Assembly (NCBI GenBank): GCA_001771545.1
Contig: MEUC01000007.1
Location: 8,030-72,029, forward strand
Length of the DNA stretch: 64,000 nucleotides
Direction: 5' to 3'
Source: a candidate division WOR-1 bacterium RIFOXYB2_FULL_42_35
GTDB taxonomy: Bacteria; Margulisbacteria; WOR-1; O2-12-FULL-45-9
Position 1 is the stretch's first letter, and the number at the start of each line of letters is the position of its first letter. Shown here piece after piece: positions 1 through 64,000 of the stretch. The notes under the pieces are model-generated. The model worked only from the letters and a program-made list of their open reading frames with translations. It was not told the origin of the DNA and searched no databases. The position numbers and the translations under genes were made by a program.

Positions 1-53
1 ATAGCTATAACTACTAATAGTTCAATCATCGTAAAGCCCTTACGTTTATTCAT
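1..53 (-). CDS. prepilin-type N-terminal cleavage/methylation domain protein (5' end only; gene runs off the window)
   Basis: The reverse strand from ATG at 53 reads MNKRKGFTMIELLVVIAI. This is the G/FTxIELLVVIAI class III signal motif of type IV pilins and T2SS pseudopilins. An AGGGAGGTGA Shine-Dalgarno lies at 61-70. The gene is directly downstream of the PilC/GspF gene on the same strand. Confidence 0.8.
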   Translation of the reverse strand, partial: MNKRKGFTMIELLVVIA

Positions 54-106
54 TATAAATTCACCTCCCTTCAATTATAGGATCTGCAAACTTAAAGAGC
101 AAATTG

Positions 107-1201
107 TTATTCTATTTGCGATAGAATCGACATCATGGGAAGGAACATCGCCACAGCCACGAGTCCTACAACTAGACCAACTATTAACGTCAGTATCGGT
201 TCCAGCAACGAAGTGAAGCGCTTAATCGCCACTTCCCTCTCCTTCTCATAAAATTGCGCAATATTTATCAACATTTGTCCTAACTGACCGGAATTCTCGC
301 CAACAGCAAGCATTTGGATTGCTTCGTTAGGAAAAAGATTATAAGCACGAAGGATGTCGCTCAATCTCTCCCCGTCCTCGATTCGGCTTTTGATCTGAAA
401 CATAATAGTTTGGAAAGCTTTATTACCGGTCGATTCCGACGTGCTTTGTAATGATTGCCTAATCGGAATCCCACCTTCCAACATTGCCCCTAAAGTTCTA
501 AAGGTCTGGATTATCTGCCCGCGCGAATAGAATTTATTTTTCAATAACCAGCTGTCGAAATTTAAACCACCATGTTCAGTTTTGCGATATCTGACAAGTG
601 CTGTACTTGAAACGAAACCAAGCATAATTGGAACATACCAGAAAGCCGCAAAAACATCCCCCATCCCCATAATGATTTTAGAGAACAAAGGGAGCTCTGT
701 GTTTAAATCAGCGAACAATCCCTTAAATCCTGGGAGAACAACAACAAACATTACCCCAATACAGAGCAAACACAAACCGACCACAAAGACCGGATAGACC
801 AAAGCACTTTTCACTTTGTCTTCTGTTTCCGCCCTATTTTCATAATATGTTTGCAAGCGTCCAAGCACCGCTTCAAGATTTCCTGCTTGTTCTGCTGTTT
901 CAATTGAGCTGGTCACCATTGAAGGCAGGATCTCTTTTAAAGCTATCCCCAAAGTCTCCCCATCAGAAATCTTTTGAATCACCTTTTCAAATCCCTTGTT
1001 AGGGAAGAGATTATTAATAATCGTCAAGGCTTCAAAAATTGGGACTCCAGCCACGAGTAGCATCTGGAGTTGGCCACAAAAGCGCGCTGTTTGATTTTTC
1101 GACAGTTGCTGTCCTGATCCTCGTCGGCTCAATATTGTGGAAGTCGCAATTTGCGACTTCAGGAAAGAGCCAATTTTTATTAATCTAACAGGTAAATTCA
1201 T
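107..1201 (-). CDS. pilC: type IV pilus / type II secretion platform protein (GspF/PilC family)
   Basis: Two T2SSF-type repeats are present (LSKNQTARFCGQLQMLLVAGVPIFEAL; FRTLGAMLEGGIPIRQSL; ENSGQLGQML) with hydrophobic TM blocks. A prepilin gene follows on the same strand. The N-terminal about 30 aa contain a copy of the GTCGCAATTTGCGAC palindrome, so the exact start is uncertain. Confidence 0.8.
   Translation of the reverse strand: MNLPVRLIKIGSFLKSQIATSTILSRRGSGQQLSKNQTARFCGQLQMLLVAGVPIFEALTIINNLFPNKGFEKVIQKISDGETLGIALKEILPSMVTSSIETAEQAGNLEAVLGRLQTYYENRAETEDKVKSALVYPVFVVGLCLLCIGVMFVVVLPGFKGLFADLNTELPLFSKIIMGMGDVFAAFWYVPIMLGFVSSTALVRYRKTEHGGLNFDSWLLKNKFYSRGQIIQTFRTLGAMLEGGIPIRQSLQSTSESTGNKAFQTIMFQIKSRIEDGERLSDILRAYNLFPNEAIQMLAVGENSGQLGQMLINIAQFYEKEREVAIKRFTSLLEPILTLIVGLVVGLVAVAMFLPMMSILSQIE
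1141..1159. repeat. palindrome copy 1 (AAGTCGCAATTTGCGACTT)
   Basis: Arms GTCGCAA/TTGCGAC flank one central T. The copy lies inside the pilC ORF and encodes SQIATS. Confidence 0.85.
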
Positions 1202-1213
1202 GTTTTAATATCT

Positions 1214-1230
1214 GGTCGCAATTTGCGACC
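1214..1230. repeat. palindrome copy 2 (GGTCGCAATTTGCGACC)
   Basis: Same core as at 1141 and 1571. It sits in the 42-nt gap between the ORF6N stop and the pilC start. As RNA it would form a 6-bp stem with a 5-nt loop. Confidence 0.85.
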
Positions 1231-1243
1231 ACCTCTAGCTATA

Positions 1244-1795
1244 CTATTCAGGCAACTTAAAAACCATTTTTTGAAGCAAAATAATCATTTCCTTTACAAC
1301 CCCCTTAACCTTGGTAATTTCTTTTGTTTTGATATTATCCTTCTGAAAAAGGTGCATTATTGCTCTTGAATGCGTTGAAAGTCTGGCCAAGACGTCCGGA
1401 CTTTTTCCAACTTTTATCTTTTTTTTACTCATAATCTCTTCCAAAATGGAAAAGGCCCTCATAATCTGGATTGATCTTGCAACTGCAATAGAACTATTTA
1501 AAATAGCCGAAAGCATATTTGCCCCATTACGTGTAAAGGCATAAGGAAGATAACGACGACCCCCTCGCTTTGAGGTCGCAATTTGCGACCTCAAAAAAGC
1601 AAACTCATTTTCAGTCAACTGAAACATAAAATCATCAGGGAATCTTTCCTTGTTTCTCTTAACCTGCTCAAGCAACCTTTTTGTAGAAACCCCATACAAC
1701 TTAGCCAAATCCCTATCTAACATCACCCTCCGTCCCCTTAACTCAATAATCAATGTTTGTATTTCTGATATCCCAAGCAAATTATTCTTCGACAT
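1244..1795 (-). CDS. ORF6N (KilA-N-like) DNA-binding domain protein, phage/plasmid-associated family
   Basis: Contains RVMLDRDLAKLYGVSTKRLLEQVKRNKERFPDDFMFQLT and LRSQIATSKRGGRRYLPYAFTRNGANMLS, typical of ORF6N domains. I prefer ATG 1795 (GGAGAG 8 nt upstream) over the track start 1843. Confidence 0.7.
   Translation of the reverse strand: MSKNNLLGISEIQTLIIELRGRRVMLDRDLAKLYGVSTKRLLEQVKRNKERFPDDFMFQLTENEFAFLRSQIATSKRGGRRYLPYAFTRNGANMLSAILNSSIAVARSIQIMRAFSILEEIMSKKKIKVGKSPDVLARLSTHSRAIMHLFQKDNIKTKEITKVKGVVKEMIILLQKMVFKLPE
1571..1593. repeat. palindrome copy 3 (TGAGGTCGCAATTTGCGACCTCA, 11-bp arms)
   Basis: This is the longest copy. It lies inside the ORF6N gene and again encodes SQIATS. Confidence 0.85.
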
Positions 1796-1821
1796 AACAC
1801 TCTCTCCTTTTCTACAATTCG

Positions 1822-1857
1822 CCACTGTCCGATTTTTCGTCACAACTGACCGATATT
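1822..1857 (-). promoter_or_regulatory. two direct repeats upstream of the ORF6N gene (candidate operator)
   Basis: CCACTGTCCGATTTT (1822-1836) and CAACTGACCGATATT (1843-1857) match at about 12/15 positions. They start 21 nt apart, just upstream of ATG 1795. Confidence 0.3.
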
Positions 1858-1986
1858 TCGACAGTTACCAAACCAGCAAAACAGCTTATTTACGACGATA
1901 AGTCTTGCGGTCATTATGTCTTGCAGTCTGGCAGCCATACAACCAGTAGCAAGGTTATTACCAGGTATCGAGAGAACGAAAGAGGA

Positions 1987-3555
1987 TTATGATTTCTGTA
2001 TTCTCGGAAACAGCGGCTCGCCCTTGGCGACTTTGACACCATCAATCGAAGCCTCAAGTGAGGGTTTTCCAGACAAGTTTAGTTGCTGCCACATTTTTCG
2101 AGAGGTTTCCGGCATAAATGGATTAACAAAGAAAGCAACTCTTTTTAACACATCAACTAAATTATACATCACAGCCGCCAGTTGGTCTTTTTTATTCTCA
2201 TCTTTAGCTAATTTCCAAGGGGCTTCTTGCTCAATGTATTTATTAGCCTGAGTTATAAGCTCCCAAATCTCATCCAAAGCTTTAGATACATACACAGTTT
2301 TCATTTCCAGACTAACACTATTAAAAACATCCTTAATCTTATCAGTAAGAGTTCTGCTCAAATCATCAAAATTACGTCTTTTATCACATTCAGGAGCGGG
2401 AAACAAATTAGGAACAATCCCTTCAAAATACTTATCAACCATGGTCAAGGTTCGACTCAGGAGGTTTCCTAAATCATTGGCTAAATCTGCGTTATATCTA
2501 TTTACAAACGACTGCATGGAGAAATTCCCGTCGTCGCCAAACTTAACTTCTCGCATTAAAAAATAGCGCACAGCATCAACTCCATATTGATCAGCTAAGG
2601 CAATTGGATCAACAACATTACCTTTAGACTTACTCATCTTTTTCCCTTCCACTGTCCACCAACCATGCCCAAAGATCTTCTTGGGCAAATCAAGCCCTAA
2701 AGCCATCAGAATGCAGGACCAAATCACTGCGTGGAAACGGACAATTTCTTTGCCCATAATGTGAACGTCTGCCGGCCAGTATTTTTTAAACTTTTCGCCA
2801 TCCGGCCAACCGAGCGCAGAAATATAATTAATTAAAGCGTCAAACCAGACATAAACAACATGTTTTGAGTCTTCTTTGATCGGAACTCCCCAGGGGAAAG
2901 TTGTTCTAGTAATAGAAAGATCCTTTAAACCCTGCTTAATAAAGTTTAAGGCTTCGTTTTGTCGAGATTTTGGGCAAACAAAATTTGGATTAGCCTCAAA
3001 ATGTTTTTCTAACCGATCTTGATACTTAGAAAGCTTAAAAAAATAGGTCTCTTCTTTAACAATTTCAACTTTACGCCCACAATCTGGACAAAGTTTTTCT
3101 CCCTTCTCCCCTTCCTTCAACTCTGTCTCATTCCAAAACGATTCACAAGGCACACAATACCAACCCTCATAGTCCCCTTTGTAAATATCCCCCTGTTCGA
3201 GAAGTCTTGAAAAGACAGCCTGGACAACTCTTTTGTGTCTTTCTTCTGTAGTACGAATAAAGTCATCATTGGAAATATTCAGTCTCAGCCAGGCAGTCTT
3301 AAAACCGCCAGCCATACGGTCAACAAATTCCTGTGGTTTCTTACCATGTTCCTCAGCTGCCTGCCAGATTTTTTGCCCATGCTCGTCTGTTCCAGTTAGA
3401 AAAAAAACTTCACAAGCCTTCTTCCCTCCTGGAAGTTCCTGCCTGCGATAATAACGAGCCAAAACATCAGCCGCCACAGTAGTATAGGCATGGCCAATAT
3501 GCGGCACATCATTAACATAGTATAGGGGGGTGGTTAGATAGAATTTATTAGTCAT
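1987..3555 (-). CDS. metG: methionyl-tRNA synthetase (short form, no C-terminal Trbp111 domain)
   Basis: Has the class I motifs HIGH (PHIGHAYT) and KMSKS (KMSKSKGN). A zinc knuckle reads CVPCES...CPDCG. Confidence 0.95.
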   Translation of the reverse strand: MTNKFYLTTPLYYVNDVPHIGHAYTTVAADVLARYYRRQELPGGKKACEVFFLTGTDEHGQKIWQAAEEHGKKPQEFVDRMAGGFKTAWLRLNISNDDFIRTTEERHKRVVQAVFSRLLEQGDIYKGDYEGWYCVPCESFWNETELKEGEKGEKLCPDCGRKVEIVKEETYFFKLSKYQDRLEKHFEANPNFVCPKSRQNEALNFIKQGLKDLSITRTTFPWGVPIKEDSKHVVYVWFDALINYISALGWPDGEKFKKYWPADVHIMGKEIVRFHAVIWSCILMALGLDLPKKIFGHGWWTVEGKKMSKSKGNVVDPIALADQYGVDAVRYFLMREVKFGDDGNFSMQSFVNRYNADLANDLGNLLSRTLTMVDKYFEGIVPNLFPAPECDKRRNFDDLSRTLTDKIKDVFNSVSLEMKTVYVSKALDEIWELITQANKYIEQEAPWKLAKDENKKDQLAAVMYNLVDVLKRVAFFVNPFMPETSRKMWQQLNLSGKPSLEASIDGVKVAKGEPLFPRIQKS

Positions 3556-3562
3556 ACAATCA

Positions 3563-4672
3563 TTATATCACCGGGAACAAGATCCTAAAATGGCTGATAT
3601 TTTTTAAGGCTGTGCTCGTCCAATCGGGCAGCCTTCTTCGTAAATAATAGTTTTTAATCTCATAAATCGGCATGGCTTGCCATCTGTCTTGACCATCATA
3701 TTTGACTTCGACCAGAAACCTGCTCCACAAGCGATCTTGCCAGTCTTCTTCCAAAAGATTACTGGCCAAATAAGCCGGCTGAATAAACCCCTGAAAAAAT
3801 GGCGCTGTTCCCTCCAGCGAAGGACCGGAATAATCAAGGGGACCAATAATCATCCACTGGCTAGCCCCTAAAACATATTCTAGTTCCGAAGCGTGAAAGG
3901 CAGGAATAATCTGAAACCCACCGATCGATCCTTTAGGGGAGACAGAGACATCTATCACCCCCGCATGATTGGCCCGTATCCGACCAGGTCCGGCATAACG
4001 ACTCCCAAGAAACCTGCCCACACCTGAGACAGGTTGAACAACTTTAGCAATCGTCTCTTTTTGCCCGGAGAAATACTTAACGGTAACCTGACCATCAACC
4101 CTGTTCTCAAAAACTATTTCTTGCGGGTATTTAACTGGTTTTGTCACATAAATAAAGATTGTATCGCCAACTTGTGGGACATAGTTTTCATCAACATCTC
4201 CAGCCTGGTCCGAACGAAAAAACTTAACCTGATTACCAACAAAAGGAGCAAATCCACCACCAAAAATACCAGTGCCGGCAGAAATATTTGTATAGATAGA
4301 AGAGTCTGGACTAAAATATGATTTATAATTCTTAACACCCCAGGAGAACTCTTTGGGTAGCAGGGAAAAAATAGCCTGGCTCTCATTAATCTGGCCGACT
4401 TTTAAATGAATCGCGTTAACCGCCGAGGCCGCCACCTGGCCGGAGTTTACCCACTTGGCAGCTGCATAGCCATGTTCATCAATCTTTCGCGCGGGAGCGA
4501 TAACCTTCCCAAGTTGCTGCCAGTTCTGGCCTTGATTATGACTAACCGCAATGCCCCCACCAGCTTGATTTTCAAGGCGAAGACGGTAGATTTCCTGCTG
4601 ATTTGTCGAGGACAAACAAGGCAACTGACAGACAATCAACAATAAAAAACAGCAGTAGAACAGTCTCTTCAT
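3563..4672 (-). CDS. secreted hypothetical protein
   Basis: Signal peptide MKRLFYCCFLLLIVCQLPCLSS. I recognise no family. Its start overlaps the pepA stop by 4 nt, and it ends 8 nt before metG. Confidence 0.5.
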   Translation of the reverse strand: MKRLFYCCFLLLIVCQLPCLSSTNQQEIYRLRLENQAGGGIAVSHNQGQNWQQLGKVIAPARKIDEHGYAAAKWVNSGQVAASAVNAIHLKVGQINESQAIFSLLPKEFSWGVKNYKSYFSPDSSIYTNISAGTGIFGGGFAPFVGNQVKFFRSDQAGDVDENYVPQVGDTIFIYVTKPVKYPQEIVFENRVDGQVTVKYFSGQKETIAKVVQPVSGVGRFLGSRYAGPGRIRANHAGVIDVSVSPKGSIGGFQIIPAFHASELEYVLGASQWMIIGPLDYSGPSLEGTAPFFQGFIQPAYLASNLLEEDWQDRLWSRFLVEVKYDGQDRWQAMPIYEIKNYYLRRRLPDWTSTALKNISHFRILFPVI

Positions 4673-6147
4673 TGCATCAGATAAGAAGTCAACGTTCGCA
4701 CCATCACGCCAGTTGCGCCTGTAGACAAATAACCACGCCCCTTACCAAGGTAAGCAGTACCAGCTATATCAATGTGAGCCCAACTGGTATCTTCAACAAA
4801 AAGCTTTAAAAACAACCCACCGATTGAAGGGCCGGCCATCCCCTGCTCTGTACAATTTTTAACATCGGCTATTTCACTCTTGGAATAGTCTTTATACTCT
4901 TCCAACAAAGGGAGTTGCCAGAGCTTCTCCCCTGCTGTCTTTCCTGCCGCGATCAACTCATTAACCAGCATCTGGCTGTTACCCATAATTCCAGAAGCCG
5001 CATCACCCAAAGCAGAAACACAGGCCCCGGTTAAGGTGGCCACGTCGATAATCTTTTTAACCCCCATCTTTTTGGCATAAGTAATTGCATCAGCCATGAC
5101 CATTCTACCTTCAGCATCTGTAGAAATAATCTCAATCGTTTTCCCGGAAAGAGAAGAAATCACATCGCCTGGCTTTTGCGCTTCACCGTCAGGCATATTT
5201 TCACAACAAGGTAAGATACCAACTATGTTTTTGCGAATTTTAAGATGGGAGATCAAGCGCATCGTCTCAAGCACAGCTGCAGCACCGGACATATCTGTTT
5301 TCATTTCCCATAATTTTCTAGATGGCTTGAGAGAAATCCCGCCAGCATCAAAGGTAACACCCTTACCAACCAAAGCAATCTCTGGCTTGCCTTGACCATA
5401 TTGCATCACAATAAACTTGGCCGGCTCTTTTGAACCCTTGGCCACAGAAGTATAAGAATGCATGCCAATTTTATTGGCTTCATTTAAACCAAAAACCTTA
5501 ACCTTGATCCCGGCAATCTTGGCGGCTCGGGCAGCCAAAAATGTTGGGGTTATTTTGTTGGCCGGGCCATTAACCAAATCACGGGCATTGTTGACTGATT
5601 CGCCAATAAGTCGCCCCAGCCTGACGCCCGCTTCAATTGATTTAACCTTGGCTTTTTGTAATTCAACCAGGGTAACACTCTCAACTTTAAAATAAGAATC
5701 ATCCTTAACCTTGGCAAAGCCATCGTACTTGTAAGAACCAATTAGTATTCCTTCAACCAAGGCTTGGGCAGCGTTAGGCAACGTAATACCACCTGCCCCT
5801 GCTCCATGAACAATTGTGGCAACATTTTTAGCCTTAATCTTTTTAGCTTCTGCCATTGCCGCTGAAGCAACAATGCGAATCTTATCAACCTCAAATTCTG
5901 AGCTCTTCCCCAAACCGACCACTAAAACTTGGGTAGCAGGTAATTTGCCTTGAGTGTGAATAACATTAACCTCTGCCAATTTGCCGGTAATCTCGCCGCT
6001 CTTAATCAATCTAACAATTGAACCATTTAGCTTTTTGTCGATAACCGCGGTTGCCCCACCAGGGACTTTTAATCCCTCAAAAATATTAACAACCAAAAGA
6101 TCACATTTGACATCGGTAATTGAAGCAGCTTTGACATCGATTTTCAT
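4669..6147 (-). CDS. pepA: leucyl aminopeptidase (M17)
   Basis: Contains VGKGVTFDAGGISLKP and the NTDAEGR-type motif STDAEGRMVMADAITYA. Confidence 0.9.
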   Translation of the reverse strand: MKIDVKAASITDVKCDLLVVNIFEGLKVPGGATAVIDKKLNGSIVRLIKSGEITGKLAEVNVIHTQGKLPATQVLVVGLGKSSEFEVDKIRIVASAAMAEAKKIKAKNVATIVHGAGAGGITLPNAAQALVEGILIGSYKYDGFAKVKDDSYFKVESVTLVELQKAKVKSIEAGVRLGRLIGESVNNARDLVNGPANKITPTFLAARAAKIAGIKVKVFGLNEANKIGMHSYTSVAKGSKEPAKFIVMQYGQGKPEIALVGKGVTFDAGGISLKPSRKLWEMKTDMSGAAAVLETMRLISHLKIRKNIVGILPCCENMPDGEAQKPGDVISSLSGKTIEIISTDAEGRMVMADAITYAKKMGVKKIIDVATLTGACVSALGDAASGIMGNSQMLVNELIAAGKTAGEKLWQLPLLEEYKDYSKSEIADVKNCTEQGMAGPSIGGLFLKLFVEDTSWAHIDIAGTAYLGKGRGYLSTGATGVMVRTLTSYLMQ

Positions 6148-6198
6148 CTAACTCCTCCTTGTCCGCCTAGTACCGCCTCTTAGGCGGTGTATCTTGAT

Positions 6199-6224
6199 AA
6201 AAAGTAGAGCCTAAGAGGCTCTAC
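6199..6224 (-). terminator. intrinsic terminator after ndk
   Basis: The minus strand reads GTAGAGCC-TCTTA-GGCTCTAC followed by TTTTTAT, 7 nt after the ndk stop. Confidence 0.6.
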
Positions 6225-6230
6225 TACGCG

Positions 6231-6653
6231 TTAGCTAAAATATATCCCTAATTCTCTTCGCGCTGATTCCTGACTATCTGAGCCATGGACCAGATTTTTA
6301 ATTGTCCCTTCAGGGGTCCTGACATTTTCTTCCCTAAGATCACCACGAATAGTGCCCGGCTCGGCTTCTAGCGGATTAGTCTCCCCCATTAGGTCTCTCA
6401 ACTTATCGATGGCCTTATCCCCTTGGACTTCACAGGCAAGGACAGAACCGGAAGTGATAAATTTAAGCAGACCGGGAAAGAAGGGTTTGTCTTTATGGAC
6501 AGCATAATGTTCTGTAGCTTGTTCTATGGTTAACTGGAGCTTCTTTCTAGCAACAATTTTTAAACCGGCTTGAGAAACACGTTTCAATATTTCATCTTCC
6601 AAACCACGAGCCACACCATCAGGCTTTATCATGAGCAAGGTTTTTTCGAGCAC
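6231..6653 (-). CDS. ndk: nucleoside diphosphate kinase
   Basis: Contains MLEKTLLMIKPDGV and the NLVHGSDS active-site His motif. The start overlaps the argH 3' end by 35 nt. Confidence 0.93.
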   Translation of the reverse strand: MLEKTLLMIKPDGVARGLEDEILKRVSQAGLKIVARKKLQLTIEQATEHYAVHKDKPFFPGLLKFITSGSVLACEVQGDKAIDKLRDLMGETNPLEAEPGTIRGDLREENVRTPEGTIKNLVHGSDSQESARRELGIYFS

Positions 6654-8034
6654 GCTTGATGGCCTCCTTAACTTTCTTGGGTGCGGTCCCGCCAGTTACA
6701 TCCTTGTTGGCAATGGAGCTCTCGGTTGACAAGATGCGGGTAACATCATAAGTAAAATGGGGAGAGAATTGTTTTAACTGTTTCAACGACAGATATTCGA
6801 TCTGCATGTTGGAATCTTCACAATAGGCTACTACCTCACCGACAATCTCATGAGCCTCACGGAAAGGGACTCCCCGTCGAACCAAGTAATAAGCCAAATC
6901 AGTGGAAGTTAGGAAGCCCTTTTTAGCTGAGCGGCTCATTAACTCCCCGTTAACTTCAATGGTAGCCAGCATTTCCGCAAAAATCTCCAGGACCGATTTA
7001 ATTGTGTCGGTAGTGTCAAAAAGTCCTTCTTTATCTTCCTGTAAATCACGGTTATAGGTCATGGGCAAGCCCTTCATTACGGTTAACATTGCCATTAGAT
7101 GACCATAGACCCGGCCGGTTTTACCGCGGATCAACTCGGCGATATCAGGGTTTTTCTTTTGAGGCATAATTGAGGAACCGGTTGAATACTTATCGGAAAG
7201 CCGATAAAAATCAAATTCAAAGGTCGACCAGATAATTATCTCTTCACAGAATCTGGATAAATGCATCATCAAAACCGAACTGGCTTGCAAGAAATCGAGC
7301 AGAAAATCCCGATCAGAAACAGCATCCATGCTATTTCGACTCACTTTACTAAAACCTAATTCTTTAGCGAGCATTTCTCTGTCAATGTTGAAATTAGTTC
7401 CGGCTAAGGCACCTGAACCTAAAACTAAAACATCGGCCCCTTCCCCAACCTTGAGGAACCTTATTTTGTCGCGCTCCAGCATTTCATAATAAGCCATTAG
7501 ATGATGGGAAAGAAGAACCGGTTGGGCTCGCTGCATGTGGGTATAACCGGGCACAATAACCTTAATATTAGCTTCGGCTAAATCGAGCAGAATTGTTTGC
7601 ACTTTTCTGATCAACATAACTGCCTCGGTAACTTCATATTTAACATACATGCGCAAATCCGTAGCAACTTGATCGTTACGGGAACGGCCTGAATGCAACT
7701 TTTTGCCCATGCTGCCGACTTTTTCAATCAAGAGCGCCTCAATATTCATATGCAAATCTTCCAGCTCTGGCCTAAGGTTGATTTTGCCCTTTTCAATTCC
7801 TTTTAAAATATCTTCCAAGGCCTTAACAATTTTTTTATATTCCGCTTCACTTAATATTTGCACCTTAAACAAAGCTTTAGCATAAGCAACACTCTGCACA
7901 ATATCTTGTTTGTAAAGCCTGACATCGTAATGAATAGAGCTGGAAAACTTTTCCGCAGAAGCAGCCATGGAATCACGAAACCTGCCTGCCCAGGCTTTTT
8001 TTATCTTACCGTCTTGCTCTGTCTTCTTCGCCAT
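6619..8034 (-). CDS. argH: argininosuccinate lyase
   Basis: Fumarate-lyase signature GSSIMPQKKNPD. N-terminal WAGRF motif. Confidence 0.95.
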   Translation of the reverse strand: MAKKTEQDGKIKKAWAGRFRDSMAASAEKFSSSIHYDVRLYKQDIVQSVAYAKALFKVQILSEAEYKKIVKALEDILKGIEKGKINLRPELEDLHMNIEALLIEKVGSMGKKLHSGRSRNDQVATDLRMYVKYEVTEAVMLIRKVQTILLDLAEANIKVIVPGYTHMQRAQPVLLSHHLMAYYEMLERDKIRFLKVGEGADVLVLGSGALAGTNFNIDREMLAKELGFSKVSRNSMDAVSDRDFLLDFLQASSVLMMHLSRFCEEIIIWSTFEFDFYRLSDKYSTGSSIMPQKKNPDIAELIRGKTGRVYGHLMAMLTVMKGLPMTYNRDLQEDKEGLFDTTDTIKSVLEIFAEMLATIEVNGELMSRSAKKGFLTSTDLAYYLVRRGVPFREAHEIVGEVVAYCEDSNMQIEYLSLKQLKQFSPHFTYDVTRILSTESSIANKDVTGGTAPKKVKEAIKRARKNLAHDKA

Positions 8035-8035
8035 T

Positions 8036-9235
8036 CTATTTCCCCCTTAGTTTTGCTTCAACTTTAATTGGTAAGCCAAAGAGATTAATAAAGCCTTCGG
8101 CATCCTTTTGATTGTAAACTTCTTCCTTCTCAAAACTGGCTAATTTAGGCTCATATAATGATTTTGTTGATTTGCGGCCAACTATAGTACAATTGCCTTT
8201 ATATAGCTTGAGACGAATAACTCCGCTAACATTTTTCTGGGTTTCGTTAATAAAGGCGTCCAGAGATCTTTTTAAAGGAGTAAACCATTGGCCATTGTAA
8301 ACCAGTTGCGCATAACGTTGAGCAATCAATTGTTTATAGTGCAGTGTTTCTCTGTCAAGTGTGATTGTTTCTAACGCTTGGTGGGCTTTGTAAAGAATAG
8401 TACCACCCGGTGTTTCATAGACTCCTCGAGATTTAATCCCAACCAAACGATTTTCCACAATATCGGTACGGCCAATGCCATTTTTACCGCCAATTTTATT
8501 CAAAGTTTTAATTAGTTTTACCGGCTTTAGCGGCTTGCCATTAATTTTTTTCGGTTCTCCACTCTCAAAACCAATCTCAACATATTCGGCTTTATTCGGA
8601 GCTTTTTCTGGTGAGTTGCTTAGGATAAACATCTCTTCTTTTGGCTCAAACCAGGGATCTTCCAGGATGCCCCCTTCATAACTGATATGCCAAAGGTTGC
8701 GGTCAGAAGAATATGGTTTTGACTTGGAAACCGGCACAGGAATACCACGTTTTTTGGCGTAATCGATTAATTCTTCACGGCCTTTGAAGGACCAATCACG
8801 CCAAGGAGCAATAATTTTGATATCAGGGGCTAAAGCTTTATAAGTTAACTCAAAACGGACCTGATCATTACCCTTACCAGTCGCTCCGTGACCAACAGCA
8901 TCAGCCTTTTCTTTCTTGGCAATTTCGATCTGCTTTTTAGCAATTAGAGGACGAGCAATTGAGGTCCCTAAAAGATACTGGCCTTCATAAACTGCGCCCG
9001 ATTTGAGCATGGGCCAGAGAAAATCCTGAGCAAATTCTTCTTGTAAGTCAGAGATATAGATTTTGGAGGCCCCGGTTTTTAAAGCCTTGGCTTTTAATCC
9101 GGTTAATTCTTCTTCTTGCCCTAGATCAGCGGCAAAAGCCACCACTTCACAACCATAGGTCTCTTTGATCCACGATAACATTACGGAAGTATCGAGACCT
9201 CCGGAATAAGCTAGAACAACTTTATTTACCATCAT
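8036..9235 (-). CDS. argG: argininosuccinate synthase
   Basis: Contains AYSGGLDTS and [13 protein letters not shown]. Confidence 0.95.
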
Positions 9236-10149
9236 TTCCCTCCTAAGAGTAATGCTAATATCGCTTTTTGAACATGCAAACGATTCTCGGCTTGGTCAAA
9301 GACCACGGAATTTGACCCGTCAATAACTTCACCGGTAATTTCCAGACCACGATGGGCTGGCAGGCAATGCATCACAATTACATCCTTCTTGGCTAAGCCA
9401 ACAAGTTGGCTATTAACCTGAAAATTGGCAAAAGCTGCCTTACGCGCCTTGGTTTCGGTCTCCTGCCCCATTGAGGCCCAGACATCGGTGTAGATTACAT
9501 CCGCATCTTTCGCGGCTATGACCGGATCATTGAGAATATCAATTTCAACCCCCGAAGCTTTGCCGTCATCAAGCGCTTGTTTTACAATCATAGCTTTTGG
9601 CTCATAGCGTCGTGGAGTAGCAATGGTTAAATTCATGCCAACCTTAGCTGCGGCTAGCATCAAAGAGTGACAAACATTGTTGCCATCACCAATATAAGCA
9701 AATTTTACTTGTTTAAGATCATTTTTTTTCTCTTTAACGGTAAAAATATCCGTTAAAGCCTGGCAAGGATGAAGCAGATCTGACAAGCCATTGATAACCG
9801 GCACAGAAGCATATTTGGCAAATTCGACAATATCATCGTGGCGATAGGTGCGCAGCATTACCCCATCCACATAGCGAGACAAGGTCCCTGCTACGTCGGC
9901 AATAGATTCACGCTGGCCAAGTTGAACTGCGTTAGGTGACAAATGGACAGTATTGCCACCTAATTGATACATGCCAACTTCAAAGGAGACACGGGTGCGG
10001 GTAGAAGGCTTTTCAAAGACCATGGCCAAGCTTTTTCCGGCTAGCAGTGGTTTATGATCCGAAGCTTTAAGGGAGGCGGCCAAGGCAAAAATTTCGTTAA
10101 TTTCTTCAATGGACAGGTCATGGATAGAGATCAGATCTTTAGTCGTCAT
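9232..10149 (-). CDS. argF: ornithine carbamoyltransferase
   Basis: Contains STRTR, HPCQ and HCLPAHRG motifs. Confidence 0.92.
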
Positions 10150-10255
10150 AATGAAAATATATCATATTTTAGGCTAAAATGCATGCAAGAATTTGCTCTT
10201 TAAACCCGATATACAATGTATAGAGAATCGCCTATTTTGACCAAAAGCAATTTTG

Positions 10256-10284
10256 GGCTGAAAGTGAAATTTCAGCCTATTTTT
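10256..10284 (+). terminator. orphan terminator-like hairpin in the argF / kinase divergent region
   Basis: GGCTGAAA-GTGAAA-TTTCAGCC followed by TATTTTT on the plus strand. No plus-strand gene lies upstream of it. Confidence 0.4.
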
Positions 10285-10326
10285 AACGATATATAGGTAG
10301 GAAGAGTAGATTCTCGGAGAAGAACT

Positions 10327-11847
10327 ATGAATGCACAACCATTAAGAAGAGCCGCTTCTGCATCTCGCCCACCATGCTATGCAAAAAGAAACGTTGAAGC
10401 TGAAACAAGACTGTCTCGTCCGGTAAAGTCGGCAAGACCATTGCCAACAGATCCTGTTGACCCGCAAGGAGAGACTTTTTATGTTTCAAAAAGCCAGTTA
10501 GCCAGTCTTAGCCTGGTTCCTGCACAAGAAGCTTTACCCAGGTCAGTCGACCTAGTTGGACAGGATGACACAATCCTGAACACACCCCTTCCCTTTATTC
10601 CTGAAGAGGTTCCTAATTTATCAGGGGAATCACCAACAAAGATTTTTCCTCCGGAACCGGAGCTTACAGACAACAAACTCCCCTTACTTGTACCGGGAAC
10701 AACCATTAAGAGGTTTAGCATTCTAAGGGAACTTGGCCGGGGGGGCATGGGAATTGTTTATCTGGTGGAAGATCTTTCTTCTGGAGCAAAAGCTGCCTTA
10801 AAATTTATGGCAGCTCATTGTCGTCATGTTTATAGAGCCGAACGAAACACTACTTTCTTACTTAGAAGAGACCCTAACAGTCCGGAAAAAAGTCGTCTTC
10901 TGGCCTATGGCGATGCAACTGAAGTTCATCTTTTTCTTGATCCTAGGATAGGTTATTACGTAATCCCTTTTATTGAAGGTCAAAATCTAGCAGAAAAAAT
11001 AGATGTGTGTCCACTTAGCCTTTCGGAAGCCTTACATTACTTGAAATCAACCATCCAAGACCTGTTACGCAATAATGAAGATAACGTAGAAACGCAAGGG
11101 GACTTAAAACCAGAAAACCTGATTATTGATAGATTTGATCAAATCCATATAATTGATAATGGTCTGGCTCAAATAAGTAGGGAAGAAATAAAGGAAGGGT
11201 CTATTATGGGAACTCCCAGTTATATGGCACCAGAACAATTTAGAGGAGCAAAACCTTCAGAAAAAACAGACCTGTATGCCTTGGGGCTTATCTTCTCGGA
11301 AATGCTTACAGGGGAAGATGGTTTTGGAGGAAAAAGTTTTGGAAAGATTATGTGGGAAAAGCACCTACTGACTCGCTTGCCCGTTCCACACACGGTCGAA
11401 ACAACCGAAACAATTAAACCGGTACTTGATCGTCTGCTGGCTAAATTAACCGCTAATAACCCTAACGACAGATATGATAGCCTTGAAGAGGCCATGGAAG
11501 ACGTAGAACTACTTGAATATTTATTGAAAAATCCCAATATCTCAATTAATGATAATCGCCCTCTCAAGGTTTCATTAGAAGAAATCCCCCGGGCAAAACA
11601 AGCCCTAGAACACACTCCAAAAGTTACAACTTTAGGTCGGACTAAAGTTGTAATCGGGAACTTTCGTCCAGAAGTGGCAAAAGCCCCAAATGTGATCACC
11701 CCGGAAGAAGCAGTTTCTTTTGGAACAGATACAATATTAGTCCCGGCAGATAAGTTAAGCGGATTATTAGCAAAAGCAAATGATCCAGAAGAGAAAACTA
11801 ACCTTGTTTCCCCTCTTCCCTTTGTTGGGAAGCAAAAGGTTGTCTAA
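10327..11847 (+). CDS. Ser/Thr protein kinase-like protein with degenerate catalytic motifs
   Basis: Has G-loop GRGGMG, beta3 Lys (AALKF), GTPSYMAPE and DLYALG. However, QGDLKPEN replaces HRDLKPEN and DNG replaces DFG. A long disordered N-terminus precedes the domain. GGAGA SD. Confidence 0.75.
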   Translation: MNAQPLRRAASASRPPCYAKRNVEAETRLSRPVKSARPLPTDPVDPQGETFYVSKSQLASLSLVPAQEALPRSVDLVGQDDTILNTPLPFIPEEVPNLSGESPTKIFPPEPELTDNKLPLLVPGTTIKRFSILRELGRGGMGIVYLVEDLSSGAKAALKFMAAHCRHVYRAERNTTFLLRRDPNSPEKSRLLAYGDATEVHLFLDPRIGYYVIPFIEGQNLAEKIDVCPLSLSEALHYLKSTIQDLLRNNEDNVETQGDLKPENLIIDRFDQIHIIDNGLAQISREEIKEGSIMGTPSYMAPEQFRGAKPSEKTDLYALGLIFSEMLTGEDGFGGKSFGKIMWEKHLLTRLPVPHTVETTETIKPVLDRLLAKLTANNPNDRYDSLEEAMEDVELLEYLLKNPNISINDNRPLKVSLEEIPRAKQALEHTPKVTTLGRTKVVIGNFRPEVAKAPNVITPEEAVSFGTDTILVPADKLSGLLAKANDPEEKTNLVSPLPFVGKQKVV

Positions 11848-11865
11848 GATTTCCAAGGAGAAACT

Positions 11866-13185
11866 ATGGCATCGTTAAGATCAATACAACCAAAGGAGCC
11901 ACAAACACCCAGGACAACACAAAAAAAAACAATCCATCGAAGCAACCCTAACCCACTAAGGGTTCCAATTGGAGAAATAGCCTCTTTAGAAGGAAAAATA
12001 GTCACAAGGCCAGTAGACGGAGAGGGAATTGTTTATTTAAGAAAAGGTGATTTAGTTAGAAATAAAAAGACCTCTCCAGATGGCAAAACATATTATGAAA
12101 CCTACAGGATAGAACAAGAACTTGGCCGTGGCGGCGCCGGCGCTGCTTATCTAGTAACACATATGGAATCAGGCTGGGAAGCTACTTTAAAAATAATGCC
12201 CAGAGATGCCCCGGCTAAAAACCCCCGAGCCCTGGGCCCAACTACTTTTGTTAGAGAAAAAACCGCTTTAGGTCAACTCCCTTCACATCGTGGGCTCCCT
12301 AGCCTTTTTGATCATGGCATTATTGGCAACCATCAATATCTTGTTATTAAACATTTTGAGGGCCACTCTTTGCGTAAAACACTTAGAGAACAAGGCCCCT
12401 TGCCAATAGCCGATGTTCTCGATTTGGGCATTGAAATATTAAGTGCTTTAATCGCAGCTAACGAGGCCGGGATCATTCATCGCGACATTAAGCCGGCCAA
12501 TATTATTGTCGGATCCAAAAAAGGCCCTGGCCGTTTTGCCATATTAGATTTTGGAGTTGCCAAGATAATTGATCATGAAGAACTGTTGGCCCTGGAATAT
12601 AGCCAAAAAGGCCACAGAAGAATAATGGGATCTGAGGGTTATATGTCTCCAGACCAGCAAAGAGGCAACACAGATATATATTCAGACCTTTTCAGTCTTG
12701 GGGCAACCCTTTATCAAGCTTTCACCGGCAAAAGACCTCAAAAAGGAACAAGCTCCTTTACAATTATACCCGGCGAAGTAAGCGAGGAAAATCTACCCAC
12801 ACAAACCCTTACTGCCTTCCAAGAAGCACTAAATACCATGACTGGAACAAATACCAATTTTAGACCATCACCCGCTGAAATGCTGTCAGACTTAAGGCAA
12901 ATAAAATCCCGATTAGACTTAAGGCGAAGAACTCTTAGTACTGAGCCCGGAAGCATTCCCACAATACAACCAACAACTTTTACCAAAGTTCCAGAACCGA
13001 GCCCAACAACCAAAACAAGGATAGAATCCAAACCTGTTATTACAGCTCGAGAACCGGAAGAAAGTCAGACCATTATGGTAAAGGCTGACCAACCTGTCGC
13101 TAAAGTAGCGGCTAAGCCACAAGCCCCTGCTTATTCGGAAGATAAAACTAGAGATTTAAGGCGTGGGAGCGATTCAGCTAGTTAA
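11866..13185 (+). CDS. Ser/Thr protein kinase (canonical Hanks type)
   Basis: Contains GRGGAG, TLKIM, IIHRDIKPANII, LDFGVAK and GSEGYMSPDQ. The tail is Pro/Thr-rich, with no obvious TM or PASTA segment. Confidence 0.85.
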   Translation: MASLRSIQPKEPQTPRTTQKKTIHRSNPNPLRVPIGEIASLEGKIVTRPVDGEGIVYLRKGDLVRNKKTSPDGKTYYETYRIEQELGRGGAGAAYLVTHMESGWEATLKIMPRDAPAKNPRALGPTTFVREKTALGQLPSHRGLPSLFDHGIIGNHQYLVIKHFEGHSLRKTLREQGPLPIADVLDLGIEILSALIAANEAGIIHRDIKPANIIVGSKKGPGRFAILDFGVAKIIDHEELLALEYSQKGHRRIMGSEGYMSPDQQRGNTDIYSDLFSLGATLYQAFTGKRPQKGTSSFTIIPGEVSEENLPTQTLTAFQEALNTMTGTNTNFRPSPAEMLSDLRQIKSRLDLRRRTLSTEPGSIPTIQPTTFTKVPEPSPTTKTRIESKPVITAREPEESQTIMVKADQPVAKVAAKPQAPAYSEDKTRDLRRGSDSAS

Positions 13186-13866
13186 AGGCAAGATTGTTGC
13201 GCTGCGGCCAAATCCTTCAGCAAATAGAGATCCGTTTTTAATTGCAATAAGTTCAACCTGAGCAATATCATCAAAAGCACTAAGAAGGTTGTGCTTAGCT
13301 GTCCTTAATTGCTCATGGGTAAAAGAACCTAAATCAACCCCATAAAATTTAAAGTATAACAGCAAGTTGGTTCTGGAAAAATCAGCCTCTAAGTTTTTTT
13401 CAGCATCCTGAATTAATCTTTTTTGAGTATTGGGCAGGCCAACAGCCTTAATCTCCTCAGAAGTCCTGAGATATAAGAGATTGCCTCGAGGGGAAATCCC
13501 CCCCATTAATCGATGGGGCCTCAACACTGCAACTAAATCTCTTTCAATTTCATCTATTTCTGTGCCAGCATCCGCACAATCCAACACATTAATTAAATGG
13601 ACAAAAAGACCATTGTCATCTTCTGGTTGGTTAGAAAGAATATCAAACGCCAGACTAGTAATTAAAACTATGCGGGCTAGGAGTTTGTCTATATGCCGAT
13701 CTGGAAAGCTTCTTTCCAAGCCAACTGGCCTACCTGACCGACAAAAAAGTCCTGACATAACCTGGCTATCACTTTTAGAATAAGGTGGGGTTTTTTCCTG
13801 TTTACGCACCCAAACTAAACCTTCTATCGGTTTACACATAAATATTCCTTTACTATAATCTAGCAA
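13174..13866 (-). CDS. hypothetical protein
   Basis: Long ORF with no motif I recognise. The track start is TTG. ATG at 13839 with an AAGGAA SD is more likely. It is convergent with the kinase gene and overlaps it by 12 nt. Confidence 0.45.
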   Translation of the reverse strand: MLDYSKGIFMCKPIEGLVWVRKQEKTPPYSKSDSQVMSGLFCRSGRPVGLERSFPDRHIDKLLARIVLITSLAFDILSNQPEDDNGLFVHLINVLDCADAGTEIDEIERDLVAVLRPHRLMGGISPRGNLLYLRTSEEIKAVGLPNTQKRLIQDAEKNLEADFSRTNLLLYFKFYGVDLGSFTHEQLRTAKHNLLSAFDDIAQVELIAIKNGSLFAEGFGRSATILPLTS

Positions 13867-13942
13867 CTATTCATCGACAACAAAAATAAATAATTTCAAC
13901 TTATTTGGGTTTTCAGAAGATTAAGCTAATCAGAAGATTTAT

Positions 13943-14806
13943 TTACGACAGCTGTTTCAATATCTCGGAGATCGGCCCGGCCTGATTCATCACAAAGAAG
14001 TGGAGCCCCGGAACTTTAGCATCCTGCAATTCTTGACACTGTCTAACCGCATGCTCTATGCCAATTTTCTTAATAGCTTCATTATCATCTTGATTTTTCT
14101 CCAGTTGAGTTAACAGCTCCTTAGGAATGGATGCCCCGCAGATAGAGGTCATCTTGCGTAATAATTTATAGTTGGTGATCGGCATGATCCCTGGAATAAT
14201 TGGCACACAGATCCCGGCGTCGCGACACTTTCTGACAAAATCAAAATAGACTCCATTGTCAAAAAACAATTGGGTCACAATATAGTCAGCCCCGGCCTCA
14301 ACTTTTCTTTTTAAATATTTTATGTCGGACTCAAGATTTGGCGCTTCAGGATGTTTTTCCGGATAACCGGCTACTCCCAAACAAATAAAAGGATAAAGCT
14401 CTTTAATAAAAGCCACTAACTCACAGGCATGCCGACAACCATCGGCTGGAGAAGCTTTTTCTACCAGCCCTTCAGGAATATCACCTCGTAAAGCCAGAAT
14501 ATTTTCTACCCCAATATTAACCAATTCTTTAACTTTAGTATTGATATCTTCTCTACTTGAGGCCACACAGGTTAGGTGGGCTACCGGAGCAATCCCAAAC
14601 TTATCTTTTATATCCTTAACCCAACGAAAAGATTGGCCGGCACTTGTTCCTAACGCTCCGTAAGTAACAGAGACATAATCCGGATTAAAGTCTTTAAGTT
14701 GGGCAATCACCTCAAAAAGACGAGCCTCTTGCTCTGCGGTTTTAGGCGGAAAAAACTCAAAAGATAACGTGGGCTGACCTTTTTGCAGTGCTTCGCTAAC
14801 TTTCAT
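13943..14806 (-). CDS. metF: methylenetetrahydrofolate reductase
   Basis: LSFEFFPPKT and VTYGALG with MTHFR-type TIM-barrel layout, 287 aa. Confidence 0.9.
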   Translation of the reverse strand: MKVSEALQKGQPTLSFEFFPPKTAEQEARLFEVIAQLKDFNPDYVSVTYGALGTSAGQSFRWVKDIKDKFGIAPVAHLTCVASSREDINTKVKELVNIGVENILALRGDIPEGLVEKASPADGCRHACELVAFIKELYPFICLGVAGYPEKHPEAPNLESDIKYLKRKVEAGADYIVTQLFFDNGVYFDFVRKCRDAGICVPIIPGIMPITNYKLLRKMTSICGASIPKELLTQLEKNQDDNEAIKKIGIEHAVRQCQELQDAKVPGLHFFVMNQAGPISEILKQLS

Positions 14807-16318
14807 TTATTTATCCAATATCTTTACTTCTTCTTCACTCGGTTGACTTCTAGCCAACGGTTTCATATGTGGGAACAACAAAACATCTCTAATAGACGCT
14901 TGATTAGTTAAAATCATCACTAGTCGATCAATCCCGATCCCTAAACCACCAGTTGGCGGCATACCATATTCTAAAGCCCGCAAGAAATCTTCATCCATCG
15001 ATTCTGCTTCTTCGTCCCCAGCAGCTTTGAGTTCAGCTTGTTTTTTGAAACGCTCGGCTTGATCAATCGGATCATTTAACTCGGAAAAAGCATTGGCCAG
15101 TTCCATCCCGGCAATAATTAATTCGAAACGTTCAACCTGCCCCTCTTTTGAACGATGTTTTTTAGCCAAGGGAGAGGTTTCAATTGGATGGTCAATAATA
15201 AAAGTTGGCTGACGCAAATCCGCTTCCACAAATTTGTCATAAAGTGTATTAATAATCTTACCAACCCCAAGTTTTTCTGTCCCCTCAACCCCTTTTTGCT
15301 TGGCAATGGCTCTAATTTCTGCTTCACTCTTACCGGCAATATCAATCCCCTTTTCTTTCAAAGCATCAATCAAGGTAATTCTCTTCCAAGGAGTAGCTAG
15401 GTTGATTTTTTCACCTTTGTACTCAATTTCTAAAGTGCCTAAGATTTCCTGAGCCGCAGTTACAATAATATCTTCGGTTAATTTCATCACATCATTGTAA
15501 TCAGCGTAGGCCTGATATATCTCAATAATACTAAACTCCGGATTATGCTTATAAGAGATCCCTTCGTTGCGGAAAACACGACCAAGTTCAAAAACCTTTT
15601 CAAAGCCACCAACTATTAGGCGCTTTAAATAAAGCTCCGGGGCAATCCTTAAAAATAACGGCATATCTAAAGCATCGTGATGGGTTGTAAATGGTTTGGC
15701 CGCTGCCCCACCCTGCATTACGTGTAGAAGTGGAGTTTCAACCTCAAGAAAGCCTTTATTTTCCAGAAATTTTCTAATCAGAGAAACAATTTTTGATCTT
15801 TTCACAAAAACATCTTTAACCTCTTGGTTAACCATTAAATCAACATAGCGTTCGCGATAACGCAATTCTTTATCCTGCAAACCATGCCATTTTTCCGGCA
15901 GAGGATGAAGGGATTTACAAAGCATGGTAAAGTCTGCAACCTTAACTGTTAGCTCGCCCGTTTTTGTGCGAAAAACATGCCCTTTGATCCCGATGATATC
16001 TCCCATATCCAACTTGCGGTAAATATCGTACTTTGCGCCAATCACATCTTCTCGGGCATAGATTTGGATGCGGCCGGTTTCGTCCTGAAGATGGCCAAAA
16101 GAGGCCTTGCCGTGACCGCGCTTGGTCATCAAGCGACCGGCCAGGGAAACTTCTTCTTCGGCCTGCTCCCCTTCTTTAATATCTTTGAACTTAGTGAGAA
16201 CTTCGGCCGCTGTGATAGAGGCTTCGTAAGTATAAGGAAAGGGATTTATCCCTTTATCCCTTAGTTCGTCCAATTTGTCACGTCTAACTTTTAATAATTC
16301 GCTTAATTCTTCTGACAT
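14807..16318 (-). CDS. lysS: lysyl-tRNA synthetase (class II)
   Basis: An OB anticodon-binding domain is followed by class II motifs (FRNEG, GGLGIGIDRLVM). Confidence 0.95.
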   Translation of the reverse strand: MSEELSELLKVRRDKLDELRDKGINPFPYTYEASITAAEVLTKFKDIKEGEQAEEEVSLAGRLMTKRGHGKASFGHLQDETGRIQIYAREDVIGAKYDIYRKLDMGDIIGIKGHVFRTKTGELTVKVADFTMLCKSLHPLPEKWHGLQDKELRYRERYVDLMVNQEVKDVFVKRSKIVSLIRKFLENKGFLEVETPLLHVMQGGAAAKPFTTHHDALDMPLFLRIAPELYLKRLIVGGFEKVFELGRVFRNEGISYKHNPEFSIIEIYQAYADYNDVMKLTEDIIVTAAQEILGTLEIEYKGEKINLATPWKRITLIDALKEKGIDIAGKSEAEIRAIAKQKGVEGTEKLGVGKIINTLYDKFVEADLRQPTFIIDHPIETSPLAKKHRSKEGQVERFELIIAGMELANAFSELNDPIDQAERFKKQAELKAAGDEEAESMDEDFLRALEYGMPPTGGLGIGIDRLVMILTNQASIRDVLLFPHMKPLARSQPSEEEVKILDK

Positions 16319-16503
16319 TAAATTTCCCCATCTTTCAATTTATTCATGGCAATGCGTGAAGCCTCTGGCTGGAAACGTCTTAAAAAATTATGCATATTTA
16401 TGAACCATTCTAACCTTTGCCCATAACTCAACTTAGAAAATTCCAGTAATTTCTCATCTTCAATTATATAACTATAACCCTTTTGTTTGTTTTTATGCTG
16501 CAT
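16318..16503 (-). CDS. small hypothetical protein (61 aa), partner of the upstream nucleotidyltransferase-fold gene
   Basis: The ATG lies 1 nt after the NTase stop. The stop overlaps the lysS ATG (TAATG). No family recognised. Confidence 0.4.
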   Translation of the reverse strand: MQHKNKQKGYSYIIEDEKLLEFSKLSYGQRLEWFINMHNFLRRFQPEASRIAMNKLKDGEI

Positions 16504-16504
16504 T

Positions 16505-17017
16505 TTAAAGTTCCTTCAATCGTTTTAAAGTCTGGATATCTGATAAGTCTTGCGGCCGGCCGGCAATTTTTTTTAGTTTGACCAAGTTTGCTTCTGAGAC
16601 CACTGAAAGTTTTGCTCCCCACTGTTCTATCGTTACTCTTTTGGCATAAGCCTTTTTAAAATCTATCAGATCACTAATCATAATATCAACAACCATAAAT
16701 GGATCGTCAGGATGTTGAAAAGAAAATGCCTTCATGTTTTTCTTTTCCCGCCAATAATTTCTTTTTTTCTTGTCTGCCAATTCTATTGGTGCGACTGGCA
16801 CTTTGGGCTGATAGCCTAATTTTTTCATAATGCCAATAAATTTACTAATATTTCCTTTGGTCATTAAGAGCATCAAATCAATATCCCCAGTTGACCTGGG
16901 AACACCATAAATAATTGCCGCTAATCCCCCAATCAATAAATAACGAACACCCTCTTTGTCCAGCAACCGAAAAATATCCTCATAATGTAGTTTTTTAATT
17001 CTATCCCATTTCCACAT
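16505..17017 (-). CDS. minimal nucleotidyltransferase-fold protein (AbiEii/MNT-like)
   Basis: GGLAAIIYGVPRSTGDIDLML fits the G-x(n)-D-x-D polymerase-beta NTase motif. The C-terminal GRPQDLSDIQTL is also compatible. It overlaps the coaX stop by 17 nt. Confidence 0.55.
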   Translation of the reverse strand: MWKWDRIKKLHYEDIFRLLDKEGVRYLLIGGLAAIIYGVPRSTGDIDLMLLMTKGNISKFIGIMKKLGYQPKVPVAPIELADKKKRNYWREKKNMKAFSFQHPDDPFMVVDIMISDLIDFKKAYAKRVTIEQWGAKLSVVSEANLVKLKKIAGRPQDLSDIQTLKRLKEL

Positions 17018-17774
17018 AATCAGCTATTATCCTCAAGCCCTTCAAGGTCAACTTGTCATCTATTCTATCAACAACCGTCGTGTACTTGCAAATCAGCTGG
17101 GCTAATCCCCCCGTTGCAATGACTTTGATTTTCTGTTTTGAATTTTGAAATTTGGAATTAGAATTTGTTTGTAACTTGTAATTTGTAATTTGTAATTTGA
17201 TCCTATGAACCATCCCCTCCACCATCGCCACATACCCATAGACCAGCCCACTCTGCATGGCCGATTTTGTATCATTCCCAATCACTCGCTTGGGTGCTTC
17301 GATCTCTATCTTGGGCAGTTTTTCAGTCTGTTCATAGAGTGCATCGCGGGCTAGCGAAATCCCCGGGGCAATTACTCCACCAAGGTAAGCTCCTTCGGCT
17401 GAAACGACATCAAAGGTCGTGGCTGTGCCAAAGTCTATTATAATAGTGGGACCGCCAAATAACTTATAGGCTGCCAGGGCATCGACTACCCTATCGGAAC
17501 CGATCTCTTTTTTGTTTTTTAAGCTGACGATAAGACCGGGAATATTTTCTGCTGTCACAAAAAATGGCTGACAGCCAAACTTCTTTTTCAAAACTAATTT
17601 TAGTTGTCGATTAAGCGAAGGAACAACACTGGCAACTACTATCGAGTCAATCTTTTTGCCTATCTTGGGCGGACGATAATCTTCTGTCGGATAGCGCCAC
17701 TCAGAAACCAGCTTCTTCCTCTTAAAAAGGCCAAAGACTATATTGGTGTTACCGGCGTCAACTGTTAAGAGCAT
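17001..17774 (-). CDS. coaX: type III pantothenate kinase
   Basis: Contains MLLTVDAGNTN, DFGTATTFD and VIATGGLA. I start at ATG 17774, because the track's 18-aa extension runs into an upstream GC hairpin. Confidence 0.9.
   Translation of the reverse strand: MLLTVDAGNTNIVFGLFKRKKLVSEWRYPTEDYRPPKIGKKIDSIVVASVVPSLNRQLKLVLKKKFGCQPFFVTAENIPGLIVSLKNKKEIGSDRVVDALAAYKLFGGPTIIIDFGTATTFDVVSAEGAYLGGVIAPGISLARDALYEQTEKLPKIEIEAPKRVIGNDTKSAMQSGLVYGYVAMVEGMVHRIKLQITNYKLQTNSNSKFQNSKQKIKVIATGGLAQLICKYTTVVDRIDDKLTLKGLRIIADYVEMG
17124..17203 (-). repeat. word-repeat element translated in frame inside coaX
   Basis: TTGATTTTCTGTTTTGAATTTTGAAATTTGGAATTAGAATTTGTTTGTAACTTGTAATTTGTAATTTGTAATTTGATC encodes KLQITNYKLQTNSNSKFQNSKQK. 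Confidence 0.85.
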
Positions 17775-17875
17775 AGTTATATTATAACACCTCACCCCTG
17801 CCTGCCGACCCGCTTCGCCGCGAGGCAAGCAGGCAGGCCCATCTACATTAAGCCCTCCGACTTTTTTTTACCTCA

Positions 17876-17950
17876 CCCCCCTCTCTGATCAAGAGAGGGG
17901 GGAACAACAAACCAATAAATAAGGAAAACCCAAACAAGGGGGTGAGTTAA
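17876..17950. repeat. GC-hairpin element copy A
   Basis: CCCCCCTCTCT-GATCA-AGAGAGGGGGG (17876-17902) plus GGGGGTGAGTTAA (17938-17950). Confidence 0.8.
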
Positions 17951-18086
17951 GATAAATAGCTAGGGTTGAGAGTTCCAAAAATTACTAAAAAAGTTTTTTC
18001 TAAAAACTTTTGAAAATGGTGAAATTTTTTTAAAAAGGTATCGATATAGGATTGGAGCCAAACAAATAGAAAGGGGGAAAACGAAA

Positions 18087-18347
18087 ATGGTAGAAATCGG
18101 CGGGGTAGTTTTTTCTAGATTTGGGAGACAAAGAGTAGACCAGTATACCTGGTTAAGTCAGATGGCCGATGGAGTTACAGTTCGAACAAAAGGCGGGAAA
18201 TTAGCAACCATTAAAAAAGTAGGTAAAGACTCTGTTGAAGCTTTCTACTACCAAAGGGGACATGAAGTTAGAACCACTCTAACCTTCAGGGATATAGATT
18301 GGTCTAGTGGAGCAAGTGCTGCAAGCCTAACGATCTTGGATACCTAA
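18087..18347 (+). CDS. hypothetical protein (86 aa)
   Basis: A GGGGGA SD precedes the ATG. No family recognised. Confidence 0.4.
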   Translation: MVEIGGVVFSRFGRQRVDQYTWLSQMADGVTVRTKGGKLATIKKVGKDSVEAFYYQRGHEVRTTLTFRDIDWSSGASAASLTILDT

Positions 18348-18352
18348 CAGTC

Positions 18353-18646
18353 TTGGATTATGATAATATGACCAACAAACCATTTATAGTCAGAATAGTT
18401 AGTCCGACAGAAGAGCCGGCTCTTCCCAAGGCTGATATTCCGGCAATAAAGCCAGTCAAAAACAAAAATGATATTTTTGGTAAACAGAGCAGGATCATTA
18501 GTGGCTCTACCCTTGGTTTTGCCGCCGGTTTAATTGTTTATATGATGCTAAAACTTAACGGCGTTGACTTAGGCAGAGTCGAATCATCCTTTATAATCGG
18601 CATGCCATCTTTTCTTGGGGTTATGACTTCGTTGGTAATGTTTTAA
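18353..18646 (+). CDS. small membrane protein (97 aa)
   Basis: Two hydrophobic segments (LGFAAGLIVYMML and IIGMPSFLGVMTSLVMF). The start codon is uncertain (TTG 18353 or ATG 18368). Confidence 0.4.
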   Translation: MDYDNMTNKPFIVRIVSPTEEPALPKADIPAIKPVKNKNDIFGKQSRIISGSTLGFAAGLIVYMMLKLNGVDLGRVESSFIIGMPSFLGVMTSLVMF

Positions 18647-18652
18647 TCCGGC

Positions 18653-19654
18653 CTAACCAAGCAGCTTAAGAATCCTCTGCATATCTTCCGGTAACTCCGC
18701 GTCAAACTCGACACGCTTTCCGGTTCTCGGATGAATAAAGCCTAATTTAGCAGAATGGAGCAGCTGCCCGGACACCCGGTACTTTTCCCTGCGCTTGCCA
18801 TAGATCGGATCCCCCACTACCCCATAACCAAGATGGTTTAGATGGACCCTGATCTGGTGAGTCCGACCGGTTTTTATCACTACTGCCAATAAAGTGTAAT
18901 CTTTGAATCTTTGCAAGACCTTATATTCCGTAATTGCTTCCCGGCCTTTTTGCTTAAAACTGGGATCCTGAAATTTGGGGTTGGCTTTGATCTTTGCCCT
19001 CATGCTTAGGCTCGGTCCAAACAACCCCTGATCTCTAGTCTTTATTACCGCCATCCTTTTCCTGTCATGATGATGCCGGCCAATCTCTGTTTCAATCACC
19101 CCTTCATCTTGACTGACCACCCCATGCACCAAAGCAACATATTGCTTACTAATCTCTCTAGCCTTAAACTGTTCGGCCAAGGCTTGATGAGTAAAATCAT
19201 TTTTTGCCACTACGATCAAACCCGAAGTATCCTTATCCAAACGATGAACAATGCCCGGACGCAACACTCCGCCAATACCGGACAAATCCTTACAATGATA
19301 AAGCAAGGCATTAACTAGCGTCCCTTCATAATTACCAACAGCAGGATGAACCACCATCCCTCTAGCTTTATTGACCACTATTAAATCTTTATCCTCAAAA
19401 ACTACATCGAGGGGAATGTTTTCCGCTGCAACTTCCAACTTCTTTGGTGCAGGTACGGTGATAAAAACCTGATCGTTTTCTTTGAGCTTAATGCCAGGTT
19501 TCGCAATTTTACCATTGACTAAAACATTGCCATCTTTAATTAGTCTATTAACTTGTGACCGGGTCTGAACAATCTCTTCTTGGACAGTTAAAAAAGCATC
19601 AACCCTCTCTCCTGCCTGATCTTCCATAACAATATATTTAAATTCTTTTTTCAT
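18653..19654 (-). CDS. rluD: 23S rRNA pseudouridine synthase, RluA family with S4 domain
   Basis: Contains HRLDKDTSGLIVVAK and GRTHQIRVH, with an N-terminal S4-like domain. Confidence 0.9.
   Translation of the reverse strand: MKKEFKYIVMEDQAGERVDAFLTVQEEIVQTRSQVNRLIKDGNVLVNGKIAKPGIKLKENDQVFITVPAPKKLEVAAENIPLDVVFEDKDLIVVNKARGMVVHPAVGNYEGTLVNALLYHCKDLSGIGGVLRPGIVHRLDKDTSGLIVVAKNDFTHQALAEQFKAREISKQYVALVHGVVSQDEGVIETEIGRHHHDRKRMAVIKTRDQGLFGPSLSMRAKIKANPKFQDPSFKQKGREAITEYKVLQRFKDYTLLAVVIKTGRTHQIRVHLNHLGYGVVGDPIYGKRREKYRVSGQLLHSAKLGFIHPRTGKRVEFDAELPEDMQRILKLLG
18955..19000 (-). repeat. word-repeat segment inside rluD
   Basis: GGATCCTGAAATTTGGGGTTGGCTTTGATCTTTGCC encodes KIKANPKFQDP. It lies within an extra loop of about 28 aa between RKRMAV and GREAITEYKV. 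Confidence 0.6.
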
Positions 19655-19672
19655 ATTTTCCTTTACATTATA

Positions 19673-19724
19673 CCCCCTCTCCCTCTGGGAGAGGGGGAGG
19701 AGACATTGTGTGGATGGGGGTGAG
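19673..19724. repeat. GC-hairpin element copy B
   Basis: CCCCCTCTCC-CTCTG-GGAGAGGGGG (19673-19697) plus GGGGGTGAG (19716-19724). It sits between tgt and rluD. Confidence 0.8.
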
Positions 19725-19835
19725 GGCTAAAACAAAGCCACCTGTTCTTGTCTCAGTTTTCCTTCCGCCTGCTCCGTTAGTATCTTAACACTACCTAGCT
19801 CACTGTAATAGGAGAATCTTTGGTTTTATTTTAGA

Positions 19836-20921
<1,086 letters not shown>

Positions 20922-22061
20922 TCACAGGATAAACATCGCATCGCCAAAGGAAAAAAAGCGGTATTTTTCTTGGATAGCCTCTTGGTATGCCTTCATAATA
21001 AAATCTTTACCCGCCAAAGCCGAAACTAACATAATCAAAGTCGATTTCGGCCAGTGGAAATTTGTAATCAGCGCATCAACAACTTTAAATTTATACCCGG
21101 GATAAATAAACAACTTACTCCGCCCAACTTTCCCGCCCCCTTCTCTTTCCAAGAGAAGGGGGTTGGGGGATGAGTTAAATACTGTTTCCAGGGTTCTAAC
21201 AGCCGTAGTCCCTACCGCAATAACCCGCTTCGCTTTTTCAACGGCTTTAACTGTTTCATCCGGGATTTCAAAATACTCCTCATGCATCGGATGATCTTCG
21301 ATCTTTTCTGTGCGAACAGGCAAAAAAGTTCCTAAGCCCGTATGAAGGGTCACATAAGCAACCCGAACTCCCTTGGCTTTAATTTTTTCTAAAAGTTCAG
21401 GAGTAAAGTGCAGCCCAGCCGTCGGCGCCGCCGATGCCCCTTCTTTCTCTGCATACACAGTTTGATAACGTTTTGATCTTTGATCTTTATAATTTTGGGC
21501 TTGTTTTGCACTTTGATCTTTGAATTTTAAACTTTTAATGTATGGCGGCAACGGAACCTCCCCTAACTCATGCACAACTTCCCAAAACTTTCCTTCAGAC
21601 TCAAACTTAATAATCTGTTCCCCACCCTCCAACTTTTCCAGAACGGTTCCAATTAACTGCCCCTCACCAAATCTAACCTTAGAGCCAACTTTTAACCGTT
21701 TCCCAGGTCTAACTAAACATTTCCATTTCTGACATTGATCTTTGATCTTGGGATTTGTTTTGAACTTTGTACTTTGATCTTGGATCTTTTGCTCCCCTGG
21801 ATTAACAAGCAAAACCTCCACCTTCCCCCCACCCTCTACTTTTTTCCCCACCAGATTAGCCGGCATTACTTTTGTATCGTTCAGCACCAAGAGATCCCCG
21901 GAGTTTAGATAATCAATAATATCGTAGAAATGTTTGTGCTCAACAGTTTGAGCCTGACGATTGAGAACCATTAAGCGGGATTTATCACGCTCCACAGCCG
22001 GCTCATGCGCAATCAGTTCTGAGGGGAAATTAAAATCAAAATCAGTGGTTTTGGTCATCAA
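20922..22061 (-). CDS. queA: S-adenosylmethionine:tRNA ribosyltransferase-isomerase
   Basis: Contains PPYI, YQTVYA, AAPTAGLHFT, VGTTAVRTLE and FFSFGDAMFI. Confidence 0.93.
   Translation of the reverse strand: MMTKTTDFDFNFPSELIAHEPAVERDKSRLMVLNRQAQTVEHKHFYDIIDYLNSGDLLVLNDTKVMPANLVGKKVEGGGKVEVLLVNPGEQKIQDQSTKFKTNPKIKDQCQKWKCLVRPGKRLKVGSKVRFGEGQLIGTVLEKLEGGEQIIKFESEGKFWEVVHELGEVPLPPYIKSLKFKDQSAKQAQNYKDQRSKRYQTVYAEKEGASAAPTAGLHFTPELLEKIKAKGVRVAYVTLHTGLGTFLPVRTEKIEDHPMHEEYFEIPDETVKAVEKAKRVIAVGTTAVRTLETVFNSSPNPLLLEREGGGKVGRSKLFIYPGYKFKVVDALITNFHWPKSTLIMLVSALAGKDFIMKAYQEAIQEKYRFFSFGDAMFIL
21131..21180. repeat. GC-hairpin element copy C, in frame inside queA
   Basis: CCCCCTTCTCT-TTCCA-AGAGAAGGGGG (21136-21162) plus GGGGGATGAGTTAA. 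It is translated as SSPNPLLLEREGGGK. Confidence 0.8.
21468..21535 (-). repeat. word-repeat element in frame inside queA (second site)
   Basis: GTTTTGATCTTTGATCTTTATAATTTTGGGCTTGTTTTGCACTTTGATCTTTGAATTTTAAAC encodes LKFKDQSAKQAQNYKDQRSK. Confidence 0.85.
21730..21792 (-). repeat. word-repeat element in frame inside queA (third site)
   Basis: GACATTGATCTTTGATCTTGGGATTTGTTTTGAACTTTGTACTTTGATCTTGGATCTTTTGC encodes QKIQDQSTKFKTNPKIKDQCQ. It shares GGATTTGTTTTGAACTTTG with the copy at 62511. Confidence 0.85.
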
Positions 22062-22068
22062 CTATTAG

Positions 22069-22290
22069 CTATCTTTTCCAAACAATATTCATCAATATCG
22101 TTAAAACCAGGCTCACCAAAACCATCGTGGTGATCGGCACATAAATTAAAATGCCGTTACGATTTAAGGTGAAATCACCAGGCAAACGGCCGAACCAGGG
22201 CACTTTGGCGACCAGGATAAAAAATCCGCCAATTAAAACCATGACTACACCAATATACAAAATCAGTCTGCCTAGGGGTTCAACTGCCAT
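22069..22290 (-). CDS. DUF2905-family small membrane protein
   Basis: Contains LPGDFTLNRNGILIYVPITTMVLVSLVLTILMN, flanked by hydrophobic helices. Confidence 0.75.
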   Translation of the reverse strand: MAVEPLGRLILYIGVVMVLIGGFFILVAKVPWFGRLPGDFTLNRNGILIYVPITTMVLVSLVLTILMNIVWKR

Positions 22291-22291
22291 C

Positions 22292-22780
22292 TTATTTCAC
22301 CTCAAAGCGAATAGGAACCTCAAACCAACTAGCAACATTTACCCCGGCTTGTGAAGCTGGACTGAATTTCCACCTTGAAATAGCTACTACAGCTGATTGA
22401 TCAAATTCGACAACCCCGGAACTGGATTTAACTTTAACATCTTTTGCTTGACCATTTTGGCCAATAAGAACTGACAACAACACTTTGCCTGACAATCCTT
22501 CAGACAAGGCTGTCTCTGGATAAGCCGGCAAAATACTAAAGGTAATCTGCGGAGGAACAAAAGGTAGCGGTGCAGCAACTACTGGCTGAGACATTGGCAC
22601 AGCCTTGGTCTTGGCCACAGCAACTGGTTTTGCAGTTACTATCGACAACTCTTCTCCATAGAATACCGGCATTTCCCTGGTTTGAACCAATTGAAATGGC
22701 CTAGCCATAAAATAGCTCACAGCTAACGCTACAACCAAAATCGTTCCGACCGCTACTAAATTAAAACTTTTTGTTGTCAT
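22292..22780 (-). CDS. tonB: TonB-family energy transducer
   Basis: Has an N-terminal TM anchor, a Pro/Val-rich linker and a C-terminal TonB_C domain (YPETALSEGLSGKVLLSVLIGQNGQAKDVKVKSSSG...AISRWKFSPA). Confidence 0.85.
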   Translation of the reverse strand: MTTKSFNLVAVGTILVVALAVSYFMARPFQLVQTREMPVFYGEELSIVTAKPVAVAKTKAVPMSQPVVAAPLPFVPPQITFSILPAYPETALSEGLSGKVLLSVLIGQNGQAKDVKVKSSSGVVEFDQSAVVAISRWKFSPASQAGVNVASWFEVPIRFEVK

Positions 22781-22789
22781 TTTTTTCTC

Positions 22790-22850
22790 CTTTTGATCTT
22801 TTGCCTTGCAAATTGTTTTGATCTTTCACCTTGGATCTTTGATCTTGATC
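22790..22850 (-). repeat. intergenic word-repeat element (receptor-tonB spacer)
   Basis: The sequence is TTTTGATCTTTTGCCTTGCAAATTGTTTTGATCTTTCACCTTGGATCTTTGATCTTGATC. Confidence 0.8.
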
Positions 22851-22862
22851 ATTATAGCATTA

Positions 22863-24749
22863 TCATATTTCTTGCACTACACCAAGCACATATTTCCTGC
22901 TCGGCATCGGATAATTTAAAGTGTCCTGATATTGGGCATTAAAAACATTTTCCACACCAACAGAAACCTTAACGTCAGCAATTGTTTGCCAAACCTTTAG
23001 ATCGGCAACCGTATAGGCTGGCGCAATTCCTGTGTTGGCTGCATTATCAAACCTCTCTCCAACATAACGCACATAAAACGAACCGGAAAGTCGGTCCTCA
23101 GGCTCATAAACCAAACCGGCATTAGCCTTATGGACCGGACTGTAAACCAATTTATTGCCGGTACTAAGATCAATTGAATTCTGGTAAGAGTAATTCACAA
23201 AACCATGGCAAGCTTCTGTAAATTTTCTCTTTAAACTTAAATCTGCTCCAATAGAATCGGCAGCAGACAAGTTTTGCGCTTCCCAGGTTGCCCAAACCCC
23301 GGAAATATCTACCCATTTGATCATGTCAGAATATTTACTAATATAGCCGGTTAAGGTAGCTTGTGTAGAGTCATCAAACCGTTTGGTTAAACCAACATCC
23401 CAGGTTTGCGACTTCTCCGGCCGAAGATTCTGATTACCCCGGGTAATAAGGCCCCAAACCGGATCATTATAATACCAATAGAGCTCATTAAGTGTTGGGG
23501 CACGGAAAGCCGTGCCAAAAGAAGAACGCAGCACAAGGTCTTGGCTCGCTTGATAGACCAAACCAATCCTGGGACTCAAAGATTCTCCTGCTACAGAATG
23601 TCGGTCAACCCTTAAGCCAAGGTTTAATAATAGTTGCTGATTAGCTCTGTGTTCTGACTGAAAGTAAAATGCCTGGTTACTAATTTTATGTCGTCCGGCC
23701 ATGTCACTGTCGCTACCATCAAGATCAAAATCAACTCCTACTGCCAGCTGATGAGCCGAATTAATCTGCAAATCACTCTTTAGGCCTATTCCTAACGATT
23801 CTGCATCATATTTCTCGTTGGCATATAAAGTCGGGTTAGCATTATATCTTTGTTGAATACTGGCATAGCGCCCCTTAAGGTTAATTTTATACTTGGGCGA
23901 CAAGTCTAAATCTAGGCCACCATTTAGATAGTTGTTCCAATCAGACTGACGGGTGTTGGGGGTCGGATAAACGGAAGATCCCGGCACTCCCCTATCAGCT
24001 AAATATCCATTTAAGCCCAGACAGACTTTGGCCTTTTGACTTAAAGCAAACCTAACCTCTCCCTGATAGTTTGTACCAATATAATCGCTATTAGTTTGAA
24101 AGCCCTTAGATATTTTTGAGGCAATTGAGAACAAATAGTCATTATTAACAAGAGAAAAGTCCGCCCTGCTCCCACCATAACTATCATAACCAAATCCTAC
24201 CTGCCTCTTAGTTAACAATTCAGGTTGTTTGGTAATTACATTTACCACTCCACCACTAGCCGCTGAGCCATAAAGCGAAGAAGCCGGCCCGTAAACAACC
24301 TCAATCTGCTCAACATTATCAACCAAAATATCTGTTAAATCAGAAAGACCAAGAAGCGGAGAACTGATTCGATTGCCATTAACCAGGAGTAAAACCTGTT
24401 CAGCATTGCTACCACGCAAACGAAGGGTTGACTGCGCCCCCAAACCACCACTAATCTTTAAATCAAGTCCTTCAGTGTATCTCAAAGCCTGATAAAGATT
24501 ATTAGCGCCAGTCGCTGCAATATCTTTAGCGGTAAGAACAACAACCTTAGCCGGCGACTCTGATTTTAGCTGTAACCTGCGCGTGGCGGTAACAACAACT
24601 TCTTGTCCATAAAAACGCGGAACTTGTAAAGCCAGCGAAGAAGAAGTGAGGAACAACAATGTAACAATGAAACAATTTAATCCCGTTTTAACGGGATCCC
24701 GAAGCATTATATAAAATAGTCGTAATCGGGACACTTTAACACTTTTCAT
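22863..24749 (-). CDS. TonB-dependent outer-membrane receptor
   Basis: Plug region (EVVVTATRR, DIAATGANNLYQALRYTEGL, RLRGSNAEQVLLLVNG) followed by a long beta-barrel region. AAGGAG SD before ATG 24749. The n-region of the signal peptide is encoded by the GGGATCCCGA element. Confidence 0.88.
   Translation of the reverse strand: MKSVKVSRLRLFYIMLRDPVKTGLNCFIVTLLFLTSSSLALQVPRFYGQEVVVTATRRLQLKSESPAKVVVLTAKDIAATGANNLYQALRYTEGLDLKISGGLGAQSTLRLRGSNAEQVLLLVNGNRISSPLLGLSDLTDILVDNVEQIEVVYGPASSLYGSAASGGVVNVITKQPELLTKRQVGFGYDSYGGSRADFSLVNNDYLFSIASKISKGFQTNSDYIGTNYQGEVRFALSQKAKVCLGLNGYLADRGVPGSSVYPTPNTRQSDWNNYLNGGLDLDLSPKYKINLKGRYASIQQRYNANPTLYANEKYDAESLGIGLKSDLQINSAHQLAVGVDFDLDGSDSDMAGRHKISNQAFYFQSEHRANQQLLLNLGLRVDRHSVAGESLSPRIGLVYQASQDLVLRSSFGTAFRAPTLNELYWYYNDPVWGLITRGNQNLRPEKSQTWDVGLTKRFDDSTQATLTGYISKYSDMIKWVDISGVWATWEAQNLSAADSIGADLSLKRKFTEACHGFVNYSYQNSIDLSTGNKLVYSPVHKANAGLVYEPEDRLSGSFYVRYVGERFDNAANTGIAPAYTVADLKVWQTIADVKVSVGVENVFNAQYQDTLNYPMPSRKYVLGVVQEI
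24681..24734. repeat. GGGATCCCGA...ATCGGGACAC element, copy 1
   Basis: TCCCGTTTTAACGGGATCCCGA-N22-ATCGGGACAC lies at the 5' end of the receptor gene. Confidence 0.7.
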
Positions 24750-24838
24750 CTCTATACTCCTTTTTTGATTGGAATACAGAGCTCTCGGGAAAACTCTAAT
24801 TCAACGATCCAAAACAAGGCAGGATTAGAACCTGCAAA

Positions 24839-25537
24839 CTAACTACGCCTCTCCCGTTGAGTAGCTTGTTCAGAACCTTCCACCACCACCACTATTTCCC
24901 CCTTAATCGTCCGATCCTTTAGTTTCTCCAACACCTCCCCCAGCTTACCTCTAATAACTTCTTCGAATTTCTTGGTTAATTCCCGACAAACAGCAACCTG
25001 TCTCTCTCCAAAAATCTCTTTGATACTATTTAACGTTTTAACTACTCGATATGGCGACTCATAGATTATAACCGATCCTTGCTCATCTTTTAAAGCTGTT
25101 AATCTTTTATTTTTCTTGCCCGGTTTTTTAGGCAGAAAACCCTCAAAAACAAATTTATCGGTCGCCAAACCAGAACCAACCAGGGCAGTAATAGCCGCAC
25201 ATGGCCCAGGAATAACCTCCACCCTGTGCCCCTGCGCTACTGCCCCGCTAATTAACTCATAACCGGGATCAGAAATAGTCGGGGTTCCAGAATCAGAGAC
25301 CAGAGCAATGTTTTTACCCTGACTTAACAGGTCAACAATATAGTCTGTTTTGGCTTTGATGTTGAACTTATGATAAGCAGTCATCGGGGTGTTGAGATTA
25401 TATTTAATCAGCAGTTTTTTAGTCTGGCGAGTATCTTCGGCGGTAATTAAGTCAACTTCAGCAAGTGTGCGCACAGCCCGAAAGGTGATATCCTCTAAAT
25501 TACCTATTGGGGTAGCAACAACAAACAAAGTTCCCAT
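24839..25537 (-). CDS. rsmI: 16S rRNA (cytidine1402-2'-O)-methyltransferase
   Basis: GTLFVVATPIGNLEDITFRAVRTLAEVDLITAEDTR, tetrapyrrole-methylase fold. Confidence 0.92.
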   Translation of the reverse strand: MGTLFVVATPIGNLEDITFRAVRTLAEVDLITAEDTRQTKKLLIKYNLNTPMTAYHKFNIKAKTDYIVDLLSQGKNIALVSDSGTPTISDPGYELISGAVAQGHRVEVIPGPCAAITALVGSGLATDKFVFEGFLPKKPGKKNKRLTALKDEQGSVIIYESPYRVVKTLNSIKEIFGERQVAVCRELTKKFEEVIRGKLGEVLEKLKDRTIKGEIVVVVEGSEQATQRERRS

Positions 25538-26025
25538 TAAAACATCGAAGCTCGGACAGTTTCGGCGTTGGGAATAACCTGATCAGTCTCTTGGATTATG
25601 ATGGTTTCTTCAGAATCCTCATTTTCTTCTTTAATCTGAACCGGCAGCTCTTCGGCAACCGCCCTCTCCTGGCTCTCAACATTAACCCTGCCGGTATATT
25701 GCGACCCTTCCTGGATAACAATTCTGCCGCCAACCAAACCGCCATGAACTCGCCCTGTCTTGGTAATCTCCAGACTGTGGGTTGCACTAATATCGCCATC
25801 TACAACACCGGAAACAACTACACTGCCACCATGGATATTCCCGGTTATTTTACTGCCGTCAGCCACAATTATCTCTCCGCTGGTATTGAGTTTGCCTTCA
25901 AATTCACCACTGATAAAGACCGAACCGGAGGCATCAAGCTCCCCTTTAAATCTGGCCCGATCACCAATGATCGTATCAAAAGCTCCTTGGGTAATATTTT
26001 TTTTATCAAAACCAAATAAGGCCAT
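25537..26025 (-). CDS. bactofilin (polymer-forming cytoskeletal protein)
   Basis: DUF583-type beta-helical repeats (GELDASGSVFISGEFEGKLNTSGEIIVADGSKITGNIHGGSVVVSGVVDGDI) with an acidic tail. Confidence 0.85.
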   Translation of the reverse strand: MALFGFDKKNITQGAFDTIIGDRARFKGELDASGSVFISGEFEGKLNTSGEIIVADGSKITGNIHGGSVVVSGVVDGDISATHSLEITKTGRVHGGLVGGRIVIQEGSQYTGRVNVESQERAVAEELPVQIKEENEDSEETIIIQETDQVIPNAETVRASMF

Positions 26026-26028
26026 CGT

Positions 26029-26970
26029 TTACTCCCTCCAGGCTCGACTGGCTGTCAAAATATTTAAATTTAAATAGGCAATCGGATTAATGGCTCGATT
26101 GTTTTTTCTGACTTCATAATGAAGATGTGGCCCTGTAGTTAACCCGGTTGTGCCAACAAAACAAACAACTTGACCCTTTTTGATCGGCTGTCCTACCCTA
26201 ACCGCATATTTTGAGTTATGAGCATAAAGGGTCGAAACCCCATGACTATGCTGGACAATAACTGTTTTACCATAAGCCTGCCGCCAGCCAACAAAGGTCA
26301 CAACCCCATCAGCAGTTGCTTTAATCGGCGAGCCGTATCTGCCTGTAATATCTATGCCGGTATGCAAACCTTTCCAAGGATAAGTTCTGTAACCATAACG
26401 GGAAACTATGTAGCCATTTAATGGCCAACATGAAGGGGTGGCCGCAAAGCGCTGCTGCACATTGTTTACCCAAGCTTTTAACTGAGCAAGACTTTCTTTT
26501 CTTTGTTCCAGTTCAGCGTCAGCCAGCTTAAGTTTTTCAGAGATCTCTTCAACCTGACTTGGGGGCAGATAACTCTTCATCTTGGAAGAAAGTTTCATCT
26601 TCCCTTTCCAGCTTTCCAGCCCTAAAACCTGGCGCAGCTGCTTATCCATTTTGGTTAATTCATAGATCGCCTGGTCCACTTCCTTGGTTTTTTCACTAAA
26701 TGATTCGATAACTTCTTTTTGTTCCTGATTTTTCTCAATGGCGGTCCTGTAGTGCACTAAACGACGGGATAAGATTGAAGAATAGACAACCGATGAAGCA
26801 AAAAGGAAACATAATAGGACAAAAGAGCCAATAACCGCATAAAGTAACTTACGGGGGATCCTTAAACTAAAACCCTTGCCTTGGCTGTCATGAGGAACCA
26901 CCATGAAAGTGTAGTACTTTTCGTTCTTCATCTCTGTTTTTATTATAACAACGCCATAAAGAGAAGTCAA
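26029..26970 (-). CDS. M23 (LytM-type) metallopeptidase with TM anchor and coiled coil
   Basis: Contains HTGIDI and GPHLHYEV motifs. It ends 3 nt before the bactofilin start. Confidence 0.9.
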   Translation of the reverse strand: MTSLYGVVIIKTEMKNEKYYTFMVVPHDSQGKGFSLRIPRKLLYAVIGSFVLLCFLFASSVVYSSILSRRLVHYRTAIEKNQEQKEVIESFSEKTKEVDQAIYELTKMDKQLRQVLGLESWKGKMKLSSKMKSYLPPSQVEEISEKLKLADAELEQRKESLAQLKAWVNNVQQRFAATPSCWPLNGYIVSRYGYRTYPWKGLHTGIDITGRYGSPIKATADGVVTFVGWRQAYGKTVIVQHSHGVSTLYAHNSKYAVRVGQPIKKGQVVCFVGTTGLTTGPHLHYEVRKNNRAINPIAYLNLNILTASRAWRE

Positions 26971-26982
26971 GGTTAAGCAACA

Positions 26983-28206
26983 TTAAGTTAAACGAGCTGA
27001 CAACCATGGATATTTTATTATTAAAGTTGTTCCTGTTGGCCCACTGTTTTTAACTTCAACAGTTCCATTTTGAGCCTCAACATATTGTTTGACTAAGGTC
27101 AGAGCAATATAATCATCATACAAATCTATCCTGTCATGCTGTAAAAGATCATCTTTGATCCCTTCAAGGCTTAAAGCCTTGTCACGTCGACTATTATCGG
27201 TAATGCGAACAACAATATCACCATCTTCTTGGGTAAGAGCAACCGATATATTTGCCTCTTCTCCCATATTTTCAACCGCTTTCCTGGCAATATGTATGGA
27301 GTATAAAATTGATTTAAAGAAATGCTTTCGATCCAATGTCACAAAGACACTTTCTTCTGCTGCAGAAAAGCTCGCATCAGGATTTCCAGCCTTCAGTGTC
27401 CACAAAGCCTGGACTACGTCAAATCTTATAGGATACAAGGGTGCTGGTGGATTGGTAATCTCCCCCACCTGTTCATTGAGCCTTTGCAACCGATCTAAAA
27501 CACCAGGATCATTAATCTTACTAGTCATTGTAGACAGAAAAGCCCCAAACTTTTCCCAAATAGTGGGTGCCAGCTCTTTTCTAGCCTCTTGGGCCTCTAC
27601 CAAACTATCTATCGCCCTACCTATTTCAGCAAAGTTTCCTGGCTTTGTAAAATAACGGTCTGCACCTGCTGCCATTACTTCTGGTTCGTTTTGTGGATAA
27701 CCAGTAAGAACAACCACTATAAGCTCTGGATTAATTTCTCGTGCTTCCCCGATTAACTTAACCCCGGCATCATCCTCCCCCATTTTTATATCCGTTACTA
27801 GAATATCAATTTTATTGCTAGGGTCTCTAAGAAAACCAATAGCTTCTTGTCTTGATGTTGCCTCTAAAATGGTATATTTCTTCCTACCTAAAAGAACTTT
27901 TCCAACACTTCTAAAACTTCCTTGATCTTCCACGAATAAAATTGTTCCTTTGGATTCAGCAGTTCCAGCCCCTTCACCAACGGCAGCTGCTGCCAGGACT
28001 GGTCGCAACGAATCCAAGGTTTGCGCCACTTGAGGGGGAACTGACATCAGCGTCCCATGAGCACCTTGCACAGCAACTGCATGACCAGGACCAGAATCCC
28101 TGTGATCCCCAATCAAAGCTCGTGTAATTCGATCTCCAGCCCTAAAAACCGGGCTATCAGCCGTCATCAACATTTTCCAAGCATTTTTTAGTGGTCTTAC
28201 TATCAT
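26983..28206 (-). CDS. response-regulator receiver domain fused to a degenerate GHKL (pseudo-kinase) domain, paralog 1
   Basis: Has an N-terminal GDRITRALIGDH motif. The REC domain reads LFVEDQ...ILVTDIKMGEDDAG...LTGY...YFTKP. The C-terminal GHKL-like fold (VRITDNSRR...GTTLIIKYP) lacks the N-box Asn and G2 glycines, and I see no H-box. Confidence 0.7.
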   Translation of the reverse strand: MIVRPLKNAWKMLMTADSPVFRAGDRITRALIGDHRDSGPGHAVAVQGAHGTLMSVPPQVAQTLDSLRPVLAAAAVGEGAGTAESKGTILFVEDQGSFRSVGKVLLGRKKYTILEATSRQEAIGFLRDPSNKIDILVTDIKMGEDDAGVKLIGEAREINPELIVVVLTGYPQNEPEVMAAGADRYFTKPGNFAEIGRAIDSLVEAQEARKELAPTIWEKFGAFLSTMTSKINDPGVLDRLQRLNEQVGEITNPPAPLYPIRFDVVQALWTLKAGNPDASFSAAEESVFVTLDRKHFFKSILYSIHIARKAVENMGEEANISVALTQEDGDIVVRITDNSRRDKALSLEGIKDDLLQHDRIDLYDDYIALTLVKQYVEAQNGTVEVKNSGPTGTTLIIKYPWLSARLT

Positions 28207-28214
28207 TCTTAAAC

Positions 28215-29516
28215 CTATCTCCCTTCCTGACTTAACGGTAAACGAATAGTTACTATTGTGCCTGTCTCTTTGTTGCTGGTAATGCTGACATCGCCACCAT
28301 GATCACGAATAAATTTCAAGCCCAAAGACATGGCCAAATAATCCTCATACAAAAAAGTCTTACCATAAACAAAAGGCAAGGCCGCTAGCCTTTGCAAGGT
28401 TAAATCCTCTTCTCTTCTGCCATTATCAACAATTCTAATAATGGTTCGATCAGCTTCTTGCCCAACAGAAATAGTGACTTCTCCTTGCTGGAGAGCTTTA
28501 ACGGCTTTTTCTGCCGGTGCCAAAAAGAGCTGGATTGCCCTAACAAATACGTTCGCATCTATATGCGCAATGACTGAAGTTGAACCCCCATTCCTAAACT
28601 TCGTCTTGGGTCCTAACTCTAAAGTAGCCGGCAAGTACTCAGAAACATTAATTTCTCGCAAACTTAAGGGGGTTTTTACTTGAATTAATTCACCAAGTTG
28701 GGTAATAGTCGTAGCTATCCTATCAACCTGACGAATTGCCCCATTAATTAGTCTTGAGACAACCTCCACAGAAAAGCCCCCTTGAGCAAGGTTATCAACA
28801 ACAATCCTAAGTCCACTTTTAGGACTAGTAATCATATTACCCAGGTAATCTTTCAAACCATATATCAAAGCCCCAATTTCAGCTAGCTGGACTCTTTGCT
28901 CTTCTCTCAAGCTATCAACGGCCTTAACAACTTCCCCAATGTAACTTGCATCTTTTTCAATATACTTATCAGCCCCAGCATTGGTAGCGCTAATCGCAAC
29001 AGCTTGGGCGGAAAACCCGGTGATGGCCACTACTTTAATCTTGGGATTTTGTTCACGAGTATCAGCAATAAGTTTTATCCCTGCATCATCTTCCTCCATT
29101 TTTATGTCCGTAACTAAAACATCTATTCTCCAACCATCTCTGCCTAAAATTTCTAAGGCTTCCTGCCTTGAGCTGGCAAGAACAACTTCGTAACCAGCTC
29201 TTCGTAGAGAAGCTTGCGCTATCTTTCTAGCGTTTGGTTGGTCATCAACAAACAAAACAACCCCTTTAGCGGCTAGGCCACTCGCAGCACCATCACTAAA
29301 ACCACCCATCATGGCCATCGGCTCTACTACTAAATCCCCCAAGCGCCTCTCTGGTTGAGGAGGAATTACTTCACGACCCTGAACTTGCCGACCATGACCC
29401 CCTAAAGCCGCTGCTCGGCTCCAACCCAAATGACTATGATCCCCGATCAAACGCTTAGTCACCCAGTCTCCCCCTCTATAAATCTTACCTAATACCTTTT
29501 CCCAAGATATTGCCAT
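28215..29516 (-). CDS. response-regulator receiver domain fused to a degenerate GHKL (pseudo-kinase) domain, paralog 2
   Basis: Has an N-terminal GDWVTKRLIGDH motif. The REC domain reads LFVDDQ...VLVTDIKMEEDDAG...ITGF...YIEKD. The C-terminal region is IRIVDNGRR...GTIVTIRLP. I start at ATG 29516 (GGAGAA SD, 1 nt after the kinase stop), not the track's 29609. Confidence 0.7.
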   Translation of the reverse strand: MAISWEKVLGKIYRGGDWVTKRLIGDHSHLGWSRAAALGGHGRQVQGREVIPPQPERRLGDLVVEPMAMMGGFSDGAASGLAAKGVVLFVDDQPNARKIAQASLRRAGYEVVLASSRQEALEILGRDGWRIDVLVTDIKMEEDDAGIKLIADTREQNPKIKVVAITGFSAQAVAISATNAGADKYIEKDASYIGEVVKAVDSLREEQRVQLAEIGALIYGLKDYLGNMITSPKSGLRIVVDNLAQGGFSVEVVSRLINGAIRQVDRIATTITQLGELIQVKTPLSLREINVSEYLPATLELGPKTKFRNGGSTSVIAHIDANVFVRAIQLFLAPAEKAVKALQQGEVTISVGQEADRTIIRIVDNGRREEDLTLQRLAALPFVYGKTFLYEDYLAMSLGLKFIRDHGGDVSITSNKETGTIVTIRLPLSQEGR

Positions 29517-29517
29517 C

Positions 29518-30555
29518 TTATTCTCCTTCCTTAACCGGTATATCGATCGTAATTGCCACACCATTATCAACATTGCTGGCTTTAACCTGCCACCCCTGAA
29601 GTTTAGCATATTTTTCTACCAGAGCTAAACCAAGGCCCAAACCTTCGTCCGTACTTCTAGTGGTAATAAATGGTTGAAAGACCTTGGTTAATAGCTCTGC
29701 TTCAATTGAGCTGCTAGAATTCCAAATTCCGATCCTCACAACAGAACCAACTCTTTCAACAAAGACGTGAATCATCCTATGAGTAACTTTACTATCAAAC
29801 TCTATCAAGGCATTAGCAACAATTTCCCTGATCATTTCTTTTAGTAATTTTAGATCAGCTTCTATCACCGGTAGACCGGAATGATATTCTCCAATCAGCT
29901 TTATCCCTGCATCATCAGAAATAAGTCCTCTAAGTGCTCCCTTCACAGCCGCAACAGGCTCAAGGCTAATCTTACCAACTCTCTGAGGACTGAGAAATCT
30001 AATTAATCTTTCAACATGCCCTGAATAAAGGGAACAGGTCGACTTTACTTCTCGAACCCATCTTAAAGCCTCAGCAACATCTTGATCATGAAATGCCCCT
30101 TCAGCTAACTCTGCATACCCAACCAGGGGACCGATCATATTTCTGAAATTATGAGCAAACCACCTGAGCCAATCAGGTTGCTGATCCGCTTCCACCGGCT
30201 TAACAAAAGCGGCCAAAGTTCTTTGTAGTCTTTCCTGAGTAGCAGGTTCTTGCCCAAAAAGAGAACGACCAGAAGCAAAATGCACTGCCGCTCCAATCAA
30301 GTGGATCTTACCTGATGGCAGCTCATCTAGAAGTTCCACTGCCCTAAGAAAATTACTCAACATACTAAGGAGTTTAATGTCAACATGGTGCCTAACAAAC
30401 AACACAGAACCAATTTGAGCAGAACTAACTCCTTCACAACGTAAACCTCGAGCCCTAAGACTAGCAACGCGCCGGTTAATAGCCAGCAAATAAGAAGCTT
30501 GAGCGCAAATCAAAGCCTCTTTGGGAAAATCCGTACTAGTTCTAATAGTTGTCAT
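29518..30555 (-). CDS. soluble sensor histidine kinase
   Basis: Has an H-box FAHNFRNMIGPLVGYAEL, an N-box IREIVANALIEF and G2 GLGLGLALVEKY. The G1 position reads WNSSSS where DxGxG is expected. There is no TM segment. The 130-aa N-terminal domain is unrecognised. Confidence 0.75.
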   Translation of the reverse strand: MTTIRTSTDFPKEALICAQASYLLAINRRVASLRARGLRCEGVSSAQIGSVLFVRHHVDIKLLSMLSNFLRAVELLDELPSGKIHLIGAAVHFASGRSLFGQEPATQERLQRTLAAFVKPVEADQQPDWLRWFAHNFRNMIGPLVGYAELAEGAFHDQDVAEALRWVREVKSTCSLYSGHVERLIRFLSPQRVGKISLEPVAAVKGALRGLISDDAGIKLIGEYHSGLPVIEADLKLLKEMIREIVANALIEFDSKVTHRMIHVFVERVGSVVRIGIWNSSSSIEAELLTKVFQPFITTRSTDEGLGLGLALVEKYAKLQGWQVKASNVDNGVAITIDIPVKEGE

Positions 30556-30629
30556 AGTTGTCCCACCACAATTTTTTCGCCACTTTTTGACTGTGATTTC
30601 ACTTTTTCTTCAACAAACTGCAATGATTT

Positions 30630-30710
30630 TCCCGACGACATTAATATATAATTATGTAAAGTCGGGATCCCGATGTTTCATCCTTATATTTATTAATGTC
30701 ATCGGGACAC
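30630..30710. repeat. nested palindrome containing GGGATCCCGA...ATCGGGACAC element, copy 2
   Basis: The arms are TCCCGACGACATTAATA (30630-30646) and TATTAATGTCATCGGGA (30691-30707), matching 16/17. They flank the perfect 12-bp palindrome TCGGGATCCCGA (30662-30673). Confidence 0.75.
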
Positions 30711-30782
30711 TATATTTGAGAAAAGTTGCCAAAGGTTGAAAGATGTTAAATGAGGTTAACTGAGATTGAAAATATATATTCG

Positions 30783-30805
30783 CCGAAGCCCGAAGGGCGA
30801 AGGAG
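30783..30805. repeat. CCGAAGCCCGAAGGGCGAAGGAG repeat, copy 1
   Basis: It matches 38941-38963 at 22/23 positions. Confidence 0.75.
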
Positions 30806-30807
30806 AA

Positions 30808-30881
<74 letters not shown>

Positions 30882-30895
30882 CAACAAAAGAAGAA

Positions 30896-30971
30896 TCGGA
30901 GCGACTGGATTCGAACCAGCGATCTCTACCACCCCAAGGTAGCGCCTTAGACCAAGCTTGGCCACGCTCCG
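30896..30971 (-). tRNA. tRNA-Pro (anticodon GGG)
   Basis: Folded by hand as CGGAGCG/CGCTCCG acceptor, anticodon arm CTACC-TTGGGGT-GGTAG and T loop GGTTCGAATCC. No CCA is encoded. Confidence 0.8.
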
Positions 30972-30986
30972 ACAGGATACATTATA

Positions 30987-31592
30987 TCACTTCTTAATAA
31001 ACTTATTGACCGCGTCTGAAGTCTTCAGCTCTTGACCGGAGAGGAATCTTTTTAGATCTTCACGATGGGTATAGAGGGCCAACACAAAAGCTCCCAGAGC
31101 AAATGATACAAAGGCACTGCTTTTGCCTAGAATCACCAGCGCCAGCGGCAGGAAACCAAGAATAATTATGGTCGCAGGAATAAAATAGCGCCAGATCAAA
31201 ATTAGCATGGCCCAGAAAAGGGTCACAATTAGAGCCAACACAGGATCAAAAGCAATTAAAGCCCCGCCTGTTGTGGCAATCCCCTTGCCCCCTTTAAATT
31301 TTAAGAAAATAGAAAAATCGTGACCAATAATTGCTGCCAGAGCACAACAAGTTACCGCCCAGTACGGCAGAAAAAATCTCTGAGCCAAATATACAACCAA
31401 AAAACCCTTGCCCACATCACCCAACCAAGACAAGAAACCAATAACTGGTCCGGCCACAACTAAAGCGTTGGTTGCGCCAATGTTTTTTGTGCCAGCTTTA
31501 CTAACATCTTTGCCTTTGAGTTTAGGAAAGATATGGCTAAAGGGGATAGAGCCTAACAGATATGATAAAAATATGCTTAAGAATATGTTCAT
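30987..31592 (-). CDS. plsY: glycerol-3-phosphate acyltransferase (acyl-phosphate dependent)
   Basis: Contains LLGSIPFS, GTKNIGATN and KGGKGIAT, with a multi-TM layout. Confidence 0.9.
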   Translation of the reverse strand: MNIFLSIFLSYLLGSIPFSHIFPKLKGKDVSKAGTKNIGATNALVVAGPVIGFLSWLGDVGKGFLVVYLAQRFFLPYWAVTCCALAAIIGHDFSIFLKFKGGKGIATTGGALIAFDPVLALIVTLFWAMLILIWRYFIPATIIILGFLPLALVILGKSSAFVSFALGAFVLALYTHREDLKRFLSGQELKTSDAVNKFIKK

Positions 31593-31623
31593 AATATATC
31601 AGAATAAAGTAATGAGGGGTGCG

Positions 31624-31657
31624 TAATGCGTAATGAGAACATTCCCATTACACATTA
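31624..31657. repeat. GTAATG/CATTAC word hairpin between lysC and plsY
   Basis: TAATGCGTAATG-N10-CATTACACATTA pairs at 11/12 positions. Further CATTAC words follow. Confidence 0.6.
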
Positions 31658-31674
31658 CTCTATTCCCATTACTA

Positions 31675-32919
31675 TTAGGATACTTTCTCCAACCCAAACG
31701 CCTTATGCAAGATTTGAACGGCCCTCTTGCCCTGCTCTTTCTTAATGATGCAGGAAACTTTAATCTCTGAAGTTGAGATCATCTGAATATTGATGTTGTT
31801 TTTGGATAAAGCCGCAAACATTTTTGAAGCCGTGCCAGGCTGACTAACCATACCGATGCCGACCAAAGAAACCTTGCAAACATCTGGATCAGCAATAACA
31901 TTTTCGGCCTTAAGTTCTTTGCCCATCATTTCGGTAACTTTAACGGCCTTTTTTAAATCTGGTCGTTCAACAGTAAAGGCCATGTCAGCCAATGATTTGT
32001 CAGAATGCATACTTTGGACAATCATATCAACATTAACACTCTCTGCAGCTAAAGCACCAAAAATTTTCGCGGCAATCCCCGGCTTGTCAGGAATTTTTAA
32101 GATTCCTATCTTGGCAATGTTTTCATCAAGGGCAATCCCCCTCACGGTATCTTTTTGTTCCATTTTCTTGGCCTCCTTGTCAATTGCTTGAGCAGATTTA
32201 ATATAGGTTCCAATTGTTTCATTCTTGCTGGAACGCAAATGAATGACAATATCATACAGGCTGGCACATTCTATTGAACGGGGATGCAAAACTTGGGCCC
32301 CTAAACTAGCTAATTCGAGCATCTCTTCGTATGAAACACTTTTTAACTTTCTCGCCTCGGAAACTATGCGAGGATCGGTAGTATAAACTCCGTCAACATC
32401 GGTATAAATATCACAAACAGAAGCCTTGAGTGCTGCAGCAATAGCCACCGCAGAAGTGTCTGACCCACCCCGACCAATAGTAATAATATCTCCCTTACTA
32501 TCAATCCCTTGAAAACCTGTAACAACCACAACTTTGCCTTCTTTTAATTCTTTTTGCATGCGCTCTAAATGGACATGTTTGATGCGGGCTTTTTTGTAAA
32601 TATCTTCAGTCACGACTCCAGCTTGACCACCAGTTAAAGAAACAGCCGGACAATCCATTGCCTGCAGTGCCATCGCTAAAAGTGAAGCGGAAACTTGCTC
32701 TCCAGTGGAAACCAACATGTCATATTCGCGAGGATCAGGACTATCGGTAATCTGATTCATCAGGTCAATCAATTCGTCGGTCGTATGCCCCATGGCGGAA
32801 ACAATGACTACAACTTGATTGCCAGCCGCAACAACCTTTTTGATGCGCTGGGCAACATTTCTGATTTTTTCTGGGCTCCCAACAGAGGTGCCGCCGTATT
32901 TGTGGACAACAATTGCCAT
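31675..32919 (-). CDS. lysC: aspartate kinase
   Basis: Contains KYGGTSVGS and GRGGSDTSA, with two C-terminal ACT domains. Confidence 0.93.
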   Translation of the reverse strand: MAIVVHKYGGTSVGSPEKIRNVAQRIKKVVAAGNQVVVIVSAMGHTTDELIDLMNQITDSPDPREYDMLVSTGEQVSASLLAMALQAMDCPAVSLTGGQAGVVTEDIYKKARIKHVHLERMQKELKEGKVVVVTGFQGIDSKGDIITIGRGGSDTSAVAIAAALKASVCDIYTDVDGVYTTDPRIVSEARKLKSVSYEEMLELASLGAQVLHPRSIECASLYDIVIHLRSSKNETIGTYIKSAQAIDKEAKKMEQKDTVRGIALDENIAKIGILKIPDKPGIAAKIFGALAAESVNVDMIVQSMHSDKSLADMAFTVERPDLKKAVKVTEMMGKELKAENVIADPDVCKVSLVGIGMVSQPGTASKMFAALSKNNINIQMISTSEIKVSCIIKKEQGKRAVQILHKAFGLEKVS

Positions 32920-33059
32920 ATCAATAGGGATTATAACATGGAAGACAAAAACTTAGCTAGTTAACTCAACCACTGTACGAGTCTGCAGACATTTCTCAGC
33001 GTGTCGATTGAATACGCTGATGATATAACTTATCCTGAAAAAGCTTAAGAGAAAAACAA

Positions 33060-33737
33060 CTAAGCAGGTTTCTTAATAAACTGATATTGGCCAGCTGGAA
33101 GATCGCCCAAACCAATCCCGGCCATTCGAATCCTTTTTAATCTTCTCACGCTATTACCAAGAATTTCGACCATCCGGCGAATCTGGCGTTTTTTGCCTTC
33201 TCGAAGTGTAATACGAAATTTCTTAAACCCGAGTGATTCAACTTCTGCAGGCAAGGTTTTCCTGCCATCAACAATAACCCCACCCTCAAGCTTGCCCAAA
33301 TCAACATTAGTTATTGGCAGTTGAACAGTTACTTCGTATTCTTTGTCGTGCTCAAAGCTTGGGTGCGTCAGCTCGTTGGCCCATTCCCCATCATTGGTTA
33401 AAATCATTAAGCCCTCAGACTCCTTATCAAGCCGGCCAACCGGATACAAACGATATTTAACGTCTTTGATTAAATCTAGAACTGTTTTCTGCCCAAATTG
33501 CCTGACACAAGAACTCACATAACCACGGGGTTTGTGTAGTTTTATATAAATCTTCGCTTCTTTTTGTTTAACAAGCTTACCATTGACAGTGATTTTATCT
33601 TTAGCAGGATCAACCTTATCTCCCAATATAGATATCTGACCGTTGACCTTAACTTTGCCAGCCTTGATCAGCTCTTCGGCCTTACGCCGAGAAGCAACCC
33701 CACATTCAGCTAGATATTTTTGGAGTCTCATAGACAT
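33060..33737 (-). CDS. pseudouridine synthase, RsuA/RluB family
   Basis: S4 domain (RLQKYLAECGVASRRKAEELI) plus GRLDKESEGLMILTNDGE. Confidence 0.88.
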   Translation of the reverse strand: MSMRLQKYLAECGVASRRKAEELIKAGKVKVNGQISILGDKVDPAKDKITVNGKLVKQKEAKIYIKLHKPRGYVSSCVRQFGQKTVLDLIKDVKYRLYPVGRLDKESEGLMILTNDGEWANELTHPSFEHDKEYEVTVQLPITNVDLGKLEGGVIVDGRKTLPAEVESLGFKKFRITLREGKKRQIRRMVEILGNSVRRLKRIRMAGIGLGDLPAGQYQFIKKPA

Positions 33738-33786
33738 AATAATTATCCTAACACAATCGTCCCAAAATTGAAATTTCTGCTCTTTT

Positions 33787-35061
33787 TTGGCGATAATAGT
33801 ATATATAAATAGTATGGGATTACAAGCAAGCCTTATCTCGCATATGGTACAACAAAAGAGCTCAAGAACAGCTCAAGCTGCTAATTTATTTGGCAGAGTA
33901 GCTGAAACCGTAACTCGTGGGCTTTATAAAAATTATTTAAGCCGGGGAGCCAGAGAAATTGTTGGACAAGACCGGCTTGAAATCGGAGATACATTAAGTA
34001 TTAGCTCCGGCCAGGTCAGGAAAAATGGGCAAGTCATTTTTCAACATGAAACACTTTTCCGAGGAATTAACATTGAGCAAATTGATGTTACAAAAGAAAT
34101 GTGCCACGCCAAAGGTATGACTAATTATTTAAGATGGGAAGCAATCGGGCACCGTGCTCATAGTCTATCGGCCCTATTATCTACCTTGGGAACCATTCCC
34201 TCTTTAGGCTTATCATATTTATTTTTTAAGTACGTCCCAATTGAGACTTCTTCTTTTGGGGCAATTTCTTATCTGGTTATTATTAGCCTATTTGTAGTTC
34301 CCTTTTATAGAATTTTGTCTTTGATCCCTCAAGAACACAAAGACTCCAAGGCAAACTTAGGAGATGTAGACAGGCACAAACTAAAGAGTTTCTTTTTTAA
34401 ACAAGTAAATGTAAGGGGGATCATGTATCCTCTTTTACCTGGAGTAATATTTGTGAATAACGCTGAAGGGCCACAAGATGCAGAAATAAGTACATTTCAC
34501 GAAAAAGTTCATTCGCTCGGGGGATCGGAATATCGCGCCGAACAGTTAACAAGAGCCTACATCGCTAAAGGTGTGTTCGCTAAAAAAACCTTACCGGCTC
34601 TCCATCTATTGCGCAATCTATTTGGCATATTATCTGGAAACTTTGCCCTAATTAGATTTGGAACAAGTTTTTATCAGGTTACTTACAGAGAATTATCTTG
34701 CATCGCCGATGATAAAACCAAACTCCAAGCTTTCCTTGACAGAGAACCAGAAGGAAATTTTACCCATGCAATTGCTGCTCGACTGCTTGGTCTACCAGAA
34801 CGTGCTAGTACTCATTATGAAAAAATTTTAGAAAAAATAAATTCACAGCTAAAAAATGAAAGAAGCCCATATTTGGGGGGCTTACCAATACGAGAAGCTC
34901 AACGATTAGTCCTTTTGGCAATTGCCATCGGTTATCAAGAAGCCGGGAACCTTGATAAAGCTAGAGAATTTCTGAAAAAAATTATCCGTCTTAAAACTGA
35001 TTGTTATTTTTCTCCTGTCCTGCTAGCTGCAGCTAAAAAAACAATTGTCCCTAATCTCTAG
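33787..35061 (+). CDS. membrane protein with HExxH motif and C-terminal TPR-like helices (putative metalloprotease-like)
   Basis: Has two hydrophobic helices (LSALLSTLGTIPSLGLSYLFF and FGAISYLVIISLFVVPFY). FHEKVH is an HExxH motif. The tail is helical (HYEKILEKI...YQEAGNLDKAREFLKKI). The start is uncertain (TTG 33787 or ATG 33814). Confidence 0.4.
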   Translation: MAIIVYINSMGLQASLISHMVQQKSSRTAQAANLFGRVAETVTRGLYKNYLSRGAREIVGQDRLEIGDTLSISSGQVRKNGQVIFQHETLFRGINIEQIDVTKEMCHAKGMTNYLRWEAIGHRAHSLSALLSTLGTIPSLGLSYLFFKYVPIETSSFGAISYLVIISLFVVPFYRILSLIPQEHKDSKANLGDVDRHKLKSFFFKQVNVRGIMYPLLPGVIFVNNAEGPQDAEISTFHEKVHSLGGSEYRAEQLTRAYIAKGVFAKKTLPALHLLRNLFGILSGNFALIRFGTSFYQVTYRELSCIADDKTKLQAFLDREPEGNFTHAIAARLLGLPERASTHYEKILEKINSQLKNERSPYLGGLPIREAQRLVLLAIAIGYQEAGNLDKAREFLKKIIRLKTDCYFSPVLLAAAKKTIVPNL

Positions 35062-35079
35062 CTAGGTTATAATACTAAC

Positions 35080-35574
35080 ATGGCCAAAGATCATTCATTT
35101 GATATAGTCTCCAAACCAAACCTGCAGGAAATAGACAACGCCATTCAAATGGCTATGCGCGAGATTGCTAATCGCTTCGATTTCAAAGGGAGTATCAGCA
35201 AAATAGAAAAAGAAGGCGACGATAAAATCAAACTGGTTTCAGAAGATGAGTTTAAGCTTAAAAATGTCAACAATATCCTGCAAGATAAATTAATTAAACG
35301 CAAAATCCCACTCAAGTTTTTTGAATACGGTAGTCTTGAAGAATCCCTGGGCGGCCAGGTCAAACAAATGGTTACCATTCAACAAGGCATCCCTCAGGAA
35401 AAAGCTAAAGAGATTACCAAATTGATCAAAACTTCTGGCCTAAAGGTCCAAACCCAAATCCAGGGCGATGAAATCCGCGTATCTGCCAAGAAGATCGATG
35501 ACCTGCAGGCTACAATGGAAAAGCTAAAAGCCGCCAACCTCTCCATAGTTCTTCAGTTTGATAATTATCGGTAA
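35080..35574 (+). CDS. yajQ: YajQ-family nucleotide-binding protein (UPF0234)
   Basis: Contains SFDIVSKPNLQEIDNAIQMAMREIANRFDFKG. Confidence 0.9.
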   Translation: MAKDHSFDIVSKPNLQEIDNAIQMAMREIANRFDFKGSISKIEKEGDDKIKLVSEDEFKLKNVNNILQDKLIKRKIPLKFFEYGSLEESLGGQVKQMVTIQQGIPQEKAKEITKLIKTSGLKVQTQIQGDEIRVSAKKIDDLQATMEKLKAANLSIVLQFDNYR

Positions 35575-36768
35575 ATGAAAGTCCACATCATCTCCCTCGG
35601 TTGCCCTAAAAACCTGACTGACACCGAAGTCATCATGGGTAAACTTGTCTCTTCTGGTTATGAGATCACCTTAAACCCCAAAGAAGCTGACATTATTATA
35701 ATAAACACCTGCGCTTTTCTTAAAAGTGCCCGTGACGAAGTGAAACAAACCGTTAAAGAGATGAGAAAACACAAAAAAGAGATTTATTTAGCTGGTTGTT
35801 TTCCAAAATTACTGCCAAAAGTAAAATTACCTGGAGTTAAAGGCACAATTAACTCCCTGGGACTCTTTGATTATCATACTCCAAGAGTAAAGGCCACCCC
35901 ACCCTGGTTTGCCTATGTTAAAATTGCTGAAGGGTGTAATAATAAGTGCACTTACTGCCTAATTCCTAAAATTAGGGGTAGATTAAAAGTTCGACCTGTC
36001 CATGACATCCTCTCAGAAGTGAAACTATTGGTTAAAAAAGGGGTCAAAGAAATCATTTATGTTGCTCAAGACACAACAGCCCACCCAAAATTAGCCGAAA
36101 TACTGCAAAAAACCTGTAAAATCAAAGGGATTAGCTGGATTAGAATAATGTACGCCCATCCCAAGCATTTAACCGACAAAATTGTAGAAATAATGGCCCA
36201 AGAAAAGAAGATTGTTAAGTATTTAGACTTGCCGATCCAACATGTCTGTGATAAAATACTAACTCGGATGAATAGGCGTTACACGCGTCAAGATCTTGAA
36301 AAATTAATTGCCAAAATTAGGGGACGAATTCCTAAGATAGCCCTGCGAACATCAGTTATCGTTGGTTTCCCCGGTGAAAACGAGGCTGATTTTGCAGAGT
36401 TATTTGACTTTATCAAGCTGATAAAGTTTGACAAACTCGGAGTTTTTGGTTATTGCCGAGAAAAAGGCACTCCTGCCTACTACAAGAGGGGGCAGGTTGC
36501 CGCTCAGGCCAAAAAATCGAGAGTAGAGAAATTGATGGGGCTTCAAGCTCGCATCTCTAAAGGGAAGAATAAGAAATTGCTTGGAAAAACACTGGAAACA
36601 ATAATTGAAGGAACTGGCGTTGGCCGAACTTATCGGGATGCGCCGGAAATAGATGGACAAGTGTTTTTCAGCGACCCAAAATCCACAACACCGGGTAAGA
36701 TTGTTCGAACGCACATTACTGGTGCTAGAGTTCATGATCTTATCGGCGCTTTAATTGACCGTACCTAA
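35575..36768 (+). CDS. rimO: radical-SAM methylthiotransferase, RimO type
   Basis: Has N-terminal ISLGCPKNLTDTE and a radical SAM CNNKCTYC motif. The C-terminal TRAM domain includes GRTYRDAPEIDGQVFF. Confidence 0.85.
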   Translation: MKVHIISLGCPKNLTDTEVIMGKLVSSGYEITLNPKEADIIIINTCAFLKSARDEVKQTVKEMRKHKKEIYLAGCFPKLLPKVKLPGVKGTINSLGLFDYHTPRVKATPPWFAYVKIAEGCNNKCTYCLIPKIRGRLKVRPVHDILSEVKLLVKKGVKEIIYVAQDTTAHPKLAEILQKTCKIKGISWIRIMYAHPKHLTDKIVEIMAQEKKIVKYLDLPIQHVCDKILTRMNRRYTRQDLEKLIAKIRGRIPKIALRTSVIVGFPGENEADFAELFDFIKLIKFDKLGVFGYCREKGTPAYYKRGQVAAQAKKSRVEKLMGLQARISKGKNKKLLGKTLETIIEGTGVGRTYRDAPEIDGQVFFSDPKSTTPGKIVRTHITGARVHDLIGALIDRT

Positions 36769-37255
36769 CTACATTACCTTTCTAAGAATTATTTTTATCC
36801 CTCTTGTTTTGGCCCTCTTGTTGCTTAATCTGAATGGCTTGGCAGCAATTTTATTTATGTTGCTTTCTTTTTCCGATGCCCTTGATGGTTATCTTGCCCG
36901 GCGCTTAAAGCAGGTCTCTGATTTAGGTAAGTTTTTGGATCCAATTGCCGATAAGATCCTAGTGATAAGTGTTTTAATTGCTTTGGTTGGCTTTGGCAAA
37001 GCTAATTCAATCGCTGTAATAATAATGGTAGCACGCGAGTTTTTAGTTTCAGGCATACGCATCAGGGCAGCTCAAGGCAACAAAATTATTGCGGCTATTC
37101 CCTTGGCTAAACTAAAAACATTTACCCAAATCATCGCCGTACTAATGTTGATCTTAAATGTACCGTTAGCTAATACTATTCTTTGGCTGGCCGTTTTACT
37201 GTCGCTAGCTTCGGGAGGGGCTTATCTGTGGCTGAGCAGGATATTAAAACCGTAG
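36755..37255 (+). CDS. pgsA: CDP-diacylglycerol--glycerol-3-phosphate 3-phosphatidyltransferase
   Basis: Has the CDP-alcohol phosphatidyltransferase motif DALDGYLARRL...GKFLDPIADK. The TTG start overlaps the rimO end. Confidence 0.9.
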   Translation: MTVPNYITFLRIIFIPLVLALLLLNLNGLAAILFMLLSFSDALDGYLARRLKQVSDLGKFLDPIADKILVISVLIALVGFGKANSIAVIIMVAREFLVSGIRIRAAQGNKIIAAIPLAKLKTFTQIIAVLMLILNVPLANTILWLAVLLSLASGGAYLWLSRILKP

Positions 37256-37293
37256 AAATAAAGCTGGAAAGTTTCTTCACTAAGGTGCTTTCC

Positions 37294-37785
37294 ATGATTG
37301 GCAAGGTTACTGACCAACAAATTGCTGACTCACTAAAAAAGAGCCAACAAACTGTGGCAGTAGCAGAATCTGTCACCGGTGGCATGTTGGCCTCTCGTTT
37401 AACTAACCCGGCCGGAAGTTCTGAATACTTTATTGGCGGAATTGTTTGCTATCATCCCAGAATTAAAGCTCTGGAAGTTGGGGTTCCAGCCTCATTGATT
37501 AATCAGCACGGGGTAGTTAGCAAAGAAGTTGCCCTCTCCTTGGCAGAAAAAATTAGAGCCAAATATAAAACCGATATTGGGATTTCAACCACCGGAGTAG
37601 CTGGACCAGGGCCAATTCCACCGGCACCGGTTGGTCGAGTATATATTGCCTTGGCTAGCAATAAAGAAACCGAATGGAAAGAATTGAATTTACAAGGCTC
37701 TCGTTATGAAATACGGGAAAAAGCCGCTCAGTCCGCGATGGGTTTATTGTGGCTACATTTGGGTGGGGACGAAATCTTAAAGTAG
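37294..37785 (+). CDS. pncC: CinA C-terminal domain protein (nicotinamide-nucleotide amidohydrolase type)
   Basis: Contains VAVAESVTGGMLASRLT and TTGVAGPGP. I start at ATG 37294, because the track's 37-aa extension overlaps pgsA. Confidence 0.85.
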   Translation: MIGKVTDQQIADSLKKSQQTVAVAESVTGGMLASRLTNPAGSSEYFIGGIVCYHPRIKALEVGVPASLINQHGVVSKEVALSLAEKIRAKYKTDIGISTTGVAGPGPIPPAPVGRVYIALASNKETEWKELNLQGSRYEIREKAAQSAMGLLWLHLGGDEILK

Positions 37786-37905
37786 TCTCTGAAAGTTTCT
37801 GGGTGGGGACAGAGGAAGGAGGACAGCATTTATGTACACTAGCACAGAACCTTAAGGATAGTTAGGCAAAGGTCGGGATTAATAAATAAAATTAGGAGGA
37901 CGAAT

Positions 37906-38904
37906 ATGAGTGACGTAAAGAAAAAGGCTCTGGATATTGCTATGGCCCAGATAGAAAAAAATTACGGTAAAGGTTCAATTATGAAATTGGGGGACACAAA
38001 AAAACTCAACATTGAAGTTGTCCCCTCTGGCTCCCTGTCACTTGACCTAGCCCTGGGAGTTGGTGGCTTCCCAAGGGGAAGGATAATTGAGATTTATGGC
38101 CCAGAAGGTGGAGGAAAAACCACTGTTTCCCTTCATGCTATTGCTGAAGCCCAGAAAAAAGGGGGCATTGCAGCTTTTATTGATGCTGAGCATGCCCTGG
38201 ATCCCGTTTATGCCAAGAGATTAGGGGTTGATGTTAACAATCTTTTAATTTCACAACCTGATTACGGCGAGCAAGCCCTGGAAATCGCCGAAACCTTGGT
38301 TAGATCAGGAGCCATTGATATTATTGTGATTGATTCTGTGGCTGCCCTGGTTCCTAAAGCTGAAATTGAAGGAGAAATGGGCGAATTAAAAATCGGCCTG
38401 CAAGCCCGTTTAATGTCTCAAGCCCTGCGAAAATTAACCGGAGTAATTTCCAAGTCTAAAACTTCGATGATTTTCATTAACCAATTGCGGGAAAAGATCG
38501 GAGTTATGTTTGGCAATCCTGAAACCACACCTGGTGGTCGAGCCCTTAAATTCTACTCTTCTATAAGATTAGATGTTCGGGCCGGAGAAAAGATTAAAGA
38601 TGGCGACAGGATTATCGGTACTAAGGTCCGGGTTAAGGTGGCTAAGAATAAAGTTGCCCCACCCTTCCGCACAGCCAGTTTTGTCCTGATTCACGGCCAA
38701 GGCATTCTGCACGAAGCCGATGTTTTGGAACAGGCCCTTAGCTTGGACTTGGCCAAGAAGAGCGGCTCCTGGTATTCTTATTCCGGCGAAAAATTGGGTC
38801 AAGGTTTCGAAGGGACAGTTGCATATTTAAAGGAAAACACCAAGTTAAGTCACAAGCTTGAATCAGAGGTTCGCAAAGCTATTTCCGGACAAGTTCTTAA
38901 TTAA
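37906..38904 (+). CDS. recA: recombinase A
   Basis: Contains Walker [18 protein letters not shown] and [11 protein letters not shown]. Confidence 0.97.
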
Positions 38905-38940
38905 TTCGCTATGTTCTTTGCGCTTCGGGGGAATTATCCT

Positions 38941-38963
38941 CCGAAGCCCGAAGAGCGAAGGAG
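38941..38963. repeat. CCGAAGCCCGAAGAGCGAAGGAG repeat, copy 2
   Basis: It matches 30783-30805 at 22/23 positions. Here its 3' end supplies the GGAGG SD of rny. Confidence 0.75.
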
Positions 38964-38969
38964 GAAACA

Positions 38970-40517
38970 ATGTCTCTTAATATTTTGATTGTAACGTTTG
39001 TTATCGTTCTCGTAATCCTGGTGATCGGTTTGGTTTCTTTGGCCATGCGTCAACGCAAGGCGGAACAAAAGGTTCGGATTGCCGAAGAAACAGCCAAAAG
39101 AATGTTGGAAGATGCCCACAAAGAGGCTGAAAGGACTAAAAAAGAAGCCCTGTTAGAAGCTAAAGATATTACGATTAGGACCCGGGCAGAGTTTGAAAAG
39201 GAAAGTAAAGAAAGAAAAGCCGAGTTAACAACATCCGAAAGAAGGCTACAGTCACGGGAAGACAAACTGGAAAATAAGGAAAAAGAGCTTAAAGACCAAG
39301 AAAAAGAAGTCGAGAATATTAAAGCCAGCCTGGAAACATTAAAGTCGGAGATGGAACAAAGCCGGGACAAACACATTGAGGCCCTGGAAAAGGCTGCCGC
39401 CCTTTCTAAAGAAGACGCCAAAAAAGAATTGCTGGCTAAATTGGATAAAGACCTGGAAAGAGAAGCTGCCGAAAGAATTAAAACCAACGAAGAAAAGATC
39501 AAGAAGGAATCAGATAAAAAGTCCCGCGAGATTTTGGCCAGCAGTATTCAACGCTGTGCCGGTGACCATGTGGTAGAAACAACCACCAGCCTGGTTGAAC
39601 TCCCCTCAGACGATATGAAGGGCAGAATTATTGGGCGAGAAGGCCGTAATATCCGCGCCTTTGAAACAGCCACTGGGGTAGATTTAATTGTCGATGACAC
39701 ACCAGAAGCCGTTATTTTGTCCAGTTTTAATCCTTTGCGGCGAGAAGTCGCCCGCTTGACCCTGAAAAAATTGATTGCTGACGGCAGAATCCACCCGGCT
39801 CGAGTTGAAGAAACTTATAAAAAGGCCGAGCAAGAAATCAAGGCTGCTATGTTGGAATACGGGGAACAAGCTGCCCTTGATACTAATGTGCAAGGCTTAC
39901 CGGCTGTAATGATTCAACTCTTAGGCCGCCTACACTACAGAACAAGTTACGGGCAAAATGTGCTGCAACACTCAATTGAAATGTCCCACTTGGCAGGTAA
40001 TTTAGCAGCAGAGTTAGGGGTTAACGTTAACCTAGCCAAAAGGGCTGCCCTACTCCATGATATTGGTAAAGCAGTTGACCAAGAAGCAGAAGGGACCCAC
40101 GTTAAGCTGGGGGTCATGTTGGCTAAAAAAGCTGGTGAATCGATTGAAGTTCTCCATGCCATGGAAGCCCATCACGGTGATGTGGAAACAAGAACTATTG
40201 AAGCGGTAATTGTTCAAGCTTGTGACGCAATTTCTGCGGCCAGACCTGGCGCCAGACGAGACAGCCTGGAAGCTTACGTTAAAAGACTGGAAAAACTGGA
40301 AACAGTTGCCAAATCTTTTAGCGGTGTGGAAAAATGTTTCGCCATTCAAGCCGGCAGAGAAGTTAGGGTTATGGTTGAACCGGACGTAATTGATGATACT
40401 ATGGCCGTAAAACTTGCTCATGATATTGCCAAGAAAATCGAAGCAGAGCTTGAGTATCCTGGTGAGGTTAGAGTAACCGTGGTCCGAGAAATTAGGGCAT
40501 CGGACATAGCAAGATAA
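38970..40517 (+). CDS. rny: ribonuclease Y
   Basis: Has an N-terminal TM helix, a K/E-rich coiled coil, a KH domain ([15 protein letters not shown]) and an HD domain (LLHDIGKA). Confidence 0.95.
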
Positions 40518-40526
40518 GAATAAACA

Positions 40527-41315
40527 ATGAAAGTATTATTTATAGGAGACATAATAGGGAAATTAGGACGGCAGGTTTGTTTACAGGTTTTGCCCGACCT
40601 AAAACAACTATATGCTCCTGATTTAATCATCGCCAATGGCGAAAACTCGGCTCATGGCTATGGCATCACCGAAAAGATTTACAAAGAGATGCTGGAGATG
40701 GGCGTCGATGTTTTAACTATGGGCAATCATATGTGGGATAAGCGCGAACTAGCTAAGAATATCGATAATTATCCTACCGTTGTCCGTCCGGCCAATTATC
40801 CCCCCGGAGTTCCCGGCCAAGACCATTTAATTATTGAGAAAAATGGCGTTAAAGCAGCCATTGTTAATGTGGTCGGTCGAACTTTTATGCAAGCAATGGA
40901 TTGTCCTTTCCAAGCTATTGATAAACTCTTGCCAAAACTACAAAAGGAAACCAGGATTATTATTGTCGATATGCACGCGGAGGCTACCTCGGAAAAAACT
41001 GCCCTAGCCTGGTATCTTGATGGCTCTGTTTCGGCAGTGCTTGGCACACACACACACGTCATGACTGCTGATGAGCGAATCCTGCCACAAGGGACGGCTT
41101 TTATCTGTGATGTTGGCATGGCCGGCGCTTATAACTCTATTATTGGGATGGAAAAGGGACCAATTTTAAAAAGATTCCTCACCCAAATGCCGGAAAGATT
41201 TGAGCCATCAGAAAAAGATGCCGGTCTATTTAACGCTGTTTATCTGGAAATTGACGATGCTACTGGCCAAACTAAAAAGATTGAGCGGATTATCAGGGTT
41301 TTGGACGAGAAGTAA
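40527..41315 (+). CDS. ymdB: YmdB-type metallophosphoesterase (2',3'-cyclic-nucleotide phosphodiesterase family)
   Basis: Contains MKVLFIGDIIG, ANGENSAHG and DMHAEATSEK. It is adjacent to rny, as in Bacillus. Confidence 0.9.
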   Translation: MKVLFIGDIIGKLGRQVCLQVLPDLKQLYAPDLIIANGENSAHGYGITEKIYKEMLEMGVDVLTMGNHMWDKRELAKNIDNYPTVVRPANYPPGVPGQDHLIIEKNGVKAAIVNVVGRTFMQAMDCPFQAIDKLLPKLQKETRIIIVDMHAEATSEKTALAWYLDGSVSAVLGTHTHVMTADERILPQGTAFICDVGMAGAYNSIIGMEKGPILKRFLTQMPERFEPSEKDAGLFNAVYLEIDDATGQTKKIERIIRVLDEK

Positions 41316-42444
41316 ATTTTAGAATTTCTTTTGGAGTAATAATTTCATAAGAACTGTTTTTATATTCGCGCCACTTGGCCGGAATAGAAACTTTTTTTAT
41401 CTTTTCTCCCCATTTGATTTCATAGCCAAACAACTCGCCCCCACGGTCTTCAACCAGATCAATCTCGCTGCCATCATAAGTCCGCCAAAAATATTGATTG
41501 GCGTAAATTGAGTGGTAATCCCGATACTTTAACCTCTCAACAATCACATAATTCTCCCACAAAGCCCCGACATCACTTCTTGAGTCGATGAAATTAAAAT
41601 TATTAATAATCGCATTCCTTATCCCCAAATCAAAAAAGTATATCTTCCTTGAATGTGAAATTTCCCTCCGGCGGTTTTTGCTGTAAGGAGATAAACGGAA
41701 AATTATATGGTTTTTTTCCAAAAGGTCGACATATCTTTCGATGGTCTTCTTATCAATACCGACTAAATTTGCCAGTTCATTATAGGAAACTTCGGAACCA
41801 ATCTGTAAGGCTAAAGCTTTTAGTAGATTCATAAGCAGGCTGGAATTTTTGACCTGCTGAAATTCAAGGATATCCTTATAAAGGGAACTGGCCGCTAATT
41901 CTTTTAAAAGATCGATCTTATCATCAAAAGACCCCTGGGAAACTACCTCGGGATAATTGCCGAAAACCAGAAACTCATTAAGGCCCTTTAAGACTGAGAC
42001 AATGTCCTTATTGGGATATTCTTCTTCCAGGCTCAAGGAATAAAGAGTATAAACATGTTTTCTCCCTGTTAGTGCTTCTTGCGTATTATCCAATAGATTT
42101 ATACTTGAAGATCCGGTAACAATAATTTGTTTTTTTGTTTTAAAATAATCTGCCAACAGTTTTAAGGTTTGCCCAATGCTTTCGACTTTTTGCCCCTCGT
42201 CAATCAAGACCACTTTTGCACTGCCAATAAGCTGTTTTAAAAATTCAATGTCCTTATTGTTTAACATTTCCCTATCTGTTGGGTTATCACAATTAAAGGT
42301 CTTAACTTTATCCTTAAATTCAGGGGCAGAAATTATATCCATTGCCAGGGTGGTTTTCCCTGTCTGCCTGGCACCAACAATTATTATTACCTTTCCCCTG
42401 AAAAATTTACTTAAGATATTATTTTTAGCTGTTCTCTTAAACAT
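41293..42444 (-). CDS. AAA+ ATPase with C-terminal DUF4143-type domain
   Basis: Has Walker A GARQTGKTT and Walker B VVLIDEGQ. The C-terminal EIDLVEDRGGELFGYEIKW is a D...ExK motif. I prefer ATG 42444 (GGAGGG SD) over the track's TTG 42459. It overlaps the ymdB end by 23 nt, convergently. Confidence 0.8.
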   Translation of the reverse strand: MFKRTAKNNILSKFFRGKVIIIVGARQTGKTTLAMDIISAPEFKDKVKTFNCDNPTDREMLNNKDIEFLKQLIGSAKVVLIDEGQKVESIGQTLKLLADYFKTKKQIIVTGSSSINLLDNTQEALTGRKHVYTLYSLSLEEEYPNKDIVSVLKGLNEFLVFGNYPEVVSQGSFDDKIDLLKELAASSLYKDILEFQQVKNSSLLMNLLKALALQIGSEVSYNELANLVGIDKKTIERYVDLLEKNHIIFRLSPYSKNRRREISHSRKIYFFDLGIRNAIINNFNFIDSRSDVGALWENYVIVERLKYRDYHSIYANQYFWRTYDGSEIDLVEDRGGELFGYEIKWGEKIKKVSIPAKWREYKNSSYEIITPKEILKFTSRPKP

Positions 42445-42490
42445 GCCATCCCTCCCCAATAATCAGCGTAATTTGGTGACTGCACTCCCT

Positions 42491-42519
42491 ATTTTACGCA
42501 TAACAAGCGGACAAGTCAA
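42491..42519 (-). promoter_or_regulatory. sigma70-like promoter for the ATPase gene
   Basis: The minus strand reads TTGACT-N17-TAAAAT, about 45 nt upstream of ATG 42444. Confidence 0.5.
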
Positions 42520-42621
42520 GCAATATTTGATTTTTGGGCGATTTGTTAGGGTTTTGTAGGATAGGATTTTGGAAGATAAGTCGTAAGTAGCGCAGCGGGA
42601 TAGTAGCACGGGAAAACAGAA

Positions 42622-45438
42622 TTAGCCAACCAACGCCTTGACCCTCTCGGCAATAATTTTCTTCTTCTCGTTTAGTTCCAGTTGTTTGGTCTTTTGCTGT
42701 TCAATAGCTTCTGGTGGGGCTTTAGCCGTAAAGCCGGGATTACCCAATAGCTTGGTAATCTGATTTAATGCCAGCTCAATTTTTTGTTCTTCGTTCTTTA
42801 AGCGTTCAACCTCTGCCCCAATATCAATCAAACCCTGGAGAGGGATAAAAAATTCCACATCAGCCACTACTGCAGAGATTGCCTGGGCTGGTTTTTGTTT
42901 GGCCTTATCAACAAAGTTAACTTTATTAGCCTTAGCTAAGGTTTTAATGAAAGGCTCCCCTTCTTTTAGGGCTTGCAAACTTTCTTTATTGTCCGTCACA
43001 AAAATAAGCTCAATATCTTTCGTCTGCACCTTCATCTCTGCCTTAAGGTTACGGATTTTGACGATCATTTGCTTCAACAACTCCATGGCAGCTTCTGCTT
43101 TTTGGTCAATAAGATTCTTATCAGACTTAGGCCATTCAGCCTGCAAAAGAAAGCCTGGTCTTTCTCCCTGCACTACTGTACTACTAACTACTGCACTACT
43201 AATTTCCTCCGAGATAAACGGCATAAACGGATGCATCAGACGCAGTGAACCCTCTAGCACATAAAGCAAGACACCTTGGACTCGTTGTTTTCGCTTGGCA
43301 TCATCAGAGTAAAGATCACTCTTGGAAATCTCAACATACCAATCACAAAATTCACCCCACAAGAAATCATAAAGCTTTCTGGCAGTTTCTCCAAAATCAT
43401 AGCCTTCAAGCAGTTCCGTAACATCTTTAACGGTATTTTGGTAACGGCTCAATATCCAACGATCAGCTAATTCGAGATCTTTTAAGTCTGACAGTCCGGC
43501 GGTCCGGCGGTCTTGCCCCATCAACACAAATCGACTGACATTCCAAATCTTATTGGTAAAATTTCTCGCTTCAGTAATTTTATCTTGAGTTAATTTAATG
43601 TCCTGTCCTTGCCCAGTGATCAAAGAGATTAGGGCAAAGCGCAAAGCATCCGCGCCAACCTGATCGATAATTTCAATTGGATCAATTACATTGCCAAAAG
43701 ACTTGCTCATCTTTTTACCGCTGGCATCACGCACTAAGCCATGAATAAAAACAGTGTGAAAAGGTGCCTTTTTCATAAAGTGCACCCCCATCATAATCAT
43801 GCGTGATACCCAGAAAGTTATAATGTCATAACCTGTCACTAAAACATCTGTAGGATAAAAAGTTTTGAGATCTTTGGTCTCTTCTGGCCAGCCTAAGGTT
43901 GAGAAAGGCCACAAAGCCGACGAAAACCAGGTATCAAAGACATCGGGGTCTTGTTCCAGCTGTGTCCCTCCACATTTTGGACACTTGGATGGTTTTGTTT
44001 CTGAAACTATGACTTCCTCACAATACTGTTTAGAATTTTGATCTTTAGAATTTGAATTTGTTTCGGATTTCGGATTTCGGATTTCGGATTTGCAGTAGTA
44101 AACAGGTATCCGATGGCCCCACCACAACTGCCTAGAAATACACCAATCCTTGAGGTTCATCATCCATTGCAGATAAACTTTTGTCCAACGATCCGGAACA
44201 TACTTAATTTTGCCTTCTTCCACCACACGAATAGCATTGCGGGCTAAGTCGGCAACTTTGACGTACCATTGGTCGGACAGATACGGTTCAATAACTTGTT
44301 TACAACGATAACATTCCCCAACAGAGTTTTCGTAATCTTCAATTTTTTCCAAAAAGCCTTTTTCTTCCAGCAACTCAACTATTCGTGCTCGAGCTTTATA
44401 ACGATCTAAACCTTCTAATTCTTTTATCGCTGATTTTTCTTCTTCGGAAAATTCCTGGAAAGTAATTTTAGCATCGGGAGTCAAAATGTTGATGCGCGGC
44501 AAATCGTGTCTTTCTCCCATGGCAAAATCGTTGGGATCATGGGCTGGGGTAACTTTTACGGCACCTGAGCCAAACTCCGGATCAACAAAATCATCTTTGA
44601 TAACAGGAATTTTTCTATTAGTTAGCGGCAGAACCAACAGTTTGCCAATCAGCTTTTTGTAACGTTTGTCTTTAGGGTTGACTGCAACAGCCGTATCCCC
44701 CAACATCGTCTCCGGCCTGGTTGTAGCAACTACAATATAATAAGTTTTTTGTTTGGAATTTTTAATTTCTGATTTAGAATTTGTTTCGAGTTTAGAGTTT
44801 TGAGTTTCGGATTTTTCCAAAGGATATTTGATCCACCATAATTTCCCCTTTTTACTCGCATGTTCAACCTCAATATCAGAGATTGCAGTACCGCACTTAG
44901 GACACCAGTTAACCAATCTTTTGCCTCTGTAAACTAACCCATCTTTGTATAGTGTAACAAACTCTCTAGTCACCGCTTTAGAAAGACCTTCATCCATAGT
45001 GAAGCGCTCACGAGTCCAATCGAGGGCACTGCCTAAACGTCTAAGCTGTCTGGTAATATTGCCACCATACTCTTCTTTCCACTGCCAAACACGTTCTAAA
45101 AACTTTTCTCGACCAAGTTTATCTTTGGTAAGATCTTCTTTGCGCAAAGCCTTGGCTACAACGTTTTGAGTGGCAATGCCGGCATGGTCAGTTCCCGGAA
45201 TCCACAAAGCATTAAAACCCTGCATTCTTTTATAACGAATTAATAGGTCCTGAATAGAATTATCCAAAGCATGGCCCATGTGCAGATTGCCTGTAACATT
45301 GGGTGGAGGAATAACTATTGTAAAAGGTTTTTTATCAGAGTTATTATCAGGGGTAAAAAGTTTGCTCTCTTCCCAGATTTTGTACCACTTCTGCTCAACT
45401 TCTTTGGGATCATAGATTTTAGGTATTTCTTGGTTCAT
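42622..45438 (-). CDS. valS: valyl-tRNA synthetase
   Basis: Contains HMGHALD (HIGH), KMSKSFGN (KMSKS), ATTRPETMLGDTAV (editing domain) and a C-terminal coiled coil. Confidence 0.96.
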   Translation of the reverse strand: MNQEIPKIYDPKEVEQKWYKIWEESKLFTPDNNSDKKPFTIVIPPPNVTGNLHMGHALDNSIQDLLIRYKRMQGFNALWIPGTDHAGIATQNVVAKALRKEDLTKDKLGREKFLERVWQWKEEYGGNITRQLRRLGSALDWTRERFTMDEGLSKAVTREFVTLYKDGLVYRGKRLVNWCPKCGTAISDIEVEHASKKGKLWWIKYPLEKSETQNSKLETNSKSEIKNSKQKTYYIVVATTRPETMLGDTAVAVNPKDKRYKKLIGKLLVLPLTNRKIPVIKDDFVDPEFGSGAVKVTPAHDPNDFAMGERHDLPRINILTPDAKITFQEFSEEEKSAIKELEGLDRYKARARIVELLEEKGFLEKIEDYENSVGECYRCKQVIEPYLSDQWYVKVADLARNAIRVVEEGKIKYVPDRWTKVYLQWMMNLKDWCISRQLWWGHRIPVYYCKSEIRNPKSETNSNSKDQNSKQYCEEVIVSETKPSKCPKCGGTQLEQDPDVFDTWFSSALWPFSTLGWPEETKDLKTFYPTDVLVTGYDIITFWVSRMIMMGVHFMKKAPFHTVFIHGLVRDASGKKMSKSFGNVIDPIEIIDQVGADALRFALISLITGQGQDIKLTQDKITEARNFTNKIWNVSRFVLMGQDRRTAGLSDLKDLELADRWILSRYQNTVKDVTELLEGYDFGETARKLYDFLWGEFCDWYVEISKSDLYSDDAKRKQRVQGVLLYVLEGSLRLMHPFMPFISEEISSAVVSSTVVQGERPGFLLQAEWPKSDKNLIDQKAEAAMELLKQMIVKIRNLKAEMKVQTKDIELIFVTDNKESLQALKEGEPFIKTLAKANKVNFVDKAKQKPAQAISAVVADVEFFIPLQGLIDIGAEVERLKNEEQKIELALNQITKLLGNPGFTAKAPPEAIEQQKTKQLELNEKKKIIAERVKALVG
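44023..44091 (-). repeat. word-repeat element in frame inside valS (site 1)
   Basis: This 69-nt element contains (CGGATTT)x4 plus GAATTTGAATTTG and TTTGATCTTT words. It encodes KSEIRNPKSETNSNSKDQNSKQY between two Cys codons. Confidence 0.9.
44746..44814 (-). repeat. word-repeat element in frame inside valS (site 2)
   Basis: TTTTTTGTTTGGAATTTTTAATTTCTGATTTAGAATTTGTTTCGAGTTTAGAGTTTTGAGTTTCGGATTTTTC encodes KSETQNSKLETNSKSEIKNSKQK, just before ATTRPET. Confidence 0.85.
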
Positions 45439-45523
45439 TTCTTCTCTATTTTAACACAAAAACAAAACCAGCTTAAGTGAAATTGTAACTAATTATTGTC
45501 AATATATAGTCAGGAGACAAAAG

Positions 45524-46303
45524 ATGCCAGCAGAACTAATTGGTCAAATTACTAATAAGAATATTCCTGTCTATCATTTAAAGGCCAAAGAACCCAAATT
45601 TCGCTTAGCTATTGTGCAAGCAGATTTTGCGCCTGGACATACCAGAGAAGCTGATAACACCCCACAAAAACACGCTGATATAGTCAGTGCTCTTATGGCT
45701 GCAACTATTGAGGGGGAAACAAGACCTGATTTAATCTTATTTCAAGAATTATCAATGCTTGGCGGGGTCGAAAGGATAGGAGTTGATAGAGGTTTAACAT
45801 TAAGTGCTCTTGGTTTTAGGCTTTTACACGATCAAGCTAAAGCACAAAAAGTTGCCATTGGTTTTGGCGGTTTTTTTGAAATGGGAAAACAATATTACAA
45901 CTCTTATGTTGTCCTGCCTAAAGGAATGACTGGCCCATTATTTTCCTGCACTAAATTCACACCAATTAACCAATGGATCTCTCAAGGAGATGGCTATAAT
46001 TATTTAAGTCACTTTAACACTTTAGTTAGCCAATGCTCTGACCTTGGCTATACCAATCTTGTCGCTTTTATAGCAGGAGGGCTTAACCAACCATACTCTC
46101 TGCTGATTGTCCCAGCTTATACCAGCAAAGACCATGACCTTTTCAGGCTATCAAGAGAACCACATGGGCTTAACTTCCAAGGCCCAATCGCAGTTATAAA
46201 TGGCATGAATGGCAATTCCGGCTATGACACAGGGAACCCTACAACTAGCCACATCATACCACCAAACCAAGAAGCAGTTTTAGTAGCTGATGTGGTCTTA
46301 TGA
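45524..46303 (+). CDS. carbon-nitrogen hydrolase (nitrilase superfamily)-like protein, divergent
   Basis: A candidate Glu-Lys-Cys triad is present (LILFQELSM; CTKFTP; VSQCSDLGY). The family-typical C-terminal strand reads EAVLVADVVL. Confidence 0.45.
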   Translation: MPAELIGQITNKNIPVYHLKAKEPKFRLAIVQADFAPGHTREADNTPQKHADIVSALMAATIEGETRPDLILFQELSMLGGVERIGVDRGLTLSALGFRLLHDQAKAQKVAIGFGGFFEMGKQYYNSYVVLPKGMTGPLFSCTKFTPINQWISQGDGYNYLSHFNTLVSQCSDLGYTNLVAFIAGGLNQPYSLLIVPAYTSKDHDLFRLSREPHGLNFQGPIAVINGMNGNSGYDTGNPTTSHIIPPNQEAVLVADVVL

Positions 46304-46521
46304 GGCAGAAAAAATGCAGTGAATTATTAATCTCCCCCAGCTCAACCCTAGCTGAAGCAACAACTTCTGTCACCTCATTACTTAGAAGGATCGGTTTTGC
46401 CCGACAAATAGTCATAATTAATTCTTCATCTGGCAACTCTCTTTATTCTCCCAAAACTGGGGAAGTCCATTATTTAAATGAAGAGCGAGAAGAAATAATG
46501 TTAGTTGACGTGGTGCTCTAA
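46300..46521 (+). pseudogene. 73-aa ORF resembling the C-terminal segment of the upstream CN-hydrolase-like gene (possible remnant of a second paralog)
   Basis: IVIINSSSGNSLY...EEIMLVDVVL aligns with IAVINGMNGNSGY...EAVLVADVVL. Its ATG overlaps the upstream stop (ATGA). Confidence 0.3.
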
Positions 46522-47382
46522 AATCTGTTTACTTGAAAAACCTGGCAGCTTTAAATATTCTTGCATCCCCTCAAAAACCGCTTCTTGGGGAATCATGCCC
46601 ACAAGCTCTGATTCAAGAATATTAACGTTATATGTCCTGGCCCATTTGCCAACCTCATCAAAAACCTGTTTAAGAGAAGTCGTGCGATGGTCACAAACAT
46701 TAATGCTGACTTGAGTAATATTACGACTGGTTAAGGAAATTCCCAAGGCCCTGACTCCAGGCAAGCCCCCACTTTTTTCCCGAATATTTTTGGCAATCGA
46801 TTTGGCCAGATCAATGTCAGAGGTTTCTAAATTTACATTAAAAGCGATTAAAAAATCTCGCACCCCAACTGCCAACGCCCCAGCATGGGGATGAAGTTTA
46901 TCGCCAAGATCAGGTTTCCGACGAGCATTAGTGAATTCTTCTTTTAGAACCTTGTACCCACCGCGGCGAACATTGGGCAATTCTTTGTGTTCAGCAATCT
47001 TAGCGGCTGCACCATAAAAATAAACCGGCAGAGCAAACTTTGTGGCAACTTTTTCGCCAAACTCCCTGGCAACATCAACTGTTTCAGCCACTGAGATATC
47101 TTTAATTGGAATAAAGGGGACAACATCAACTACGCCAATATAAGGATGCTCTCCCTCATGCTTATTGATATCCAGAAGTTGCATGGCACGTTGGGTTAAA
47201 TCAAAAGCAGCGAGTTGAACGGCGTCGGGCTCACCAACAATAGTTACAACGGTGCGGTTATGATCCGGATCAGAATGAACATTCAAAACCTTCGCGGTTT
47301 TAATAGCGGAAACAATATCAGCAACCAACTCAAGATCTTTCCCCTCAGAAAAATTAGGGACACATTCAATTAACTTCACCAT
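46501..47382 (-). CDS. glutamate formimidoyltransferase
   Basis: Contains ECVPNFSEGK, HNRTVVT and GVVDVVPFIP, typical of the FTCD N-terminal domain. Confidence 0.9.
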   Translation of the reverse strand: MVKLIECVPNFSEGKDLELVADIVSAIKTAKVLNVHSDPDHNRTVVTIVGEPDAVQLAAFDLTQRAMQLLDINKHEGEHPYIGVVDVVPFIPIKDISVAETVDVAREFGEKVATKFALPVYFYGAAAKIAEHKELPNVRRGGYKVLKEEFTNARRKPDLGDKLHPHAGALAVGVRDFLIAFNVNLETSDIDLAKSIAKNIREKSGGLPGVRALGISLTSRNITQVSINVCDHRTTSLKQVFDEVGKWARTYNVNILESELVGMIPQEAVFEGMQEYLKLPGFSSKQILEHHVN

Positions 47383-49205
47383 TAGCTTGGGTGTCCAGAC
47401 GCCTGGTCATCCTGAAAATCAGTTAAACCCTTTAAGGCCTCTTCCAAACTATCGTTTTCCAAGGTCTCTTTTTCCATTAACACCTTGGCAATTGCTTCTA
47501 GTTCTAATTTATGCTTATTTAACAATTCCCGGGCATTTTTATGGCAGGAATTAATAATTTTACCAATTTCTTCGTCAATCCTTTCAGCGGTCTCTTCACT
47601 ATAATCTTTCATCTCGGCAATATTGCGGCCCAGAAAAACTTGTTTATCCTTGCGGCCAAAAGTGCGCAGGCCCAAGTCACTCATGCCAAATTCACAAACC
47701 ATTTTCTTGGCCAAGGCGGTTGCTCGCTCCAAGTCATTTTCCGCTCCGGAAGTAATTTCACCAAAGATTATCTCCTCAGCCGCCCTGCCACCCAACATAA
47801 CGGCAATCTTATCTAATGACTCTGACTTGCTGATTAAATGTCGATCTTCGGTAGGTAATTGCAGAGTGTAACCTAGCGCCATCCCTCTAGGTAAGATAGA
47901 AATTTTATGGACCGGATCAGCATGTGGCAGCAGCTTAGAAACTATGGCGTGGCCAACTTCATGGAAAGCCACAATTCTCTTTTCTTGGTCAGAAATAACC
48001 CGGCTCTTTTTCTCCGGTCCGGCAATCACCCGGTCAATGGCTTCCTCGACTTCTTCCATGGCAACTTCTTTTTTGTTTGCCCGAGCCGCTAAAATAGCTG
48101 CTTCATTTAAAACATTTTCCAGGTCTGCCCCGGTAAATCCAGGAGTTCGTCTAGCTACAACATTATAGTCAACATCCTTAGCTAAAGGTTTATTTTTGCC
48201 ATGAATTTTCAAGATGGCTTCACGACCATTTAAATCGGGCTTATCCAAAATAACTTGGCGGTCAAATCTGCCTGGTCTAAGCAAAGCCGGATCTAAAATG
48301 TCCGGACGGTTTGTTGCTGCTATTATAATAATGTTAGTTTTAGGATCAAAACCATCCATCTCGACCAAAAGCTGGTTTAAGGTTTGCTCCCTTTCGTCGT
48401 GCCCCCCACCCACACCAGCTCCACGATGACGACCAACCGCATCAATTTCATCCATAAAAACAATCGCCGGGGTTTGCTTTTTTGCTTCAGTAAAGAGATT
48501 GCGTACCCTTGAGGCGCCAACCCCAACAAACATCTCCACAAAGTCGGATCCTGATAAAGAAAAGAACGGCACACCCGCTTCTCCGGCAATGGCCCTAGCC
48601 AAAAGGGTTTTCCCTGTTCCAGGTGCGCCCATCAAAAGCAAACCTTTAGGCATTTTTGCCCCCAAGGCTTGAAACTTAGCCGGATTTTTGAGAAAATCAA
48701 CAATTTCTACCAGCTCTTCTTTGGCCTCATCAACACCAGCAACATCAGCAAAAGTAACATTTACTTTTCCAATCAATGGTTTGGCCCGAGACTTACCAAA
48801 AGCCATCGCTTGCGAATTAGTCGATTGGGCTTGACGGATTAAGAGCCACCAAAGCAAGCCGAAAAAGGCAATCGGAATTAACAATTGAATCGCTAAATTC
48901 CAAGCCCAATTAGCTTCTACCGGGGAATCAATCTTAATGGCAATCCCTTTACTACGTAAATCAGGGACTAACCTGGGATAGTTTAGCGCCCTAGTAAGAA
49001 ATTTGGTTTTATCAGTCAGCTTGCCAGACACCCTGTCTCCGGCAATCGTTACGTCAGCTACTTTGCCCTGATCAACCAAATCCAAAAAATTGGAGAAATC
49101 AATTTCCTTAACTCCTTTGTCAGAGGGAAACAAGGGGGCAATAACTGCCACAGCAGTTAAAAGGAGCAGTAAATATATGAAAATGTTTTTCCAGTTGGCT
49201 TTCAT
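47382..49205 (-). CDS. ftsH: ATP-dependent zinc metalloprotease FtsH
   Basis: Has two TM helices, Walker A GAPGTGKT, the SRH region and an HEVGHA zinc site. Confidence 0.96.
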
Positions 49206-49267
49206 GGGAATGTCTAATTATAACATTTTTTAGCGGGGTCTTCTATTCCCTTAGTCTGCTTAGTCCG

Positions 49268-50071
49268 CTACCTTCCCTTATCCTCCGCCTGCTCCTTTGC
49301 CTTCGCCTTTTCCCAAAGCTCATCCATCTGCTCGATAGATAAAGATTTCTTAGCTAATTCTTTTTCTATTGCAGCAAAGCGGCGAATAAACTTATTGTTC
49401 GCTTGCTGTAAAGCTTCCTCGGCATTAATATCCAATTTCCTGGCCACATTCGTAATCGCAAACAACAAATCCCCAATTTCTTCACTCAGTTTTGGATTTG
49501 GAATTTTGGATTTTAGTTTTTGATCTTTGGATTTCAACAGAGCGTGAACTTCCTCGAGTTCCTCATGCACCTTCTCCCACGCCCCAGCAACTTGATCCCA
49601 ATCAAAACCGACTCGAGAAGCCCTCTTTTGGATCCGATCAGCTCGATACAATGCTGGCATAGAGTTTGGAATGCTTTTTAGCATACTTTGGTCTTTATCC
49701 TTTGATCTTTGAGCTTCTGTCTTCTTGATCTTCTCCCACTTCTCCCAAACTTGCTCTTTAGTCTTAGCATCTCCCTTAGCAAAAACATGCGGATGTCGTC
49801 TAATCATTTTGGCTGATATATTTTCAATTACATCATTAATATCAAAATGCTTATCTTCCTGAGCGAAAACCGACAACATCACTACATGAAGCAGCATGTC
49901 GCCAACTTCGTCCGCTAATTTCCGATAGTCTTGATCATCAATCGCCTGAATGGCCTCGTAAACTTCTTCAACCAAGTAGGGCTTCAAACTTTCCAGGGTT
50001 TGTTCTCTATCCCAGGGGCATTCTTGGCGCAAACGTTTAACAATCCCAACAAATTCAGTAAATTTTTTCAC
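49268..50071 (-). CDS. mazG: nucleoside triphosphate pyrophosphohydrolase MazG
   Basis: Has tandem MazG domains (ECPWDREQT...EEVYE...EVGDMLL and EELEEV...EIGDLLFAITNVAR). Confidence 0.9.
   Translation of the reverse strand: MKKFTEFVGIVKRLRQECPWDREQTLESLKPYLVEEVYEAIQAIDDQDYRKLADEVGDMLLHVVMLSVFAQEDKHFDINDVIENISAKMIRRHPHVFAKGDAKTKEQVWEKWEKIKKTEAQRSKDKDQSMLKSIPNSMPALYRADRIQKRASRVGFDWDQVAGAWEKVHEELEEVHALLKSKDQKLKSKIPNPKLSEEIGDLLFAITNVARKLDINAEEALQQANNKFIRRFAAIEKELAKKSLSIEQMDELWEKAKAKEQAEDKGR
49488..49537 (-). repeat. word-repeat element in frame inside mazG
   Basis: GTTTTGGATTTGGAATTTTGGATTTTAGTTTTTGATCTTTGGATTTCAAC encodes LKSKDQKLKSKIPNPKL. Confidence 0.8.
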
Positions 50072-50092
50072 AATGAATTGATTATAACGGGG

Positions 50093-50785
50093 TTAAGACC
50101 AGAGGTCAATTGTGGAAAAACCATGTTCTTCCGCTAAATGATGAAATATTTCCAAGCAGAATTTTAAGTGAGCAACCCTATTAACATACTGATCAGGTCG
50201 TTTCTCTTGTTCTATATAAGCCGCTGCTGCCAATTGTTTAGCTTGAATCCTAAGATCGCTCAAGGCCAAAACATTATCAATTGCTATCATGACCTCATTC
50301 TTCCTTTGAGAATAACCGATTTGATTGGGCGTCATTTTACAAAAATCTCCACCAGGCATACACCCCATAAAGTTATTAAGATAACAAGCTAAACCCCGAT
50401 ACAAATCTTCTTCTTTTAATTTATCGGGATCCGACAAGCAGGCTTTCCATTTTTCTTTAATTTCTCCACTCTTACTCTTAGAGGAATGGCAAGGAAAATA
50501 CATCCTTTGGTGATCATCTATCAAACCAATAAAACAATACTTCAGATAAGGGTCATCCTGAAATCTGGCAATAGTGCTAGCTGGAATACTTTTTAACCCC
50601 GCATATCGGGCAAAAACCAGTAGTGCTGGGATTAATGACCCTGTTTTTTCAGGGATATTTGCTTTAGTTCGAACCTTGTTTCGGTAAATTGGATCAGGTA
50701 CCCGATGTTGCCATGGCTCTAAAGGGATTGCCTGCCTAGCCAAAGCATAAAAACCACTCACAGTATAAGCAGGATGAATTGACAT
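50093..50785 (-). CDS. hypothetical Cys-rich protein (230 aa)
   Basis: Long intact ORF. No family recognised. Confidence 0.45.
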   Translation of the reverse strand: MSIHPAYTVSGFYALARQAIPLEPWQHRVPDPIYRNKVRTKANIPEKTGSLIPALLVFARYAGLKSIPASTIARFQDDPYLKYCFIGLIDDHQRMYFPCHSSKSKSGEIKEKWKACLSDPDKLKEEDLYRGLACYLNNFMGCMPGGDFCKMTPNQIGYSQRKNEVMIAIDNVLALSDLRIQAKQLAAAAYIEQEKRPDQYVNRVAHLKFCLEIFHHLAEEHGFSTIDLWS

Positions 50786-50887
50786 ATCTAAGCCTCATAT
50801 ATGTATCGTTAAAATTAAGCAGAAATTGCAAAAATCGTGCAAGTTTTGGCCTACTTATTCCGATATATTATGTGAAGAGCAACCATA

Positions 50888-51175
50888 ATGTCTATACAAC
50901 AAAAAGAACAAACAAAAGGGCCAGATTTGAAAGCCTTGGGATTAAAGTCCCCCATGGAAGTTATTGACATTTTGGCTTTAATAAAAATAGACGGTAAATC
51001 GGTAATCAATGATCATAGCATCTTACTTAATCCCAAAGCCAAAGCCCAGGCCGTGGTTGAGTTTTATCATGAAAATTTTAACGTCAAACCAAATGACCTG
51101 CCTCATATTGCTTCCATGATCAAAAAAGAAATTATTAAAAGAAAAGGCTTAAGGGGACAAGAACATGGCCGTTAA
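50888..51175 (+). CDS. hypothetical protein (95 aa)
   Basis: First gene of a tightly packed three-ORF plus-strand unit. No family recognised. Confidence 0.4.
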   Translation: MSIQQKEQTKGPDLKALGLKSPMEVIDILALIKIDGKSVINDHSILLNPKAKAQAVVEFYHENFNVKPNDLPHIASMIKKEIIKRKGLRGQEHGR

Positions 51176-51632
51176 TGCCGCCAACACACAACAAATACCA
51201 CAAGCCCATCTCCCTGCCATAGGTGCATTAGGAGCAGAAAGTAGAAGGCCAGATGCTGATCTTCTGTTTACCGGAGAACAGGTAAGCCAAATATGCCAAA
51301 CATGTAAACAACGCAATCAACCTAATGTTGATCGGGCAGAAATTAGGCCTGGAACACTTCCTAGAAAAAATCCAGCTAGAACCAATCGTCTAATTTCTCA
51401 TGCCCCCAGGGAAATAAAAACTGGTCAAAAATTTAATCCTGAAGAAGCAGCTCAAGCAACAATTAGAACCGGATCCCCTTTACAATTATGCAGCTCAACA
51501 AAACTAGGCACCCTTGGCGCACTTTTTCAATTAACCCGCACCTGCAATCCCAAGCTCGCTAATTTAATCAGGCATGCAGCCGCTACAGAAAAAGCCAAAA
51601 TACAAGAACAAAAACTAGAGGTGGTAGCATAA
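51165..51632 (+). CDS. hypothetical protein (155 aa)
   Basis: It overlaps the previous ORF by 11 nt. The sequence is polar, Pro/Gln/Arg-rich and looks disordered. Confidence 0.4.
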   Translation: MAVNAANTQQIPQAHLPAIGALGAESRRPDADLLFTGEQVSQICQTCKQRNQPNVDRAEIRPGTLPRKNPARTNRLISHAPREIKTGQKFNPEEAAQATIRTGSPLQLCSSTKLGTLGALFQLTRTCNPKLANLIRHAAATEKAKIQEQKLEVVA

Positions 51633-51634
51633 TT

Positions 51635-51967
51635 ATGTTTCCCGAAGAAAATGACAACAAAGAGATGTCTGAGCTTGAAGAGGCCTTAAAAGAGATGTGG
51701 CTGGAACAAGGCAACCCTTCGGTTATTGCCGCTAAGCACGCTGAATTTGTCGTTGAACCCAAGGTCTTCTTTGGCAACAAACTAAATCCGGCAATCTTAA
51801 AACTTCTGGTAGTTAACTACTTAGCCCACACCTCAACCCAAGACTCCGGCGCAGGCAATGTGGATGTAACACCAGAAAAGTTAGTGATTAAGAGCCCTAA
51901 GGGCAAGCCTCTGGTGATCGTTCGCGACAAGAAGATTATCGGAGAATATTTACAGAAACAAGGCTAA
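51635..51967 (+). CDS. hypothetical protein (110 aa)
   Basis: It starts 2 nt after the previous stop. Its 3' end overlaps the mfd 3' end convergently by 32 nt. Confidence 0.4.
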   Translation: MFPEENDNKEMSELEEALKEMWLEQGNPSVIAAKHAEFVVEPKVFFGNKLNPAILKLLVVNYLAHTSTQDSGAGNVDVTPEKLVIKSPKGKPLVIVRDKKIIGEYLQKQG

Positions 51968-54956
51968 TTTTATCCCGTCCCCTGACCTCAAGCTGCTTAT
52001 ATTTACCTGACAGCCATTCAATCACAATTTTATTGCCCTGCTCTTTAACGCTTTTAACTTGAGCCTTCATGGCTTTAATTTTCAAATCGAGAATTTTAAA
52101 TAAATTAAGGAGATTATCAGGCACAGCGCCAAAACGATCGCACAGCTCCACTTTAAGCTCTTCTAAGGCTTGTTTGGTTTCGGCCAGATTGAGACGACGG
52201 TACATGGCAATGCGCTGGCGATCATCAGTAATATAATCCCTGGGGATAAAAGCATTAACCTTAAGATCAATCTGCACTTCACGGGGGGTAACTTCCTTAA
52301 TCCCCTTAACCTCACGCACAGCCTGCTCCAACAATTCACAATAAAGATCAAACCCGACTTCCAGAATATGGCCGGATTGTTCTGCTCCCAACAAATTACC
52401 TGCCCCACGAATTTCTAGATCCCGCATGGCTAGTTTATAGCCGGAACCGAGCGAGGTGAACTCCTGAATTGCAGTTAATCTCTCCATGGCTTGGTCTGTG
52501 ATAACCTTTTCTGGATGGTAGAAGAGATAAGCATAAGCCCTTACGGCAGAACGACCCACCCTCCCCCTAATCTGGTATAGCTGGGATAAACCAAAACGCT
52601 CGGCCCGGTCAATTAAAATAGTATTAACGTTAGTAATATCAAGCCCCGACTCAATAATTGAAGTGCAGATTAAGAGATCATATTTACGCTCCATAAAATC
52701 AATCATTCTTTTTTCTAAAACCCTGGGCGGCATTTGACCATGAGCCACCGAGACTTTAGCTTCCGGAACAAGTTTTTTTATTTTAGCGGCAAACCCTTCA
52801 ATGGTTTCTACAAAATTATGCAAAAAGTAAATCTGTCCACCACGATCAAGCTCGCGCAAGATTGCTTCTCTGATAACGGCCTCGCTCCAAGGCACCACAT
52901 AAGTGCGAATGGGCGAACGGTCAAGGGGCGGCGTGGTAATCGTGCTCATGGAGCGAATCCCTGCCAGCGATAAATATAAGGTTCTTGGGATTGGCGTAGC
53001 AGTTAGGGTTAAAACATCAACATTCTTTTTCAATCGTTTAAGTTTCTCTTTATGTCCTACGCCAAAACGCTGTTCTTCGTCAATAACCAACAAACCAAGA
53101 TCTTTAAACCTCACATCTTTTGAGAGGAGTCGATGCGTGCCAATCACAATATCAACGCCCCCCTGCTCTAAGGCTTTAACTGTTACAGCCTGCTCTTTTT
53201 TACTGCGGAAGCGGGAGAGCATCTCAATCACAAATGGTGAGCTGTGGAAGCGTTCTTTAAAATTATTATAATGCTGTTCCGTTAAAATAGTTGTGGGGGC
53301 TAAAACTGCCACTTGTTTGCCGGCGGAAACAGCCTTAGCAGCCGCCCGAATAGCAACCTCTGTTTTGCCATAGCCAACATCCCCGCAAACCAAGCGATCC
53401 ATGGGCCGCTCCGATTCCATTTCTTTATTTGTTTCGGCAATGGCCCTATGCTGATCGGGCGTTTCCTCATAAGGGAAAGTATTGGCCAATTCTTTCTGCC
53501 AGAGATCATCGGCCGGATAAATAAAGCCGGGTTGTTTTTCTCTGACCGCATATAGCTCCAGCAGCTCCTTGGTCATATCACGCAAGCGTTTTTTTACCTG
53601 GCTTTTGGTCTTTTGCCAGGCTGGCGTTCCTAATCTGCTCAGTTTGGGTTGGTACTCCCCTACCCCGGCATATTTTTCAACCAGGCCGGCTTGGCTGGGC
53701 GGCACATAGACCTTAACACTTTCCGCAAAACCCAAGGCCAGATATTCTTGATCCAATTCTTCAATTTTAATCTTGGTCATACCCAAGAAAACGGCGATGC
53801 CATAGTTTTCATGGACAACAAAATCGCCAGGCTTTAAATCGGCCAAAAGCTCATCCGAGACCCCTTCGTTAACTATGGGACTAACTTTTTTGAGGACAAC
53901 TTTTTCGCCAAACAGCTCTTTGTCACTCAAAATTGTTTTCTCTTCAAAAACAAAACCGCCTCCCAAACTCCCCTCAATAACCTGGGCAACAATTTCTTCT
54001 CTGATCCTGGTGGCATGCTTGCTGATAACAATTGTTTCCGGAGAAATAGCTTCGATTTTATTCAGATAATCTTGTGGTGCAGAGAAATACGGATTTGAGT
54101 GAGGGTCAAGAAAGGTAGAACATTCCAGGTTCCTATAAGATTCTATTAGTGTCAATATCTCTGCAAAACTTAAATATCCCTTAGCTTCATCCAAGTGTTT
54201 CTGCGCTGCCTGTTCAACCATCAGCTTCTCGGCCAGAACAACTAACGTATCCTCCGGCAAATGATCAAAAAGAGGGACTTCGAATCTTTCTCTGGCAGGC
54301 AAAATAATTATTTGTGCGATTTTATTAATTGAGCGTTGGGTATGCGCATCAAAAGAGCGCAAACTTTCGATTTTATCACCGACAAACTCCAGTCGCATCG
54401 GCTGATCGGAATTCAAAGCAAAGATATCAATTATTCCACCACGCACAGAAAACTCGCCCCTGCCCCCCACAATATCAAAACGCTTATAGCCGAGCAGAAT
54501 CAATTGCTCAATTAGGCAATCGATTCTGATAACTTGCTTAACTGCTATCTTGATATTCTCCAGTTTCTGGTTGGTCTTCCACATTATTGCTTCAACTGGC
54601 GCTATAACAATGCCTTTATCTCCACTATCCCAACTATTTAAGACGGTTAGACGCTCGCCAATAATTTCCTGGCTCGGTTTTAGCTCTTCTCCGGGCAAAA
54701 TATCCGGGGCAGGAAAAAGCCGGACAGTTTGTTCTGAGAAAAGACCAATTTCCGACTTTAAAACCTGCGCCCGATCAGTATTGGCAGTAATAATCAGGAT
54801 ATTTTTAAAGTCTTGGGCTAAGGCAGACAGAATTAAGGCTTGTGAAGAGCCAATTAAACCAGAAAAAGAGCTTTTTCTGGTTTCCTTTAAGGCACAAAGA
54901 TGATCATTGTAATACGAAGATTGCTTTAGAGTTTCTAGAATGTGTTCAATGGACAT
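51936..54956 (-). CDS. mfd: transcription-repair coupling factor
   Basis: Has a UvrB-homology N-terminal region, a CarD-like RNAP-interacting domain (FVVHENYGIAVF), DEAD-type helicase motifs (GDVGYGKTEVA, VIDEEQRFG) and a TRCF domain. ATG 54956 is preferred. The track start 55010 is a GTG. Confidence 0.95.
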   Translation of the reverse strand: MSIEHILETLKQSSYYNDHLCALKETRKSSFSGLIGSSQALILSALAQDFKNILIITANTDRAQVLKSEIGLFSEQTVRLFPAPDILPGEELKPSQEIIGERLTVLNSWDSGDKGIVIAPVEAIMWKTNQKLENIKIAVKQVIRIDCLIEQLILLGYKRFDIVGGRGEFSVRGGIIDIFALNSDQPMRLEFVGDKIESLRSFDAHTQRSINKIAQIIILPARERFEVPLFDHLPEDTLVVLAEKLMVEQAAQKHLDEAKGYLSFAEILTLIESYRNLECSTFLDPHSNPYFSAPQDYLNKIEAISPETIVISKHATRIREEIVAQVIEGSLGGGFVFEEKTILSDKELFGEKVVLKKVSPIVNEGVSDELLADLKPGDFVVHENYGIAVFLGMTKIKIEELDQEYLALGFAESVKVYVPPSQAGLVEKYAGVGEYQPKLSRLGTPAWQKTKSQVKKRLRDMTKELLELYAVREKQPGFIYPADDLWQKELANTFPYEETPDQHRAIAETNKEMESERPMDRLVCGDVGYGKTEVAIRAAAKAVSAGKQVAVLAPTTILTEQHYNNFKERFHSSPFVIEMLSRFRSKKEQAVTVKALEQGGVDIVIGTHRLLSKDVRFKDLGLLVIDEEQRFGVGHKEKLKRLKKNVDVLTLTATPIPRTLYLSLAGIRSMSTITTPPLDRSPIRTYVVPWSEAVIREAILRELDRGGQIYFLHNFVETIEGFAAKIKKLVPEAKVSVAHGQMPPRVLEKRMIDFMERKYDLLICTSIIESGLDITNVNTILIDRAERFGLSQLYQIRGRVGRSAVRAYAYLFYHPEKVITDQAMERLTAIQEFTSLGSGYKLAMRDLEIRGAGNLLGAEQSGHILEVGFDLYCELLEQAVREVKGIKEVTPREVQIDLKVNAFIPRDYITDDRQRIAMYRRLNLAETKQALEELKVELCDRFGAVPDNLLNLFKILDLKIKAMKAQVKSVKEQGNKIVIEWLSGKYKQLEVRGRDKISLVSVNILR

Positions 54957-55070
54957 TAAGGTTATTTTAACATGATTAAGTTGCTTATCTCGAATTTTAT
55001 CACTAATCACTTGTCACTAATCTACCCAAATAAAGTCAGGCCCCAAATTGGGATCACAAATTCTCCAATT

Positions 55071-56252
55071 TTAAGCTTCTATTAAAAGATTAATATCTTG
55101 CCAGGGCCAAGCCCAAATATTTGCGGCAAGTTTTACTTTTCTTGGCGTTTGGCAAACCAGATATCCTTTGCTGGCTTGAGGATATTCTTCAAGAAAAACC
55201 TTAAGATGCCTAAGATCTTTGGGGCGTGGAGTTTTCGTCCATTTCACCTCAATCGGTACAAACCGGCCTTCTTTTTCAATTACCCAGTCAACCTCTGGCC
55301 CATCAGGATCACGCCAAAACCTTATTTTAGTGCCAGGCTTAGCTAATCGGGCATAACGTATAAGCTCAAGGCCAACAAACTGCTCAAAAAGTTCTCCCAG
55401 GCGACTGGGCAAAAGCCGGCCTCCTTCTCTAGCACAGAGTCGCCGCACTCCCAAGTCAAAAAGTAAAAACCGGCTGGCGCGGGTGAGCTTTTTACGGGTT
55501 CTGCTCTGGCTTATGGGCTCAACAAACTCGGCAATGAGACAGTCCTTTAATATTTCAAAATAAGACATGATGGTAGTATGGCTAACGCCAATTTCCTGCG
55601 AAAGGGAGCGGAAGTTAAGAATTTTTCCTGATCCCTGCCCGGCATATTCCAAAAAGCGTGCGAATGATCCAACATTCCTGACCAAGGCTTCGGAACGGAC
55701 TTCTTCTTCAAGATAAGCTTCAACATATGAAGCCAGATCTATTTCCCGGTCAGACAGGTTTCTTTCTTTAACGATGCCAGGCAATGTTCCATAAAGCAAA
55801 ACCTGTTCCAAGGAAGGAACAGGAAATTCATGATAAACAAAAGGGTCTAGGCGCAAACTAACCAGGCGGCCAGGCAGCAAGTTAAGATCAGAACCTCTTT
55901 TCAATTTCCTGGCGCTTGATCCGGTCAAAACAAATTGGGCAATCTGGTTGTCAATTAGATACTGCACCACATCCATAATAGCCGGAACCTTCTGGACCTC
56001 ATCCAAGCAGACAAAAACCTTCCCTTTCTTTTTGCCAGTTGCCAAGGCTTCTACTTCTCCCTGCAAAAGATCAGGCTCTTTTTCATAACGCTGTCTGGTT
56101 GCCGGCAAAAGAAAAGAAAGCACAAGATCAAAGGTAAATTTTTTGATTAGGGTTGACTTCCCTGTTTGTCGCGGCCCCAGAAGCAGGACGCTTTTCCCTC
56201 TATTTAAGTGGTGCTGCAAAATGCTTTCCAGCAATCTCTCTTTGTATTGCAT
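55071..56252 (-). CDS. AAA+ ATPase with C-terminal DUF4143-type domain
   Basis: Has Walker A GPRQTGKST and Walker B VFVCLDEVQ. The C-terminal EVDWVIEKEGRFVPIEVKW is a D...ExK motif. Confidence 0.8.
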   Translation of the reverse strand: MQYKERLLESILQHHLNRGKSVLLLGPRQTGKSTLIKKFTFDLVLSFLLPATRQRYEKEPDLLQGEVEALATGKKKGKVFVCLDEVQKVPAIMDVVQYLIDNQIAQFVLTGSSARKLKRGSDLNLLPGRLVSLRLDPFVYHEFPVPSLEQVLLYGTLPGIVKERNLSDREIDLASYVEAYLEEEVRSEALVRNVGSFARFLEYAGQGSGKILNFRSLSQEIGVSHTTIMSYFEILKDCLIAEFVEPISQSRTRKKLTRASRFLLFDLGVRRLCAREGGRLLPSRLGELFEQFVGLELIRYARLAKPGTKIRFWRDPDGPEVDWVIEKEGRFVPIEVKWTKTPRPKDLRHLKVFLEEYPQASKGYLVCQTPRKVKLAANIWAWPWQDINLLIEA

Positions 56253-56259
56253 CCCCTAC

Positions 56260-56288
56260 ATTTTCGCCGAAAATTGCAAGGATGTCAA
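56260..56288 (-). promoter_or_regulatory. sigma70-like promoter for the ATPase gene, abutting the homopolymer tract
   Basis: The minus strand reads TTGACA-N17-GAAAAT. It ends 7 nt before ATG 56252, which implies a very short or absent leader. Confidence 0.45.
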
Positions 56289-56308
56289 GGGGGGGGGGGG
56301 GGGGGGGG
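56289..56308. repeat. 20-nt poly-G (poly-C on the coding strand) homopolymer
   Basis: I counted 20 consecutive G. The tract lies immediately upstream of the -35 hexamer. Confidence 0.9.
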
Positions 56309-56310
56309 TC

Positions 56311-56343
56311 CAAACAAAAAGGGGAAGCTTGGGAGCTTCCCCT
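56311..56343 (-). terminator. intrinsic terminator after the 174-aa ORF
   Basis: The minus strand reads AGGGGAAGCT-CCCA-AGCTTCCCCT followed by TTTTTGTTTG. Confidence 0.7.
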
Positions 56344-56369
56344 TTCAAATTAACCTAAACAGCAAAAGA

Positions 56370-56894
56370 CTATTTTGGCGGATAATTCTTGCCAGCGCAA
56401 CCCATATCAAAACCTATAGAGGGACGCAGGCTCTCACCTAAAACAACTACCTCTTCTTTGAACCTAATCGGCATCGAATTCATACCAACAGGACCGTGGA
56501 TATCTTTGGTCGCGAATTGATATGTAGACCACAACTCTCTCATTGGCTCCTTTGACAGACCTCTTTTTTCGACAGCTGGATGATTTCTCGAAATCTGCCA
56601 TTGCAAATAAGTAACCATAGTACCCAATGACATAGTGCCAAGATCTTCAGTTATATCACCGGATTTTTCTCTTAGCGCACTTACCATGAAAGGACCCCTA
56701 TTTATATCTGCAACATGAATACGTGGACGGCCCTCCGTGATTTTCAAATTTTCCATACCAGCACCTGCTGTCCTTTTCAAGGAAGCAAGGTATTGTCTAT
56801 AACCCTTATTTATTTCTCGCAAGGCCGGTTTTTCAACAATCTGCCTATATAAATAGTCAACCATTCTTGTAGCCACTCTTTCTGCAATTCCCAT
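56370..56894 (-). CDS. hypothetical protein (174 aa)
   Basis: Has a strong AAGGAGG SD and its own terminator. No family recognised. Confidence 0.5.
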   Translation of the reverse strand: MGIAERVATRMVDYLYRQIVEKPALREINKGYRQYLASLKRTAGAGMENLKITEGRPRIHVADINRGPFMVSALREKSGDITEDLGTMSLGTMVTYLQWQISRNHPAVEKRGLSKEPMRELWSTYQFATKDIHGPVGMNSMPIRFKEEVVVLGESLRPSIGFDMGCAGKNYPPK

Positions 56895-56914
56895 TTTCTT
56901 TTCCTCCTTTTAAT

Positions 56915-56970
56915 TCCTTGTAACTTTTATCACTTTGATCTTGACACTTTGATCTTTGAGCTTGTTTTAT
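56915..56970 (-). repeat. intergenic word-repeat element
   Basis: The sequence is CTTGTAACTTTTATCACTTTGATCTTGACACTTTGATCTTTGAGCTTGTTTTATG. Confidence 0.75.
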
Positions 56971-57083
56971 GCACCTCCCTGGGTATCTGTTTTATGTCTC
57001 TCTATAGTATTATCGTCACTTTTTGGTAAAAATTGCAGTTTTTATGAAAAATAATTTTGGAGTTTTTTTTCGGGAACGTGCTA

Positions 57084-57794
57084 TCACCTTAAAACGGAGA
57101 TATAATTTTTGAGCATAAAAATAACTTCTGTTTTAAGATGGTTCTTGACCCAAGCTTTTTCTTTCTCGTTCAACAATTCGCCCAGTCCCTGCAGAATTTG
57201 GTTGTCCTTAATTTTTTCGATAAAAGCAACGCAATCACCTAAATAGTCTTTGGTCTTTTTACCTGTTCTAGCCAGAATTAGGGCAGCGTTAATATCCCAA
57301 TTTTTTTTAGCAAAATAGTAGCTATCATAGACATCGCGCATCGCTATTTGCGTCCGCAAAGTTAAAGCTATCAATTTACCGGCAAAAAGATAGTCCTTTT
57401 TGGCCGCAAACATGGAGATACCAAGATATTCTTTTAATTCGTACTGCTCTTTGATATTAGGGACTAGCTGTCTGGTATTTATCTCGATTTTAATATTATG
57501 GTCATCATCCCCATAGGAAAGCAAGGCAAAAACAGTAAATCGTTTTATACGGTTATCTTTAATTTCGCCATATTTTGCCAAAATCAATTTAACTTTATCA
57601 AAAACTAGTTTTTGGTTTTCCTCGCTTGGCGACAACAAATCAAAATCTAAATCCACAGAAAAGCGCGGCAGGCCATAAAAAAAGTAAGCGCAAGTGCCGC
57701 CTTTAAAACCTAAGAGAGGCGCCAACGAAACGTCACTATGGATTTCCCTTAAGATTTGTCCCATTATTAATTGGTGCTTTTCTTTATTAAGCAT
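57084..57794 (-). CDS. abiEii: nucleotidyltransferase AbiEii/AbiGii-family toxin
   Basis: FKGGTCAYFFYGLPRFSVDLDFDL is the family's NTase motif. It overlaps the upstream partner by 8 nt. Confidence 0.8.
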   Translation of the reverse strand: MLNKEKHQLIMGQILREIHSDVSLAPLLGFKGGTCAYFFYGLPRFSVDLDFDLLSPSEENQKLVFDKVKLILAKYGEIKDNRIKRFTVFALLSYGDDDHNIKIEINTRQLVPNIKEQYELKEYLGISMFAAKKDYLFAGKLIALTLRTQIAMRDVYDSYYFAKKNWDINAALILARTGKKTKDYLGDCVAFIEKIKDNQILQGLGELLNEKEKAWVKNHLKTEVIFMLKNYISVLR

Positions 57795-58356
57795 AACTTT
57801 CCCTGTATTTATTAAGCCGCTTGACCAGCTGCTTATTATTGTAAATCTTTACTATTTCAGCACATTGCTCCCAATTGAGCGGTTGCAAGTTGTCGAAGTA
57901 ATAATCAGGAAACAGGTAAATCATGTCCAAGAATGCCCTCTCCAAAGTAGCAATGCTATAGCTCTCCTTATTTACCACTCCTGTTGGGTTGTACAAAACA
58001 GTATCTTTTAACTTCCTGAAGATAAAAGCCTGTTTATTAATCGTAAGGGTTTTCGGCCACTTGCCAGCCACAAAAATAGTGTCATAATGCTGAAAAATAA
58101 CGCCTACTTCCCGCAGCACTGTTTCAAAACTTATATAGGAAGGAGTATAAAGACTGGTCGCCAATTCCTTGGGATTGTAGTTTTTCTCTTTAGAAAAAAC
58201 ACCCCTGGTCAATCGAGTTAAGGCTCCCTGTTTGGCATAATAAGCTGTTTTGGCATTCAGTTTTTTGGGGTCGCTTTCTTCCCAAATTAAAGCTAAGTCT
58301 TCGGTGGTCAAGACAGTTTTCGGTGCCCTGTATAATTTAGCTATTAAATTATCCAT
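57787..58356 (-). CDS. abiEi: AbiEi-family type IV antitoxin / transcriptional regulator
   Basis: Has an N-terminal wHTH-like segment VLTTEDLALIW...AKQGALTRLTRGVFS. Its position upstream of AbiEii is typical. Confidence 0.7.
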   Translation of the reverse strand: MDNLIAKLYRAPKTVLTTEDLALIWEESDPKKLNAKTAYYAKQGALTRLTRGVFSKEKNYNPKELATSLYTPSYISFETVLREVGVIFQHYDTIFVAGKWPKTLTINKQAFIFRKLKDTVLYNPTGVVNKESYSIATLERAFLDMIYLFPDYYFDNLQPLNWEQCAEIVKIYNNKQLVKRLNKYRESYA

Positions 58357-58372
58357 AATGAGATTTTTGTTT

Positions 58373-58403
58373 GCTGGAACTGATACTTTTTACAACTTCC
58401 AGC
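58373..58403 (-). promoter_or_regulatory. inverted repeat GCTGGAA-N17-TTCCAGC (candidate AbiEi operator)
   Basis: It lies between the predicted -10 and the abiEi ATG. Confidence 0.35.
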
Positions 58404-58407
58404 GCAC

Positions 58408-58436
58408 ATTATGTAGTATTGCTGGGTAATAGTCAA
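58408..58436 (-). promoter_or_regulatory. sigma70-like promoter for abiEi-abiEii
   Basis: The minus strand reads TTGACT-N17-CATAAT. Confidence 0.5.
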
Positions 58437-58552
58437 GCGCGAATAAATCGATACGAAAGTCGGCCTAGACGAGGCATAAAACATAAAGGGGAAGTCAATA
58501 CGTAGACGAATAAGTCTGTACGTGAGTCGGTTTTGTTGGTCGAGAAAGAGGG

Positions 58553-59113
58553 TTACTTATTAAATAAATTCATGGCTTTAGCTAAACCATGGGCGAGAAT
58601 TGCTTCTACTGCTTCAGCCGCGGTTGTAGTTGCCAAAGCTAAAGATTCTTGTTCTGCTTTAGGAATTTGAGCCAAAACATAATCAGCCACATCCCCAGTT
58701 AGATTGTCTCGACCTAAACCAATACGAACCCTAATGAAGCTTGTAATACCAATATTTTCTATTACCGACTCAATGCCATGATGTCCACCAGCACTCCCCT
58801 TGTCCCTCAGTCGCAGCTGACCAACACCCAAATCAACATCATCATAAATTAAGATCAATTTATCTGCCTTAATCTTGAACCAGTCCATAAGACTTCTGAC
58901 TGCTAAACCGGAATTATTCATAAAAGTCTGGGGTTTGGCTAAAACAACTTGCTCGGAATCTATCTCGGTCTTAACAATCAGGGCTTGACACTTTGATTTG
59001 AAAGAGGTGATTTTTAAGCGGGCGGCCAACTCATCAATAACCCGGAAACCTAAGTTGTGGCGAGTATTTTCGTATTCTTTACCAGGATTACCCAGGCCTA
59101 CAATTAAATACAT
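58553..59113 (-). CDS. pth: peptidyl-tRNA hydrolase
   Basis: Contains LIVGLGNPG..Y..TRHN and GHHGIES. Confidence 0.95.
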   Translation of the reverse strand: MYLIVGLGNPGKEYENTRHNLGFRVIDELAARLKITSFKSKCQALIVKTEIDSEQVVLAKPQTFMNNSGLAVRSLMDWFKIKADKLILIYDDVDLGVGQLRLRDKGSAGGHHGIESVIENIGITSFIRVRIGLGRDNLTGDVADYVLAQIPKAEQESLALATTTAAEAVEAILAHGLAKAMNLFNK

Positions 59114-59114
59114 C

Positions 59115-59975
59115 TTAACGTCCGTAGGAGAAATCTATCCCAAATCTCACGTCGGAAGAAACAACCTTATTGGGATCGGTTGGTTGGTCTTTAAGATAAG
59201 AAACCCCCAGAATTTCCGCGTACATTTTAAACTTCTTAAAAAGATCATTGGCCTGACCAGACATCCGCCAGGGCTCAACTCTTATGCCCACCCCATAAGC
59301 AGCTGTATTAAGGAAAGAATAGCTGGCACCAGACTTGCCGGAGATCGTCAGATCAGCCTTAAGATAGGCTTCAATCCCATTGCCCAAGTGACGGCCAAAC
59401 TTTGGTTGAAAATAAAAAATATAGCTATTAAAGTCTTCCCAACCAAAATTGGTAGTACGCCAAGCAAAATTGGTCCACAACTCACCCCAAGGAAGATTTT
59501 CATTAACATTATCCAAGTTCCATTCATGCCAAACCTCTAGCCCGTAGCGCAGATCAGTAGTGGCCAAGCCGGCAGATTCTGCCGAAGCAGCCCCCTGCCA
59601 ATACGTGGGCTGTAAACTCTCAACATAAACCTTAACATCCTTTATCCATTCGTCCTGCCAGCTACCGGCCTTATAACTTTCAAAAGGTTTATAACGTGAT
59701 CCTACTCCATAAAAAAATGAATTGTTCCAATAATCTGCATTTTGAGAAACCGAGCCATAATAGACCAAATAAGCCTGCCAGGGTAAATCGAATAGATTTA
59801 AACCAAATTTCCCCTCATAGCGACCCAAAAAAGCCGTAAAGTTCTTCTTCTCTAAATTGGTTTGATAATAAGCGGCGTTATTCCAAAGTTCGCTAAAAAC
59901 GAATGGTCGTGGGGCAGCCAATGAGGGAAGAATTAAAGCGCTGCCTATCATTAGAATTAAAACAATCCGCTTCAC
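59115..59975 (-). CDS. secreted Trp/Tyr-rich protein, possibly an outer-membrane beta-barrel
   Basis: Has a signal peptide (MKRIVLILMIGSALILPSLAA) and an alternating aromatic pattern. No family recognised. Confidence 0.4.
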   Translation of the reverse strand: MKRIVLILMIGSALILPSLAAPRPFVFSELWNNAAYYQTNLEKKNFTAFLGRYEGKFGLNLFDLPWQAYLVYYGSVSQNADYWNNSFFYGVGSRYKPFESYKAGSWQDEWIKDVKVYVESLQPTYWQGAASAESAGLATTDLRYGLEVWHEWNLDNVNENLPWGELWTNFAWRTTNFGWEDFNSYIFYFQPKFGRHLGNGIEAYLKADLTISGKSGASYSFLNTAAYGVGIRVEPWRMSGQANDLFKKFKMYAEILGVSYLKDQPTDPNKVVSSDVRFGIDFSYGR

Positions 59976-60004
59976 CGCTGTCTCCCTATTGCCTAAACGG
60001 AGTC

Positions 60005-60760
60005 TTACTCCTCAACTGACAGATAAATGTTGTCAACGTTAAATTTGATGGCTCCATCTGCTTTGGAACCAAGACAAATAAACTGCAACTCTAATAAGCC
60101 GCCAGAACCATTGGTTTGTTGGGGATTCCAGATATCATCACCAACCCCGTCATTGGCATCAACAAAATCAGCCAAAGGAATTTCTAGACGCTTCCAGCCA
60201 CTCCAATCAACAGAAATATCATAAACTAATTTATCGTCATAAACCGGGGCATAGCTATTGTTGGAATCCTGCTCAGCTTGCCAATTGTTATTATCATCAT
60301 CCAAGAGCTCAATTTTTAAAGTGCCGGAACCAAGCCCGTTGCCATAAACATCAATCTTAAAAGTGTCATAAATTGATAGGTCCTGATTTTCCTTAGCTAT
60401 GTAAGTGCCGCAACCACCGGCATACCAATTGGTAGCTGTGCCGTTAAAAGCTAAAGAATAATTACCTACCTCGGCTGCAACCTTCCGATCCCCAGCAGAG
60501 TAATCAGTATTGGCAATTGGCTCGGCCTTTTTAATATCAAAAACCCACCATTCTTGTGGTGACTTTAAACTGCCAAATTCAAAATTGCTGATCAGATAAG
60601 ACCCACCAGCGGTAATCTTAGCAGTAGGGATAGTTTTTTTAGTATCTTGTGTGGTTGACGTACTTGAACTTTGTTTTTCCGAACTGCGCCCGCCAAAACC
60701 AAAAGAAGCAGAACCTAAAAGAAGAGACAAGACAACAAATACGATCATTAAACGTTTCAT
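60005..60760 (-). CDS. secreted protein with carbohydrate-binding-module-like (CBM11/CIA30-type) domain
   Basis: Has a signal peptide and a Ser/Thr linker. It contains WYAGGCGTY...FKIDVYGNG...WKRLEIPLADF. Confidence 0.45.
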   Translation of the reverse strand: MKRLMIVFVVLSLLLGSASFGFGGRSSEKQSSSTSTTQDTKKTIPTAKITAGGSYLISNFEFGSLKSPQEWWVFDIKKAEPIANTDYSAGDRKVAAEVGNYSLAFNGTATNWYAGGCGTYIAKENQDLSIYDTFKIDVYGNGLGSGTLKIELLDDDNNNWQAEQDSNNSYAPVYDDKLVYDISVDWSGWKRLEIPLADFVDANDGVGDDIWNPQQTNGSGGLLELQFICLGSKADGAIKFNVDNIYLSVEE

Positions 60761-60804
60761 ATTTTATTCTCCTGTTACTTCTTCGTCATTTTTGCGGAAA
60801 AATT

Positions 60805-62556
60805 TCACTTAAGTTCAAGAATTCCCCAAACGCTTGGGTCTTTATAAAAGTAGTAATCCCCATTCCAGATAAACTGACGTTCGCGCAAACCTGTTTCGTC
60901 CGCATCATCAAAAGCAATATCAAAAGGAATCTTTAGTCCTTTGGTGGGAGTAAAATATTTTTCCGCCCGAAAAGAGGCCCAGGGAATTTTTGCCTCGAGA
61001 ATATACCCAGCAGGGCTGCCGGTCTTTTTAACCACAATCTCACTCCCATTGGGTGACCTGCGACGCTGCCAGTTCCAAATCCCAGGATTATTCCCTTTGT
61101 CATTGCCGGTTCCAAGGCCAAGCTGGTAATCTCCACGTTCAATTGAGCTGCGACTAGGCTCTGCAGCAGGATTAAGCCCTAAAACTATTTCAAGCGCATC
61201 ACCATTCCAAATATCTTGAGTCTGTTTGTTATTAACTAGAGGAATTTTATCGCTAATTTCTGCGGCCAAATAAAGATTCTCCTCATCCCACATAAAATAC
61301 GCCTGACCAGACAAATCTTCCGGACCTTGCCAGGACAAACCTTCCTTAAGAAAAGAGGCATCAACCATTACAATTGGCTGGCTTTTGTTCCAATCAGCAA
61401 GATCCCCGTTAATAGTTAGGTTCCCAGGGACTCTTAAGGCCTGGGCTGTTTTCTGAGTCTTTTTGATATCATAAATCACGGGCTTAAAATTAGCCATAGC
61501 TTCCCCGGAACTAGAGAAGATTGGATCCTGTATAACTTGTCGGAACATTTCCAAAGATTTATTACTAGAGTTAACCCGCCAGTCGGCTTCTTTCCTAACA
61601 TCAAACCAGATTATAGCATCTATATTACGCATACTACTCTTCAATGAACCCAACATATCCTTGATCCAAACAGCTTTATCTCCCCCCTTCTCGGCAGATG
61701 AAAATTCGGCAATCATGACCGGTTTATCCGGCCAAAGTTTCTTTGCTAAACGCACCTGATCACGGAAAAGATAGCGAAAAGCCTCCCAACCACTCCATTC
61801 CTGGGTTTCTCCCCAGTTGTAACCATCAATCCCAATCCAATCGACATAATCATTGCCTGGATAAGCCAGGATCCAGTCATTCCAAGCTTCTTTAGGATTA
61901 GAAACGTTATTAAAACACCAAACCCATTTCACATTATTAACTTTTTCTTTTTTAAAAACATCAACTACATGCTTATAGGCCTTGATATATTTGTTTGCAT
62001 CCTTACCATTGTTAGGCACACTCCAGGGATAGGTACCGGTATTGAATTCATGAGCTAACCGTAAAAAAACCGGGTGTTTAAAGTTTCTGATTTCCTGGGC
62101 CCAATTACGGATATAGTGATCCCACTTGCCGGCAATAACATCATCAAGCTGAACCTTGCTATGGTTACTCCAATACCATGGCTCCCAAACAATCTGGGGC
62201 ACAGCCCCATAATTGATCACATCCGAAGCATCCTCAAAAGGGAAATTTTGTTCCCAATCCATATACCACATAATCATGGCCGGATTTTTCCCAACCTGTT
62301 CCGTAAATTTATTAATGTGATTCATATTGCGAGGAGCACCTTCGCGGAAGACACCGAGAAAAACTTCACGTTTAGCGGAAATATCATTACCGGAGGCGGA
62401 ACGAGCCATGGCCCAAGCTTGATGAAATCCCAAACTCAAAATCCCAAGTGCAAAAATCAAAATAAATCCCAAGCCCAAAGTTCCAAAATATTTTAAAATT
62501 GGGATTTGGAATTTTGGATTTGTTTTGAACTTTGATCTTTGGTTTTTGGATTTCAT
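60805..62556 (-). CDS. glycoside hydrolase family 26-like enzyme with C-terminal CBM9-like domain
   Basis: Contains LRLAHEFN (acid/base region), YPGNDYVDWIGIDGYN and MIAEFSS (nucleophile region). The C-terminal domain includes DEENLYLAAEISD. The signal anchor follows a repeat-derived N-terminus. Confidence 0.65.
   Translation of the reverse strand: MKSKNQRSKFKTNPKFQIPILKYFGTLGLGFILIFALGILSLGFHQAWAMARSASGNDISAKREVFLGVFREGAPRNMNHINKFTEQVGKNPAMIMWYMDWEQNFPFEDASDVINYGAVPQIVWEPWYWSNHSKVQLDDVIAGKWDHYIRNWAQEIRNFKHPVFLRLAHEFNTGTYPWSVPNNGKDANKYIKAYKHVVDVFKKEKVNNVKWVWCFNNVSNPKEAWNDWILAYPGNDYVDWIGIDGYNWGETQEWSGWEAFRYLFRDQVRLAKKLWPDKPVMIAEFSSAEKGGDKAVWIKDMLGSLKSSMRNIDAIIWFDVRKEADWRVNSSNKSLEMFRQVIQDPIFSSSGEAMANFKPVIYDIKKTQKTAQALRVPGNLTINGDLADWNKSQPIVMVDASFLKEGLSWQGPEDLSGQAYFMWDEENLYLAAEISDKIPLVNNKQTQDIWNGDALEIVLGLNPAAEPSRSSIERGDYQLGLGTGNDKGNNPGIWNWQRRRSPNGSEIVVKKTGSPAGYILEAKIPWASFRAEKYFTPTKGLKIPFDIAFDDADETGLRERQFIWNGDYYFYKDPSVWGILELK
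62497..62556 (-). repeat. word-repeat element forming the 5' end (including ATG) of the GH26-like gene
   Basis: AAAATTGGGATTTGGAATTTTGGATTTGTTTTGAACTTTGATCTTTGGTTTTTGGATTTCAT encodes MKSKNQRSKFKTNPKFQIPI. Confidence 0.85.
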
Positions 62557-62561
62557 CCGGC

Positions 62562-64000
62562 TTACCCCTTAACTGCTCCCGCAGTCAATCCTTTAACTAT
62601 ATGACGCTGCAAGAGGAAGAAAATTACTACTACCGGGATGGTTGCCACTGTAGCTGCAGCCATCATCAGGTCAAAACGGTTTTGGTAATTACCCACAAAG
62701 AGACGGATACCGACAGGAATTGTCATTGTATCGGCATTGGTCAAGACCCAGGCAAACATCAACTCATCCCAAGCTTGTAAAAAAATGTAAATACCAGTTG
62801 CAACAATACCAGGCAAGGCCAAAGGCAAAGCTACGTACCAAAAAACCCTTAATCTGGAACAACCGTCAATCAAAGCAGCCTCTTCCAACTCTTTGGGAAT
62901 GGCAGCAAAAAAACCACGCAGGATCCAAATAGAAAAAGGTAAAAACCAGGCTGAATAAATCAAAATAATCCCGGGATAAGTCCCTTTAACCGGAATCCCG
63001 GACATGGCTGTGAATCTGACAAACATGATATAAATCGGGATCAAATACATGATCATTGGAATCATCTGAGTTGCTAAAATAGCATTGCTAAACATATCCG
63101 AACCGGGAAAACGGAAACGCGATAAGGCATAAGCAGCAAAGGTCGCAATAATCATGGCAAAGAACATGGTAAAGCCACAAATGATTAAAGAATTCTTTAG
63201 ATAGAGGCCGAAATTAACACTCTTCCACATGTCGATATAATTATGCCAGCGCACCAAAAGATGTCCACTGGCCAATCTAATCTGGGCAACTATTTTATTG
63301 CTTTGCAGATCATACTTATAAAGCTTGCCACTCCCTGTCCCCAGATAAAGCAGCCCCTTATGGCTGGCCCGAGAAAATACCTCATCGCCTATACCGGCAA
63401 ATTGCTCAGTTTTAATGACACCTGCATTGGGGAAGTAGATTCCTTTGGCTCGGGGCAAGTTCTTAATGAAGCGCAGTGTTTCGGCATCATAGACAGCTAC
63501 ATCATTGTAACGTTTATACTCATAGGAAACATAAAGGGAATCAGCCTTTTTCTCGATGCAAGTCGTTGTAACTTTGTTGAGATCAACATCGCCTTTTGCA
63601 ATAGGACCGAAAGAATGGGTCTGCTGCAAATTTTCCCGGCTAACTTTAATTAAACCCCTATTAGCAGAGGCAATCCAAATAAAATCTTCGTCAACAAAAT
63701 AAGAAGTGGCCGCTGTTTTAAAAGAAACATATTTGAGTCGTTTTAAATCCTTGGCCTGATACAAGTTAATTCCACCATCAGCCGACAAAATTAATAAGTT
63801 GTCATCGGTCGGTACAATTTTTAAAATATCAGAGCCTGCCCGCCGCAACCCAACTTTACCAATGGCAATATCAGTTGAATCTTTAAGGGAAGAATAGACC
63901 ATCCAGCCGATAGGAAGCAATGTTATAGCCAAAAAGGCCAGCATGACGATACTGATAATTATGTCGGTTATTCGTTTTCTGGCGTAGTAAGAGATATTCA
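62562..64000 (-). CDS. ABC carbohydrate transporter permease (MalG/BPD_transp_1 type), 5' end off-window, with a large periplasmic insertion
   Basis: Has the EAA loop EEAALIDGCSRLRVFWYVALP. The frame stays open upstream of the track's Met to position 64000 (NISYYARKRITDIIISIV-MLAF...). About 220 non-membrane residues lie between TM1 and TM2. Confidence 0.8.
   Translation of the reverse strand, partial: NISYYARKRITDIIISIVMLAFLAITLLPIGWMVYSSLKDSTDIAIGKVGLRRAGSDILKIVPTDDNLLILSADGGINLYQAKDLKRLKYVSFKTAATSYFVDEDFIWIASANRGLIKVSRENLQQTHSFGPIAKGDVDLNKVTTTCIEKKADSLYVSYEYKRYNDVAVYDAETLRFIKNLPRAKGIYFPNAGVIKTEQFAGIGDEVFSRASHKGLLYLGTGSGKLYKYDLQSNKIVAQIRLASGHLLVRWHNYIDMWKSVNFGLYLKNSLIICGFTMFFAMIIATFAAYALSRFRFPGSDMFSNAILATQMIPMIMYLIPIYIMFVRFTAMSGIPVKGTYPGIILIYSAWFLPFSIWILRGFFAAIPKELEEAALIDGCSRLRVFWYVALPLALPGIVATGIYIFLQAWDELMFAWVLTNADTMTIPVGIRLFVGNYQNRFDLMMAAATVATIPVVVIFFLLQRHIVKGLTAGAVKG

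Follow-up and report, generated by a model that had tools for sequence, protein, structure and literature searches.

About 12 loci in the window, as we call the whole 64-kb stretch of DNA analyzed here, carry copies of one repeat, which is probably a dispersed, non-autonomous heptanucleotide direct-repeat family, copied as DNA and kept where its translation is harmless. The family belongs to a known class, the dispersed heptanucleotide tandem repeats, and is related in kind to the short tandemly repeated repetitive (STRR) sequences of Cyanobacteria, but it resides in coding regions, which is unusual because repeats of this kind are otherwise known chiefly from intergenic DNA. A preliminary description of this DNA, which could name the Rickettsia palindromic element (RPE) as its only precedent, left this class unnamed; its count of at least 12 copies agrees with the roughly 12 present, and every site that it named exists.

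Architecture of the repeat family

The repeat units in the window are strict heptamers (TRF, period 7), A-rich on the sense strand and with the consensus AARNNNN, rather than words of 7–11 nt as first described. Four heptamers followed by AAAC form a module of 32 nt, two modules form an arm of 64–66 nt, and an inverted pair of arms is an occasional higher level of the architecture; the TTGTTT core proposed earlier is simply the reverse complement of the junction between two four-unit modules. Eight of nine window copies align without gaps, each with exactly four units ahead of the junction, and autocorrelation over 16 copies showed peaks at lags 7 (0.62) and 32 (0.62) and troughs at lags 28 (0.26) and 35 (0.16). 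Perfect or near-perfect runs end at 4.4–4.7 units in 20 Margulis/Saganbacteria arrays and also in 22 viral-contig arrays; by comparison, cyanobacterial arrays have 3–9 units.

The window holds 9–10 period-7 arrays versus 0.05–0.5 in Markov shuffles; other periods (3–13 and 15) gave 0–7 arrays depending on the threshold, with 0–2 under the most stringent setting, and period 14, being twice 7, gave 2–11. TRF placed the period-7 arrays at 17136–17199, 21472–21488, 21735–21789, 22817–22850, 44061–44091, 44783–44809, 49490–49534, 49686–49734, 56933–56963 and 62499–62553. The 19-mer GGATTTGTTTTGAACTTTG, already reported as shared, occurs exactly at 21751 (the copy at QueA site A) and at 62516 (the GH26 copy), and TTTGATCTT is present 19 times in the window versus 2.1 expected, a count reached by 0 of 100 shuffles. 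Eight copy–copy pairs scored 17 or more, against 0.05–0.15 expected under Markov nulls of order 1–3 trained on the copies themselves. This similarity in excess of the nulls, together with the profile matches given below, upholds the view that the copies are homologous and not a product of biased composition.

Stop triplets are equally frequent in either orientation of the arrays (61 sense, 60 antisense), and the mean hydropathy of the translated arrays is −1.43 in sense and +1.05 in antisense. Orientation tracks hydropathy: arrays with an A-rich sense strand encode loops, and those with a T-rich sense strand, which concentrate at N-termini (Fisher p = 0.0012), encode signal peptides. All copies had been assigned one orientation relative to transcription; most do share it, but the arm at 62432–62497 is reversed, so that the statement is not strictly true. 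Nor is the common orientation a property of the element, as T-rich-sense copies are found in signal peptides and intergenic DNA of relatives and the window itself contains an inverted pair.

Single copies do not fold (eight tested, −0.2 to −8.3 kcal/mol, with shuffled sequences folding at least as well), and single arms carry less structure than shuffles. They are therefore not RPE-like palindromes, in line with the separation from the RPE made at the outset. The description as non-palindromic is nevertheless limited to single arms, because the family in high-GC viral contigs often takes the form of inverted pairs, of which the window has one.

Copies in the window

All copies lie on the minus strand except one arm specified below, and all host ORFs are uninterrupted across them, as had been stated for the essential genes concerned. 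In CoaX (type III pantothenate kinase), a full arm at 17134–17199 (TRF; nhmmer 17137–17199) is read in frame as a peptide containing KLQITNYKLQTNSNSKFQNSKQK and forms a 16-aa insertion relative to PDB 2H3G; a population variant of this copy, seen in two assemblies at low coverage, has a frameshifting 31-nt deletion. The RluD copy at 18975–19010, encoding RAKIKANPKFQD, is decayed, and the evidence for it is weak (a TTTGATCTT match at 18986 and the codon view); it lies within an insertion of roughly 32 aa relative to Escherichia coli RluD, where the alignment with 1V9F breaks at aa 204–235. In Tgt, sequence and codon view revealed a single module of the AATGWCA type (20355–20393) that overlies a loop of equal length, with no net residue gain; units of this type also occur in loci L167, L168, L083 and L086. 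QueA contains two arms, site B at 21469–21534 (KSLKFKDQSAKQAQNYKDQRSK; nhmmer 21473–21534) and site A at 21723–21788 (EQKIQDQSTKFKTNPKIKDQ; TRF, nhmmer and the 19-mer common to the GH26 copy). Both segments are absent from 1VKY and 1YY3, and QueA orthologues carry other arrays at the insertion sites.

ValRS also has two full arms, both supported by TRF, nhmmer and alignment. Site 2 (44027–44092), encoding KSEIRNPKSETNSNSKDQNSKQ, consists of (AAATCCG)x4, AAAC and a second module, 66 nt in all, and includes the TRF array at 44061–44091 (TTTCGGA x4.4, 100%); it is situated in the zinc-knuckle region between two Cys. Site 1 (44749–44814), encoding KSETQNSKLETNSKSEIKNSKQK, is placed by the AlphaFold model at the tip of a beta hairpin, in coil between strands 192–207 and 234–239. 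In the same model, whose overall pLDDT is 85.3, no long segments other than the two inserts (aa 212–229 for site 1 and aa 460–467 for site 2) fall below a pLDDT of 50, and both inserts are coil, which accords with the surface-loop placement suggested for ValRS, at positions that leave the fold undisturbed. MazG contains a partial copy at site 2 (49490–49535, KSKDQKLKSKIPNPK; TRF, with nhmmer reaching E = 0.57 only), which adds 6 aa relative to E. coli MazG and matches the GH26 copy at 20/20 nt, and a weak or decayed copy at site 1 (49685–49734, AQRSKDKDQS; TRF), which adds 2 aa, essentially without net insertion, and matches the copy at 56915 at 17/17 nt.

Two copies are intergenic, as reported before, and both adjoin a Shine-Dalgarno sequence and ATG. 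The arm at 22783–22848 (sequence; nhmmer 22790–22848) precedes a TonB-like ORF (22292–22780, TonB_C domain) and terminates at its Shine-Dalgarno sequence and ATG, and the copy at 56915–56975 (TRF; sequence comparison) lies upstream of ORF 56370–56894. An arm at 62488–62553, encoding MKSKNQRSKFKTNPKFQ (nhmmer E = 4.6e-9; codon view), supplies the start codon and Lys-rich N-terminus of a GH26/CBM9 protein. Its inverted partner, on the plus strand at 62432–62497, lay outside the training set of the nhmmer profile and was matched over 62432–62487 (E = 1.7e-5); the minus-strand reading, ILKYFGTLGLGFILIFALGILSLGF, is a hydrophobic segment of the same protein. The arm pair (62432–62553) forms a predicted hairpin of about 140 nt (−51.4 kcal/mol, z = −4.0) in which the GH26 start codon is sequestered, and such inverted pairing involves only one of the about 12 window copies.

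The segments had been proposed to be lineage-specific insertions. This is borne out for ValRS, QueA, CoaX and RluD, in which they are in-frame insertions relative to PDB homologues with the host ORF intact, and are missing from solved structures of other phyla and from many same-phylum orthologues; it does not apply to MazG site 1 or to Tgt. The intact ORFs of essential genes suggest that the segments are translated. Within 90% clusters, no length variants were found in ValRS, Tgt, RluD, MazG or GH26, and a domain scan bearing on phase-variable SSR contingency loci identified the window hosts as housekeeping genes.

Distribution in relatives, viral contigs and Cyanobacteria

The window comes from the Saganbacteria/Margulisbacteria (WOR-1), the sister lineage of Cyanobacteria. 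Heptamer arrays occur at 17.6 per 100 kb in Saganbacteria/Margulisbacteria loci versus 1.46 in unrelated loci, a roughly 12-fold difference, in a census that covers a small span (250 kb) and carries some bias, loci L167–L169 having been selected for their long ValRS; without ValRS and QueA, 22 arrays remain in about 224 kb (~10 per 100 kb). In these loci 42 of 44 arrays are in ORFs versus an ORF cover of 93% (p = 0.77), indicating no depletion; in Cyanobacteria, ORFs hold only 3 of 17 arrays, a strong depletion (p = 2e-8).

A profile built from seven window copies was run against 2.85 Mb of loci, in a search of the kind that the preliminary description had proposed; every match at E < 0.7 fell in Margulis/Saganbacteria loci, including ValRS and carA of L167 and, beyond the window, further copies from the same species (L161). 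The architecture is shared by copies in other genomes and genes (carA, CoaBC, ValRS, FMN reductase and a NYN protein), and orthologues have different subfamilies or nothing at the ValRS and QueA loop sites. In high-GC viral contigs the family occupies ORF ends and sites immediately upstream of a Shine-Dalgarno sequence plus ATG, frequently as inverted pairs, and the A-rich element persists in contigs of 58–65% GC. The family is probably endemic to Saganbacteria/Margulisbacteria, with related copies in other phyla and in viral contigs.

Comparison with known repeats

The RPE is palindromic, about 100–150 bp long and without 7-nt periodicity. It resembles the window family in that its copies sit in frame in essential, conserved genes within a compact genome and are tolerated at surface sites, but it is set apart by length, periodicity and host phylum; such elements were reportedly described by Ogata and colleagues in 2000. 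An RPE-type hairpin identity was rejected, since only the 62432–62553 pair folds. A MITE/REP-type mobile repeat was likewise rejected: no inverted termini were found in single arms, no duplicated flanks or other terminal signature at the inspected junctions, and no transposase domain or other copying machinery among 20 of roughly 60 window ORFs scanned. In Plasmodium, housekeeping proteins contain low-complexity Asn/Lys insertions that arise from codon-level (3-nt) repeats at extreme AT content. As in the window, the loops are lineage-specific, hydrophilic and disordered, occur in aminoacyl-tRNA synthetases and other core enzymes, and derive from repetitive A-rich DNA (for context, PMC4770516), whereas the window family has a 7-nt period, a genome of 42% GC and copies with a defined common architecture.

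The cyanobacterial STRR heptanucleotide sequences, which Mazel and colleagues are said to have described in 1990 (ref. 39 of PMC4692102), resemble the window family in their 7-nt unit, their head-to-tail arrangement, their dispersal over many loci and their occurrence in the sister phylum, and their kind reaches a similar density (15.4 arrays per 100 kb of cyanobacterial loci). However, STRR-type arrays are longer and variable, not limited to four units per module, and are excluded from ORFs. No tandem dimer of the classic STRR units CCCCAGT, TTGGTCA or CAACAGT occurs in the window. Two traits of the class, a widely variable unit number (2 to >20, by slippage) and mainly intergenic placement, are thus not seen here.

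The GGGNATC and GGGGAYT repeats of Xanthomonas and Nostoc (Rehm et al., 2015; PMC4692102) are also heptamers with a four-unit mode and frequent convergent (inverted) pairs near ORF ends or starts. Their four-unit mode was attributed to G-quadruplex formation, and GGGNATC repeats are scarce in coding sequence (7–11% intragenic in Xanthomonas; PMC4692102); the window units, in contrast, are A-rich and incapable of forming a G4. The TAACTGA direct repeats of Beggiatoaceae, Cyanobacteria and Bacteroidetes (MacGregor, 2015; PMC4679880) form sets of 2–6 heptamers with an unexplained patchy distribution. Of 169 sets, all except 25 lie between genes; stops occur in every frame of the forward orientation, and a two-module architecture is not described (PMC4679880). 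A few sets are read in "reverse" within ORFs, including one that falls in a surface loop of an RpoC-like protein.

Origin and maintenance of the family

Mobility of the family is suggested by the shared architecture; no recent insertion event was observed. Copying would take place at the DNA level, the candidate routes being ectopic templated repair, gene conversion from one array to another and a dedicated enzyme, and insertion would be indifferent to coding sequence. With ~93% of the genome coding, selection would then retain frame-preserving lengths, a stop-free used frame and a tolerated peptide. Arms with an A-rich sense strand would persist at permissive surface sites as disordered Lys/Asn/Ser/Gln loops, those with a T-rich sense strand would serve at N-termini as hydrophobic signal or anchor segments, and intergenic arms would lie beside start codons, while slippage and unequal alignment within a copy could homogenize units and cause deletions. 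A broader reading, which we offer tentatively, is that the 32-nt heptamer quartet (four AARNNNN plus AAAC) is the quantum of a cross-phylum repeat class with a dedicated putative copying mechanism. The G-rich four-unit mode would be the same phenomenon and not a G-quadruplex effect, and in Saganbacteria/Margulisbacteria the quartet would be adapted to a ~93% coding genome by translation compatibility both ways. If so, the quartet would be a major contributor, across the proteome, to the birth of disordered loops and even of signal peptides arising de novo.

Independent slippage of local heptamers at permissive loops, without inter-locus copying and with unit likeness due to base composition and to selection that favors hydrophilic codons and avoids stops, appears unlikely. 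Perfect tandem runs and a deletion variant inside an array fit such pure in situ microsatellites, and heptanucleotide SSRs are the commonest long bacterial SSRs, with polymerase slippage proposed as their origin, according to the account of Mrazek et al. (2007) given in PMC4679880. The different units of relatives at orthologous sites could likewise reflect in situ turnover as an alternative source. Slippage is at odds, however, with the quantized unit number, the conserved 32-nt higher-order period and module junction, the multi-unit strings common to unlinked genes and different genomes, and the A-rich element in high-GC contigs. We also consider it improbable that the repeat is a cis-acting nucleic-acid element (a four-heptamer protein-binding site, an A-rich translation leader free of structure or, where two arms form an inverted pair, a hairpin acting as terminator or regulator) whose coding copies are spill-over from an intergenic function. 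The positions of the intergenic and viral-contig copies, the copy that begins at an ATG, the folded GH26 pair and the low structure of single arms are all consistent with such a role, as are the like positions and four-unit mode of the TAACTGA and GGGNATC repeats (PMC4679880; PMC4692102). Yet 95% of the lineage's arrays are within ORFs, at all relative positions, and unit sequences vary between copies, which fits a sequence-specific site poorly. To our knowledge, moreover, no protein is known to bind heptamer arrays.

It seems very unlikely that the conserved object is the peptide, that is, that Lys/Asn/Ser-rich flexible appendages are adaptive, for instance by giving tRNA and rRNA enzymes extra non-specific RNA affinity, with the DNA regularity as a by-product. 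ValRS, QueA, Tgt and RluD do act on RNA, and the same loops are used recurrently across the phylum, but CoaX, MazG, carA, CoaBC and a glycosidase are also hosts, some copies are intergenic, many orthologues lack the segments, the segments are predicted to be disordered, and hydrophobic segments use the reverse orientation. In addition, the 7-nt period is not a multiple of three, and therefore what is conserved is DNA. The encoded peptides are most probably passengers that have no effect or confer a slight benefit. The ValRS site 2 element, which is 84% identical in nucleotides to the L167 copy while the whole gene is 65% identical, is conserved above the gene average, and this segment could be functional rather than a passenger.

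Heptamer Arrays and Their Architecture

The window has a GC content of 42% and carries most of its genes on the minus strand. T-rich repeats were found on the plus strand at all of the coordinates named in the preliminary description, and Tandem Repeats Finder called period-7 arrays at these sites, which confirms the original observation; the clearest array is TTTCGGA x4.4 at 44061-44091, with 100% matches. TTTGATCTT occurs 19 times in the window against 2.1 expected, and the 19-mer said to be shared by two copies has exactly two exact occurrences. When sliding self-similarity at lags 3-15 was compared with Markov shuffles, period 7 gave 9-10 arrays against 0.05-0.5 in the shuffles. Period 14, twice the basic period, gave 2-11 arrays; the other periods (3-13 and 15) gave 0-7 according to the threshold, with the strictest one leaving 0-2. 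Arrays fall within the genes for CoaX, Tgt, QueA (two sites), ValRS (two sites), MazG (two sites), a GH26/CBM9 protein and, weakly, RluD; two intergenic spacers also hold them. In addition, two similar CGAAG-rich, period-7-like stretches (CCGAAGCCCGAAGGGCGAAGGAG...) were observed at 30783-30810, adjoining a tRNA-Pro pair (30808-30972), and at 38939-38969, running up to the start codon of the gene at 38970.

Multi-unit strings are common to separate copies, giving long matches between unlinked genes: CoaX with ValRS site 2 (38 nt, 87%) and with ValRS site 1 (42 nt, 83%), and GH26 with QueA site B (32 nt, 91%) and with MazG site 2 (20/20 nt). Eight pairs of copies reached an ungapped score of at least 17, against 0.05-0.15 under Markov models (order 1-3) fitted to these same copies, so that the proposed homology of the copies holds beyond composition.

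Eight of nine copies could be aligned without gaps on the sense (minus) strand. Each aligned copy opens with exactly four AARNNNN heptamers, often homogenised within the copy (AAATCCG x4 at ValRS site 2; AAATTAC x3 + AAGTTAC in CoaX), followed by AAAC and four less regular heptamers, and closes with AAAC again. For the window copies together with copies of other genomes (16 in all), identity was 0.62, 0.52, 0.43 and 0.26 at lags 7, 14, 21 and 28, and 0.62, 0.16 and 0.62 at lags 32, 35 and 39. This profile, together with the alignment of the copies, indicated a hierarchical element of a 7-nt unit, a 32-nt module of four such units with AAAC, and an arm of about 64 nt; the arm at ValRS site 2 measures 66 nt, or 22 codons. 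The TTGTTT(T) sequence earlier described as a core is present, but it is simply the reverse complement of the module junction AAAC/AAA. A shorter type of 36 nt, (AATGWCA)x4 + AATGRAKG, is seen in Tgt.

Taken singly, the arms are essentially free of secondary structure. A head-to-head pair of arms, at 62432-62497 (+) and 62488-62553 (-), occupies the 5' end of the GH26 gene and folds into a hairpin of about 140 nt (-51.4 kcal/mol, z = -4.0); the A-rich arm forms the Lys-rich N-terminus of the protein, and the inverted arm forms a hydrophobic segment ahead of an AWA-type cleavage motif. A known RNA family was rejected, as at the gathering threshold Rfam matched only two tRNA-Pro genes, and at the E-value threshold the inverted pairs gave only sub-threshold matches to generic miRNA-hairpin models.

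Placement in Host Proteins and Turnover at Orthologous Sites

All host ORFs are intact, which bears out the claim that the copies lie in frame inside essential genes, and the intact frames suggest that the segments are translated. QueA has two insertions relative to the Thermotoga maritima and Bacillus subtilis proteins, ValRS two relative to Thermus thermophilus ValRS, CoaX one of 16 residues relative to Bacillus anthracis PanK-III, and RluD one of about 32 residues relative to Escherichia coli RluD; MazG gains only +2 and +6 residues, and Tgt shows no net gain, its array coinciding with a pre-existing loop. In an AlphaFold model of ValRS built on 87 orthologues (mean pLDDT 85.3), values below 50 were confined to the two inserts (residues 212-229 and 460-467) and a short stretch at 580-583. 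Both inserts are modelled as coil, the first at the tip of a beta-hairpin made by strands 192-207 and 234-239, in agreement with the suggested surface-loop placement. A protein database search with 45-aa concatenated element peptides yielded six candidates, none of them useful.

An apparent loss of repeat DNA was seen in CoaX. In two low-coverage assemblies of the window's own population (comparison loci L165, 1150-1500, and L166, 860-1210; window 17140-17170), the CoaX copy lacks 31 nt, approximately one module. The deletion lies between equivalent units of the two modules and results in a frameshift and a truncated CoaX of 231 aa versus 257-275 aa. For the other hosts, length variants within 90% clusters were not found.

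The Rifle aquifer assembly GCA_001772455.1 and metagenomes related to it contain genes identical to those of the window, and the nearest ValRS sequences carry the names Candidatus Margulisiibacteriota, Saganbacteria or WOR-1. Among 80 orthologues from the phylum, about half have a minimal loop (e.g., EGSK) at ValRS site 1 and the remainder have diverse inserts, and site 2 inserts always fall between the two Cys of a knuckle. Identical insert peptides recur across genomes and across sites, namely SEIRNPKSE from (AAATCCG)n, MTNDKCQ from (AATGACA)n and ITNYKLQ from (AAATTAC)n. At the nucleotide level, the ValRS genes of the window and of L167 are 65% identical, but their site 2 elements are 84% identical (53/63); L002, a closer relative than L167, has the AAATTAC subfamily at this site. 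QueA orthologues of 57-63% identity carry other arrays at the same three loops, with units such as GAAAATC, GAAAGTT and GAACACG. An ancestral origin of the loops, which the preliminary description had named as an alternative, was rejected: the ValRS, QueA, CoaX and RluD segments are missing from PDB homologues, and in P0019, the closest ValRS relative (81% identity), site 2 lacks an insert and site 1 holds only a short array of a different heptamer. As orthologous loops hold different arrays or none, these sites are recurrent targets with turnover rather than ancestral features.

The ValRS of this phylum exists in two forms, with a Cys knuckle (WYC...C.EIIVSE) or without one (WY-KGEEIYVGE), and repeat inserts at site 2 are confined to the Cys form, between the two Cys (orthologues P0019-P0099). 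The 81% identity between the window ValRS, of the Cys form, and P0019, of the non-Cys form, hints at local replacement or recombination. In four other orthologues (P0059, P0064, P0074 and P0080), the site 1 loop holds a different insert of the type PHPLSLSP...GRG...GEG, which resembles the translation product of a different repeat family, one that is GC-rich and probably palindromic.

Orientation and Encoded Peptide

The uniform orientation described earlier applies to all window arms but one: every other arm is A-rich on the sense strand, but the arm at 62432-62497 (+) is inverted. The window hosts all lie on one strand, where the effects of transcription and replication are inseparable. Across the lineage, A-rich-sense arrays occur in the interior of proteins, where the peptides they encode are hydrophilic (Kyte-Doolittle -0.6 to -2.6), whereas T-rich-sense arrays encode hydrophobic ones (+1.7 to +3.0) and in five of seven cases lie in the first 9% of the ORF (Fisher p = 0.0012), as in the signal-peptide regions of TonB-dependent receptors in L083 and L086. 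The array that precedes recA in L168, counted among these five, probably belongs to a 5' untranslated region. Avoidance of stop codons was rejected as the cause of orientation, with 61 stop triplets in sense versus 60 in antisense. Because mean hydropathy differs by strand (-1.43 in sense versus +1.05 in antisense) while stops do not, orientation is best attributed to selection acting on the peptide product rather than to the insertion mechanism.

Distribution and the Four-Unit Limit

A small census of period-7 arrays, in which three Margulis/Saganbacteria loci had been picked for long ValRS, gave 17.6 arrays per 100 kb (44 in 250 kb) for Margulis/Saganbacteria, with 42/44 in long ORFs at an ORF cover of 93% (p = 0.77); excluding ValRS and QueA, 22 arrays were counted in about 224 kb. 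Cyanobacteria (111 kb) had 15.4 arrays per 100 kb, with only 3/17 in long ORFs at a cover of 82% (p = 2e-8), Omnitrophota (197 kb) had 4.6 (7/9 in long ORFs), and 135 other loci (2.13 Mb) had 1.46 (14/31). In a profile scan of the kind that had been proposed, with a model of seven window copies searched against 2.85 Mb of loci, all matches with E <0.7 fell in Margulis/Saganbacteria loci, including L167 ValRS (E = 1e-6), L167 carA, L161 and L168.

High-identity heptamer runs in the lineage reach at most 4.7 units (n=20), and its five perfect runs all measure 4.4-4.6 units; cyanobacterial runs span 3-9 units. Outside cyanobacteria, perfect runs are either at most 24 nt or 30-32 nt, with none in the gap or longer. 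Four-unit arrays of unrelated units (GCAGTCT, GACCACA, ATTGGTC, CTCCAAA), also spanning 30-32 nt, were observed in other phyla, at L077 4581-5889 (Omnitrophota ValRS), L028 6367-6398 and L008 17957-17986, those of L077 and L028 being inside ValRS.

When IMG/VR viral contigs were scanned for (AAATCCG)x3, 22 distinct arrays were recovered on contigs of 33-68% GC, none longer than 33 nt. Five of these contigs, of 58-65% GC, hold near-full-length arms (window profile, E = 1.5e-7 to 3e-5), frequently as inverted pairs overlapping an ORF end ahead of the SD+ATG of the next gene, an ORF context that is ambiguous at high GC, where many frames stay open. Copies were located at L179 3532-3674, L185 9822-9929, and L189 2804-2859 and 11455-11511, with those in L179 and L185 being inverted pairs placed after the end of one ORF and before the SD+ATG that follows. 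Rfam contains no family that covers these arms. Long AAATTAC and AATGWCA arrays in viral contigs were set aside, being mostly from giant-virus MAGs and resembling ordinary eukaryote-type microsatellites.

Past the left edge of the window, two loci of the same species differ: in L162 an enolase gene separates the ABC-transporter gene from the Fic gene, and in L161 no gene is called at this place; a repeat copy (TTTGATCTT...) lies at the L161 junction.

Interpretation and Relation to Known Repeats

The account best supported by these results, and in our judgment a reasonably probable one, is a dispersed heptanucleotide-repeat family subject to DNA-level copying and to selection for harmless translation. 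The results show its architecture and the homology of its copies, both inside a genome and between genomes; they also show that arrays do not avoid ORFs, that copies are placed in loops and that orientation goes with hydropathy. Copies would be made at the DNA level, a step that we infer, and selection would filter them, retaining those that are harmless when translated, their peptides being presumably neutral.

Independent slippage in situ at each locus appears unlikely, given that it is contradicted both by the quantised modules and by the strings shared among copies. The leader and ORF-end positions of some copies would fit a cis-acting nucleic-acid element whose coding copies represent spill-over, but 95% of arrays are within ORFs, and we regard this origin as similarly improbable. 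Selected protein appendages would place the function in the peptide itself; this is the least credible of the alternatives, since the period is 7 nt, some copies are intergenic and the hosts are varied. The four-unit modules of the dispersed heptanucleotide-repeat family are made of A-rich units, which cannot form G4, and the A-rich element is retained across genomes of 33-68% GC.

Dispersed heptamer repeats occur in cyanobacteria as short tandemly repeated repetitive (STRR) sequences, and Rickettsia palindromic elements (RPEs) are palindromic repeats inserted in frame in essential genes. The element described here resembles RPEs in its coding lifestyle and differs from them in lacking palindromy. 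Known dispersed heptamer repeats also include the heptanucleotide long SSRs (Mrazek, 2007, as cited in PMC4679880). TAACTGA repeats are mostly intergenic, with ten sets read in reverse within ORFs (PMC4679880), and GGGNATC repeats have a four-unit mode and convergent pairs, with only 7-11% intragenic in Xanthomonas (PMC4692102). Like known heptamer repeats, the present family has a 7-nt unit, a mode of four units and, occasionally, inverted pairs, but it has neither their intergenic bias nor their variable unit number. We file this in-ORF, four-unit-capped family as a variant of this known class; the literature that could be searched, with the genome paper on Saganbacteria/Margulisbacteria among it, yielded no description of in-frame heptamer elements in Margulisbacteria/Saganbacteria.

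If this account is true, the family would be the second independent repeat family inside essential genes after Rickettsia RPEs, on a quite different principle, and would tie the cyanobacterial heptamer-repeat puzzle to a non-photosynthetic sister phylum. It would also place a new and sharp constraint on that puzzle, in the form of quantised four-unit modules independent of G4 potential, and would offer a natural experiment in which random repeat DNA is turned into loops and signal peptides of proteins. In practice, repeat segments inflate and distort alignments, phylogenies and annotations of candidate-phylum marker proteins such as ValRS.

Other Loci in the Window

Two paralogous ATPase genes with AAA_14 and DUF4143 domains (41293-42459 and 55071-56252) each adjoin a repeat copy or tract, and a DUF4143 fragment lies immediately upstream of ValRS in L167 (9494-9796). 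A run of 20 G at 56289-56308 (poly-C on the gene strand) is positioned 37 nt upstream of the second ATPase gene; a homopolymer of such length is a classic slippage-prone tract. A gene for an AbiEii-type nucleotidyltransferase toxin (57084-57794) overlaps the ORF upstream of it (57787-58356), which lacks a Pfam match, and the pair (57084-58356) is probably a type IV toxin-antitoxin system. A DUF6036-like nucleotidyltransferase, recognized by a sub-threshold Pfam match, is encoded at 16505-17017.
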